From Lama glama (lineage: Eukaryota), in assembly GCA_028534125.1 (NCBI GenBank), contig CM052816.1, positions 65,906,001 to 65,970,000 of the forward strand: a DNA stretch of 64,000 bases, written 5' to 3'. Positions 1-64,000 of this stretch are shown here, piece by piece (the stretch's first letter is position 1; every line of letters starts with the position of its first letter). Under the pieces are notes generated by a model, which saw only the letters and a list, made by a program, of their open reading frames with translations, was not told the origin of the DNA and ran no database searches. The position numbers were made by a program, and so were the translations under genes.

Positions 1-354
1 TCATTTTTATTACATAACCTAACCACACACAGAGCCTACAGGGAAGCAAAACAGAGGTTGAAACATGTTTATTGCCATTGACTTTTAAAGAAATCTCTGA
101 GGGGTTTGCCTCAATATTTAAAAAGAAAAATGATGGATACCTTTCTGAATAGATGCCATTGTGTGGCTCAAACAAAGCTGACTCTGTTTAAGAGAAATGG
201 ATTGTTTTGCCTTTGACCAGTGAGTACTGTCACCTGAACAGAACTCACCAGGGACAATAAAGGATTATCAAAGGGTTAGTAGTTGTTTAAGTGGATATTA
301 GTTATTGTTCCAGCCTTACAGATAATCTAAAACATCTATGTTTGTATGTCTTAT

Positions 355-379
355 CACACACACACACACACACACACAC
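355..379. repeat. (CA)n microsatellite
   Basis: Perfect CA run of 25 nt. Confidence 0.95.
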
Positions 380-1309
380 TTGTTGGACTGCATCCCTTTA
401 TTCCTTGAAATGCTTTTGAGTCTTGAAATCATCCCTCTGTAACTCCAGAGGGGCCTGGGATCCAGCTGACAGATATTCAGTCTTTGCAATGTGCCTGACT
501 TTGTGCTCTGTACTTAATTCTCACTTTCTCACCCAACCTCCCTGAACCCTGTGTGGCGTAAGATTGTCTGCAGTTCCAGATGACGAAAACAAGATGTAGA
601 GAGGCTAAAAAATCTGCCCAAGGGCACAAAGCTATTGTCAGAGCCAGGTTCTGAGGCAAAGTCACAGTTCCAGTACACATACACACACACATATACATAC
701 ATGCATGTGTGCTCAAACTCAGGTGAAAATAGTGTTAATGAGGCTAAATGTGACAACTACAGAGTAAGTAGAAGTTCAGGTTTGTTAAGATCTTTCAAAA
801 ACTCAGAGGGTTTATTGCTGATTTTATTTTTCTCTTAAAGGAGCGTTTCCTCCCATTGCTGGCATGTGCAGTTATAAAAATCAATTAGAGGTAAACAGAT
901 AACAGCTTTCTGGCTGCCTTCATGTCTGTGAGCCTGACACAGATCCCAGAAGGAAAACTACGCTTATGTGATATTGCTGATTTAAGGATCCTTTGACCAC
1001 TTATTTACAGTATCCAGTTACAGCCATTACTTTCCTTTTTGGGCAAAAGCACACATTTGCTTGACCATTATTTTGGTGGCAGCCAACATCGCCTGCCACT
1101 TCCAATATGTCCTTGAGTGCCCAAGCTCGTAATTGCAGTGTTTGAGTTCAGAGCTCCCCGGACAGCGCAATTAGCGCCAAATTCACCGCCTTCGGGGACA
1201 TTGGTGAGGCTTTCCTCAGAGACCTTGTTGTTGGCCAGGAACGTAATGCAGAATACCTCCCTTTGCATCATAAAGGTATTTCTAAAAGTAGTTTCTCATT
1301 GAATTATTT

Positions 1310-2010
1310 TGTAATAACACATATTTTTCTAAGTACAGAATAAACATGTTCCTTGAAGACAAATTGAGAACTAGCAGAAAATACATGTTATAAAATGTAA
1401 ATAACCTGCAGCGACAGTATCCAGGGATGGACATCATTCAAACAAGTTGGCCTACTTCCTTTTAAAAGCATACACACTCACACAGCCACACTCACACACA
1501 CTCACACATCCACACTCACTCACACACACACACGAACATATTCAACACATACACATATATAAGTACATATAATTAGAGAATGCACAAAAAACTTGGGTCA
1601 CGGAGTTGAATATTTGAACATGTTTATCGCTATATAAATCCTACTATGTGTGTGCAGTGACTCTCAGGGCAGTATTTTTTTTTCATTCTGCTTTTATCAC
1701 TTAACATTTTAAATATGCATTTTCCCAAATCATTTAGTATTCTGGGAAAACCTGGTAGTCTGGTGGTGGCATACTCTATTTTACATACATTAAAATGATT
1801 TATTTAGCCATTCTTTCAATTGTTGGGGATTTACATTTTCTGCCCTTTTCTCTGTTATAAACAATGGTTCATTGAACATCTTTGTAATAGAAATCTGAAT
1901 CTGTATCTGTGATTATTTACTTAGATAAATTCTCGGAATTCCTATTACTGGGCCAAAGAGCTTAAATGTTTATAAACCTCTCAATGTGTACTGTTGTATT
2001 GCCAGATAGT
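1310..2010 (-). mobile_element. Ancient L1 (L1ME-like) 3' region with a CA-rich insert
   Basis: Degenerate motifs ttctgcttttatcacttaacat, tttatttagccattc, ttataaacaatgg...tgaacatctttgt and attactgggccaaagag. Boundaries are approximate. Confidence 0.55.
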
Positions 2011-2649
2011 TTTAAAAACACATTTTAACCCTACTTGAAGAAAACTGATCTTTGAAGAAATATTACAGTGAATTCTCTTTTTTTTAAAGAGTCAAAATTT
2101 GTAATTGTTATTTAACAAAATCTGAATTTTCATAACATTTTATTTAGTTAGACACTTTTGTTTTACATATGGGAAGTTAAGGTTCAAGTTCCATTCGAAA
2201 GACAGAGAAGCACAAAAATCTATCTTCCAAGCCTGGTCAGAAACATTTTTGTTATCAATTCTGGAGAGAAACAATTTGGGTTTCAATGGTTGAGACAATT
2301 TTTGGTGGCAGAATATTTCAATGTTTGCTTTAAATGTGGTGATATGTTTGGACTCTTGTAAGTCGGAGTTCTACAGTAAAACAAGAATCATTTTATTCCA
2401 TGTGGTTCATGCAGCAACAGTGTTCGATGGAATTCATAGGCACAGAGAGTGGTTCCCCAACTGCGTTGTGCCTAAGAAACACTGTGCTTGCATGTGTGTT
2501 TTAAAATGCAGTTCTGCCCTTCATCCTTAAGGCTGATTTAGTAGCTCTGGATAAGACTTGGAACTATTCATTTTAACAAGCATCCGGTTAATTCTGGGGC
2601 AGATAGTCTAAGACCACACTGTAAGAAATATTGGTATGATGATGAAAAA

Positions 2650-2850
2650 TATCTGACCTGGGTGCTTTGACACTAGCTTTGCGTCTATCTCTAATTAAGT
2701 TCTCTCTGCCTCAATTTTTTTTTTATCTATAAAGTGGATAGGAAAATACTTACTTTCTCCATCCAGGATTGTTGTGAGGATTAAGTGAAATAAGGCATGC
2801 CAAAGGTTGTAGCACAATCGTTAGTGCCTAGTAAATACTCAGTAAACACT
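2650..2850 (+). mobile_element. MIR SINE
   Basis: ctctctgcctcaattt...atctataaagtgg...ggattgttgtgaggattaagtgaaataa...tagtaaatactcagtaaa. Confidence 0.75.
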
Positions 2851-4237
2851 AATTCACTGTCATTGTCCTTGGCATCATGTCTGTGTCATTATTCCTGCAC
2901 TGGCAAATTGAAATGGATACTTTTAAATGGTTGGCATTGTTGGTGGATTATTGATTGTGATCTGTTTCGTTCCTTCTGACATGGCTAAATTCTGTTTACT
3001 TAGGTATTTCCCTTATTTTTCTCTTGTCTCCATCCATACCCACCACTATAGTTGAAGCTGAATTGAGATCACAGGCAGCAGGACCTACCCAGAGAGTTTG
3101 GTAGGACCAGTTGGAAAAGCATCAGTGAGTTTTGTTGAAAATAAACTACTGATTCTGCTACTCATCTGCTCAGAGACCCCGTGTGTGAGGAAGTATTGGT
3201 TCTCCAGACCACTGGAGAGCTGTAATTTGCACAGCATATCAGCCATGGCCTGTGTTTGCGTAGTTAATTCCCCTTCAGCTGGTTCAGCAATAAAACCTGT
3301 GTTAAACAGAGAGATTCCTTTAAGCGGATGTAGAAGTCCACATATAGCAAACACATTTAATAAATAGTTATTAGGTTCCTATACCTAGTGTCAGAACTGT
3401 GTTAAGTACTGGGAATACCGGTATGAATATATTAAAGTAATTTAATTCAGTCATTTTTCTGGAGTCATCTTTCTGAAGAAAACAACATGATAGGCACTAT
3501 GCAGTTCGTGGCTACTTCCTACTAAAGATTAATGTGTCTGAAATTGCTGGCTGCTAGGTATTCCAAGCATTCCCAGTAGTACTCATTTGACTAGAGAGTC
3601 CCTCTGTCTAAAATAAGGTCCCTTAAAGCACAAGTTAAAGTCTTAAGAGAAAATACCACACCAGCAAACCCTCTGTATAATCCCTAAAGAAACGGCCTCT
3701 CAGAGGCCTGCTTACTTCAGGTCATATCTAGTTAAACTGCGTAACTCAGACATTCCCCTGAGTGTCAGTGGGATTTCTCCCAGAGCTGTGAATTTGTCAG
3801 GTTAAGTTACCTTCTCTCCTGATCCATGGGAAGCGACAGCGTTTATTGAGAGGTCATTGTATGTCGGTCCCGAAACTGGGTACTTATATATTCTCTCGTT
3901 TAAACCTTCTAACAGCCCTTTCTCATACCTGGGACCTTGTCAAGACTGTGTCAGGAACAGAACAATAGCCTTACAAGGTTCAGGCAGCCAACAAGCTGTT
4001 TTGCTTAAGTGCAGAGAGAAGCTATGCTTGCCGAGCTCTCATGGCCGGTACAGGCTGGTGCTCCTTAGAAAGAACTGGGGCCGTGGCTGGACCTGTTTTC
4101 CTGCCGACTTAGGGCCAAGCAGGGTAGCAGACCTAGTTTAATGCCTTTTTGTTGGTATTTTTCTTTAATAGGATCTTGCTGCTTTCATGGTAGGTGGATT
4201 GTCCTTAACTGGTTTTAACCTGGTCCCCACATCTTGG

Positions 4238-4650
4238 CAGAAATTCTTAACCCAGAATCCACAAAGAGGTTTTAAGAATCTGTAACCCCCTTAAAATAAT
4301 AACAATAAAAATGTACAAAGCACTCAGTGTCCCACTTCACATGATTGATCTTATTTAAACCTTATCCTGGCCCTATCAGATAGGTACTGTTTGTCTTTCC
4401 ATTTTGAAGATGAGGGAAATGAAATATCTTCCAGAAAAGTCTCTAATGATACAGCAGCAGAGTAAGGGTTTAAACCAGGCTCTTTGACTCCAGAAAACCA
4501 CTAGGCCGTACTGAGCTTTCTGGAATTTCTGGTGTGTATGTGTGTATGTGTGTGTGTTTATGATTTTTTCAGAAGGCTTACATTTCTGAAGATTTTCAAG
4601 TCATTTTGATTCTTAAAGAGATCTCTGAGCTCTAAAATTTGAAACCCTCT
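4238..4650. mobile_element. hAT MITE (MER103-like) interrupted by a minus-strand MIR (about 4298-4520)
   Basis: Left end cagaaattcttaaccc...accccc and right end gattcttaaagagatctctga...aaatttgaaaccctctg. The central piece has the MIR core ccattttgaagatgagggaaatga. Confidence 0.5.
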
Positions 4651-5800
4651 GCTGCAGAGTTGTTGTCTGTATGGACGTTCATTAGAATGATCTGAACAGA
4701 AACAATCTGCTCCATACCTTTGTGGAGACCATACTTGTGTTATCAGTTGAAGCCCTTGGTTAATTCACCAGGAAGGTCTGCAGGTTTTGAGCTGAGAGCC
4801 CAGCGCTCCACAGATACGCGCCATTCCTTCCCTCTACCATCTGACCGCATCTCTCCTTGGAGCACACTACCAGGTTGAAAGTAGCTTTCCAAATAAAACA
4901 TATGCCACTCATCAAACACCCAGAGAACTAGGAAAGCTGCAGGGGAGCTCAGGGGCAAAGAGATCATCAGTCTCGGACCCTCTGTTTAGCTTTATCATAT
5001 CTTGATAAAACTGGCATGTTACCCTAGGCGTGGAAGGCAATATGCTCTTCAATAATAAACAAGTTTCGACTAGTTTATTGTAGTGAAATTTGCTTTTCTT
5101 GGAATTTGGATCCAGGTCACATCCCTTCTCTGCTCTAACAAAGGCACAGTCACATAAATAAGGCAAGTCTTAGAGTCACAGAAATAACAGGATTTTGTTA
5201 TGATAGAAAATGTATACGTACCAAAACCTCCTTTAAAAATATAATTGGACCGTCTTAACCGAGAGGTTGTATGTTGGCCATTAGTTTCAGGAAACCGGAA
5301 GGGTTGCATATGATCATTCCATTAGTGTTTCACTGGCCTCAAGGTGCATGCAGTGAGCCAAAGTATGACCATCTTATTAAAATGCAGGAAATTTCAATGT
5401 ATTTAAAGGAGAAAGAATAAAAAGGGAATTAATACTTGTTGAACACGTACCACTTTCGAAACACTGTCTTGAGTGCTTTAATGTTCGTTAGCCAATTTTG
5501 GTTTTCTGCATGTGAGTGTTTTATAGTCCTCTTTCAACACGTGTGGAAGCTCAGGCTTGGAGAGCCTGGGGAGCTTTGCTTAGGGTCCCAGAGCTGGCAA
5601 GGAACAGAGCCTCTTCCAATCCAGATATGATTCCGAAGTCCATGTACTTGGGGAGCTAAATAACATTGGGGGACCTAGTTTTTATTAACTGCATCAGTAT
5701 TTTAATAGGGACCGCTGGATGCTAGAGAAGCAATGAAATATAATGGATAAAAACATGAACTCTAGGCAAGTTACTTAACTTCTCTGAGCACTATTTCTTT

Positions 5801-5894
5801 TTTTTTTTCAACTTTTTTATTGAAGCATAGTCGGTTTACAATGTGTTGATTTCTGATGTACAGCATAGTGATTTAGCTATACATACATACATAC
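5801..5894 (-). mobile_element. 5'-truncated L1 3' end inserted into a MIR (MIR about 5730-6000, +)
   Basis: Poly-T followed by ttttattgaagcatagtcggtttacaatgtgttgatttctgatgtacagcatagtga, which is reverse-complement similar to 55630-55711. Degenerate TSD gagca...tttcttt at 5786-5800 and 5895-5909. Confidence 0.8.
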
Positions 5895-7491
5895 GAGCAA
5901 CCTTTCTTTCTCCAGCATAATAATAAAAATCAAATGAGATGATGCATATAAAATGCTGACAGTTGTCTATTCTGTATTGTTATTGTCTATTGTTATCATT
6001 CTGTTATCCTGGGGAAAAGGCCCACTGACCAGGGGCAGGAGGGTCCCCCTGGACCGAATCTCCCGCTTGAGGACCATCTGGGAGGGCTCACCTTTGGGAG
6101 CTGCTGGGATATCAGCTCTAATTCTATCCGGGATGCAGCGACAGAGAGCAGGGTTGAGGAGAGCTTGACCGACAGTCGGGTCTCCAGTGCGGAGACTTGT
6201 CAGAGTAATCAGTGCTGCCAGATACAAAAGATGTCAAAGACCACGTTGTCTCCCAGGGACATTAGCCAAAGTCGAAAGCACCCGGGAGAAAGCATCAGTG
6301 TAACAGTACACGACGGCTAGAGCCCTGATATTTAGACCTCGTATGGTAGATTTAATACCGGGCTCCCAAAATTGTCTGCCTGTTTTACTTTATCAAACAG
6401 AACTCCAGCAAGGAGATGGGGAAAACCCTTCTTCTGTGGTTGCTCTCTTGTGTTTGCCATTGCTTAATCAGTGTTTGTTTTGGTAACAGGAACACCTAGC
6501 CTTCCAGAAGCAACTTAATCTCCACCATTCCAAAGATAACCTTTCCAGGGTAATCTCAACATCAGTCGAGGCCACAAAACGTTATGTCTGTGCAATAAAT
6601 AGCTCAGGTTTCTGAGTATTCCCAAGGACACTGATCTCACATTACTTAACTAACCATCTTATAGTCAAAAATGTCTTAGCCCTTACTTCACACTATATAC
6701 AAGACTGGAGAGTTAAAGAGATTATTACATTTTGCTTGATGTATTTTGGCATGGCAGGTAGCCTGCAAAATATTTTATTACAATTTGAATGAACTATGGT
6801 GAAACAGGTATGAGGTTTTTCAGCTGAAAAAGAGCCCATGATACAGTATTCAAAGGGAATAACTCTGATTCAGGGAAACACTTTCTAAAGCATAGCCCTC
6901 TTTTTATTCCTTCCAGTTCTCTGTTTGGTGGTGGGGCCAGGAAAGGAAGACGCAGGTTCAGTTCTTTCAAATGAGAGCATCAAAGGCAGTGACTTGAGCT
7001 GTTCAACAAAGGTCAAATGACCTTTTTTCCTACTCCATTCACAACTGTGGGAGAACTGAAACCTCATTGTGTTTAAATTCAAAATGCACACTCCCATTTC
7101 TTTTTTTTAATAGATATGTGAGTTCTCACCTATTGTCCAAATGCTCACCTAATTACCATTATCTACTAATCCAAATAGAAACGACAAAGCTATGGGGGCT
7201 GGGAAAAAAAAAAAGAAATGACAAAGCTACAGTGTGACTTTTGTTCCTATTTTACAAGAATTACCAATACATTTGGTTGAGAAGCACAAAGGGCAAATAT
7301 TCTCTCCTCATGATAAGCATAGTGCCTCCCTGACACAAGAACTAGCCAGCACTGACATAGCTCTGATCACATGCCAGGTCTTACTCTAAACGCTGTTTTC
7401 CCGCTACATCATGTTGCTGCCTCTCCCCAGTCATTCATTCGTTCAGTCATTTAATATGCATTTACAGAACACCTCCTACCTGCCAATGCAC

Positions 7492-7928
7492 AAGATTTTT
7501 TTTTTCCCCACACCTTTACTTATTTACTTCCCAATAACTGTAAATCCTTGAGAGGTACAGCATCACATGGATTCTGTGTCCAATGGCCTTAGCATGAAGG
7601 TTGCTTTGGAATTTGGCACGAATCATGCCACTGTTTTCATGAGCATGAGTTACCGTTCCCCAGATGGCTCTGGTTTTGTTCGGTTTTCCACTGGGAGTTA
7701 CTGTGTTGTTCTTAGCTTTGTACACAGAAGCACATTTCTTGCCTAGATAGAATTCAGTTTCATCTTGAGCATAAACACCTTCAATTTTAAGAAGACCTGT
7801 GTGCTCCCTTGGGTTTTGGAGACCCCTCTTGGAGCCAGCAAAAAATGGCCTTCCAGATACATTTATCATTTTAGAAGTCCTGTTCCCAGCAGGCCTCCGC
7901 AGGATCCAAGGTGGCTAAAAGAAGATTT
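7492..7928 (-). pseudogene. RPL35A: Processed pseudogene (retrocopy) of 60S ribosomal protein L35a
   Basis: Intronless ORF 7516-7869 with [34 protein letters not shown] and [15 protein letters not shown]. Pyrimidine-rich TOP-like 5' end near 7917-7924 and poly(A) remnant (T10 at 7496-7505). Short possible TSD aagattt at 7492-7498 and 7922-7928, followed by aa (L1 endonuclease-like site). Original start and stop codons are lost. Confidence 0.95.
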
Positions 7929-7929
7929 A

Positions 7930-8582
7930 AATTCACAGGATCTAGGGTCAAATCTCAGCCCATCATTATCCAGCAAGCTATTACTTTTCTCTGAGTTACA
8001 GTTTCATCATCCATAAAATAGGGAGTGACAGTAATATGTATCTCATAGAAATGTTATTAAGAGTGTCAACTGAAATAAAATGCACGCCCTAAAGGCCGGA
8101 AGTTAGTTTTATTCGGCAGACATTTCTGAGAACGTAAGCCTGGGATGACAGCCTCTTAGATCGCTCTGGGACTGCTCCAAAGTGGCGAGATAGAAGCCAG
8201 GATATATGAGTTTTTGCAACAAAGACCAGGTATCTCAAGTTAAGGAATTTAGCGCTTTTCAATGTGTGTGAAGGTGCAAGAGTCTGGGCTCATTGAAATC
8301 ATTCCTTTGATATTCACCTAGCTGTCTAGGGCCAGTATCCTGTTCTTTCCCATCCTGAGTTGCCTCAGGAGGCACCTTTGGGGATGCCTGCTTGTCTGCA
8401 TCCTGAGTTCCCTCTGCTCACTATTGGGGACAGCTGCATTAGTGGCTGATGACTTGAAGGCCACAGCATCTTTTGTTTATTGATATGGCTTGCAATATTT
8501 TTCATTCACAAGAACAAATGAAATAATAGATACAAAAGCATTTGGTAAATAGTAAAGCACTATGTAAATGTTATTTTTATTA
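7930..8582 (+). mobile_element. MIR SINE split by the LTR at 8064-8510
   Basis: MIR core ctctgagttacagtttcatcatccataaaataggg lies before the LTR. The MIR 3' part aaatgaaataatagatacaaaagcatttgg...tagtaaagcactatgtaaatgttatt resumes after it. Confidence 0.7.
8064..8510. mobile_element. Solo ERV1 LTR, MER41-like, inserted in a MIR
   Basis: TG...CA termini, 447 bp, approximate 4-bp TSD agag/agaa. The internal block ctcaagttaaggaatttagcgctttt...gcaagagtctgggctcattgaaatcattcctttgat is recognised from memory as MER41-like. Confidence 0.8.
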
Positions 8583-10843
8583 TGATGGTAAAAGTAAGTC
8601 ATATGTGTGCACTTTCCCAACCTCAAACAGCTAGGGAGGGGTATCTGGTAAGGGGAGAGATGTTTCTGAAGCCAGGTGCAGTAAGCCAGAATAATGCTTT
8701 ATTGAGGACCTAAGTAAGATGTTTGGAATTGCAAGAGCAAGCATTGGAGGTTTATTTGACATTGGTTAGTACATGTGGAGCTTTGAAGAACAGGAAAGAT
8801 TTCATGGGTAGAAATAGGTGGGGCTGGGATAAAACTTTATTGTCTACTCTGGATACTGAGAACAGCATGAGCTAAAGCATCTTTGGAGGGACCAGAGATG
8901 AGATTTGGGAGGGAGAGGGGACCAGATTTTAAAGTAATTTAAATGCCAAGATAAAGAATTTTAATCTAGTTTTGTAGGCAAGAGTGGTTATTCAAAGAAG
9001 TAACATAATCACATTTTCCCACCACTCCAAGTTATCTCTGGTCCCCTTATTTCCTTCCCTCCTTCCTCCCCTTTCCCTCTTCCTTTCTTCCCTTCTTTCT
9101 TCCCTCCACTCAACCACACACAAAATCCCAACAGCAGTATAGGAAATGGTGTCCCACAGTGGGCCAGTGGTCAGGGGCACCACCTAGGAAGCTGGTTGAC
9201 AGTTGAGTTAGGAACAGCACTAACTCTGGGTGCCCTGCCTCCCAAGGGAGTTTGAAGTAGAGGAACATGAGCTGAGTTTAGTGTTGTGCAGTTGAATGTG
9301 TGCAGGAATAGGAAAGCTGAAGGGCGTCTTGGAGACCAGTCTAGTGTTCCTAACTTGCCAATACTTCAGATAGCTTGGACAGCTTTGTAAAAATACATAT
9401 TCCTGGGTCCAACCCCAGTTCTACTGACTCTTCCCAGTCTTTCCAGGGTGGTCTATAATGTATTTAAGTAAGTTTAACCACATGGCATTTGCTAGATCTT
9501 CCCTCAAGGATTATTAAACATTTACCAAACATTTAAGGCATTAACAATGTGGTTAGGATAATTAGCGAAGTTGCCAAAGTGGAGCACCCTTACTTTAATT
9601 CCTTCCAAGTTTTTGCCATACTGTTATTTAGACGTGTAGACACATTCATTCATTTCAGCAAAATGTCACGTTCGACGCAAAGATTTTGAACATTACATTC
9701 CAGGCCGCTAGATAATATCTCAAAGTGAGTTCTACTAGGGGACATTCAAATAAGAATTTGTCTTTGTTTCGAGCTTTATGAAATGAAAACTATTCCAGTT
9801 GTTCAATCCTCCATTTAAATCTTTAGTCTGAAGATCAGAAGATTTTGATTTGCGTCATAATCCAGTCACTTAACGCAGTGAGACGCTGGGCAAACCATTG
9901 CCCTCCTTCCTGAGCCTCAATTTTCTTTTCCCAAATAAGGATAAGCATCCACGCCACTCACCCCCACTGCCGTTGCACAGGGTCACTGCGTAAATTCCAC
10001 TAAACCATGACCGTGAAAGGGCTTTAGAAACAGTGTGGGACTATGACGTGAGAGGCACAGGAGGGAGGGGGCTTTGGGAGAAATTCTTTTGTTTCCCCGG
10101 GACAGGTCATCCTAGTCCAGCTCATCAAGAGGCGCAGATGCAGTTCATGGACATGGCAAATGGCTAAAGCACCCATGGCATCCTCAGAGATTATTTCCAT
10201 GTGGCCTGAGGGGCCAAGTCCTTTAGTGGGATTAGTGGCAAACATAGTATTCAAACTCATAATTACATTGCAAGTTTAAAGGACAGCTGTGTACTAAGAA
10301 GCCAAGAACAGAATAAGCATAGAAGTGGTTTGGATTTTTTTCCCCTTGTCAAATTTAATTTCTAGGTCTAAACTTGAAAGGAAAAGAAAAAGAAGGGTAA
10401 AAAAAAAAAAAGCACATTTTAAGCTTTTTGAAAGTACTAAAGTTAGGGAAAAAAGAAAAAAACACTGAATAAATGCTTATAAAAACTCTAATTTTGATTT
10501 CATGATGTATAGGCATCTGTAGCCCTATTTTCAAAATTTGGTCAAAGTTAAATTTTAAAGGTCAGCAAAATGTATAATCATGTTTGTTTGTTTTTTTCTT
10601 CCAACCTAAGTTTAAACAACTGACATCTATTCTTTATTTAGTAGCTTAATGTATGAAAAAGAATAAAACTTATTTTATGTCTTTTTTGTGAAGGTAAACA
10701 CATTTCAAATTAGATAATCTACCAGCAGTACTGACTTCGTATAGGCAGGCTGGAGATTAAGGTTTATTTACATATTTACATTATGGTGGTACAATGTAGT
10801 GCAAAATATTTTACATGCCAGGAATCAAAACAGTTACAGTTCT

Positions 10844-10967
10844 GGGGAGGGCATAGCTCAGTGGTATGCACAAGGTCCTGGGTTCAATTCCGAGTACCTG
10901 CATTTCAGTAAATAAACAAACTTGATTACCACCCCCCCAAAAAAACAAATAACAAACAAACAAACAA
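10844..10967 (+). mobile_element. Camelid tRNA-derived SINE (vic-1 type), internally deleted
   Basis: Head ggggagggcatagctcagtggta with A box, B box gggttcaattcc, A-rich tail. 16-bp TSD aaaaca(g/a)ttacagttc at 10827-10842 and 10968-10983. Confidence 0.88.
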
Positions 10968-12599
10968 AAAACAATTACAGTTCCTATCAGGAAATAATTT
11001 ATCTGAGGATTCTGGCATGACCATCTTTAGCTAGTTAGAAAAAATGTTGCTAGATTGAAAGGCTGTCCCATTACAGAAGCCCTTATTTATATTGTACTTC
11101 AAGGTCTTGTACCATTTTGAACTCCTCATTAAGAAAAGCATAAGTCATTTTTTAAAAGGGGATATAAATGGAAAATAATCCAAAATGGGAGACAAAATTC
11201 TACAAAATAAATTCCACAAAAAAGAAAAAAGAAAGACAAAATACAAAGAGTTGAATATCTGAGTCCATCTAGAAAATAGACCAGTTGGCACAAATGGATG
11301 CTTCTATCTAAATATTTGAGATATATCATTGCATAAAAATGAAAGGGATTTCTATGGCTAACAAAGTAAAACTTGACTTTTTAAAAGAACATAGTTAATG
11401 TCAAAGCAGGGGAGATCAGCAATGATCAGTTTTCCTAGCTTTGCAAGTCCACAGGATTCATGGACTGTCTCACCATGAATTTGGTTGTCCTGGAGGAAGG
11501 AAATCCCATTTTAATTTAGGGGCAGAAATTCACTGCAACCACTGCAGTCCTTGTGTCTCCTCCATGAACTCCATTCCTTTCCAGGGGTGTCTGGCAAGAC
11601 TAGGTGGTCGATAAATATTTGCAGAATGGATAGGTTCATTTCTGTACCCACTTCATCACCTTCAGGATGTATGGATCATTCGAGTTTGATCTCTAGGGTG
11701 CCAATGACATATTTTTCATACCAGAAACACACTGCAGCTCAGTGAAGGGAAGGAGGCACCGACTGGACACCACTCCACTATTTCAGAAGCCATAGAGGCA
11801 AGAGTAAGCAGTCCCAGGTAACCTCCTTTCCTCCTTCTAGAGAAGCATATCTGACTCTAAAAGGGCATTTAGTTTATGAGTTCAGAAAAGGAAGGAAGGC
11901 ATCTGATTCAACCTGCATCTCTTTGAATCTGAAGGACCAACTCAGCTCTGATACCATTGCAGATGAGCTAGAAAACAGTGAACTGTGGTCGCTTCTAGAT
12001 TTGGGTAAGGTATGACACATTTCTAGGATTGTTTCATAGACTCTGGCCCATCCACCTAGAATGTGCACATTCAGAATGTCATTTTAGTCTGGAGTCCCAT
12101 TCTAAACAGGGCAGCCTGGTTTGATCTGGTGTTTCTGAGACCTCATTTACTCCAGAAAAGCATGGATCCAACTCCCAAGGGACAGCAACTCCAAGACCTG
12201 TATCTCTTCTGTGATAGAGAGACAAATTGATGAGCCAGCCTCATGTCCCAGCTGGCCCTCTCCAGCTCTCCTGACTGTAGTCAAGGAGGAATGGAACAGG
12301 ACTGGCTTTCGCTCTTCACAGACCAGCCACAACTGTGTGTGATGGTCAGAAACTTACTCTCTAACACTTCTTCAGTACTGGAGGATAAGAAGTGCCTTCC
12401 TGAAAATCAGTGTAACCAAGGAAGATTAAGGGGAGGGAGATCTCAACCAAGTGTGAAAATGGTAGAATTAAAGAGGCAGTGGGTTTTCACTGGGGCCTTT
12501 GTAGGGGCACTTTTTTTTTTTAAGTCACAGAGGTAGATCTAATGTGAATTTGACAGTTTAATACGCTGTTAGTGCTGCCAACTTAGTTTGGTGTAATAG

Positions 12600-12998
12600 A
12601 CTGTATTAGATGTTATTATAATAACAAATACACCCTCCAAATTAGGTGTTTTTTAAAAAAAAGTTTGTTTTTCATCAAGCAACTGTCTAGGGTGGTGACA
12701 GGGCAACTGCTCTTATCCTTGCTGTCATTCAGGGACCAGGCTCCTTCCATCTTGTGTTCCCACCATCCCTGGTGGCTTCAGAACCCTCAGCATACAACTG
12801 GCAGAAGGAGAAAGAGGGCACAGCCAAGCATGTGGGAGGAGTTGTGAGCCAGTCCTGGAAGCAGCGTGCAGTATTTCTGCTCACATCCAGTTACGTGACC
12901 AAGTCTAATTGCAAGAGAAGCCTAGAAACCAGGACTTCTTGTCTGCCCAGGAATAAGCAGAGAGTGGAATTTGGCAGTTGCCAAGCATAATTTGCCAT
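12600..12998. mobile_element. ERVL-MaLR LTR (MLT1-like)
   Basis: gtcattcagggaccaggctccttccatcttgtg and atttctgctcacatcc...aattgcaagagaagcctagaaa are recognised as MLT1 motifs. Confidence 0.65.
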
Positions 12999-13739
12999 GT
13001 TCATGGTCCCAGTTATGAAAGTCTATGCTTTCCCAAGACCATTTTGTCTTTAGTCAGGATTATGTACAATACCATTTCAAGGAAATACACAAAATATCTT
13101 TATTCTTCAAACTCATTGTGAAGTGCATCCTGCAGCAATTTGACAGTCCATCCCAATGTCTTAAAACATTTGAAGGATAATTTACAAGCATGTGTAATTC
13201 ACCCAGTCTAAGAAATCACAAAGGAAACGATCAATGGGCCCATAACACAATGAGACGTGAGCTGTTTGGTGTGGGTATTTACATCTTTGTTTTTATTCTC
13301 TGATCTATTTCTGAAGAATTGTGAAAGAATGTGATTATCTATGACCATCATAGGCTAATGTCTTAATCCTTGCTTTATCCTGGTAGAACTGAAGAAAGGG
13401 TATCTATCCAGGCCACGTGGCCCTCTGAACCCCTCCTCTGTTCTCGTCCACTCCCATTAAAGTAGAAAACCCTCTGTTTGGATCATTGAGGTTGGAAACT
13501 GAGTGATATCACTTCTCCAAAATAGATTTAATAGTATGGCTTGGTGAATTGTTTCCTGACCTGTTTGAGGAGAGTCCAGACCCAGAGAAAAACATGATGT
13601 ATGAGTTTTGTATTCATTAGTGGAAAAGGATCAGATTTAGGTTATATATTTAAAGGCAAATTTAGTAGAGTTATTACAGGTTTTGTTTTCAGTTATTAGA
13701 AACTTGCCTAGACTTAATCTTCTTAAGATATGATATTTA

Positions 13740-13901
13740 TTTTTTATTTTATTTATTTTTTGAGGGGGAGGTGGGTGATGAAGTTTAGTTATTTATTTTT
13801 AATTAAGTTAATTAGTTTTTTTCTTAATGGAGGTACTGGGGCTCAAACCCAGGACCTCATGCATACTAAGCATCTGCTATATCACTGAGTTATATCCTCC
13901 C
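13740..13901 (-). mobile_element. Camelid tRNA-derived SINE (vic-1 type)
   Basis: Reverse-strand tRNA-like head and T-rich tail. 19-bp TSD tcttaagata(t/c)gatattta at 13721-13739 and 13902-13920. Confidence 0.9.
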
Positions 13902-14376
13902 TCTTAAGATACGATATTTAAACAGTATTTTCACAAATAATTTATTATTCATTAATCCTTTTTCATTCAGTTAAGCCATTTGGGAATCAATTTTTAATAA
14001 GTCTAAATACATAAATAGCTGGAATGAGATTGAGAACCACATTTTAAAAACTCAGCTTTCAAAAAGGAAATCATAGTTTCCGTGGAGACAGGTGTGGTTT
14101 CAGGCACACCCCTCCCAGGCCTTCAAAGTGATTCTAATACCCTGCCTGGCAGAATCACTTATTTGGAAGGATGAACATGTGCAAATAGCAAGAAAAGTTC
14201 TGAAAAATATGAGCAAGCTTTGGAAATTTGGGCTATTGAAAAAAAAGAGAGAAAAAAATGAAGAAAAAACTAACCTGTAATAATAATTCTACTTTTAAGA
14301 AAATATATGGTACTCTGTTTTCATTTTCAGCCATTCCATTTGTTTTTCCTGTCCTGTCCTGTTCTATCATTGCCTC

Positions 14377-14596
14377 CAATGCAGGTTTACTGTGAAGCTA
14401 ATGGAGATCAAGCTTAATGCCCCTCACTGGCCTGTCCTGTTCCAAGTTATATATGGGAGGGCTACTAGCCATTGCACATAGTCACAGGTTATGTAAAATT
14501 TGCAAAAGGAAGGTTTTCTTGATGCTATTTTTCTCAAAGCAGACTCTCAAAATTGTATAAACTTCATTTGCCACAAAGTCTGGATCCCACCCCCTG
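14377..14596. mobile_element. hAT-type non-autonomous DNA transposon relic (Arthur1-like)
   Basis: tttactgtgaagctaatg...gcccctcact at the start and aaaattgtataaacttca...ctggatcccacccctg at the end. The family name is from memory only. Confidence 0.45.
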
Positions 14597-14879
14597 ATTC
14601 TATGGCTGATTGGAGGTCAGACAGGGGGATTTGTAAGAAAACTTCTATTAAAAATTTTTTTAAGTCTTTTAACACCCTAGCCTTTTACGTGTCTTTCCAG
14701 ATGATTCCTTCAAATGAGCTAATCAACCTCATTAGTTCTTTCTTTAAAAATGTGACTGATTCCTGGCTGAAATAAATAATAATAAAAATAAAAGTTCATT
14801 TGGAGTAGAACCACACAGGTAACCATGCTAAATAACAACCAGGCTCTAGTAAGTGGCTCTGCATCTAAAGATATTGATA

Positions 14880-15115
14880 CATTCATAATACAAATATTAA
14901 TTTAGTAACTACTATGTGCCAGACACTATTCTAGGTGCTGGGGCTGTGTTAATGAATGAAGCAGATACAAATCTCTGCACTTATAAAGCTTACATTCTAA
15001 TGAGGAGAATAAGATAAAATAAGTGACTCAAGCTGATCAGAGGCAGATGAGTGCTATGCAGAAAAAGTAAGAAGGAAAGGAGGCTAGAAAAGTCTAGGAG
15101 ATTAGGGCGATGATT
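14880..15115 (-). mobile_element. L2 3' end fragment
   Basis: caaatatt...actatgtgccagacactattctaggtgctgggg...aagcttacattctaatgagga. Confidence 0.65.
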
Positions 15116-15119
15116 TTAT

Positions 15120-15476
15120 CTTTTTTTTAATGGAAACTTAATTTTTTTCTAGCTTTATTGAGATATCACAGACATAAAAACATTGTGTAAGTTTAAGGTG
15201 TACAATATAGTGATTTTATATATGTATATATTAAAAAAGGTTTACCACAATAAGATTTTATTACATTTAGCACCTCATATAGTAACAGCTATTTGTGTGT
15301 ATATGTGGGGTGAGAACTTTTAAAATTCACTCTCAGCAACTTTCAAATTTACAGCATTGTTAACTATAGTTAACTATAGTCACCATGTTGTAAGTTACAT
15401 CTCTGAACTTACTCATCTTATAACTGGAAGTTTCTACCATATCCCTCTGTGTCTATGAGTTTGTTTGTTTAGATTT
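15120..15476 (-). mobile_element. Old L1 3' UTR (L1MA9-like)
   Basis: ctttattgagata...gtaagtttaaggtgtacaa...ggtgagaac...ctctcagcaactttcaa...ttaactatagtcaccatg...cttactcatcttataactggaagttt is typical of L1MA 3' ends. The subfamily name is from memory. Confidence 0.75.
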
Positions 15477-15974
15477 CATTTGTCATTTGTGGACTTCTGA
15501 ATGANNNNNNNNNNNNNNNNNNNNNNNNNNNNNNNNNNNNNNNNNNNNNNNNNNNNNNNNNNNNNNNNNNNNNNNNNNNNNNNNNNNNNNNNNNNNNNNN
15601 NNNNNNNNNNNNNNNNNNNNNNNNNNNNNNNNNNNNNNNNGTCTTCTGCCCATTTTTGGATTGGGTTGTTTGTTATTTTCGTATTAAGTTGTATGGGCTG
15701 TTTATATATTCTGGAAATTAAGCTCTTGTCAGTTGCATCTTTTGCAAATATTTTCTCCCATTCCATAGGTTGTCTTTTCGTTTTGCTGATGATTTCCTTT
15801 GCTGTGCAAAAGCTTATAAGTTTAATTAGTTCCCGTTTGTTCATTTTTGTTTTTATTTCTATTGCCTGGGTAGACTGTTCTAGGAAAACATTGCTAAGAT
15901 TTATGTCAGAGAATGTTTTGCCAATGTCTTCTTCTAAGAGGTTTATAGAGTCTTGTCTTACGTTTAAGTCTTTA
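15477..15974 (-). mobile_element. Internal L1 ORF2 fragment (C-terminal region), interrupted by an N gap
   Basis: Translates LIKLISFCTAKEIISKTKRQPMEWEKIFA...LISRIYK...NNPIQKWAED[gap]IQKSTNDK, classic L1 ORF2p sequence. Confidence 0.93.
15505..15640. other. Assembly gap (136 N)
   Basis: Run of n characters. Confidence 1.
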
Positions 15975-17253
15975 TGGTTTACTAAAGTTTAGATCTAATA
16001 AACATCTTTCAGAAAAATCATCCTTTTGCCATCTCGTTTGGCAAAACCCTACTAAACAAGTCCAGCTTGTCCCGTCTGGCTTCCAGTCCAAACATCAAAC
16101 TCATGCCATCATTTTCATTTTGAATCTCTTTATTTGCCCTCTGTTACCTGGGAGTGTCAGTGACATGTCAGAAGCAAAAGCTGTGTTACCTGAGATCACC
16201 TGACGTTTTTATTCATGAATAAGCATATACCTTTCCCCTTTGTTCCAGGCTTTTGTTTATAAAAATCATCTGTGAAAACAAAGGATAAAATTGCAGGTCC
16301 TCCATACAAATATATATACTATGCAAAATAACATGCATACAGTCACTTAACGCTGTAATCCACTAATATGAACTTGCTAAATAGGCTGCATTCTCGGGGT
16401 ATCCTATTTAAATGCGAGATGCAGTTTTTTGATTGATTGGGAAAGATCACCATACTTGTGTATCACTGTAAAGTCCTGTTTTCTGCAGTCTCATCTGATC
16501 TGAGCAAAGGAAAGAATAAAATGAGGAACTCTGGGCAGCAGTATTTTCCTTAATCCAGAGAAGCTCTTTGATCTGCAGGGAAACCTTGAATGGAAAATAT
16601 CACTGGCATTAATTAGAAACAGGTTTCATAGCCATGTGGTATTAATAACAGTGGATATAATATTTATCACAGAAAGAAAAAATATTTTTGAAGAAATGAT
16701 CCAACTCTGCTTACACTTCATTAAGCTTGAGGAGAAATCATCCCCCTCATCCTGAATGGTAAAGCACCAAAATGGATTCCATTGTACAGCCAATGGCATG
16801 GGGTGCCATATACACAGAAGAGTCAGGCACAGGAAAATAATTGTGACTGTAGGTCACCAAGGTATACCCGGTGGCTGGGGACCTGAGGTCTGAAGGACTG
16901 TTTCTGCTCATTATATTCAGCTGGATCTCAGGTTGTTGGGATCCCCATGCCTTCCACGTTCCTAACAGAAAATTGTTCTTTCTCCTTGGTGAGGAATATC
17001 TAGAGAAAAATCAATAGTCTCCACCCTCTCCCTGGATGTTATCGCTGGAATTATAGAGTGGGGTGGAAACAGCAAGTTAAGTTGTAAAAGCAGCTTAAGT
17101 TGTAAGAGCAGCCTGGCTCCAGCATCTGTCACCTTGTTGATTGCCAAGGTTGATTCCAGTGGTTTGACTGATCAGCCCTTCAGTTCCCTTCCTCTCCCAT
17201 CAGTCCCTGTAGGTTCTTCCCAACATAGTGTGCTCAGGTACAGAGAACCTCCT

Positions 17254-17404
17254 GGATGGAAAGTCCCCCTCAAAGAAGAAAAGTAATAGCAATAAAAATG
17301 GCAAGAGCTGCCAAATATTGATAACGTACGGATGGAAAGTCCCCCTCAAAGAAGGCGAGTAATAGCAATAAAAATGACAAGAGCTGCCAAATATTGATAA
17401 CGTA
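17254..17404. repeat. 75-bp tandem duplication (period 76)
   Basis: 17254-17328 and 17330-17404 differ at 4 positions. Confidence 0.95.
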
Positions 17405-18849
17405 TTAGCTGCCAGGCAGTGTGCTTGTTGCTTCCCAAACATTTTATAGGGCATTATGATGGCCCTCAAGCTAGGCCAGGTACTGTAATGATCCTTATCA
17501 GGAAGTGGAGGCTAAGAACAGTACAGTAACTACCCTAGAGTCAAGTGGCAGAACCATCATTTGAAATTTTAACCACATTTTCTAACTCCCAAGTGAATGT
17601 CTTAGGGCTATTTGTGGTATCTCCCCACCTCCCAGCGGAAAGATCTCTATGCACCATTGTTCTTAATACACAGAGACAGAAGCAGCTCTCAGATGCTCCT
17701 GGCATTAGTGAAGGCTTCCAGGGCTCTCACCAGCCTTCAGCAGCTGCCATGCTCTCTCCAGGGTCTTCCCCGTGGGAGTTCATCTCAGATGCTTTGGTGA
17801 TGACAACTGTTGATTGGGGCTCCCTGCAGCTGCTCTCCTGGAGTCCTCATGTGTCTCGCCTCCATCAAGCTCCGCATTGGGGGTCAGTGTTGAGTATGAG
17901 GTCCTGGCGGCCAGGTCAGATGAGATGAGTTTTTTACCCAGGACAATAGCAGGACCATGGCTCAGAAGAGAATCCACATCGTGGTTAATAAGAAATGCCA
18001 AATGTTTAAACCAGAGAAGCGGGGTCTAGCTTCAGTATAAAAGGATGAGAAATGACCCTAAGCAGACAGATGATTATGGAGTCAGTAGGCACAGGGTATA
18101 GGAGCAGTGGAGGAGGCTGAATGGAAGGTGAACCAGAACACATAGTCCAGTGATTCCACTGACTTGGAACAGCGTGGAGAGCTGGGGAGCAGTTTTGTTG
18201 GTTTGTCAGTTTGCCTGTTTTCTGTTTGGTTTTTGTTGAGGAGCAAGTTCCACAGAAAGGGACGCGCCTGTGGAATGAATGGTCCTGAGAAGTGCCGGAT
18301 GCACACAGCCGCAACAGTTCTGGTTGCAGTGGGCTGGCAGGACCATTACTCTTAACCACCCCCACTGGGGACAATGCATGATTGCTTTTCCACTAGTGCC
18401 TTCTGGGTGAAAGCCAGCTCGGTTCAGGAGAGTGTGCATCGGGGAACTGCATTTAGATCAGCAAACATGTGGAATAAAGGAGCATCTCACTTAGTTCCAT
18501 TTGCTAAGACCTTCTGCCAGCTCGCCAACCCCCCTTATTCCCAGTGACTCTCGGACTCTGTGAAGAAACCCACCAAATGGGTCTCAGCAGAGGCTCTTTT
18601 GCACCTTATCGTTACATTTGAAACTGGAAAAATAGGGGATTTGGCAAGTGCCAAAACTTGCAGTCATATAAAGACCAAGTCCCAGAAGTAGCCTTGGCAG
18701 GCCTGATCCATAAATTAATCAGAATGCTACCTTCAAACAGTTAACACTGGAAGTTCTATCCAGGTGAAGAAGCTAAGAGGTATCTTTTGTATTTTGTAAT
18801 GAGTAGTAGGAGGCTTGGCAATAGGGACATAAATACAGAGGTTATTCTC

Positions 18850-19085
18850 CCAGACTCTGGAATCAGACAGCTTGAGTTTAAAACCCACTGACAAACTGTC
18901 GAACTTGTTACTTTACATTGAGCAACTTCTTTATGACTCTGACTCCTCAATGGTCAGTTGGAAAATATGTGCTAACTTCAAAGGGTTATTGGGGGGGACT
19001 CAATGAGATAATGGTATGTAAAGCACACAGCACAATTCCTGGCACATGGAAAGTGTTCCAAAAGTTTTATTATAATTATTATCAT
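18850..19085 (+). mobile_element. MIR SINE
   Basis: gactctggaatcagacagcttgagtttaaa ... aatgagataatggtatgtaaagcacacagcacaattcctggcacat. Confidence 0.75.
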
Positions 19086-19520
19086 TATACTTAGACATTA
19101 TCACTCACCTCAGTTCTTTACTTACTTTCCCAGGCTTCTGCTCATCTTAGACTCCATGTAATTGACAGTGAGTCAAAAGAGTATTCACTTGTTTGCCAAA
19201 GAATGTGTTTGGCAAATTCACAACTGATCTCTTTGGTACCAGCGTCTAACTCCTCATCACCTTCTTGTTTTATTAATAGTTCTGTGACATTGACAGTTTC
19301 TCAAGTTACGTTTCAAAAATAAGTAGCTTATTTGAAGCCATCCGTATTTTCAGCCAAAACTCTGTTAATTTACTATCCACTGAATGAAGAAATACTGCCT
19401 TGATTTGTCCCGAGTATAACCTCTCCCGAGGGAAACTCCTTAGTTCTAATATTTGAACTGAAGAGTTTTTGTTTTTAAGTAAATATCTACACTATTTACT
19501 TTAAGTAAATATCTACACTT

Positions 19521-19571
19521 TGGCCGCCAGGACCTCATACTCAACACTGACCCCCAATGTGGAGCTTGATG
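19521..19571 (-). repeat. 51-bp inverted copy of 17863-17913
   Basis: The reverse complement matches at 50/51 positions. Confidence 0.95.
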
Positions 19572-19781
19572 TCAAAGTGTAGATATTTCAGTTCGTAAAT
19601 CAGTTCGTAAAGCAAATACTAATATTTCTTAGGCTAATAGAATTTTATCAATACTTAGTAATCATTTCCTGTAGATGGTGAGGTTTTATTTTTTGGTATA
19701 GTATTTAAGAGGTTGTTTTCATGAGTATTTAAGAAAGATAGTTTTGGCCTTTTATTCACAGTGGATTTTCCTTAAGAAAAT

Positions 19782-19817
19782 GATCTCCATCTAGTGGACA
19801 AAGTATTATAGTGCAGC
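19782..19817 (-). promoter_or_regulatory. Candidate CTCF site with upstream motif
   Basis: The minus strand reads gCTGCACTAtaatacttTGTCCACTAGATGGaGatc: an imperfect core plus a TGCA-type upstream module at plausible spacing. Motif evidence only. Confidence 0.45.
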
Positions 19818-22520
19818 CTACGAAGAAAAACATGAAAGCCCGTAAAGCGGTCCTGTATCAAGCATTTTATGACCTATTAATAAATGTTTGGCTTTAATAG
19901 GTAATATTACTGCAAAAATGTTAAATATTTTAAGATATTTAGCAGTATTTGTTCCAAAACTGATAGCGGAGAATTTTTTTAAGACTTGCTTAAATTAATT
20001 GGGAAGATTATAATAAATAAAAAATAAAAATTACTGATTTGGGGAGTGCTATTGGTATTTCCTCTATTTCCTCATTTAAACTGAGAAAAACTAAACCAAA
20101 AAATCATGCTTCTGTATCTCCTATATTTTTGTTTCTGCATAGCAAAAAAAAGCATACTTTTTTTTTTTGAACAGTAAGGCCATTTTGATATTGAAGGGAA
20201 ATCGACATGAAGACTTTTTTATGTGTTCACATTATGATGGCCTCGTGCTGAAGAGCTATCATGACGGTCTACTTGGAACAGAACTGTCCCCTTATCCTCC
20301 CCTTATGCAGAGGTCTTTAATGTCTTTCAAGGGTATACTGAATGCCTTCAAAAGCCCTTTTAAAACACTATTCTTCTATGAAGATTTCTCAGCTATCGCA
20401 GTCTGGATTAATCTCATCTCCTTTATTTTCATGTCCCAGTGTGCTCATAGTAGGTGCTTAATAAATGCATATTTAGTTAAGCATATCCAAGAAGAGCTTG
20501 CTAGAAATCGGGAATAAGTCTCTTTAGTGAGTAAAGATCCCTTCCCTCCGGCCTTCCTCAGGATTGCCAAAAGTCCCAGACACATGAAGTGGCTGTCCGC
20601 GTGGAACAGATGTCCCCTGTTTGGTGTCACAGTTGCTAATCCACCTTTGTGGTTCACATACTTGTGCTTTAGAGCTGAGAGAACTTCAGGAATAGTAGAC
20701 GATTAAATCCAGTGAGCTCAGTCCCTTTGGTCAGTTAACCTTTCTAGGAGCTGGTATCCTTGTCTGTAAAATGAGTCTGTTTAAGTAGTTCAATTCTCAA
20801 TGTCTTTTAAGGGCCAAATGAATACATCTATAGAGTGACAAAATTCTAAGAAAATTTTCAATTGAAAACATGTTTATGACTGGCCAAGCTAGAATTTTTC
20901 CCTTTCTTTTCTCTTTCTTTTTTTTTTTTTTTCTTAACTAGATGGATTGATTTGGAGTCAATGTTCTAATCTGGCCAAATATTCATAGTTGATTCATGAA
21001 ACATCAAGTCTCTAGATGATCCTTCCTCTGTGACTGGCAATCTTTGGGTCATAACATTATTTATTAATAACTCCAGTAGAAAAAGTAAATGAATATTTAA
21101 AAGTTAGCTAGTTAATAGTTTGGATAAAGGCTGTAATGGGGAAAGTGTTGATAACCACTGAGCTTGAATTCATTTGTTTATTTATTTATTCAACAATCTT
21201 ATAAACCACAGACTTGCTGAGCTGTCCTGGGCTGTCACCCTCACCCTCCTCTTATAAGAACACAGGAGAGTTGACTTTATTTTAGTACTGGTTGATGTTT
21301 GACTCGAAAAGCTCTTCGTAGAAAGTTTACCTGGATTATAAAGACTGCAATGTTAAGAACTGCATGTTTGGTTCTTTTTGTCCCAAAAATGTAAAATCTG
21401 TATCGCCAAGCATCATGCCTTTCATTCATTCGCTCATTATTTCGAACTGCTTTGTAAAGTTTTCTGAATTGCCATGTAAAGTGCCGAGAACACCCAGAGC
21501 CTCCATTCTCAGAGAGCTCACAGTCTAGGATGGAGACCAAGTGGTGTGCATTTCCAGTTCATTGTAGATGCTACCAGTCGGGAGTAGGGAAGTATCTTGG
21601 GAGTACAGAGAAAGGGCATCTCATAAAGCTCTGGGTGTCAGGGCAGCATTTCACATGAAGGCTAAGTCCTCAAGGATGAATAACAATTAGGTGGGGAATT
21701 GGAGGGTTGAGTAATTAGGGAGCAAAAGGTTAGGTAATGAAACCCTGAGATAAGGAGATGGTGATTCATCCCAAGGGAGCATCAAGTGCCTGATAGAAGA
21801 GTGTTGCATGTTGAATTTGGGAAATGGGTTCATTGCAATGCGAATGGATTCGTAAGATTCTCTCAGTTCAGCCAAGAAATTTGAACTTTATCATGAGGAC
21901 AATAGTGAGCTACTGAAAGGTTTTAAACTGATGAATTACATAGTCAGGTTTATTATATTTTAAGAACAATCACTCTTGGGACAGGGTGGAAAATGGGTTC
22001 AAAGGACTAATTTAAAGGCTCTTATAATAACGTAGGTGAGCGCTGGTAGAATCCTGAACTTAATAGATTGGCAGTGGGGATAGAAGGAAGTGGATACAAC
22101 AGAAATTAGTGATTGATAGATGTCGGTGGGAATGGAGGAGTCCAGGTTTTGGGAAACAAGGATATTAGGCATATAATGGGCACCTGTTGAATTGAACCCA
22201 AATATTTAGTGAATTGCTATGTAAAAGGAAGTCTATACTTAGGAAAACTAGTCTTTGCAGAATGGCTCCTTTTTAAGGAAGCTTGAGTTCAAAGAGTCCT
22301 TTGTATTTTGTATCTGGTGGATTAAAAAAAGTACTCAAGAGCTTAGGAAGACAAGCCAGTGTGGTTTTTTCCTTTTGTGTATTTCGATATTATTGTTTTT
22401 TAACAGCAGGAATCAGTTGTATGTTTTCCTACTTTCAATTCCTGAACTGAAATATCCTTTTTCTAAAATATCAACATACAAAGGTTCACAGCAATGTCTT
22501 TCCTTTTCCTTCATTTACAG

Positions 22521-22712
22521 TTTTGATGTGGACAATGGCACATCTTCGGGACGGAGTCCCTTGGATCCCATGACCAGCCCAGGATCTGGGCTAGTTCTCC
22601 AAGCAAACTTTGTCCACAGTCAACGTCGGGAGTCCTTCCTGTATCGATCTGACAGCGATTATGACCTCTCACCAAAGTCTATGTCCCGGAACTCCTCCAT
22701 TGCCAGTGACAT
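22521..22712 (+). CDS. PDE4D: PDE4D internal coding exon (192 nt, phase 2-2), N-terminal part of UCR1 including the PKA site RRESF
   Basis: Acceptor tccttttccttcatttacag|, donor at|gtaagt. Translates (x)[63 protein letters not shown](I). The motifs VDNGT, PMTSPGS, QANFVH, PKSMS and IASDI match PDE4D rather than PDE4A/B/C as I recall them. PKA Ser codon at 22633-22635. Confidence 0.97.
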
Positions 22713-25124
22713 GTAAGTGTAAGGGTGAGCAAAGAAAAGAGGGTGCTCTTAGAGAAAATCAAGTAAGTATATCTCTAGAGATGATAAAACCACTGATATT
22801 TGTGCATTCCAATGATGCATAATAGAGATTAAATATCTCCAATTTAAAAAGAAGGGTGACTAAAATTATACAGGCTGAAGATAAATGGTAGATTGAATTT
22901 GAGTACACTGTCACTCTTGATAAGAAGCATTTATTTTCCCTAAGAATACATTGCCTGGGAAAGTGGGAATTAAATTTTTAATGGAGACATTTACACTTAA
23001 AACATTAACTTGTATCTATGTAGGACCTGAGTTTTAGCTACTCAACCTCGTGAATATTTTCTAATATTTTGAAAAGCTTTAAACTCAGTTGGAGAATCCC
23101 TGTGATATTGGCATCATTAGCACTTTGATTATGTCTCAGTTAATGTACCGTGCAGATGTTAGCGCTGGTTTGCCAGACCATTTGAGAGATCTTTGTGGAG
23201 GTTTGCGTAAATTAAACCATTTTTGGAATATTAATCACTGGAGGCAAGCACAGAACACATTAGACAAACTCGAATATCATTTGAGACATGGCAAAGCTTG
23301 GAAAATAATTAGAACTGATAAGCAAGTTCACAGATCGTATACCATCACTAGCTTATTTTCTCAGCACATTCCATTCTTGTGTTTACTGTGGTGTTCATTA
23401 GTTTCCTAGTTTCTGGTGGTTTCTATATAGGACCTCTTATGCAATGCCTGGGTTGTCATTTGTGGTAACTCTGCCTCTCTGTAGACTTAGTCACTCCTGC
23501 CCTAGACATTTGTCCAATAATATCACCATCTTCTCATGACACCAACTCGAAGACTCAGGACAGGTTGCTGTACATCTGCTAGGAACTGTATGGGGCTCCT
23601 GCCAGTCCAGTGTTACTCCGGATACTCTAACAGATCATCGAAGTATCCCAGTGAGTCTCCATGGGGCTCTAGAAACGGAGTTGTGCTTTACTCGTGTTCC
23701 TAACCTGTAGTTCTTGGCTGACATTTATTAATGGTTATAAAATGATAATACTCTCTTCTCCGTAGGAATGAGCAACTAAAGTACAATCATTTTGATGCAA
23801 ATGCTGAATGATTAAATCCCATTGTGTAGCTGCCCATGTTTGAACATGGCAGGAGATATAAGAAAATTCTAAGACAGGGTTCTTGATCTCAAATAACATA
23901 GTCTTTTGAAATTAAGTCTCAGATCAAATAATTAGTGGAAAAGACAGTATGTAAGTCCTAATTTGCATCCTTGTGGGCTATAGGTAAAAGCATCTCATCA
24001 CCTACCCCTAATTATGCACAGATCTACGCCATCTTTCTAAAACTATCCAGTCTACTCTCTTTTTATCTGTTTTTTTTTTTTTGAGATGGGGGCAATGAAA
24101 CTTCTTCCATAATTTTCTCTCTCCACGTCCTCCCACCTGCACCCCAAGATCTACATCTACTCTCTGTATTTCCTTACATATTATGTTGCTTTAGCATTCT
24201 GAAATCTATCTTCAATTTATATTGACCTCTGAAAATCCATTAATTCAAAGACTATTTATCAGTCACCCCTAAAGAGGAAGACATGGTGCCAGTTATTAGA
24301 GGAAAGACGAGGTGCATTTCCTCTCCTGGCGGTCACCATTGTTGTGTTCTTCCCTCCTGCTCACAGACCTCTTCTCACCAGCTCCTCTGATCACCCCTTA
24401 ACATATTTCCCCAAAGTATAGCCCCTGACCCTCCGGGGTTCGCTTTAGAAAACTTTTTTGTATGGGTTCAACCATCAGCTTTCATCAGAGGACTTCCTGC
24501 TCAGTGTCTCTGGCCCTGCAGTGTCAGTTGAGCTCCCGATCTATAAACTGATTTGCCTTCTGAAAGTTTAGACTTTCTTGTTCAGCTGTTCCTTCACACT
24601 CTCTAGTTAGTACATAGTCATCATTAGTTCATTGCACTGATGGTTTCCACTCTTCTTCACTCCAAAACAACTTCCTTTTCCCATTGGCTCTATTTCTGAG
24701 TTATCTTTATTCCATTTTCTTAGGTTTGAAATATAAGAGTTTAATTTATTCATTCACACATAATGAAAATACCTAATGAGCAACTATGGTATATTCAAAG
24801 CTCCCAATCTATACAGGGAAGGGGTGGGGCAGGGGAGAGCTGACACTTTAGACCCTTTTAATAAAATGTGGTGAGCACTATCCTTGGGGCATTTACAAAA
24901 CCATGAAAGAAAAGGAGAGGAGAAGGAGAGTTTGCCAGACAGGGAGCAATATTTGGATAATGTGAGGTAAGTAAAAATCACAGCTCAATTAAGGAATGAC
25001 AGTCTGGTTGGTGTGGGTAGGGAAGAAGATTGGAACACAGTCTACAGGACCTGAGAGCCACAGAGGATTCTAGCTGGGATCACATGATCACATACTTCTG
25101 TTTGAGGTGGGGGTGCTGCAGGAA

Positions 25125-25264
25125 TTTTTGTTGTTGCTGTTATTTATTTGGGAGGAAGGGGTGGTAATTAGATTTATTTATTTTTAGAGGAGGTACTGGG
25201 GATTGAACCCAGGACCTCACGCATGCTAAGCATGTGCTCTAGCACTTGAACTATATCCTCCACC
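25125..25264 (-). mobile_element. Camelid tRNA-derived SINE (vic-1 type)
   Basis: gaggtactggggattgaacccaggacctcacgcatgctaagcatgtgctct matches the other copies. TSD is unclear and boundaries are approximate. Confidence 0.85.
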
Positions 25265-25455
25265 GACACTCTTGTTTTTGTTGCTTCTGATTACTCTATT
25301 GTTGAATGATTGGAAAGAGTGAAGTGATTATAGGAAAATGGATTGTGTTGAAATTCACAGAAACAAAGCAGGCTAAATAGGGTGGAGGCCCAGTCAAGGG
25401 AGTGGTGGTGGGATGATGAGGTTGGTCCCAGATAGTAGAGGCAAGAGGCTTACAG

Positions 25456-25457
<2 letters not shown>

Positions 25458-25515
<58 letters not shown>
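25458..25515. repeat. (GT)29 microsatellite
   Basis: Perfect 58-nt GT run. Confidence 0.97.
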
Positions 25516-25516
<1 letters not shown>

Positions 25517-28500
25517 GGAGGACAGCCAGCAGGCAAGGAGAATCAGAGAATGCTGAAGTTTTGACCCCAAACAAGTAAATGAACAGTGATATTGATGTGA
25601 GGAACACAGGAGAGAGAGTGGACAACATAATGACATGATAAATTTGGCTGTTACATAATGAGGCTAGAATTCCGGGAGAAACAAGACAACAGTTAAAGGA
25701 CGAGGACAGAGAACAGAAACAACAGTGAGGAGAAATTTGAAGAGCCAGTTGCCTTCTATAATTAATAGGTTTGGGATGACCACTGGGAGAAGCATCTTAG
25801 TGGGGTAAATTATTAGAAGAATTGGTGAAGGAGTGAACTGAAAGTGGAGCTATCAGCAAGTGCAGGCATCTCTTTTAAAGGTTAGTAAGTTAAAGAGGAA
25901 AAAGAACTAAAGCTGCTTGAGGCAGAAGTGGGTTCAAGGGAAATTTAAAAAATTTAGGACACCTAAGCTGAGGGAAGCAGGGGTTATGTTGGAGCTGTAG
26001 CTGCTGACAACACTATGATCATGAGTTCAAGTAAAGCGACTAACCTTGGAAAAGTGGTAGGGACAAGTACTGCATTCTTTAGAACAATGAAAAAACAAAT
26101 GAAAAGGAGAAATATAAATTTGGAGATGGACGGGTGAAATGTTTCGAGAACTGGTGGCTAATGGTCTCTACTTTTTCATGCAAGCAGAAAGCTTAGCCAT
26201 CAAAAACTAAAGGAGAGAGGGTAGGGCAGCTTGAGAACTAGGGGGAAGCTTAAGAGCCAGACTGCAGATCACGAAAAGGACAGAACAGGGATGAGCAGAA
26301 GAGCAAAATGCTGAAAAGCCCTGTAGATAATAATAAATAATGCTGAATGGATGGATGGATGGATGACCAGGCTGAAAGTCATCTCCCTCAACTTCATCAG
26401 AGGTGAAACAACTTAGCTTGAGATAGAGACCAGGCACAAACTCTTGGTGAGCTAGTGGACCCGGTTTTACAATGGTTATGTATTTTGTTTTCTAAAATTA
26501 GAGCAAACTGGTTTTTAGATACCAGTGTGTACCCATGCATTTTATGAAAAGTCTATAATATTTCACATTTGAATAGTGCTTTTCTTTCCAAAGTAAGCTT
26601 AGTGCAAGGATGGCCTCGTTTTCCCCCGCACCTAGTCACGGGTTTCTTTATCTGATCAGACTCCTGTAAGAGTGACAAATCTAATTAGACTGTGATGCAA
26701 CTCTATATTTTGCTGAGAAATAATGTCTTGATATGTTCAGCTTTCCCATTTCTCCTGGGTATTTATGTTGGAGCAGTAAGGTTTCCCTTTGACACTAAGT
26801 GGCTCCTGGAAAGCATTCTTTCTACCAGGGAGATGAAATTTCTCTGAGAAACAAGATGAATAGAATAAGTAACTACCATTTCCATCTTTAATCTGGTAAT
26901 ACACATACCACTACACATAAAGGATCTCCTCTTCTCTCATTTGACGTCACATCTGGCCATCTGTAAAGCTCCATTTTCTAACCTACTTCATGATAATGCT
27001 GGGAAGTTTGTTCAGTGTCTGTAATTCAACTGTACTCTTTACAGGGAATGATATTATCATGTATTTTAATTGCTTTTGATGATTTTAGACTTAACTGGTC
27101 TAGTTAAGCTTTTCTACTGAGAAGAGCCCTTAGAAATTTCAAATACAAACAGTACCAATGAAGGTTTGGAAAACTCCTCTTTAAATTCAAATACAATTGT
27201 TTAATTTGTTGATACAGTGAAAAGGAAAATAATTACCTTGCATAAGACAGGATATCATTACCTCATCGTCTATAAATAGATACTAATTAAATAGCTGAGA
27301 CACAAGAAGAAAGTAAGAGTGATAATGGTAGTGATCAGTATTATAGCATATATTGGGTATGTGTGTCAGCCTTCATTTTTCTAAGTATTCACACCTGCCA
27401 TCTCATTTGATACTTTCCACAGCCCTATGGATAGAATTATTGCCCCATTTTACAGATGAGAGAGCCAAGGTCCTGAGAGCTTTACCTTTTTAAAAACACA
27501 ACAAACATTTCGATCATTTCTAAGGGAACATTATTTTGATAATGCCATTATAAACAAAGTGCTGTGTAGCAAAACTGATGAGAAACAGAAGTACCTGTGG
27601 ACCAAATTCATTTGACCAAATGAATTATTTGGCACTATGGAAACTTTTTTTTCAGTTCTTAAGGGAAACAAAGATACAAGCTCAAATTGGTCAGAGAAGT
27701 AGTAAAGAAAATATGCAACTGACTCTTGGAAAATATATACAAGTCTATAGACCAGGCTGAACTCAGCTTCTAAAAAATTAGCTTACATGAGGCAGAAGAG
27801 AGGTCCCTGGCAGCCTCTGCTCGGGGGACTGTCACATAGTTTGTTAAGTGTATTTCCAGTAGCAACTTAATTCTTAAGAATAATAAGAAATACGAAAACT
27901 GTTAGTATTAGCATGAGTACACTAAAGAAATAAATACATGAAGAGTAAAGTTGAACTATCATTAAGAGCAAAAAGTCTGTTATAACAGTAGAAATAACTA
28001 GATACAGAAGGTGACCCAAGTGCTTCATGAAGAAACAGGAAGAAAATCACAGAATCAATGAGTAATTACATAAAACAGATGAAGGTTTTTTTTTCCCCTC
28101 TAAATTCTTCAAATGCATTGAAAATGATTTTAATTTCTGGATAACAGTTTCTTCTGTTGTTACCCTTTATCCAATAACAGAATGTTGTTTGTTTTTACAA
28201 GTGTGCAGATATGAGCCACTGGGAAAATTATCAGTGACAAGACCAATCGTGTTTTAGTCATAAAACTGTGAATTTATTGAATACAAGTGCCTGTCAAACC
28301 ATATCAGTTAAAAAGACTTTTCAGTCCATCTGGATAACGGGCCTCCAGTCCCCGTCGTCTGCTGAATAAGCACTAATGCACCGAATCCCAGGATGATCCA
28401 AGCAGCTCTTTATCACACGTACAGCAGACCAGTACATATGGGGGAGGGCGTGGAAGTGTGGAAGGGGCAGCGAAGAGGAGGTGAGTGGACAGAATGCACC

Positions 28501-31500
28501 ATGAAAAGCTGAGGCACACTTGGCCATCTAGCTAGTTGGTCCTCCCCATCATGCAGAAGTATAGGGCGTCATTGATCAAGACTCTGGAGTGCCCCATGTG
28601 GGCATCCTATCCCACCCGACACACCCCCACCCCGCCCATCTCAGATTTGTACGATTTCTTTAGTAGTTAGCAAGTCCCTCCCCACTTTTAAGCCTTTGTG
28701 AGTCTTCAGTCATAGCCATTCCTGGCTTCCTCATGTGACTACTGAGTAGAAGATGGTGTTGCCTCTAGTCTGAAAAAGGAGGAGTGACCACCTTTACATC
28801 TATTCATCAGTTCTATTACAGGTTACATTATTCTTCCTTAGTCTTACTAGGGTATCTCTAAAAAGGATGACAATAAAAAGATATGCTGCATTATGAAACT
28901 TAGTTCTCACTAGATGGACATGAAAAGTTTGTAGCCACGCCTAACAAGATTTTTAGATCTCATTAGCACTAAAGAGCATCTGCCTCTTTTCTAATCTCAA
29001 TTTGCCATTTGAAAGTCCTCTAACATCATCTAAACACAGAAAGATGCTGTGATCAAATAATTCCTTCCCTAATTCCTGAATTTTCCCGACCAAGAGGGTG
29101 TCTTCACCCCTCACTTCACCACTCACTCACTGGTGTAAGAGTAATGAAACTAGGGCCAGGCTTTCCAAAGCATGTGCTGAGGTGGCCTGGGCCACCACGG
29201 GGAACTCACACGGGGGAGCCAGGGTATTTTTAATTTTCAAGGGAAACAGAAACATCTGGCAGTCAGCTGGAGGATTAACAGCTTGAAATAGTTCCCAGTT
29301 TCAACTTTGGATCATTACTTTCCATGACATCATAACTTTGCACAACAGTTGCTGTGATAAGAAGCAAGTACTGCACAGAAGTCCACGTGGACCTGGAAGT
29401 GAGGGAGGGAGAGTCCAAGCTCGCCACCAGTGAGAAGTGGTGTAGGTCTCAGCAGGTGCTTAATGTGGAGATGAAACCTCATTGAATAGTTTGGACTAAA
29501 TTCTTAGTAATTGCAACTGTTAGTTATTTCTTTTGGCCAGTGGGGTGCTGTAAAAACAATTACTGAGATGCTAAGAGTGTCATGAATTGAGAAAGTTTGA
29601 GCACCTCTGGATTAAGGTGTTTATTCATGTTCTTAGGATTGGAGCTAAATCAGATCTCTGTGTGAAGAGAAATTTTGTTAAGAGAGAGAAAAAAATCAGA
29701 TTCAAAGCCATGAACATCTTGATGAGCTCTAGAATTGAGAATTTATCCTATTCTTAGTTCTGTTAGGACCCTCACACAGGCAAAATACTTTATTATTATC
29801 AAAAGCAATATTATTTTGGTAACGAGCCAGATAAATCAGGCTTTTTCTTCCATTCCATGGGGATTGTCAAGTTACTGTTATTATGCTGTTGTAGTATTGA
29901 TGCAGGCACCAAACTCACAATAGCCATTAAATCCCAAGACGGCTCTTGACAGAATACTCTAAGGTCATGGGCTACTAAAATACCGTTTTGCTACCTTTTT
30001 TCCTTTTACTTTTTTAAAAATTCCACTTCTTTGTCCAGTCACTGGGGTCATTTTATTTCTAGCTCAAAAAAAAAAACAAAAGCAGTTCCATAAATGATAA
30101 AATAATACTTATAAATTAAGTAAACATACTTACTCAATTTTTGAATTGAGAAATTAAATATAGCAGCTGAATACACATTTATATTCCTAATTCCATACTT
30201 AAAATCATAAAAGGGAAGTTCTAATATTCTCACATGTTAAATTGCCATGTTTGTTAACACCTCAGGGTAAAAATAACCAATTTTAATGCGTTACTCAAGC
30301 GTCTGTTTGGGTGTTATTGCACGGTGCTCCAATAGTTAAAATAACAAGGGAATTACGTTATGTGTTCTAATATCTCTTGATTATCACTGCCAAAGTAAAA
30401 GATAGATCTTTGGGGTCTTAGGGGACATGGAGAGATGAATATTAGTTATGAAAAGTTTCTAGAGTAGAGGGGAAAAGAAATGGAGATTCACCAAACATAT
30501 TGTCATTCATTATTTTCTTGATAAGACTACTGCAATTCTATTACATCTTTAGGAGAATCTGCCCTAATATTTAGCACACAATTTTCTTTTCTAAATTTCC
30601 TTCATGCCCTGTATGCTCCTCAGTGTTTGGACTCTCATTTTAATTGTGAAAAGAGAAAAATACAGAAAAATAGTCACCTGAGTGTTCCTCAACTCTCATA
30701 CCTAAGAGAAAAGGGCAGGGTAAAGATCAACTATTTAAACCTGTAAATGACTGACTGTGCAGTTACACTTTAACCTCAGACTTAATGCTTTACAGAGGGT
30801 AACATCTTTTTTAAAAATGTGGGGAGAATGGTAGCTTAATAATTAAAGTGATTACCCCACAATTTTAAGATATTAGATCCCCGCTAGAGAGAAAACTTGA
30901 TCAAGGAAAAGCTGGCTTATTTTTCAGTGTATACAAAGAATATAATCTCTAAGAGCAAAGAATGAGTAAAATTAAGTACCCAACTAAAATTAGGAAAATT
31001 TGAAAACCATCTTCAATGAAAAAGGCTAGCACAGGGACCTGCAGAGTGCTCTCAGGACAATGTGGTCCTCAGTGAATGAGCTGAGTTGAAAATTATGGGC
31101 GCTTCCTGCCTCTTGACTTGTAAGGGACAGATGGCCATTACACAAGAGGGTCTGGTTATGTCAATTATAGATACTGTGCCTGAGGGCTCTCACTTGCTTG
31201 TTTATCCTAGCACTCTTTCCTCTATGTATTAAAGAAAACTAAAATCAAAACTGTGTTCTCTTTCATTATGCAATGAAAATTTTCTGAACTTCAAACCTTG
31301 CTAGTGGGTGGTAGGAATGGGGAGGATGGTGATAGGTCAGGGGAAAGAAGAAAGTTGATTTCAAATGGAGGTAGCTTTTTTCTTCTACCACATTCTAAAT
31401 AAGTGTGTTAATTGGCTGCATTGTTGAATGAGCATGTCATGCTTTTACTCACTTAGCAAATATTGACAGTTACCTCCTCCATGTCTAGGTGTTGTTTGAA

Positions 31501-33699
31501 GACACCATAGACCCATGAAAACAAGACAAAAATTTTGTTTGGATCATGCATTCCTGTCATTTTTTTTAAACGTCTAGATACTTACCCAGATAGAAAGGGA
31601 GACTTACCCAGTCAATACTGAGATTCCTGTATGAATCCCTGTTTCCACTTACACATCAACCACTTTAAATATTTGTGAGTCTTAGATCCTTAGTGAGGTG
31701 TTCTCAGTGTCTTCTCCCCAGTTTTATGAGCCACATAAGGAAAAATGATCACACGACTGGAGCACTTGGTGATGTGCTTCTTGAGATAGGATCTACTAGG
31801 GATATTAATACATCATCCTTCACTAAATCCCTGTAAGATGAATCATTGAAAGATTTGCTGTTACAAATATGAAGAAAGGGAGCCTTCAACCAGACCCGTG
31901 GCTTTTCTTCAGAAAAAGTCTAGTCAGGAATATTGAACACTGAGCTTTGCTATGAGATTCCTGGCACTTTGTGGCATGGTTGAGGTGAGAATTACTGAAG
32001 AAATATCCCCAGTTATTCCGTCTGCCCATGGCAGAGGTTCTCGGGCTTTGTGTCAACTTCCCACTGTCTTGAGACTTCAGCTTTTTCTTAACCTTGGATG
32101 ATGAAAACGTTGTTGTCATTGACCACCATATAGTTATGTCTAGACATATGTAAGGCATTAATTCCTACAACCTCCCAATGAAAGCAGACAAATTAAAAGC
32201 AGAAATAGAAAGGACAGCTGTTTGCATCTCTGCAAATGAGGAGGCTGCACTGTGCCAGGAAATCATTGAAGCAGTTCAGTGCACGACACTGTGTGCTAGT
32301 AAACATTATGCGTGGTCCCAAGACCAAGACCTTTTGGCTCATTATTTCCCCTCCAGGGAGAACAGGGCTGCATGCAGATCTCATGTGTCCTTGTCTCCAC
32401 ATCCATCCCTCCTTTGGAACTTAGAGAACATTAGACTGAATTTGTTCTATCCACCACAGTCAGTTTTGTTTGGTTGGTTATTTTTTGTTCCTTTGTTTGA
32501 ATTTTTTTTTTTTTGCCAGAAAAATCAGAAAACAAGCATTCTGGTTTATATGTTATCTAAAGGTCCCTATGATGATTTTTTTTAAGTGCAATAAAATAAA
32601 ACTTTCATCCAGTCACTATTATTTACAATTATGAGTACAGTTTTACAGAAGCTAAAAAAGAAGACAGTTGGTAAAAAGAACTCTTTTACATCAAATCATG
32701 AGATTAATTCCATGTGTTAACAACACATTTTTATTTTATGTCTTTTCATGTGCATTCTTTATCTTCAGTACATTGAGTTTCCATTCACTTATCCCACCTA
32801 CTATAGAGATTAGGTAAAACTTCCTAACATGTTACACTATTTTTTGGTGTTTTGTTTGTTTGTTTGTTTGTTTGCTTTACATTTATTTAAAGGTAACCCA
32901 TCTTGTACTGTTTATCCAGGAAGGGATAAATGATGTTTCCTAGACAGGTGGCTTGTCTATAACCCAGCTCTCCAAACACAGGAGCACTTAGAAAATAGTG
33001 AAAGTATGTCTCAAAGGTTCGCAGACAGACCTCGCAGTCCTCCGTTCCAGTTCAGGATATTCACCAGGTCCACCCTGTTTCATCCTTTGTGGCTCTCGGT
33101 TTTTGTAGACTCATTGGGGAGTAATGTATATAGATAGGAATATATTCTTAGAATTGCCTGGCATCTGTATAATCTTTATAGTTGACATGAGAATCCTCCA
33201 GTGAAATTTAATACTTGATTCTCAAAACAATCATATAAGGAAGCTAGGGAAAATATCATTAGCTGAGTTTTAGAAATTACAAAATTCTGCTCAAAAGATC
33301 TGTCTCATGTGCGCTCAACAACACATGTGCACGCACGCCATGAATCAGAATCCAGGCATCTTGACCCTGAATGTAGTGATTTCAATGAACAGCTGCTGCT
33401 AGACCATATCTTTGGCATCTGCTGGCAGGTACAGTAACGTCTAGATGAGAATATAATAAATAAGTAAAGCAATTAAGCTAAAATCTTAACTTCCCTTTAA
33501 GGTGAAGAACCTTGATAGGTAGGCATCTGGGCAGATTTTTTCTACTCAGGGTCTTTGCCAAACGGACAAGATTTTTTTTATGTTAATATATCAATGTTCT
33601 TTTGCCCCCAGGTTTAGAGTAGATACTTTTTATTCATTTGTATAAAACATTGTCTTCCCTTGAAAGACTTACAAGTGAAGTTTTGCATAGATTGCTCAA

Positions 33700-33915
33700 G
33701 AGCTACACTGGTCAAGATGGTAGCTACTAGCCACAGGTGACCTTCTCTGAATTTAAATTAATTAAAGTTAAATAGATGTAAAATTCAGTTTCTCAGTTGC
33801 ACTAGACACATACCCAGTGCCAGGAAGCCACTGTGGCCAGTGGATACTGTATTGGGCAGCACAAAGAGAGAACATTTCCATCATTGCAGAGATTTCTGTT
33901 GGACCATATTGTTCT
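33700..33915. mobile_element. hAT-Charlie MITE (MER3/MER33-like)
   Basis: atggtagctactagccaca...aaaattcagtttctcagttgcactag...gtggccagtggatactgtattgggcagcac...gaacatttccatcattgcaga. Confidence 0.75.
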
Positions 33916-34280
33916 GGAGTCTAGAATATGTACTTCTGTGGGGCTTCAGAATCATCTGAGTCCATCTGTGCATGCAGAAAAGCAGCCTAGTGCAGTCGAA
34001 ACAGCCTTTAAAGCCTGGGTTTAAATCCACCTTCACTGCCCATTTCTATGCCTTGGAATTTCATGACTCATTAAGACTTCAGAAACCATCTGGGGGAATG
34101 GACGCAGGGTTACTCACTGTTTACTTTGCCAGATAAAGGACTTCACTTATTTAACAAAGAAATTCCCATCAATATACACAGTCATTTTATTTTTAAAGGC
34201 ATTTCACTTCATTTTTTTAAAAGGGGAGGGGCATATTCTCAGAATAAGGGAGAATTTTCCAAAGGAATGTGATTAGCTTT

Positions 34281-34431
34281 AAAAAAAAATCTTTTATTGT
34301 TTATATTTTTTAGGGGGGAGTAATTAGATTTTTTCTTTTTAAATTACTATTATTTTTTTCAATGAAGGTACTGGCGATTAGGACCTCATGCATGTCAAGC
34401 ATGTGCTCTACCACTGAGCTACACCCCCCCC
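34281..34431 (-). mobile_element. Camelid tRNA-derived SINE (vic-1 type)
   Basis: Same family core with a deletion in the B box. TSD tg(a/g)ttagcttt at 34270-34280 and 34432-34442. Confidence 0.87.
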
Positions 34432-37400
34432 TGGTTAGCTTTTCAAAGACCTCACTCCATAGTTCATGTCTATTCTCGCCTTCACAGGGACCAGTGAAAA
34501 TTCCGTTGGGCAAGCACCAGGTCTCAGCCTGGCATTTGGAAACTGCTGAACTCTACCACTTGCCAAGGGCATGACCGCCAATGAGTTACTTATGTTCTCA
34601 GAGCCGAGTTCCTTAGAATGGGAATATGAGCATCGATTTAATGCAGAGGCAACAGAATTAAATACCGTGTGTCAGTAGAGCTATGTCTGGTGCATAGTAG
34701 GCAGGCAGAAAATATACTGCTCTCACTCCTCTCCATTTGATCACACCCCTCCTTTTCTAGCTACCCTTAAATCTTTTCCCTGGGAACCCATCCTGGAGAA
34801 AAACCAAGAGGGCAGAGCCTTATGCTGATAAGGATGATGGTGGGTGTTCCCCCCTACAGTACCTTTTCCCCCCTCATTTGAAATACAGAGACAGAAAATC
34901 AGAATGCTTTCCCTAGGATTACATGCACACGCACACACAAAATATGTGCATAAACAAATTTGCATATAGATATTTGTATATACATATATATCCATATAAA
35001 TTCCATCTTCCGAGGCCTTTGTGCCATATAACATGCATGCAATCTTGCTACACTCTGAATATGGACATATGATGTTTAACCATCAGCCAGAACTATCACC
35101 TGGGTGGGAAACCAAAAATTATTTTGTTTCAGTTTATTTATTATTTTATTTTAGGTTAGAAGGACATGAAAATCAGTAGGTGGACAGAGATTGTTTTGTT
35201 TTTTAAGTCATTTTGGTAATTTTTTTTTGCATTTATATGTAACTCTCCGTTAACTGTTGTCTTTTACTGTACATATCACCTTCATGAAATGTAAAATGTA
35301 CTAGAGACTGGGCATTGTCTTGCATGTGTTTTTAGCCTTGATAAATGCCATGATAGATGCCGTATTGCACAGTGTTTAAATACAGACCCAGCAGAGTCAT
35401 ACCACCTGAATTTGAATCCTGGCCCCACTACTCAATGGCGTGAGACTTTTTTGTCCTTCTTGGGCCTCCCATTCCTCATCTACAAAAAAAAAAATGTAAT
35501 AGGAGATAATCAGTGTCGTGTGTTTTGCACAGTGCCTGCTGTTTGATCACTTGATAAATGTTAATTATCCTTATTGTTTTATAGTTATTCTAATTGTTTG
35601 AGATTATTACCATTATTATTTATAAGTTAGTAGGATATCTGTACTCTGATTTTTTAAAAAATAATTATCTTGAAAACTCATTAAGAAATAAAAAATAATG
35701 GGAACGTATTACAAGGGCCCCCAGTGCTGAAAAGAACAAAACATTGAGCGACCTTACTGGGCATCAGTGAAAGAGGCATCAGGGTGAATTACCACTCAAG
35801 TCTATTAGGAAATTAAATTCAAGGGCAAAGAAAGTGTTAAAAGTACACAAGCTAAGCTGTTTCATCATAAAGTTAAGAACTTGGATGACCTCTTTCACCT
35901 GTTTTTATAGAATAGGTAAAAATTAGAAAAATTATTTGTTAAAACTGAGGAAAGGGTAGTGACTTGGTTTCTCTTTCGGTGCTAGTATAGAATATAAATA
36001 CAATGGTGCTCTTCCAGTGAGGGTGAACATTTCAACTTGATGACTAATAACTATAGTTAGCATTATAGAAAAACCGTCAGAGCTGTGTATATAGACACGC
36101 ACATGTGGCTTGGAGTTTGACACTGAAAAATTTCAGATTGGAAGATACTGCCTTAAACAATACCAGACTGCTTTAATTTTAATCGTACTAAAATGTTGTT
36201 GGACATTCCTGCCAAAATGCAAGTTCTGGTAGTTGTGAGTTTGGCCGCAGGACCAAGCTTCTGTGTTAAACTGATTACTTTAAGTCTAAGTGGCAATAAC
36301 TTCAAAGAGGAAAATCACTTTCAGGTGTGGCCGAGGTTGGCCTTGTGATCTAGGAACTTTAGTCCCTGGGGTTCCATAAATGGAGATACTAGTTAATTTT
36401 TTTTTCTTTTGATTTGCAGTGGAGCTAGTTCTAAATTAAAAGGCCAAGCAATGCAGAGAAGCCAGATCCTCAGGTGAATCTGATACCAGTGAAGCAGAGC
36501 ATTTTATTTGGTTTTTGTTTGTGTTAGCAGTATGCTGTCTACTGGGAGTTTATGGAAATCAAAATGCCTCCTTCATAAGTAATTTTAAAGGGTTCATTAT
36601 ATTCTTAAATGTGACATTTATAATTTTTTAGTGCCCACATTATTTTTTGGAAAAACATCATTTTACAAAACGATATCTATGGAAAAATATTATTTGATTT
36701 CACGAAATGTACTTTGGTAGCCAGATTTTCCAGAATACATTTATTGTCTGAAATCATAGTGTTGTGATTTTCATTAAAAAGGATAGCAACATAAAATATT
36801 TGATATCGAATTTAGTACTCAACAAACCCAATTTCTCATACAGTATTTTAATATTTTAGCTTTATCTTATGAGCGTTTTATCGAAATAAGCATGTTTCTT
36901 TTACAAGGTTATTTTAAAGAATGAATGAACTAACATGAATTTAAGTAGTTCATACAATTTACATTTTTTAGAATTAGTACTTACATTTTAATGCAATTTG
37001 GATTGACATCTACTTGAAAATTTTCGAGATTACTAAACATAGACCACAATCATTAAAAATGATTTAAAAGTATAAAGGCATGTTAAATTTTATCATGATT
37101 CAATATATTTAGTGTTAAAAGCAAGATATTAAATGGAATATACAGTTTGATTCAATTGCATATGAAATCATGGAATCCGTGAGGGTCATATATAACATTA
37201 ATACATGAGCTTACATACATCCAGAAGGAAAATGTTGCCAGCAGTTATCTTTGGGTGGCTTTTTAATTTTTTTGTAGTTCCCAAAGTTTCTACAGTTAAT
37301 GTACGTTTTACATTATATACATATATAAGCTTTTTAGAAATTCAGGTACATTGTGTTATGTATTTGCTTGTTTATTTTTGTATGTCTGTACTTCTGTGAA

Positions 37401-39060
37401 CATGGGAGTAAAGAGTGGTGAGTAGGGAAGTCCCTCCTGTGGTTAATTCTGGGGTGTCAAACAGGGCTATGAGAAGCATTTTTATGTTTTTTATGCATTT
37501 TTTTATGTTGGGCTCACTGAAATGTTTTTATTCACACAGTAAAAATAAGAACGTACTTGTTTCTCTAAAATTCTAAAAGAGGTGGATCAAAAGTGAATTG
37601 ATAAAAGGGTGATAATTTTGAGTCTAAGGGAAGAAAGACACCAGGATTTCAAAATACCACTCTCTGTATGATTATCAGTTCCCAATCCTATTGACAAATT
37701 CCAGAGGAGAATGTCTTTCTGGTTTTGTAGCAACAGAGCGTGAAACAAAGGAGATCAAAAAGTTTGCACAAGATTCAGAAAGTAAGCCTCAACCCGTGAC
37801 CCGCCTTCAAAGCACCGGTTTACGCAGCCTCCTGTCATTTTGAAATCTGCAGTGCGTGGTCTTCAGAGGCCGCAGCTACTTTGTGACCGCTGATGATTTT
37901 TAGCATCTTAGGATTGGAAGTCTTTGCTCAATAAAGTATGAACTTTCTTCTAATTGACTGCAACTCCTTTTCCTTCTGGTTTGAAAATAATAAAGTGTGA
38001 AAAGTCGTTGACTAATGTGTTTCAAACACAATCTTGACATGAACTAGTTTACAAAACTATTTTCAGGTGCTGCTGTTGGTTGAACTTATTTCATAAGAGG
38101 ATAAGAGGCTTTCCCACATTTAAGTGCCTGAATCGTTTCTGGATCCCAGTGAGATCTGTGTGAGGGTTTTCTCTTTGATTTCTCTCTTTCGGTTTCTTGC
38201 CAATGTTTCTCGCTTCTTATTACAGACAGAATGAGGGCAAAAAATCAAGTACTGCAGTAAATAATACAAAAGCAGTGGAAGGATGGCCAAAGGCCTAGGG
38301 AATTGTTCTTGACTCAATATCGTCATTCCTCTCTGGAAAAACAGAAACTCCAGTCGTGCACTGTTGACCGTCGAGTTCCCATGTCTCCAGTAGTGCTGGC
38401 CCAGGACTCAGAGAGCCTTCTCTCTGAGGGAGGGGAGAGGCTTCCTCCATCCCAGGGACTGGCGGTGGGGAGCAGGGCTGGTGACTCTGCTTCAGTCCAC
38501 GGTAAACCAGGGCAGGCGACCTATAAAGACTTAGACAAAGATTTTTAAATTATATATTTGTTATATATTCAAAGATTTTTTAAGCCTTACATAATTTGAC
38601 AAGAAAAAAGGATAGAATATTTATTGAGGACACTTGCCACTGAAATGCCAGAAATCATTTTACTGTGATTGAAAAAAATGAGACAATCTTGAGATTTTTG
38701 GCAAAAACAAATTCTGGGCAATTGAAGAGTGAAATATCCCCATCACTAAAATTATAATTGATTTTCTTTAGGGTTTGACAGGGAAAGGAATCAAGACAAA
38801 TTATCCTGCATATTGTATATTCTAAATGTATCTTTCACCATGCTTGGGAATGAAATACAACCAAGGATAGAATTCACTGTTTTAATAAATATTCACATCG
38901 TTTTCAGTTTAGAGTGATTCAGATCCATTCTAATTTGTGTGAAAAATTAGAAGACTTATTTCCAGGGATTAATTTCTGATAAATGATGTGCCTCGGTCAA
39001 GATGACTTAAGTTTAGAAAATAAACTTTGAAGTTGGGCAATTGTAAAGAAAAAAATGGAA

Positions 39061-39356
39061 ACCAGGGGGTAGAGGGTGGGAAGGGATAGACTGGGATTTC
39101 AAAATTGTAGAATAGATAAACAAGATTACACTGGGAAATATACACAAAATGTTATGATATACACAGGGAAATATACACAAAATGTTATGATAAATCACAG
39201 AGAAAAAAATGTGACAATGAGTGTGTATATGTCCATGAATGACTGAAAAATTGTGCTGAACACTGGAATTTGACACAACATTGTAAAATGATTATAAATC
39301 AATAAAAAATGTTAAAAAAAATAAAGGCAAAATAAAAATTTTATTCTACAAAAAAA
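39061..39356 (+). mobile_element. Young 5'-truncated L1 3' end
   Basis: L1 3' UTR, AATAAA and A-tail. Perfect 16-bp TSD aaagaaaaaaatggaa at 39045-39060 and 39357-39372. Nearly identical to 58072-58259 over the shared part. Confidence 0.92.
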
Positions 39357-40620
39357 AAAGAAAAAAATGGAAGAAAATACTATAATCAGGGGAAAATAAT
39401 CTAGGTTTTATATTACTTAAATTTTAGCTATCTGAATAATCTCTCCAAAGAACAGGTGCCCCTCAAAAAAATGTAGCTCTGGAATGAAGAGGGTGGAAAA
39501 TAATACACGTTTCCTGGAAAAGTAGTTCCACCCTTTTTTCTTTTTTCTTTTTTTTGCTTTTTATTTTCCCACACTTAGGATTTCAAGATCTCTATGTAAT
39601 TTGGCGATGATCTAATTATTGGTAACAATCCTTTTACTAACGTCATCCGTAGGCTGCTTGTGCTCAGGTGAATTTCGTGAGTGTTGTTTTAGGTCACTCA
39701 GGGCCTTTCCAGAATTGTTCACGAATGAGTGAACGGTTCCATTGCAATGTTCTCAGTTAGGGTCATGTCCGGAAGCTTTCTGGGTAGAGTAATTCCATTC
39801 ACTTTTGATTAAAGAGCTCCAGCTAGCTAGATCAAGAAATGTCCCATGGAGATTATGAAAATTCTTTTCACAAACTAGTAACAGTAAGAAATACTATGAA
39901 AGAACTCTGGGCTCCAGTTTCTCACTTCATCCAAATAGAATGTTGCACAACTTCCCTTGCCTTTCCTCCAAGACGCGTCATGCTGACACCTTGCTCCTGC
40001 ATCCTCGGCTCGCTGTAGCTCAGGTTGCTGAAGCAACAGCACACACGGGGTAACATTCCCCCGTAACTACGGCGGCTGGGACGTGAGTCAGTTGAAAAGT
40101 TTCACTGGGTTTTTATTAGTCCATGATGTAGTCCCATGTCATCTACAGTGCCAAGCCCATCGAGATTCACATACGATGAGGCAGAACACCCAATGCTCAT
40201 CACCTTTGCGTGTTAGATGGTACAGGGACCTCTCAGGGAAGCCACTGCCATAGCTGGCTCCTTCCACGGTGCCCCTCAGTAATACCTACAATAGGCAGCC
40301 AAGAGTAAGACTCAGGCCCTGCTGCTGGCACTGCGCTTCTACTGTTGTAAATCCTGTGTGCTTAATAAGAGCCAGTGACTTTGGTTGATGACCAAGGAGC
40401 CCCTCTTTTCAACCCAGGGAACTGGACAATGGTTAACACCCCAGAAGACACATCTTCACCCCCTCTGTGGCCGGGAAGAGCATGTGTTGAAGAATAAAGA
40501 TGGAATTACTGTAATTCTCTCTGGGAGTTTATGAATGTGGAACTTAACTATTTACTATTGATCGAAAGTGGTCCTGGAGTGCTCAGTGACGTCTCACCTG
40601 GGATTTGGTTTGTTTTTCAG

Positions 40621-40657
40621 ACATGGAGATGACCTGATTGTGACCCCGTTTGCACAG
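40621..40657 (+). CDS. PDE4D: PDE4D internal coding exon (37 nt), UCR1
   Basis: Acceptor tttggtttgtttttcag|, donor cag|gtaagc. Translates (I)HGDDLIVTPFAQ in phase with the previous exon (at|a = Ile). Confidence 0.97.
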
Positions 40658-41249
40658 GTAAGCACAGCTGGGTCACTGGACAGCTTTCTCACTCCTTTGA
40701 AAATTTCATTGTGGGGATTAGTTCTGGTTCTTAATGTCATTCTAAATCAAACATAAGTACAAGTACAAATTCTGTGGTTCATTCAGTAATTTAAAAGCAG
40801 TGCTAGAGAATTTGATCTTGGCCATATTGGTCTGTTTCCTGTAAACCCATAGACCCAAAGGGTGTCTTTGCTTCAAATTACAAATTATCTAAGTGACTTG
40901 CTTAAACGGGACCATATTTCCTTGACTGACATAAGCACTTGAAAAGGAAAGCTATATCACAGATTAAATTACATTTAGATAGTTAGGTACATGATCAGTG
41001 CTTGAAATTCAGTATTCCAATTCAACCTGATGCTTTATTTACTCTTTTTTTTTTAACATGCTATTTGTCTAAAGATTTAACTGAGTGATGTATTTATACT
41101 TATTTGTTCCTTTTAGGTATACAAATCCTGAAAATACTTAACCACATGACAGAATTGCTAGAAGGTGAAAAAACCTTCTAAAGAAAGGTTATCTAAAGAA
41201 ATCTGGAATATATATGAAGTGGTTGATAACCAGATATTTTTTGTAGAGG

Positions 41250-41410
41250 CCAGTGCTTCTCAACCCTAGCTACATATTAGAATCACCTAGAAAGTTTTTA
41301 TCCCATGCTGCACCTCTAATCAATTGAAAGGAAAAATCTGGGGTTTGGACCCAGGTACCTGTAATTTTTAAAGGCCCCAGTATTTTCTCAAGGGTAGTTG
41401 AGAGCCTCTA
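41250..41410. mobile_element. hAT-Charlie MITE (MER5-like)
   Basis: cagtgcttctcaaccctagctacatattagaatcaccta ... aattttaaaggcccca ... ttgagagcctct. Similar relics lie near 2450-2635 and 9340-9470. Confidence 0.65.
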
Positions 41411-44400
41411 GTATCAACAGACTAGGGATGGAATGGGACAAAACTGATTTAACCTGGGGCGTGAACCAAGTGTAAAGTCAACACTGTTAATAAGAAATGT
41501 GAAATACTGGAATATAAGTGATTCAGAAGGTTATAAAATTCATAATCAAGGCTATGTCAGAACTGCCTCTACTGCCTTGAGCCACTCACTTAATTTCTCT
41601 AAGACTTCTTTTTTCAGTTGGGAAAATTGGGGGCTCAGCTGGATAAAGATAGGCAGGCCCCCATCAAAGCCCATCACCAACTCTGGCTCAGTGAACGGAC
41701 TTGGACAGGCCTGGTTTCTCCCTCTGCCCAATGACAGTTCCAAGACTACCCACCTCTGAGGTTGTCACGAGACTGAAATAATACCAAGCTTCTAAAATGC
41801 CCAGCACAATTTCTAGAAAATAAAACACTTAATGAATTTTAAGCATTGTTATCAGGAAAGGTCCTTTCAACCTCCAAAATGTCATGATAGGCATCAGTTT
41901 TAAAAGCTGCATAATGGCAGTATTCGGATAGCAGGGTTAGGTATGATTCTTCCACTTTTTCAAGTTTTCTGAAATTTTTTAATTGCTATACCTTAGACCA
42001 AAAATTTAATGAGTCCGTGAATAACAAAGTGTAACAGTGATCACTTTCATTAATAGGTAATTAAAAATAGATTGCCATCACCATCCCCTTCAGAAGCTTA
42101 ATGTCTCACTTAAGGTCTTGCTAGAGATCGTGAATTCTTTCTGAAAGCTGTATTTCTTGTTCAAAAAAATTAGTCTTTTATGTCTTAATCATATTTTGTG
42201 ATAGCAAAATCATATAAAGCTAAGGACTTTTAATTGGTTACTATTGAGAATCCATAACTTTATACCTCAGAGCTGAGAGCTGAGTAGATACGATAAATCA
42301 TGCAAAATAATATATAAATCACCACCACCAAATGTAGAAACAGTCATTCCAACTTGAGTTTATTTAGGTAGCTATTCTTCCTTCTGACTAAAATCTCTAG
42401 GTATTGTTGTAAGAAAAATATATGTGAATATATGGTAAATATGAAAAATTAATCTGTGTATACATTATCTTTTTATTTCAAATAGTATTTATTAATCTCC
42501 AACTAATTGATCAATAAATTTGACTTGGACCTTGCTATTAGCTCCCTGAAATTCTAAGGCTATCTAGTCTTTTTATGTAATTAGACACTTTCTGTAGTAT
42601 CCTTATAATCTCTAAAAATCTAATAGAATTTCAGGATACTGAGAAACATATGTGTAAAATATCGTTTAGTCTATGTTAGTAAGCTGTTTAATTAAATAAG
42701 TGTGTACTTAATAACCCTGAAATTGGAACCTTGAATAAAAACCAACTCTATGTAATTTGTAGGCACGACGTATGATGCCAGAAAATAATCCTCGAATCTA
42801 TTTAGGAAAGTTTGCTTATGATTAGCTTAATGACTCATAACACCTTGTAGAAGGTGGTTATTGCCCCAGAGGCTGCAGATTTTTTTTAGTGGCTTCATCA
42901 CAGTTTTCATAAGTAGCGTTTTACTAGGGTATATGATCCGGAAAGCTCTACTAGAATTAAAAAAAAAAAAGCCTGTTAAACCCTGAACAATTTTGCCACT
43001 AATAGAGCATCTTTGGGGACGCAGGTATAAAAAAAAAATGTCCAGTAAGGGGCTGTTTGTCTATGGCGTTCTCTTAAGTCCAATTGGGTACCACTAGATT
43101 ATTCTGTTGACCTGACCAATAACTCCTCAAATGTTTAATACAGGCTAGAACATTCACCATTTAATGCTAAATATAATGATGCTTAAACTAAAAGACATTA
43201 GACATTAGATGTTTATGTCCCTTCAAGTGATACCAACATTATGTGGTCGAATATACCATAATTGCTTTCACCAGTAAGACAGAAGACAGTTGACGTCAGT
43301 GAAAAACGTTCATATAGCCCAAAGAATTCCCCCCTTTCCCAGAATGCTTTGGGGTTTGGAATTTCACACTAGATTCTTCTGGTGAAAAAGCCATAGCACT
43401 TTCAAACTAAAATCTTTTGCATAAAAAGTTTAGAAATGAAATGTAAGCAAAAGGAAGTAAAAGAAAATTCCCTATAATTCCAAACCCCAAAATAGGTACT
43501 ATTGACATTTTACTTTAGACCCCTTTAGATTTATTTTTCTGTGCATATTTTCCTTCCCATAATTCTTAAAAATGAGCCTTGCACCGTCTAAAGTGGTCAG
43601 AGGTCTTTTCCCAAGCCCGTCTCAGATTCTGCCCCTTTTTGAGGTCTCATTTCTTTATACCTGCATTCATCTCCAAAACATGAAAGGATCCCTCCCTGTT
43701 GTTTCCCAGTCATGGTTTCCTGTGAAGCTAAGAGAATACAATCTTAAGTTATAAGAGAATTCAGAAAGACATGCAAGATTATATTCCACTTTGATGGACA
43801 GGGCTGAAACCTAAAATAGTGTGCATAGATGTCATCTTCAGCAAAGATCCTACATGTTCTATTCCCAAGTCTAAAACACTGTCAAGATGAGACATTCTTG
43901 ACACTTTTCCACTTCCAGTTTCTTATTTTTCCCCCTATGAGCTCCGAATCTTTTTGATCTCCAGAAAAAATCACAGCTCTAAATATTTTATTTGTTTCCA
44001 TTTTGAAATCTCTTCCTGTGTTTGTGTTGAAATCTTTGGGTTTGGATATTTCCTCAGTCTGTGTGAGAAAATTGAGAAGGGATCTGAATGCCATGCCATT
44101 CCAACGTGATGCCACTTGGCAACTGGCCTTTTCCTCCTGAAGGTGTAGTCACACTTTGGCCAGAGTTCTTGAGGGGACCAAGGAACACCGAGGAGGCACC
44201 ACACTGATGAAGTTCAGGAAACCCTGCTTTGTAGTCAGTTGCCTCTGGCCCTGCCTGTCCCATTATTTATGATACGACTACCTTGTAAAAGTCTAAGTCC
44301 ACTAGAATTCTCACCCGGAGGTGTGCAATGTTAAAAGAAGTGGACTCTTTAATTAAGAAAAAGACAGAAAGTATTTAAATACTATCTTGGATCCCTGGAG

Positions 44401-44793
44401 AGACCTTCATGTCATTCAGACTAAGGAGATACCCCTAATTTTAAAATGTAGGATGGGGACAACTGAGTCATTTCACCCTTACTTTTACTGAGATACAGAA
44501 CCTGGGATCATTTTAGGGAAAATGTACTGGTTGTTAACCCTGTGGAACATTACGATTCTGCGGTAATTGGACATTATCAATTTTTTTTAATGCCCCTGTG
44601 TGTCTCTTCCTTGTGTCACCCAGAAGAAGCAGTCTTTGGCCTCATCACTGAATCTAACAGGCTCTCCCTGCTGGGCTAGGAAAGAAGGAAATCATCACAT
44701 TTCGGTGGCTTCTGCCTGTTAGTTTTTTTTGTTTTTTTTTCAATCCTTTATAAAGTAAATTTCAATAGCATGTTCTATGAATCTGAGTATTTT

Positions 44794-44872
44794 TTAGGTT
44801 GAATTATATGAAATCATCAATATTAAATCTTTGTTGATATATAAAAGAGCAATTTCATATGGTTTTATCCAA
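44794..44872. mobile_element. Tc1/mariner MITE (MADE2-like, about 80 bp palindrome)
   Basis: Terminal inverted repeats ttaggttgaattatatgaaat ... atttcatatggttttatccaa. Confidence 0.7.
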
Positions 44873-45043
44873 AACATAATGTGGAGAGGTTTTCTATCAA
44901 AATGACCTCTCTATCTTGTAAATAATCATAATTTGGCTCCAGGTTTTTGCTGGAGGCAAAACCAAGGCAAGGAATTTTTTCTCCCTCCCCATTTCCCCCA
45001 CTCCACCCATCCCAAGGCCTGTGGCAACTCACAGTCTGTGTCT

Positions 45044-45062
45044 TAGTGCCATCTAGTGGTGG
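45044..45062 (-). promoter_or_regulatory. Candidate CTCF site
   Basis: The minus strand reads ccaCCACTAGATGGCACTA, a full match to the CCASYAGRKGGCRS core. Motif evidence only. Confidence 0.55.
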
Positions 45063-47884
45063 AAAGTGTATCTGGCGTGAAAAGCCTCAAGACTATATCT
45101 TGTTATTTTTTAAGCAGGAGTTTTTAACAAGAATGTTATAACTGGCTCTTTTTCTTAAAAAAAAAAAAATCTCCTCCTTACATTTTTTCAAGAATTTATT
45201 ATTGTGTAAGTGTACATTTCTTTTAGGGTAGTATGTTCAGATGTTTAACTTTTTAATGAAGCTCACATTTTCCTGCTATTTTCAGTGAATCTTATTGGTT
45301 ACTAAATGTTTAGAAATACCTAGGATAATCTAAGATTACTATGTGTAAATAACGTTTAATCCCTCTCATGGGCCAGTACATCTCTGGGCAAAAGTTTTCT
45401 ATTGCACTGTCATCTTTCTTTCCTAAAGTGTATTATTTTTCATTGTTTCCAATGTATTTTAATCTTGACTGATTATACTTTTGCTTGGAGGGGCAGAAGA
45501 AAGAGAAATGACCTTAATTTTCTAACCATTGAACTGTGTGGGAGAAAACCTTAGGGACCTTTTTGGTTAGCAAGCATTAAAGAACAAAGATTATAGGAGC
45601 GTGAGAGCTCTGACTACAGCTCTTAAAGGGTTGAATGTGAGGTGGGAGGGAGGTGAGACTTGCTCTATAATAAAAGCAAAGAATAATTGAACGCTAACTC
45701 AGGGGCTTATGTAAAACTATTTCTAGTTCCCCACCCCCTCCCCCAGCCTGCACTCTTTGTGTCTCATTCTTTGTGTCCTGCAATGCAGGTAAGAGCAGAA
45801 AAGACTGACACAGTGCATTCATGGTGTAAACGCCCAGGATCACTCAAACTCGGCCCAGGGCAACACCCCCTTGTGACATCTGGTTGGAACTTTCATTTTT
45901 CCCTTCTGCCCGTATCATGGGTGTCATAGTGCAGAAGGTAATAGTTAATACTTAATATAACATTTACAAAATATTATTCATCCTAGCATCATGACAGTAG
46001 TGTAACACTTGTGCACAGAAGGAATGGTACATTCACAAGGCTATTTACTACAGCAGTGTTTGTAAAAGCAAAACGTAAAAGATCATCTAAAAAGTCAAAT
46101 GGATAATGGCAACAGGACTGAGTGGAGGAGGAGCTGAAAGGGAAATTTCTTCTTCCAGTTTTCATTTGGAAATATTTCATCCACATAAGAGACTATCTCT
46201 AGCAACTTTCCAAAATATAAAGAATAATGCTAACATCAACAATTTAAGAAACAGAATAGGACCAATATTTTAATGCCCCTAAGTGTCCCTCCCCAATGTT
46301 GTCTACCTGCCTCCTCTCAGAAATAACAATAATTTTGATTTTGTATTTGTTATTGAGGGAGAGACCATTTACTTTTGTTTAAATTCTATACCATATGACG
46401 ATCTTGATTAGGTAAAAATAAATGTAAAGTTAAAAAATTAAATTTAAATTAAAACCCAAAATGAAAGACTCTAATTTAATATCTTTATTATAACAGACTC
46501 AAAAACCTTTGTAGAGAATAACGGGGGTGTGTGTTTATCTTTCATGAAGTCATGCTGTCTTTCAGATGAGTGTAGAACATGAATTACCCCCGGCACTATT
46601 TCTATGTGCCCAGCTGTCAGATGTAGTGCACTTACTCTAATTTATTAGAATAAAGTTCTCAGAATTCTGAGGTCAAAATTTTGCCTAGAACAAGGGTTGA
46701 TTAGGGGGTGCAACAATCTTATTTAAAATGCTTTAGTAGCGTATTTGACATTCACTTCTTAAAGCATAAATTCCGCCTGCATGATTTCATGACAGTGGAT
46801 CGTTTGTCAGATTTCTTTCTGCATCATTCAAGATTTCATGCCCAGTGAGAGACATCGTGGTTTGATGTCAGCAGTTGGCTATTTGAATACTCCGTCATGG
46901 GCAGCGTGACCTTTCCGCACTGTGAGCTGTTTATATGTGATAATGAGCCAGGTTTTTCCAGTGACTTAGCTAATCATGGTTGGCATTTTAGGAAACACCG
47001 TTAACTCCTTCAGGGGAGAATGCTGTAGGTCACTGTCCCTGGCATACTCAGTACCCCAGTGACTTACCAGAATAAATGCCAATTTCAAAAATGTCAAAGA
47101 CATTTTAGCCTTAGAATAAAATTTAGACCGACTTCAGTCTAGGTCGATGCCCAGTAAAAAAATCTGGAAACAGTTCTGGAACCCTTGAAGCAGTTATAAC
47201 TCTGACACCTCCTCCCATATTCTCAAAGAGAAGTAAATTCCTTATGCACGTGCCACATCATTAGTCCTGCAGGACATCGCTGTAATGGGCTAATATTCAC
47301 CGAGTGCCATCGGTTTGCCAGGCACTCTTCTTGGCACATGATCTGTCATTTCCTCTCATCTTCACAAGCCTGTCAGGTAGATGTCAGTTCCCTGGTTTAC
47401 AGGTGAGAAACTAAGGTTCGGAGAGATGACGGCACTTTTCTGAGTTCACGTTCACACATTGAATATGTAACAGAGCCAGGCGGTCTGGGTTGTTATGTGG
47501 TACCTAACAAAGCACCTGAGATCTATGCTTGAGGTCAACATTCTGGTGGTCACCCAGATCACTCATGATCTCACCTAACGTAGGTCCCCCTCCTACTGGG
47601 GGGAAACTTGCCCATTTTAAGAGAAAGTGAGTGGGGTAGAAGGAGATAGAGCTCTTGTAATTTCTCTTCCCCAGTCTTCCGATTCTTTGCCAATTTATAG
47701 TTTCACTAGAATTAGAAAAAGGAAGGGCTATAGAGGTAGAGGGACTCATGGTCCCGCCCTGTGTCTGTGGAAATGTTGTGTCTTTGTGCTCATTTATTCA
47801 ACAAAAATTTTTTGAATGTTTTCTAGGGGCCAGGCTCTGTGCACATTACAGGGTGGTCTCATTTTATTTGTGACCTTCTAATTA

Positions 47885-48100
47885 TTTTTTTAACTTTTAA
47901 TTTTGAAATAATTTTGGATTTACAGAAAACTTGCTAACGCAGTACAGAGAGTTCCCATATGCTCTTCATCCACTTTCTCCTAATGCTAGTATCTTACAGA
48001 ATCATAGTATGATGATCAAAACCAGATAATTAATGGTGCAATACTATTAACTGAACTTCAAACTAAGCATTATATAAATTTCATCAGTTTTTCCACTAGT
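47885..48100 (-). mobile_element. Ancient L1 (L1MC/MD-like) 3' end
   Basis: ttttaattttgaaataattttggatttacagaaaacttgc...agtacagagagttcccatat...tcctaatgctagtatcttac. Confidence 0.65.
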
Positions 48101-48685
48101 TTTTTTTAACTTTGTAAGTGACCTTATAATTCTTGATTCAGATAAACTTAACAAAGAAAAGGATCTGTTTAGTAGCTAGAATAGCCATGTGGCAAAAGTG
48201 AAAAAACAATTAAAATTTACTTAGCTTACTGACTTCAAGATTATGACATTCTTGGTGAATTTTTGAAGAGAAATTGAGGGTAACTTTGTTTTCATATTGC
48301 CCCCAAAGTAAGACTTTCTTACTATTTTATATTACACTATTTACATTTGCATAAAATGCAGCAGCACTCATTGTATATTGCCTGGGACATTTAGTGGCTG
48401 AGGAACCCAGGAATACTGTGGAAACTGCTGCTACTGTCACTTTGTTCATAGACGTTGAGGAGGAATGTCTGGAAAATCCTTAAATCTGGCCTCTCTGGAT
48501 TTCAAATGGATACGTGTGAACTGTGCTAGGTGCTAGAAGATTCTTCAGTAGTATATGAAACCAAGTTGCAAGCAATATCAACTTTTCACTTAACAAACCA
48601 TTTTTTACAATCACCAAACCATTTCAAATTCCACTAGAGAGGGCCCTATTTCAAGAAGTTTAAAGAATTCTTTTCTTTGTTGTAG

Positions 48686-48759
48686 GTCTTGGCCAGCCTG
48701 CGAACCGTACGAAACAACTTTGCTGCATTGACTAATTTGCAAGACCGCGCACCTAGCAA
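48686..48759 (+). CDS. PDE4D: PDE4D internal coding exon (74 nt), end of UCR1 / start of linker region 1
   Basis: Acceptor ttcttttctttgttgtag|, donor caa|gtaagt. Translates VLASLRTVRNNFAALTNLQDRAPS(K). Not present in the ORF track. Confidence 0.97.
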
Positions 48760-49234
48760 GTAAGTTATTTTTTTTACCCCCTCCTTCTGGCTGACCTTTC
48801 ATACAGTGTTTCCTGAATTTGATTGAACTCAAGGCAATATATTAGATTTCTCTGAATCGTCGCCATGTTCTCTAACCATTTACACTAAATCATATGATGT
48901 CCTGTTAATTTTCTATAAATACTTTGTAGTGATGCTTCTAATATCAGAAGTGAAACAGGATGACAAATAAATATGGTGATTCCATCTGTCAGAAATCACC
49001 TGGTGTAATCAGTCCTCTGCCCAGTTATTTACACGCAGGGTAACTTTATAGTTTTGGCTTACTTCATAAAGCAACCATGGGCAAATAATGTCTTCACGCC
49101 ATAAAGCCGACCCAAAGTCAGCCTCTTAATTCTAAGGCAACCATTACTTGGAGAAGCGTCATATCATAGCAAAGGTCTCCAGTTCTCCTGCTGTTACTGA
49201 CTCAGATCAGCAGCATCATGGAATAATTAACAAA

Positions 49235-49303
49235 ATTGGAATTTATGGAATAAATTGGGATTTATGGAATAACAGAGATTTATGATTGGAATTTATGGAA
49301 TAA
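49235..49303. repeat. Short imperfect tandem repeat, 3 copies of attgg(a/g)atttatggaataa
   Basis: Copies at 49235-49253, 49254-49272 and 49285-49303, with a partial copy in between. Confidence 0.85.
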
Positions 49304-51899
49304 TGGGAAGCATTTGAAAGAGAGAAAGCTGAGATGAAAAATAATTATCACTTGGGCATTCTAATAAAGGTGGAAAATGCAAAAAAAATTAATTTTCCAA
49401 GATTAAATGGAAGACTGATTCGTCATTCAGATGCAATTATTGTGACAATTTATTATGAACAATAAAATATTATCATTAAAATACCAACTCCAAAGAATTT
49501 TCCCGAAGAAAAGAAAACACATTTCTTTAAATCTATATTAAGAGGACAGTGAATAGAAATTTACTTGGAATTATAACTTATCTAAGCATATAAAATTTTG
49601 TTGTAGCTACAACTTCTTAAAGAACACAAAATCTAAACTTTCCATCGCATGATAATAGAATTGAACTCCCAAATTCACGTTTTCTGTGATTAAAATAAGA
49701 TCTCTGGTCATTATGCACACACTTCCCCCCGTGATAGAACAAGGTTTGTTGTTTTTTTTTTTTTTAATCACTACAAATGCCACAATGCAGATAATCCGAA
49801 TGGAACCCAGAAGCTTCCGTTGATGGTCTTGTTTTTCAGGTAGTGAAATTTTGCAGTCCTTCCTCAGCCTAAGCATCTCTCACTTTCTTCTTCCCCTCCT
49901 CATCCACCGGGTTAACTGCAATTCATTCTTTAGGTCACAGCTTAAATATAATTTCTTTTAGAGCATTGTCTCTAAGACCCAACATGCGCCTACACCCACA
50001 GGTTGGTGGCCCAACCTGGGTGGTATCCCTTTACGTCACCACCTGATTGCATCCTGTGCTTAACCCCTGTTTTCTCTCGGCGTTCCAGTTGCCTGTTTGC
50101 TTATCTGGATGCTCCTTAAGAATGACGGTTCCCAGAAAGCAGGGATCGTGTCTGGTTTACATTTGTATTCTCAGTGCCTAGCATGATATGACCCCTGCGC
50201 AGAGTAATCACTGTACGCGTGCATCCTGGCTGGAAGGGTGACGTGGTGATGCAGCAAGTGAAACTGAGGCTGTGCTTTGAACTGTTTCTTCATTACCAAG
50301 CATGTCTTCTCTGTTCAGTGGCCTCTTTGGGGCATTTGGCATTTGTAGTCCAAGGTGCACTCACCTCCTATGGAAAGTCTCAGCCCTGCAGGAGAAATGA
50401 AATGACTGATGTCCCTTCAAAACTTTTTTAGCCTCAATTTTTATCCAGGAAATTGAGATTTTTGTCTTTGAAAAGTAAACAAGAAACTTTATAACTCATT
50501 GACTAGTTCTTTTTACACTTTTTTCAGCTTTGGTCACTTGGGTGCCAGCATCTATGTCTGCAGCAGGCAGACACTAGTTCAGCAGGTGGGAAGGCATCAG
50601 ACTGGCCTTTCTGTCTCCAGAGAGACCATCTGAGGCTCAGTCTACGTGAGACAGATATTTTTAACTGACTTACTGGGACAAAACAAATTAAAATGGAAAA
50701 GAGCAACTAGAGGAGGATAGAAAATCATAGTTTGTGCCTGAACTTGACTTCCTCTATTATGCCCTGGAGACATCTAACCAGATTCTGCCAAGGTAGGTTG
50801 GTACCTCCATTACTGATTCAAATCCAGTCAACCTCTTTGAGTATCAGAACAGTAGGACTCAATCTACAGACAAACTATTCTGTTCTGTGATAGTAAAATG
50901 GATATAACTGGTGCATCATGTGATGACCCGAAGAAACCAGAATTGCCCTTCAGGCTACTCCCAGTGCCGCTAGAACACTCCCAAGCTCACCCCTGGGCTT
51001 CGTGGAAGGCACGTGCTATCTTGCACAACCCGCCCTTTCTCTTCGCCGCAAGAGAGGAGTCTAGGAAGGTTGCTTCTGAAGCCCCACATTCCCTGCAGGT
51101 CCTCGCTTGCCCGCGGCTGACATTTATCAACTTGCTGCCGGCTCCTATCCTCTCGAATTTTCTTGCCCTTGAGATTTTCCATTCCAGAAGTGAGTTCTGG
51201 CTCATTCTTCATTAAATGACTTATTGCTGAAGCCGTGGATCAAACGATTGGTATTTTCTGCGTGTCGTTACTTGTTGAAAATATCAAGTTCCCAAGTGCC
51301 AGTTGTAGGATTGATGATAAAAGATTAAGAGGAATGAGTCAATGGTTTGGTCTTCCAAAACTATAGAAACATTTAAAAATAGTTGTTTGATATCTTCCCC
51401 AGACAAAAATCAATGCTTTTTAAATTTTCACAGAGCAAGAACTTAAAAGGAATAATCATTATATCCATGATGTGAATAATAAACTCTCAGCAAGAAGATA
51501 ACTATTAGTCTATAGACCAAAACTACTTCAGGGTAGCAATTTTAAACATTTACCTTTCTTTTTTATGATGCATTAAGTTTCAAAATCCCCCGTTTGATTT
51601 CGTAATAAAAACTGAAATGATCCGGAAGTAAACATTGGTGCGTTTTTAATCAAACACAAAATTTCAACCCCAAACTGGTATCAGTAAATTTAAGAGCAAT
51701 GAGACAGAGCCAGATGCTGATGGGAACCAAGTTGGTTGTAATTTCAAAAGCACTAGAGCACTTCCCCATGCATTTCCCAGCCCTGCTAAGAGAGGCGTCA
51801 TCTCAGGAAGGCAGATCTGACCAGGGCCCTGCAGGAGCCTGCTGTCTGTGTTGGTGTGTGGCTGTTTGTCCAGGCTCCACAAAAGCATCCTGAAAACAA

Positions 51900-52135
51900 G
51901 GCAGCGTAGCTGAGTGCAGGCCCTCGAATCAGATAGCTTTCGTTCAGATCTCAGCTTTCTGACTCTAAGGAAGCGATTTCACTTTCCAAAGCTGTGGTTT
52001 CCTCATTGGTAAAATGGGAGCAGTGAGACTACCTGCATTATGGTCTGTCGTGAGGACTGAATGAGATAGTTCATCTAACTCTTGCTTAGCACAGTGTCTG
52101 ATGTACAGTAAGTGCTTATTAAGTGTTAGCCATGA
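51900..52135 (+). mobile_element. MIR SINE
   Basis: gtttcctcattggtaaaatggg...gtcgtgaggactgaatgagata...gcttagcacagtgtctg...cagtaagtgcttattaagtgttagc. Further MIR relics lie near 5430-5650, 17350-17600, 27330-27480, 35365-35575, 41560-41850, 47310-47490, 56120-56280, 59745-59915 and 63850-64000. Confidence 0.75.
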
Positions 52136-53107
52136 CTACAAATACCAAGCAAACAAACCCAAAAAGTGAAAACAAAAGTTTTTTAGACATCCTTGAATGT
52201 ACATATTTTTTAAAGTTTTTAAAAAAAGATCACCATATTTCAAGAGCTTTAAATTACAAGTAACAACTTTATAAAGTTACATTTCAAAAAATCTTAACGG
52301 AGATTCCATAAATGATATTCTCTTCGACTTAATTTAATAAGCACTGTATACATCGTGCTGGGCTCTGTAGGGAATACAAGTTAGTCACATAGCATTTTTT
52401 CTTGTTTTACCTCAAGGGGTTTATAATCATCTTGTGGAGCTTGGCAAACATCTGCAAAATTAGAGAATATAAAATAGAATTGATATAGGTACCTTTGATT
52501 TATAGTATTTCTAAAGTCTCTGTAGCATCTGTTTGAACACGTCATTAATATACCTCCCTAGCAAATGTATCAGAGATGATTCTCAATATAAGAAAGCAGA
52601 AAGGAAAAAGTTCAAGTAGCTTCTCCATGTGTAATACACTTTACAAGGAGTCACTCACTTTTGATAATGTACAGGAAATCATGAGAACTTATGCCAAAAA
52701 AAAAATAAAAGTTTCTTAACTCTGTATTAGAGAAACCAATTGTAGATTAAATTTTTCAAATTCAGAAAGTCTGTGTTTGCTCTGAAAGCCTGGGCTTAAA
52801 TGGATATGGTCAATCAATAAGAACTTTCTCTTCTATCATGTCCTGTGACATTTACATGAAACTTACTTACCCCAAAATCTATCACCGTGAGGTTTAGCTT
52901 TTTAAAAATTTTTTTGATATTTGTGGTCTGAACTGTATTACAAAGTGTGCCTAGGAGTTTGACTGGCTAGTCTGAAAGTTATCTTCATTTGCATGTTTGA
53001 ACTTAAAAATAATCCTTAAATTAAAATATCATTCTTGAAATGACCAGAGAATCTTCACCCTGACAAGTACCATATATTTACTGCTCTGTATTTTTCTCTT
53101 TTGTCAG

Positions 53108-53157
53108 AAGATCACCCATGTGCAACCAACCATCCATCAACAAAGCCACCATCACAG
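53108..53157 (+). CDS. PDE4D: PDE4D internal coding exon (50 nt), linker region 1
   Basis: Acceptor tttttctcttttgtcag|, donor cag|gtaaga. Translates (K)RSPMCNQPSINKATIT plus one nt, in phase with the previous exon (aa|a = Lys). Confidence 0.96.
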
Positions 53158-55298
53158 GTAAGAAGGATCTGAGAGCTTACTCTTCTTATGTCTGCAAAGA
53201 AACTGTATTTTCCAAGATTCAATCTAATATTAGCACTGTTTTTTTTTCTGCAATTCTAAAATATCTAAGAAATTAATCCTTTCTTCTCTATATTACCATT
53301 TCTCTTGTTGATCTCACAAGCTGTCCATTTAAGATATTGGAAAAATTAGCGATGTGTCACTTTTGAAAACCAGTCAAATTTGTGCTCTTACGAAGTGTAA
53401 CGTTGCTCTGGGCATTTGTATTTTGAGAGAGAGCTTTACCTTCAAAACATTGACCATGTTGTTTCCAAGCTTGTGTTGTCAGCATAATGATAATAGACAG
53501 TAGCTTGGTTTCATGAAAGTCAAAGCATAAATAGAAGATACCTTCTTGGTGAATCAACATCCCAGTTGTCTATGGGGAGGAATGGCATTCCAGTACTCCT
53601 GATTTAGATGCAGAGAGTTGAGATTTAATTCAGTTTGGAATAGGAAAGAAGAAGTGATTATACAATACAGAAAAGTTCAATGAGATCAAAAGAACAGATG
53701 TTTGGGGAAAAGAAGTAGAAGGAAGAATAAGGGATATAAAGGCCAAAAGAATAAAATTACCCCAATTCCTATTAGTCTATTTTAGACATTGGACTTGACC
53801 CCAACTGAACCAAAAACAGAACAAGTGATTTCATTTTGGTGAACCTGAAACCAAATTGAACTCATTTAATCACTTCTTGAAACCCCAATTGGTTCATTAA
53901 AATAATTGCCTGGGAAAGAAAACCTGTGTTTTTTTAAATTATTACCAGAAGAAAATTAACATGTTCTCCGAAGTAGACCAATACTTCACTTGATTCAAGT
54001 GTCTTCCTTGGACTGCAACTCATAATATGCTGAGGAGCTCATTATTACATAAGTGACTGCACTTTGCTTGAGACTTAACTTCATCGTGTCCAGTCAGGAC
54101 CTGTCAACCGGGCTCGCTGTTGGCCACCACACCACAGTGATTCTGGAACAGTTGTTAGTGTTGGTCTTTCCTGAATGTCTTTCAAATGGGGTTTGTGTTT
54201 CATGGAATATTACATCATTGGTACTCTTTTCCATGTTGATCTTTCAAGAGCTTATTGGTGATGGTTTTCAACTGGCATTTCATAGTCTATGTTCAGTTTA
54301 CCTGTTTCCTTCTCGGCATCAGTCAAGAGATGAACAATCACGGAAGTTCCTATATATGACGATAAGTTCTTTGAGTAACAGTTTTTCTTCTTCAGAAACC
54401 CCAATTCAATATAAAAGAGCCCTAACTAAGATGGTGGTGTGGAAGTGGATGCCTTTTTTTCTGTGCACTTACCTGTGTTGAGAGTCACGCAGGCTGATTT
54501 GTGTGAGCATCTGTCGGGGGTCTCTAGTGAGAGAGACCTCACAGAACCTGGTCCCCAGCCTTGCTCTGGACACTCGGTCTGACCCCTGTAAAGAGAGACA
54601 CCCCACTCATTTTTTTTTCAATAAGCCAGACTCCTCTGACGTTGCGGTTCATGCAGAACTCAGTGCTATTTTGGTCCCTGAAAGCTTTTGTAGCTTGAGG
54701 TCACATATGAGCCAACCCCACAGAGCATCCTCCCAGAAGAGCAGGTGCAGGTACGAATGAAGATTGTTGTATCCAACAAGAAGTGGCGGGTGCTCCGTGG
54801 TCAGGGCAGCTGTCCTGCCACCCTGCAGATGTCTGGCACTGATTAAAGAGAGAGTAGCGGCACTCAGAGAGTACAGACTTGGTCTCGAACACATGTGAGA
54901 GACCCCATAGGAGCTCCCAGGAATTTCCACATACTCCGAGGAGCAATACCAGAGGGAACTATGAGCCACTGAAATCTGGGCATCCATCCAGGTTACAGTG
55001 GCCTTGTTTGTACCCACATGATCTTGACCTGAGACCTAGGGGGCAGTGGGGCTATAGAAATATCTTATCTAGGAAGGGAAACTAATTAACTGTCATTAAC
55101 TGCTTTGTGCAGCTGTGTTCATCACAAAGCACAACAGGAAATGAACTGACTAGAGAATGGAAGTCTTTTTCCTGCCCAAGCATAGCAAATCAAGGGAAAA
55201 AAGTGTATGAGGGGGTGGAGAGATGAGAGCACTAGCAAGGGACATTCCCCTCTCTGAGTTTATTCTGAAAAAGTGGGCTGTTAGAAACATAAATCATG

Positions 55299-55711
55299 TG
55301 GACCTGGAGATCATCATTCTAAGTGAAGTCAGCCAGGAAGAGAAAGAAAACTACCATATGATATCACTCATATGTGGAATCAAAAAAAAAAAGGGACACA
55401 AATGAACTTATTTACAAACCAGAAACAGACTCACAGACATAGAGAAAAAACTCATGATTAACCAGAGGGGAAAGGGGGTGGGGAGTGATAAATTGGGAGT
55501 TAAAGATTTGCAGATACTAACTACTATATATAAAATAGATAAACAATAAATTTAAACTGTATAGCAGAGGGAACTATATTCAATATATTATATTAACCTA
55601 TAATGAAAAAGAATATGAAAGTGAATATATGTATGTATATGTATGCCTGAAACATTATGCTGTACACCAGAAATTGACACATTATAAATGGCTATACTTC
55701 AATTTTAAAAA
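55299..55711 (+). mobile_element. 5'-truncated L1 (ORF2 C-terminus plus 3' UTR), older subfamily
   Basis: Encodes DLEIIILSEVSQEEKENYHMISLICGI, the end of L1 ORF2p. TSD core cataaatcatg at 55288-55298 and 55715-55725. Confidence 0.92.
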
Positions 55712-58071
55712 AAGCATAAATCATGATGACAGTAGTCATGAGACTTGGATAGAAGACTAAGCCCCACAGATAAGGAGGTACTCGGGCATCTCCTCCCTCA
55801 GCAGCTGACTGCTAGGACCTGCCTCCACGTTCACTCCCCCTGCTGTTGGAACTCAGCAGTATTCTACAGTCGTCCCTGCAGGGGCGGAGAAGAGGGTTAA
55901 CGTATGTCAGTGGAGCACCCTAGAAGATGAACTTGGCCTTCTCAGGAAATTTCTGAGGGTCTAGAGGAACAGTGTAGCATATAGTTAAGTTCACGGTTGG
56001 TCCAGAAGGCTGCTGTGGAGCACAGCTCCAGGGCGACGCCACAGAGCATCACTGACCACTGACAAGTGCTCCTGGTAGTGTGCAGTGGGGGTGCTCCGCT
56101 TGTCCAGAATCCAAACCATGTTCTATCGCGATAGCTGTGTGACCCGGAGCAGGGTACAAACCCTTTCCCTGCTTCAGTTTTTCCATTTACAAAAAGGTGA
56201 TCGTACTTCATATGGTTATTGCTAAATTAAATGAGTTCACGTGTGGGATGCGCTTAGCATAGAGTCAGCACTCAGTGCATCATTTTATTTTGTTTTGTTG
56301 TTGTTTTATTTGGGTATTGTTCTTAAGATTCATTCTTTATGTAGAACTAGGGGTGATGGAAAGAATAGGCCAGAGAGATTAAGAAGGAAAGGGAAGAGTG
56401 AGAGAAAGACAAACTGGCGAGGTTATAAGAATGAAAGTTATGGACCCCCCAAAAGTGATCACAGTGGACACACTTCCTTTGTGCCTGTTAAAAATGGGGC
56501 CTCCAGTCACTCCCAGCGCTGTGTCTCGTCCTCTCAGCTCAGCCGCAGACGTTGGTGCCTTTGGGATGTGGATGATAAACTGTTGTTCAGGATTATTTTC
56601 AAAACTGAAGAACTTACTTTTGAGTCACAGAGTGTGAAGAGAGAAAATTAGCTCTCTGTAACTTCCCCCATAAGTTACCTCTTTGAGTTTTTAAAAAGAA
56701 GAGTACAGTTCATACTCTGCTTTCTGAAACTCTCCCATAGAACTTAGATATACCTTGGAGGTTATTCCATTTGACACGTGTTCAAGCCTGGAAAGTTCAA
56801 TTTTATATCATGAGGGTTCAAGCATGTTCGTTCCTTGCCATCTTTTATTTCCATATGTAATAGGTAAATACAGCAGTTTAACAGGTTTTACAAATAAAAC
56901 TTCCAAGTGTGCATTGATGAAAGAGCCCATCCCACAGAATAGCTATTTTGTTCTTTAGCATGACGTAACAAAAATGCGGTTTGTGGCATTTGGGACTTGA
57001 GTGCAGGCCATGTCTCTCTTGTTCACTTTATTTCCTCGTTTGAAGACTGGAGATAGGAGTCCCTCACTCTCAGTGCTGCTGCAGGAATTCAAGGAGATGT
57101 GTTAGATGAGGAACAGAGCCTGTCACGAGCAAATCACCAGGTATTTCTTCCTGCAACCCTACTCTATGCCTGACGTTTTGTTGTTCTTCCTGAGGCTAAT
57201 TTAAAGCTGGTGGAATAGAGGAGGAGGATGTTGATGATGTGTCGACTTTCCTGGTGCATTTCATTTATGATTTTGTCTGCAAACAGTAATGGCAGGACAT
57301 GTTTAGGAATCCCTGTGTTAACTCAGCAAGGCTCACCTGCGTAGGTGCTTAAAGGATGGTGACCAGCAGAACTGGAGCGTGTGTTAGAACCTGAGGGGGC
57401 AGCAAAGAGTCAGAGCTGCCCCAGCCGTACCTGCACGGTGACGCTGAGCCCTGGTCCTGGTGCAGAGCCCTGCCTCTTGGGGCACAATCAGTCTTTTGAG
57501 CATTTCATGTTCAAATGATGTTAACTCAAGAAACGTGTTCCTCGGCCATCTCATAAAAACTTGTCGGGTCTTCACGGTATCATTTTCCAATATATTGGTA
57601 AGGTCCATATTTTCTGTGCCTTTAATTATCTTTCAATTGAGGATTTTCATGCAAGAATGTAACATAGAGAAAATGTACTTAAACTTCTCTATTTTGAAGA
57701 TGAGAAAACTGAGACCTAATGAAAGAAAATGCTACCTAGAGGCACAGCCAGGAATAAATACAGGATTCCTTTTTCCCAAAGCTATGGTCCTTTTCACACC
57801 TCTATAATATCACCCGTCAGATTAGGGTAGCACTCAGATCCACCGTTGAAGTGTATGTTTTGGAGAAAGTAAAAGAAATTTTAAAGGGTATCGATTTGTG
57901 AGTAACAGATATAGCATTGGGGTTTTTTTTTTTTTTTTGTACGTGGACTCGAAAATTACAAAGTATTGTGTCCCAGTTTCTCATTGGACAGGTCACTATA
58001 TTTAAAGCTATTTTTATTATATCCATGTGTTATGTCTTAGGGCCCTCAGATAAGTAAAGATTGGCAGCCTA

Positions 58072-58259
58072 GATTACATTGTATAGCACAGGGAAATATA
58101 CACAAAATGTCATGATAACTCACAGAAAAAAAAATGTGACAATGAGTGTGTATATGTCCATGAATGACTGAAAAATTGTGCTGAACACTGGAATTTGACA
58201 CAACATTGTAAAATGATTATAAATCAATAAAAAAATGTTTAAAAATAAATAAATAAATA
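58072..58259 (+). mobile_element. Young 5'-truncated L1 3' end
   Basis: Same subfamily as 39061-39356, with a (taaa)n tail. Perfect 16-bp TSD aaagattggcagccta at 58056-58071 and 58260-58275. Confidence 0.92.
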
Positions 58260-59944
58260 AAAGATTGGCAGCCTAAAGAGAAAATCCAAGTTCTTCTCTC
58301 CAAGCAATAAAGCTAGTGCCTACTCTTAACCTGTAGAGGGAGACACATAATGCAGAGACAAGTATATAAAATAACACAAAAGTAGTTTTCGTCCAAAAAA
58401 ACTTTTGGGATGTCTCCACTCGTTGTTTTCACCCTGAATGTTCGTAGCTCCTCTATAAAAAAAAAAAAAAAAAAAGAGTGCATTCTAACTAGAATTTAGT
58501 CAATTGGTAAGTAGAGGATTGAAAAGTAACCTATCCAAATGTAATAGTTAGTCAAAACACCACAAAAAGAAACTTAATCTCATATGTTTATCGTTCTTCT
58601 AAAGCCCAAAGCAGTTTCTAAAAGCCAGTGAAGGAAAACAAAGATTTTTAACTGAAACAATTATTTTGCTATTATCTGGACTCTTCATTTAACACCGTGC
58701 TTACTAAAGAAAGGGAAATAAGCAGCTGTTTTATGGCAACAGTAATGATGCTAGCGACTTTTGTAGTAGGTCTACCTTTTAAGTCTGTGTGTGCACGTAA
58801 TAGAAACAAGTAGCGTATGAATGTGAAAAAAAATACATATATAACAGATAGTATTTGGAAGCAAGAGCCACATAAAGAAGGCAAAAGGAATCTAGGAGAG
58901 AGAAATATGTAAGGCCTAGGGGACATTGAACTAGAAATGAGTGTTAGGGCAGCCTGCACGGAGGAGGACGAAGACCCCGCCGTTGCCAGGGAAGTCCCGC
59001 CCTAGTTCCTCACCAGCCACTAGCGGCACCAGCTGCGTGCTCTTTCCTCCTTTTCTTTTAACAAGAGCAAAGATGGTGGCGATGCTTTCATAACTGCAGA
59101 GAGTGAGTGCACAGTAAGCTTTTTTTTTTTAGGAATGTGATTGAAGAATGCCGAGTACACATTATGTTTAATAGCTTTAATGAAAAATTAATAAAGATTG
59201 TGTATGTGAGTGTTTAGACATTGCCTTTGGTGGGGGGAGTTTTTTTGCTTGTTTCACTTTTGTATCTAATACATCTAATGACTGTGGAGTGTTCTAAATA
59301 TTTTGAGCCAAAGGAGTTTACTTTGACAAAAATCCCCGCATTAAAAAGACTTTTCCGGGAAAAACACTGAACTAAAAATTTGCTTAAGTGCATGCAGTAT
59401 GACTATTTATTACTTAAATTTATGATCTTTTAGAGGGGTCAGGGTCCGTTTTCTTCCTTACATTCTAACTTGTTTTACCTTCTTCAGCTTATTTAGATAA
59501 GTAGAGTTATATCTACTAATTTGTTAAAAGATCAGGTCTGACGGTCATTTTTGGACCAGAAATTGATTTAAGTTATACTTGGCTTTCTAAATGGTGAAAT
59601 TAAGTGAATGTCTTAATCATGGGAAAATATAATTTAATTGTATCTCTATTGTCCAAATATGTGCTCTGGTATTTTGTTATAAATTTAATTGAAATAATTA
59701 AAGGAAACTGCATATTCATTTGGTCAGAACAGCAAAATGGCTATGAGTGAAACCATAGAGGTTGAAAATCCAGCTTTCCTCTTACTAGCTATGTAATCTT
59801 GGTCAATTTACTGAAATTCTCTAAGCTTTCATTTTCCCATCAGTGAATTCTAAGTCAGTGATTAGTATAGTGCTTGGTATCCAGACGTAGTCAACAAATG
59901 TTAGCTATCATTTATTGCTATAACTTTAGTATTATTATTATCGT

Positions 59945-60700
59945 CCACTTGGGCAACAAATATTTTCTGTGCATCTTATATGTGGTATGCAATAAGGTAG
60001 GTGTTGAAAATAAAAAGATGAGTAAAACGTGACTGCCTGCTTCAGGGAAGTCACACAGGGAGAAGGAGCCATGAATAATTAAGTGCCAGCTTAGCATCAT
60101 GATTGAAGGGAATTCAAATGCCTGTATGTATCTGAAGGGGAGGGCAAGTGATTCTACCTAGAGTCAGCTCCCTGCTGAACTTTGAAGATCGTGGAGTTCT
60201 CCATATGGTTAGGAGGAGATCACCTCCCACCAAGGGACCAGCAACAGTGAGCTGTGGAGGCATGGAGTGCTGGTCCAGCGCCAGGGACTGGGAACACTAA
60301 AGATCAAAAGGACTTGAAAGTATATGGAGGCAACAGAGCGGGAGGCTCCAAGAGTAGATTAAGGCAATTAGAAGCCAATATAAAAAATGACGGACTTTTC
60401 TTTTATGGGCAATAGAAAATCATCAGCCATTTCTAAGCAGAGAAGTATGTTAGAATGACAACGTTGGATGCTGGATAGAAAACAGACTGAAAAGAAGAAG
60501 GACTTGAGGCAGCTTCATACTCATCAGAAGACCATTCATTGCAGGCCAAGTACACGCTGAAGATAACGTGGCTCTGAACTGGAGTGGTGGTGACGGGGGT
60601 GTGGATGAGGAGATGGATTCACAACTCTTTCCAGGGAGAGACTTGAGCAGACTTGGAGGTTGATTGAAGAGTGAGGGAAAAGAAGTGAAAAATGAAGTCA
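59945..60700 (-). mobile_element. L2 fragment
   Basis: caacaaatattt... followed by ggacttttcttttatgggcaatagaaaatcatcagccatttctaagcagagaagt. Similar L2 relics lie near 21560-22200 (-) and 49880-50200 (+). Confidence 0.5.
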
Positions 60701-63700
60701 CATACATAGATGTTCACCCCAGCATGGGGTTTATGCACAAAAGACTGAAAACAACCTGAGTGCTAAGCAATACGTGAATTCTATTTAAGTATGAAACATT
60801 CCATCATAAAAAATTGTAGATACCTTATTTAGGAGAAAAATTTAATAATGTAGGAAAATGCATTTAGTTTAAATAAGTGAGCAATAGGCACACATTTAAT
60901 GCATTTTAATTATGTATATTGGATTTAATTTAAGACATTTTTAGATGTTGACTAGTAACTCGCCAAGGCAGATAGCTGGACCATGTTATATAGAATCTGA
61001 TGACAAACATCATCTTTCTGATCACAGTCTTCTGTTTGCCTCTTCTCCCTAGAAAAGATACTAATGAGACACTGCCTAATGATATCTCAATATTAGAGTG
61101 CCACAGTAGAGCCTTCACTGTATTTTCAAATAATAATATCCCTTGTATAGGATGGCACTCTACCTGGTGATCGTTGAGTTTATGACAGGACAGTTCTTTT
61201 ATCCTCCAACTGATCAGAAATGCTGCCGTGAAAACAGAGATCTGTAGTCACCGAAGTCCTCTCAGCCCATATCCCTTCCTCACCACCTGGGGTTGAAAAG
61301 CCCGACACGCCCCAAACCTGCCTGATGTGTGGCACCCCCAAGGGATACTTGGAAGTAAACACTAAAAGACAGATTCCCGGATAGTCTGGGACAGAATCTT
61401 TGGGCTAAGGCTCAGAATCTAGATTATTAACAGGCGCTCCTAGATGAACCGCGTGATCCACCAAATCAGGCAGAATAATCAAGAACTGAATGGAGCAGGT
61501 GTGAGCACTGCTCTGGACAGTGTTACCATTGAGTTGCTGGAATGTTGCTGGAAAATCACTGTCTTTCTGGAAAGTGTATATGGTGACACTCACACCCCCA
61601 TCTAACAGAGCAGTCCAGGGTAAACAAGATAGCATGCTTGAAGTGCTTCGCGATTAGCGGGAGGAAACACAAGGTGACATTATTATCTGTGCAGTTCTCG
61701 TCATCATGGCCGTCATCTTCTGGGCCTTCATCCCTGTTATCTCTCAGAATATATACAAATTTTCATTAGACCAGCTTGCTCCTGCCCTGAAAGAGAGTGA
61801 AGTGTCACGTCCATGTTTGTGTATGGAGTGGGAGTGAGTTTGGGAAACGTTAAGGTTAGTAACTGTATTCTTTTTTGTCTTCTCAGACACAGTACCCAGT
61901 CTCCTTTTAAAAAAAAAAAACAACAACAAAAGCTGCATTCTTAAGTCACTCCCTTTATCCACAAAGTGCTTCCCACCCATGTAGGCGTTAAAAAATATTC
62001 TAAGCACACTCAGAAGTACAAGACTGCGGTGGGGCAAACAATGAAAATTCCTTTGGGTCTAATTTCCCAAATTTTCTTAGTTGAGTGTTACACTGAATTA
62101 TTTAACTCTGAATAAGTGAAGACTTCACTCACAGCCTTCTTCCTTTCACTGTCTCACAAAATATTTTTTAAAAATTGGATCTCTTATTACTACGAATATT
62201 AATAAAAGTTGACATTTTCTGACATTTGGTATGTATTTAAGACTTCACATGCATAATCTTTTTTAAATCTTATGATAATTCAATATATAGCTGCAAAGGA
62301 CAAAGTGTAGGTTAAGTCTGACTCAAAGACAGAACGTGAAGGCATCTCTGCCTTAAAATGTGTTGATAAACACACAGAAACACACACAGCCTGCCATCAT
62401 CTTCTTCTCCCAAAATTTATTCCCTATAGATTTCTTTTTTTGTTTTGTTTCTTTCTTTTTTGTAAAGAGGAGAGAGCAGAAAATGCGCCCATGTCATGTA
62501 TCAGTGAACAGGTGTGAGTGGAGGGAGGACGGAGGATGGATAAGACTTACTGAAACAGAGCAGAAGTCAGATATATAAACTAAAGGAAGGATTCCTTCCC
62601 GCGAGGAGGAATTCCTCAAGCTGTCTTCAGTTCCCACAGTCCTCTTCCTGACTCATCTGAAGTACCTGTCGTCATGCCCATGCCCAGGGCTGGAGTGTAA
62701 CAAGGAAAGGGCCCCATACTGTGTGTGAGCAGTGAGGCAGATGGAGGATGTCAGCAGGTCCGGGTTAGGGCTGTGTTTGAGTCTCTGCGCTCACCTTGAT
62801 TCTAGACCCCTCACTGTCAACCTCTGTGATAACAGCTTCTACCTAGGATGCTGCTCCTCTTCTCTTTATGTTTAGACTTGCCATCAGCTCTTCATCTCCA
62901 TTGTCATTTTCTTGGGTACCATTTTCTAACCATGACTTTCCCTAGCTCTCTCTGTCCTCCAAAGAGGACATATCCTGTGCTTTTTAGTGTGCCTTCTTTT
63001 TTTGTTATTCTTTTTTGGCATTGCTGGCACTCTGAAAGTATTTCTTAATTCACTGTATTCTGCGTGCCTGGCAAAACAAATGGTTGCTCACGTCTTTTTT
63101 TTTTTTCCTGGATATGTTTCTGATATTTGCATGTTGCACACTGAATTGTTCACGTGGAGAACTTCACTTATGCATGTCTTCCCGGGTTTGCTTCCTCACT
63201 CAGTCAGTCTCTTGGATGTGAAAGATTGTGCTTGGGCTCTCAGGACCCAGTGAACTTTAGGACTGTTATCCTTGAGGCCTGTGGAACGTCAAATGATAAA
63301 ATGTGTTCTGTTAAATGACAGAGAATGATTAAGTAAACAAAAAACAAAGGGTTTGTAAATGAATGGATAAATGAGTAGATAAAATAAGGAAAAGAAGAAG
63401 AAAGGGAGGGAGGAGGAAATGGGTCAGGCTGAGATCTTTTTCTGGAGAGAACAAGGAAGCTGTCTACACTATGACGTAGCTTAGAGACCAGAAAGAGTCT
63501 GGGGAACGACTTCAGGGTCTTAGGGGAAACTTAGCGACACAAGCATGCAGAGGAGTGAGAGGAGTGGAAGAAGAAAGAAAGTGTCTTAATTGCCAAGGTG
63601 GGAAATAACAAAGGACAGGTCAGGGAACTGAGACCCCAGCAAAGGAAGAGGTGAGGGCCCCTAAGATGCTTCCTGAGTCTCTGACTGCAGTCACTGTGCT

Positions 63701-64000
63701 GCTGAACTAAAATTGTTTATGGAGCAATAGATCTAGGCTTTCTCTTCCAGCAAGCTTTTACTTGGAAAAAAAATCAAAAAGTTGTAAGTTGTGTTTGTTT
63801 GATGTACAAGTCAGAACCTGCATAGAGGAATTAGAGTAAGTCTCAAAAATTGGGAGATCTGGGTTTTACTGCTGGCTCTCTGCTCACCTACCTGGTGACC
63901 CTAGAAGAGTTACTCAAATCCCCTGAGTCTTTTCTGTTAAATATGTTGAATAATAATAATGATGATGCCTTCCTGATTTCGAGGAATATGCAAGATAACC

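Follow-up and report, generated by a model that had tools for sequence, protein, structure and literature searches.

The four-exon circPDE4D block of Lama glama and its once-around reading frame: a very probable by-product of main-frame codons

The PDE4D exon block and its circle

The window, i.e., the whole stretch of 64,000 nucleotides that was analysed, contains on its forward strand four exons of PDE4D which encode UCR1 and the linker before UCR2. The 63 residues from the first of them (22521-22712) showed 97-100% identity to PDE4D proteins from sharks to mammals in a similarity search. The exons and the predicted back-splice sites are the following:

22521-22712, + strand: PDE4D circle exon 1, 192 nt; N-terminal part of UCR1 with RRESF; first exon common to the long PDE4D forms; AG/GT ends
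40621-40657, + strand: PDE4D circle exon 2, 37 nt; UCR1; AG/GT ends
48686-48759, + strand: PDE4D circle exon 3, 74 nt; carries the VRNNF dimer motif on the C-terminal UCR1 helix (role: PMC4371794, partial text); AG/GT ends
53108-53157, + strand: PDE4D circle exon 4, 50 nt; linker before UCR2; AG/GT ends
22521, + strand: predicted back-splice acceptor of the PDE4D circle, start of the 192-nt exon
53157, + strand: predicted back-splice donor of the PDE4D circle, end of the 50-nt exon
22620, + strand: likely internal alternative acceptor, with AG at 22618-22619; from the mapping of a minor human circle

Together, the four exons amount to 192+37+74+50 = 353 nt, a length that leaves a remainder of 2 when divided by three; this recount agrees with the arithmetic given in an earlier, sequence-only reading of this DNA. 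Neither the 22.5 kb upstream nor the 10.8 kb downstream of the block yielded a further annotated-type PDE4D exon, which fits long flanking introns. At three places in the window the match to a gene model of Camelus ferus is 100%, and two of these places lie beyond the usual exons.

The 353-nt circle is already known in human and mouse. Human circPDE4D, named hsa_circ_0072568 (PMC13039329), comprises exons 2-5, with a Sanger-confirmed junction and an RNase R-resistant Northern band of size 353; it is mainly cytoplasmic in human chondrocytes and depends on QKI in human cells, and its mouse homologue shows 93.2% similarity (PMC7791010, partial text). The human junction primer (PMC13039329) matches the window, with donor 53157 joined to acceptor 22521, at 22 of 23 bases, and the circPDE4D primers of PMC10347372 (partial text) were placed in the third and first exons of the block. 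The four-exon circle is also present in the ENCODE table of PMC6487579 (hg19 58476420-58511794; row 2411 among the rows listed), with 927 junction reads vs. 178,216 for circHIPK3, and the hg19 rows give human exon lengths of 192 and 74, equal to those of the window exons. A minor human PDE4D circle in the same table (32 reads) has one end 99 nt inside the 192-nt exon; its acceptor maps to 22620 in the window, and a circle using this site would have 254 nt and lack the ATG at 22570. The sequence-only reading had mentioned a human circPDE4D of unconfirmed exon content, and this pointer proved correct, as the gene is PDE4D and both the junction and the 353-nt length are the same. Since the splice sites are identical to those of the human circle, circle formation is likely in this species too.

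Two QKI-type sites were located in the flanks of the block:

22006-22011, + strand: QKI-type site (ACTAAY core plus a nearby half-site), located 515 nt before the acceptor
55081, + strand: second bipartite QKI-type site, 1.9 kb downstream of the block

QKI-type sites are not enriched, with 10 bipartite sites on the + strand and 12 on the - strand of the whole window. No close inverted repeat pair flanks the block: two inverted matches (86 nt and 57 nt) lie some 16.6 kb before the acceptor, and there are no others. With just these two short and distant matches, flanking inverted repeats are an unlikely cause of circularisation.

The once-around frame and its ATGA

As the exon block leaves a remainder of 2, reading past the junction proceeds in triplets that combine codon positions 2 and 3 with position 1 of the following codon. 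Two features of the first exon acquire a hypothetical second reading on the circle:

22570-22573, + strand: ATGA, main-frame internal Met-Thr codons; on the circle, putative start codon and overlapping stop of the ORF
22523-22573, + strand: shifted frame past the junction, 16 codons plus the TGA; contains ATG 22526 (weak context) and ATG 22535 (strong context)

On the joined circle, the frame opened by ATG 22570 runs for 118 codons (357 nt including the stop). Its first 101 residues are native; one codon then spans the junction, and the shifted frame over 22523-22570 follows up to the stop TGA 22571-22573. Stop and start overlap as ATGA 22570-22573, an arrangement also known from termination-reinitiation. 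Three main-frame ORFs (118, 81, and 30 codons) span the junction, all of them ending at one TGA. The circle holds eight ATGs, and the sole strong context is that of 22535, which lies in the shifted frame 35 nt upstream of ATG 22570 and opens 12 codons before the same TGA; ATG 22570 itself has a weak context (C at -3, A at +4). The 118-codon ORF retains RRESF (PKA motif) and the RNN cluster of UCR1 (dimer motif), and lacks UCR2 and the catalytic dimer surface (motif roles and dimer surface: PMC4371794, partial text). A solved PDE4B structure spans the corresponding region. The once-around ORF of 118 residues from ATG 22570 to the overlapping TGA, its weak start context and its UCR1 content with the PKA switch had all been described in the sequence-only reading and were upheld here, and the two tail peptides that it had proposed for mass spectrometry are predicted tryptic products of the tail.

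A start/stop overlap of this kind is ordinary among coding circles of this size. From the same genome, 20,000 circles of 353 nt were cut from 49 coding sequences (obtained from 60 GPCR and LRR single-exon loci, 11 duplicates or too short sequences being left out), and in 13.1% of them the stop of the ORF from the first ATG overlapped that ATG, as ATGA in 10.2%; the overlap thus occurs in about one in eight coding circles of 353 nt, figures that are approximate because the source consists of single-exon GPCR/LRR genes and not of real exon circles. The corresponding values were 10.2 and 4.7% with 13 low-GC3 genes, and 4.7 and 3.7% over lengths of 200-600; shuffles of the circle's own codons gave the overlap in 16.9% of cases. 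The PDE4D circle also carries what is looked for in a coding circRNA, namely an ATG-started ORF that crosses the junction and acquires a unique tail, and so do 47% of the random 353-nt coding circles, taking junction-crossing ORFs of at least 100 codons.

The main frame itself accounts for the stop. In the first 17 codons of the shifted frame, stops are possible at three residue pairs only: Val-Asp (with GTA), Leu-Asp (with CTA or TTA), and Met-Thr (always), so that an earlier stop could arise only at the two synonymous sites of Val-Asp and Leu-Asp. Because only these three pairs can stop the shifted frame, between 50 and 83% of 20,000 synonymous recodings retain the exact 357-nt ORF (83% with genome, 62% with low-GC3, and 50% with uniform codon usage). 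More generally, on a circle with remainder 2, a main-frame Met produces ATGA whenever the next codon begins with A; conservation of the overlap is thus no evidence of a second gene.

Conservation was assessed on the best 120 of 3,472 and of 3,350 matches (151 proteins in all), a similarity-ranked top set by which conservation is overstated. Among the 116 PDE4D-type proteins within the best 120 matches, 59 of the 63 columns are invariant, Met included, and hence the Met requires no second reason; the Thr that gives the stop is in one of the four variable columns, with Ala in 8/116. Met-Thr was found in 128 of the 146 matching proteins among the best-ranked matches listed, from sharks to mammals, together with Met-Ala (15), Gln-Ala (2), and Met-Val (1), and the Met-Ala entries with a species name come from bony fish (Acanthochromis, Thunnus, Siniperca, Lucifuga, and Periophthalmus); the ORF is therefore probably common to most tetrapods, whatever its cause. 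A DNA scan provided 32 loci, of which three PDE4D-type ones (97%; L008-L010) were counted as orthologous and 29 were excluded as paralogue-like or invertebrate-like (54-88%); all three orthologous loci encode Met-Ala, with neither ATGA nor a shifted-frame stop inside the exon. Met is lacking from that position in all three paralogous exons of this genome. The paralogues share the acceptor phase, as do most of the more divergent loci, and the frame shift at the junction would thus mirror old exon phases. The circle-encoded tail matched 0/151 of the best-ranked proteins, a weak test given that predicted-protein collections rarely include back-spliced contigs.

An alignment of orthologues had been proposed earlier as a check on whether the features of the ORF are kept beyond main-frame constraint; in the proteins and DNA loci compared they do not appear to be, as the stop is forced, the Thr is variable and ATGA is absent from 3/3 DNA loci. 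The accompanying caveat that an ATGA overlap may arise by chance was well founded (13.1% of the random circles, as above), and a special status of ATGA is not supported, the overlap being forced by the main-frame Met-Thr, common in random circles, and absent in Met-Ala orthologues.

Translation evidence and competing explanations

Translation of circRNAs as a class is disputed. No PDE4 row is present in the part of the circPeptide table of PMC9242994 that was available, which has a gene-name column; the riboCIRC supplements are too small for judging the PDE4D circle. In the partial text of PMC6487579, stop positions after circRNA junctions follow chance, junction footprints of circRNAs as a class are described without phasing, and no peptides and no translation are reported for the top 1,000 circles, a set that probably does not include the PDE4D circle in view of its row 2411. 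Hansen's preprint and PMC7544230 (both partial text) give the same warning that apparent circRNA products arise from linear by-products; in the latter, a stop fused to the first AUG inhibited initiation in circZNF609 constructs, the products of which later turned out to derive from linear by-products. In the literature searched, which mostly leaves out subscription journals, no title announces a coding circPDE4D, and supplements or databases beyond it could list one; PMC10323251 was rejected as such a paper, as it concerns Pde4dip, another gene. The circle carries 13 DRACH (m6A-type) motifs against 9.0, 8.1, and 5.2 under three nulls, with null fractions reaching 13 of 0.054, 0.018, and 0.013 in a single after-the-fact test; this excess is modest and counts slightly for a translated circle. 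The fold of the first exon lies within its shuffles (z = -0.27). In mammals, efficient restart after a long ORF usually requires special signals, and viral termination-reinitiation uses a ribosome-retaining signal upstream of the stop.

It is very probable, in our view, that the block is the known 353-nt circPDE4D block, likely circular here too, and that the ATGA frame is an unselected by-product of main-frame codons. The four exons would constitute the long-form-specific PDE4D block, back-spliced to the 353-nt circPDE4D; the circle would remain untranslated or be translated in traces only, and any role would be exerted as RNA (miRNA binding in the literature), or else the circle may be a splicing by-product.

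The opposite reading is cap-independent translation of the circle with ATG 22570 as start. It would yield a UCR1-linker protein of 118 residues, the last 17 of them a new tail, which binds UCR2 of long PDE4 and is perhaps made by ribosomes restarting at ATGA; this reading appears improbable. The ORF is intact, the human circle is real and cytoplasmic (PMC7791010, partial text), Met-Thr is widespread, DRACH motifs are in modest excess and circ-SHPRH, circ-AKT3, and a plant virus circle are reported to have similar start/stop overlaps (PMC11263353, partial text); however, a chance rate of 10-13%, a stop that the main frame imposes and that has been lost in Met-Ala fish, a weak start preceded at 35 nt by a strong ATG in another frame, a low ENCODE abundance, the lack of a PDE4 peptide row (PMC9242994) and of the tail among the 151 best-ranked proteins, and the inhibitory stop-AUG fusion in circZNF609 constructs (PMC7544230, partial text) all argue against it. 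Regarding function, such a fragment would retain RRESF and the RNN dimer cluster, although not UCR2 or the catalytic dimer surface, and the sequence-only reading had proposed a dominant-negative role. This runs against the behaviour of UCR1C, a short UCR1-related peptide by which long PDE4 forms are activated, probably through disruption of the contact between UCR1 and UCR2 (PMC6613170, partial text), and for this reason activation of long PDE4 is the better-founded guess and more likely than blocking, should the fragment be made. A fuller version, in which the endogenous protein binds UCR2 within long PDE4 dimers and activates them as UCR1C does, ribosomes are recycled at ATGA, and the effects of circPDE4D knock-down in cartilage and lung (currently ascribed to miRNA sponging) proceed via cAMP, is very unlikely; if true, it would provide a natural trans-regulator of the long forms of a drug-target family, and another explanation for the circPDE4D phenotypes.

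Two other readings concern further start sites on the circle and the linear mRNA. Trace translation that starts mostly at ATGs other than 22570, namely 22535 (shifted frame), 22681 or 53118 (main frame), yielding short, unstable and functionless peptides, would agree with the eight ATGs, the three junction-crossing main-frame ORFs and the only strong context being at 22535, but circRNA junction footprints as a class are unphased (PMC6487579, partial text), and we regard it as unlikely. On the other hand, ATGA might act on a linear mRNA with a non-coding upstream exon, where a 12-codon uORF from 22535 to ATGA would be followed by restart at Met 22570 and produce a long PDE4D form that lacks any isoform-specific N-terminus. 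Ribosomes are known to reinitiate after short upstream ORFs, the strong ATG 22535 is in frame with the TGA, and three automated mammalian gene models (P0135, P0136, and P0138) start at this Met; nevertheless, these models are predictions, and the strong ATG stems from main-frame Asp-Asn-Gly, present in non-PDE4D loci too, which leaves this the remotest of the readings considered.

As matters stand, the ATGA carries little weight, the circle having been published and the overlap being ordinary; the 118-codon ORF is unreported in the literature searched, and ordinary as well. The lesson is one of caution on conserved ATGA overlaps on circles with length remainder 2.

Comparison with known systems

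The closest system is circPDE4D (hsa_circ_0072568) itself, which shares with the window block the four exons, the 353-nt length, the donor and the acceptor; it is treated as a miRNA sponge (miR-103a-3p, miR-545-3p, and miR-382-5p), and no ORF is mentioned in the partial texts of PMC7791010, PMC13039329, and PMC10347372. At the protein level, catalytic-domain-free linear PDE4D forms, PDE4DN3 and others, are listed in PMC11820465 (partial text, inconsistent on PDE4DN3), so that a circle protein would not be new as a type. Among the best-ranked matches, 59 of the 65 PDE4D-type entries reaching the linker are short models that do not enter UCR2, many of them probably automated fragments. Like the hypothetical circle protein, PDE4DN3-type forms and UCR1C present UCR1 without the catalytic domain; unlike it, they are made from linear capped mRNA or engineered.

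Overlapping start and stop codons have been described, as the sequence-only reading had rightly noted for coding circRNAs, in circ-SHPRH (UGAUGA), circ-AKT3 (UAAUGA), and the rice yellow mottle virus satellite circle (UGAUGA) (PMC11263353, partial text). These three share with the PDE4D circle a once-around ORF with an overlapping stop/start. Protein products have been reported for them (disputed for circRNAs as a class), whereas the product of the PDE4D circle is hypothetical; the PDE4D circle further differs from all three in using an internal Met as its hypothetical start and in the four-base overlap, ATGA.

Shifted frame in the Met-Ala loci

In three PDE4D-type orthologous loci with Met-Ala, rather than Met-Thr, at the putative start, the frame read past the back-splice junction contains no stop across the entire exon, and a circle formed there would therefore yield a different, longer ORF.

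PDE4D-type exons with Met-Ala (locus coordinates)
L008, 500-690
L009, 353-545
L010, 600-790

Linear UCR1-only forms

Several mammalian gene models run past the fourth exon, through intron read-through or alternative last exons, and those extended in this way give linear proteins with UCR1 only; many of these models are probably automated predictions.

Window segments matching the gene-model extensions (63-68%)
53158-53255
53784-53897
54617-54757

Repeats and a miRNA seed-type site

The direct repeat, probably a young interspersed element, has one copy within the first intron of the circle and the other downstream. The inverted match flanks the four exons on both sides, distant from the acceptor.

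Repeats in the window
39158-39337 and 58082-58262, direct repeat, 184 nt, 93% identity
5813-5893 and 55628-55712, inverted match, 86 nt, 79% identity
17254-17404, head-to-tail tandem pair, ~75 nt per copy, 95% identity

TGCTGC occurs once, in the third exon (48721-48726), as the sole 6-mer of the miR-103/107 seed type in the circle; this single site lends thin support to a sponge role.

A probable alternative acceptor and smaller circles

An AG inside the first exon, at 22620, corresponds to the acceptor used by a minor circle in human, ending at hg19 58511695 (32 reads; PMC6487579 table). Splicing to it would drop an in-frame block of 33 codons that contains the Met at 22570, and the exon would begin immediately 5' of the RRESF motif. 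Smaller circles from the same exons, of one exon (22521-22712, 192 nt) or three (22521-48759, 303 nt), are both divisible by three and lack a stop in the main frame; in the human table their counterparts have only 3 and 11 reads, respectively (PMC6487579).
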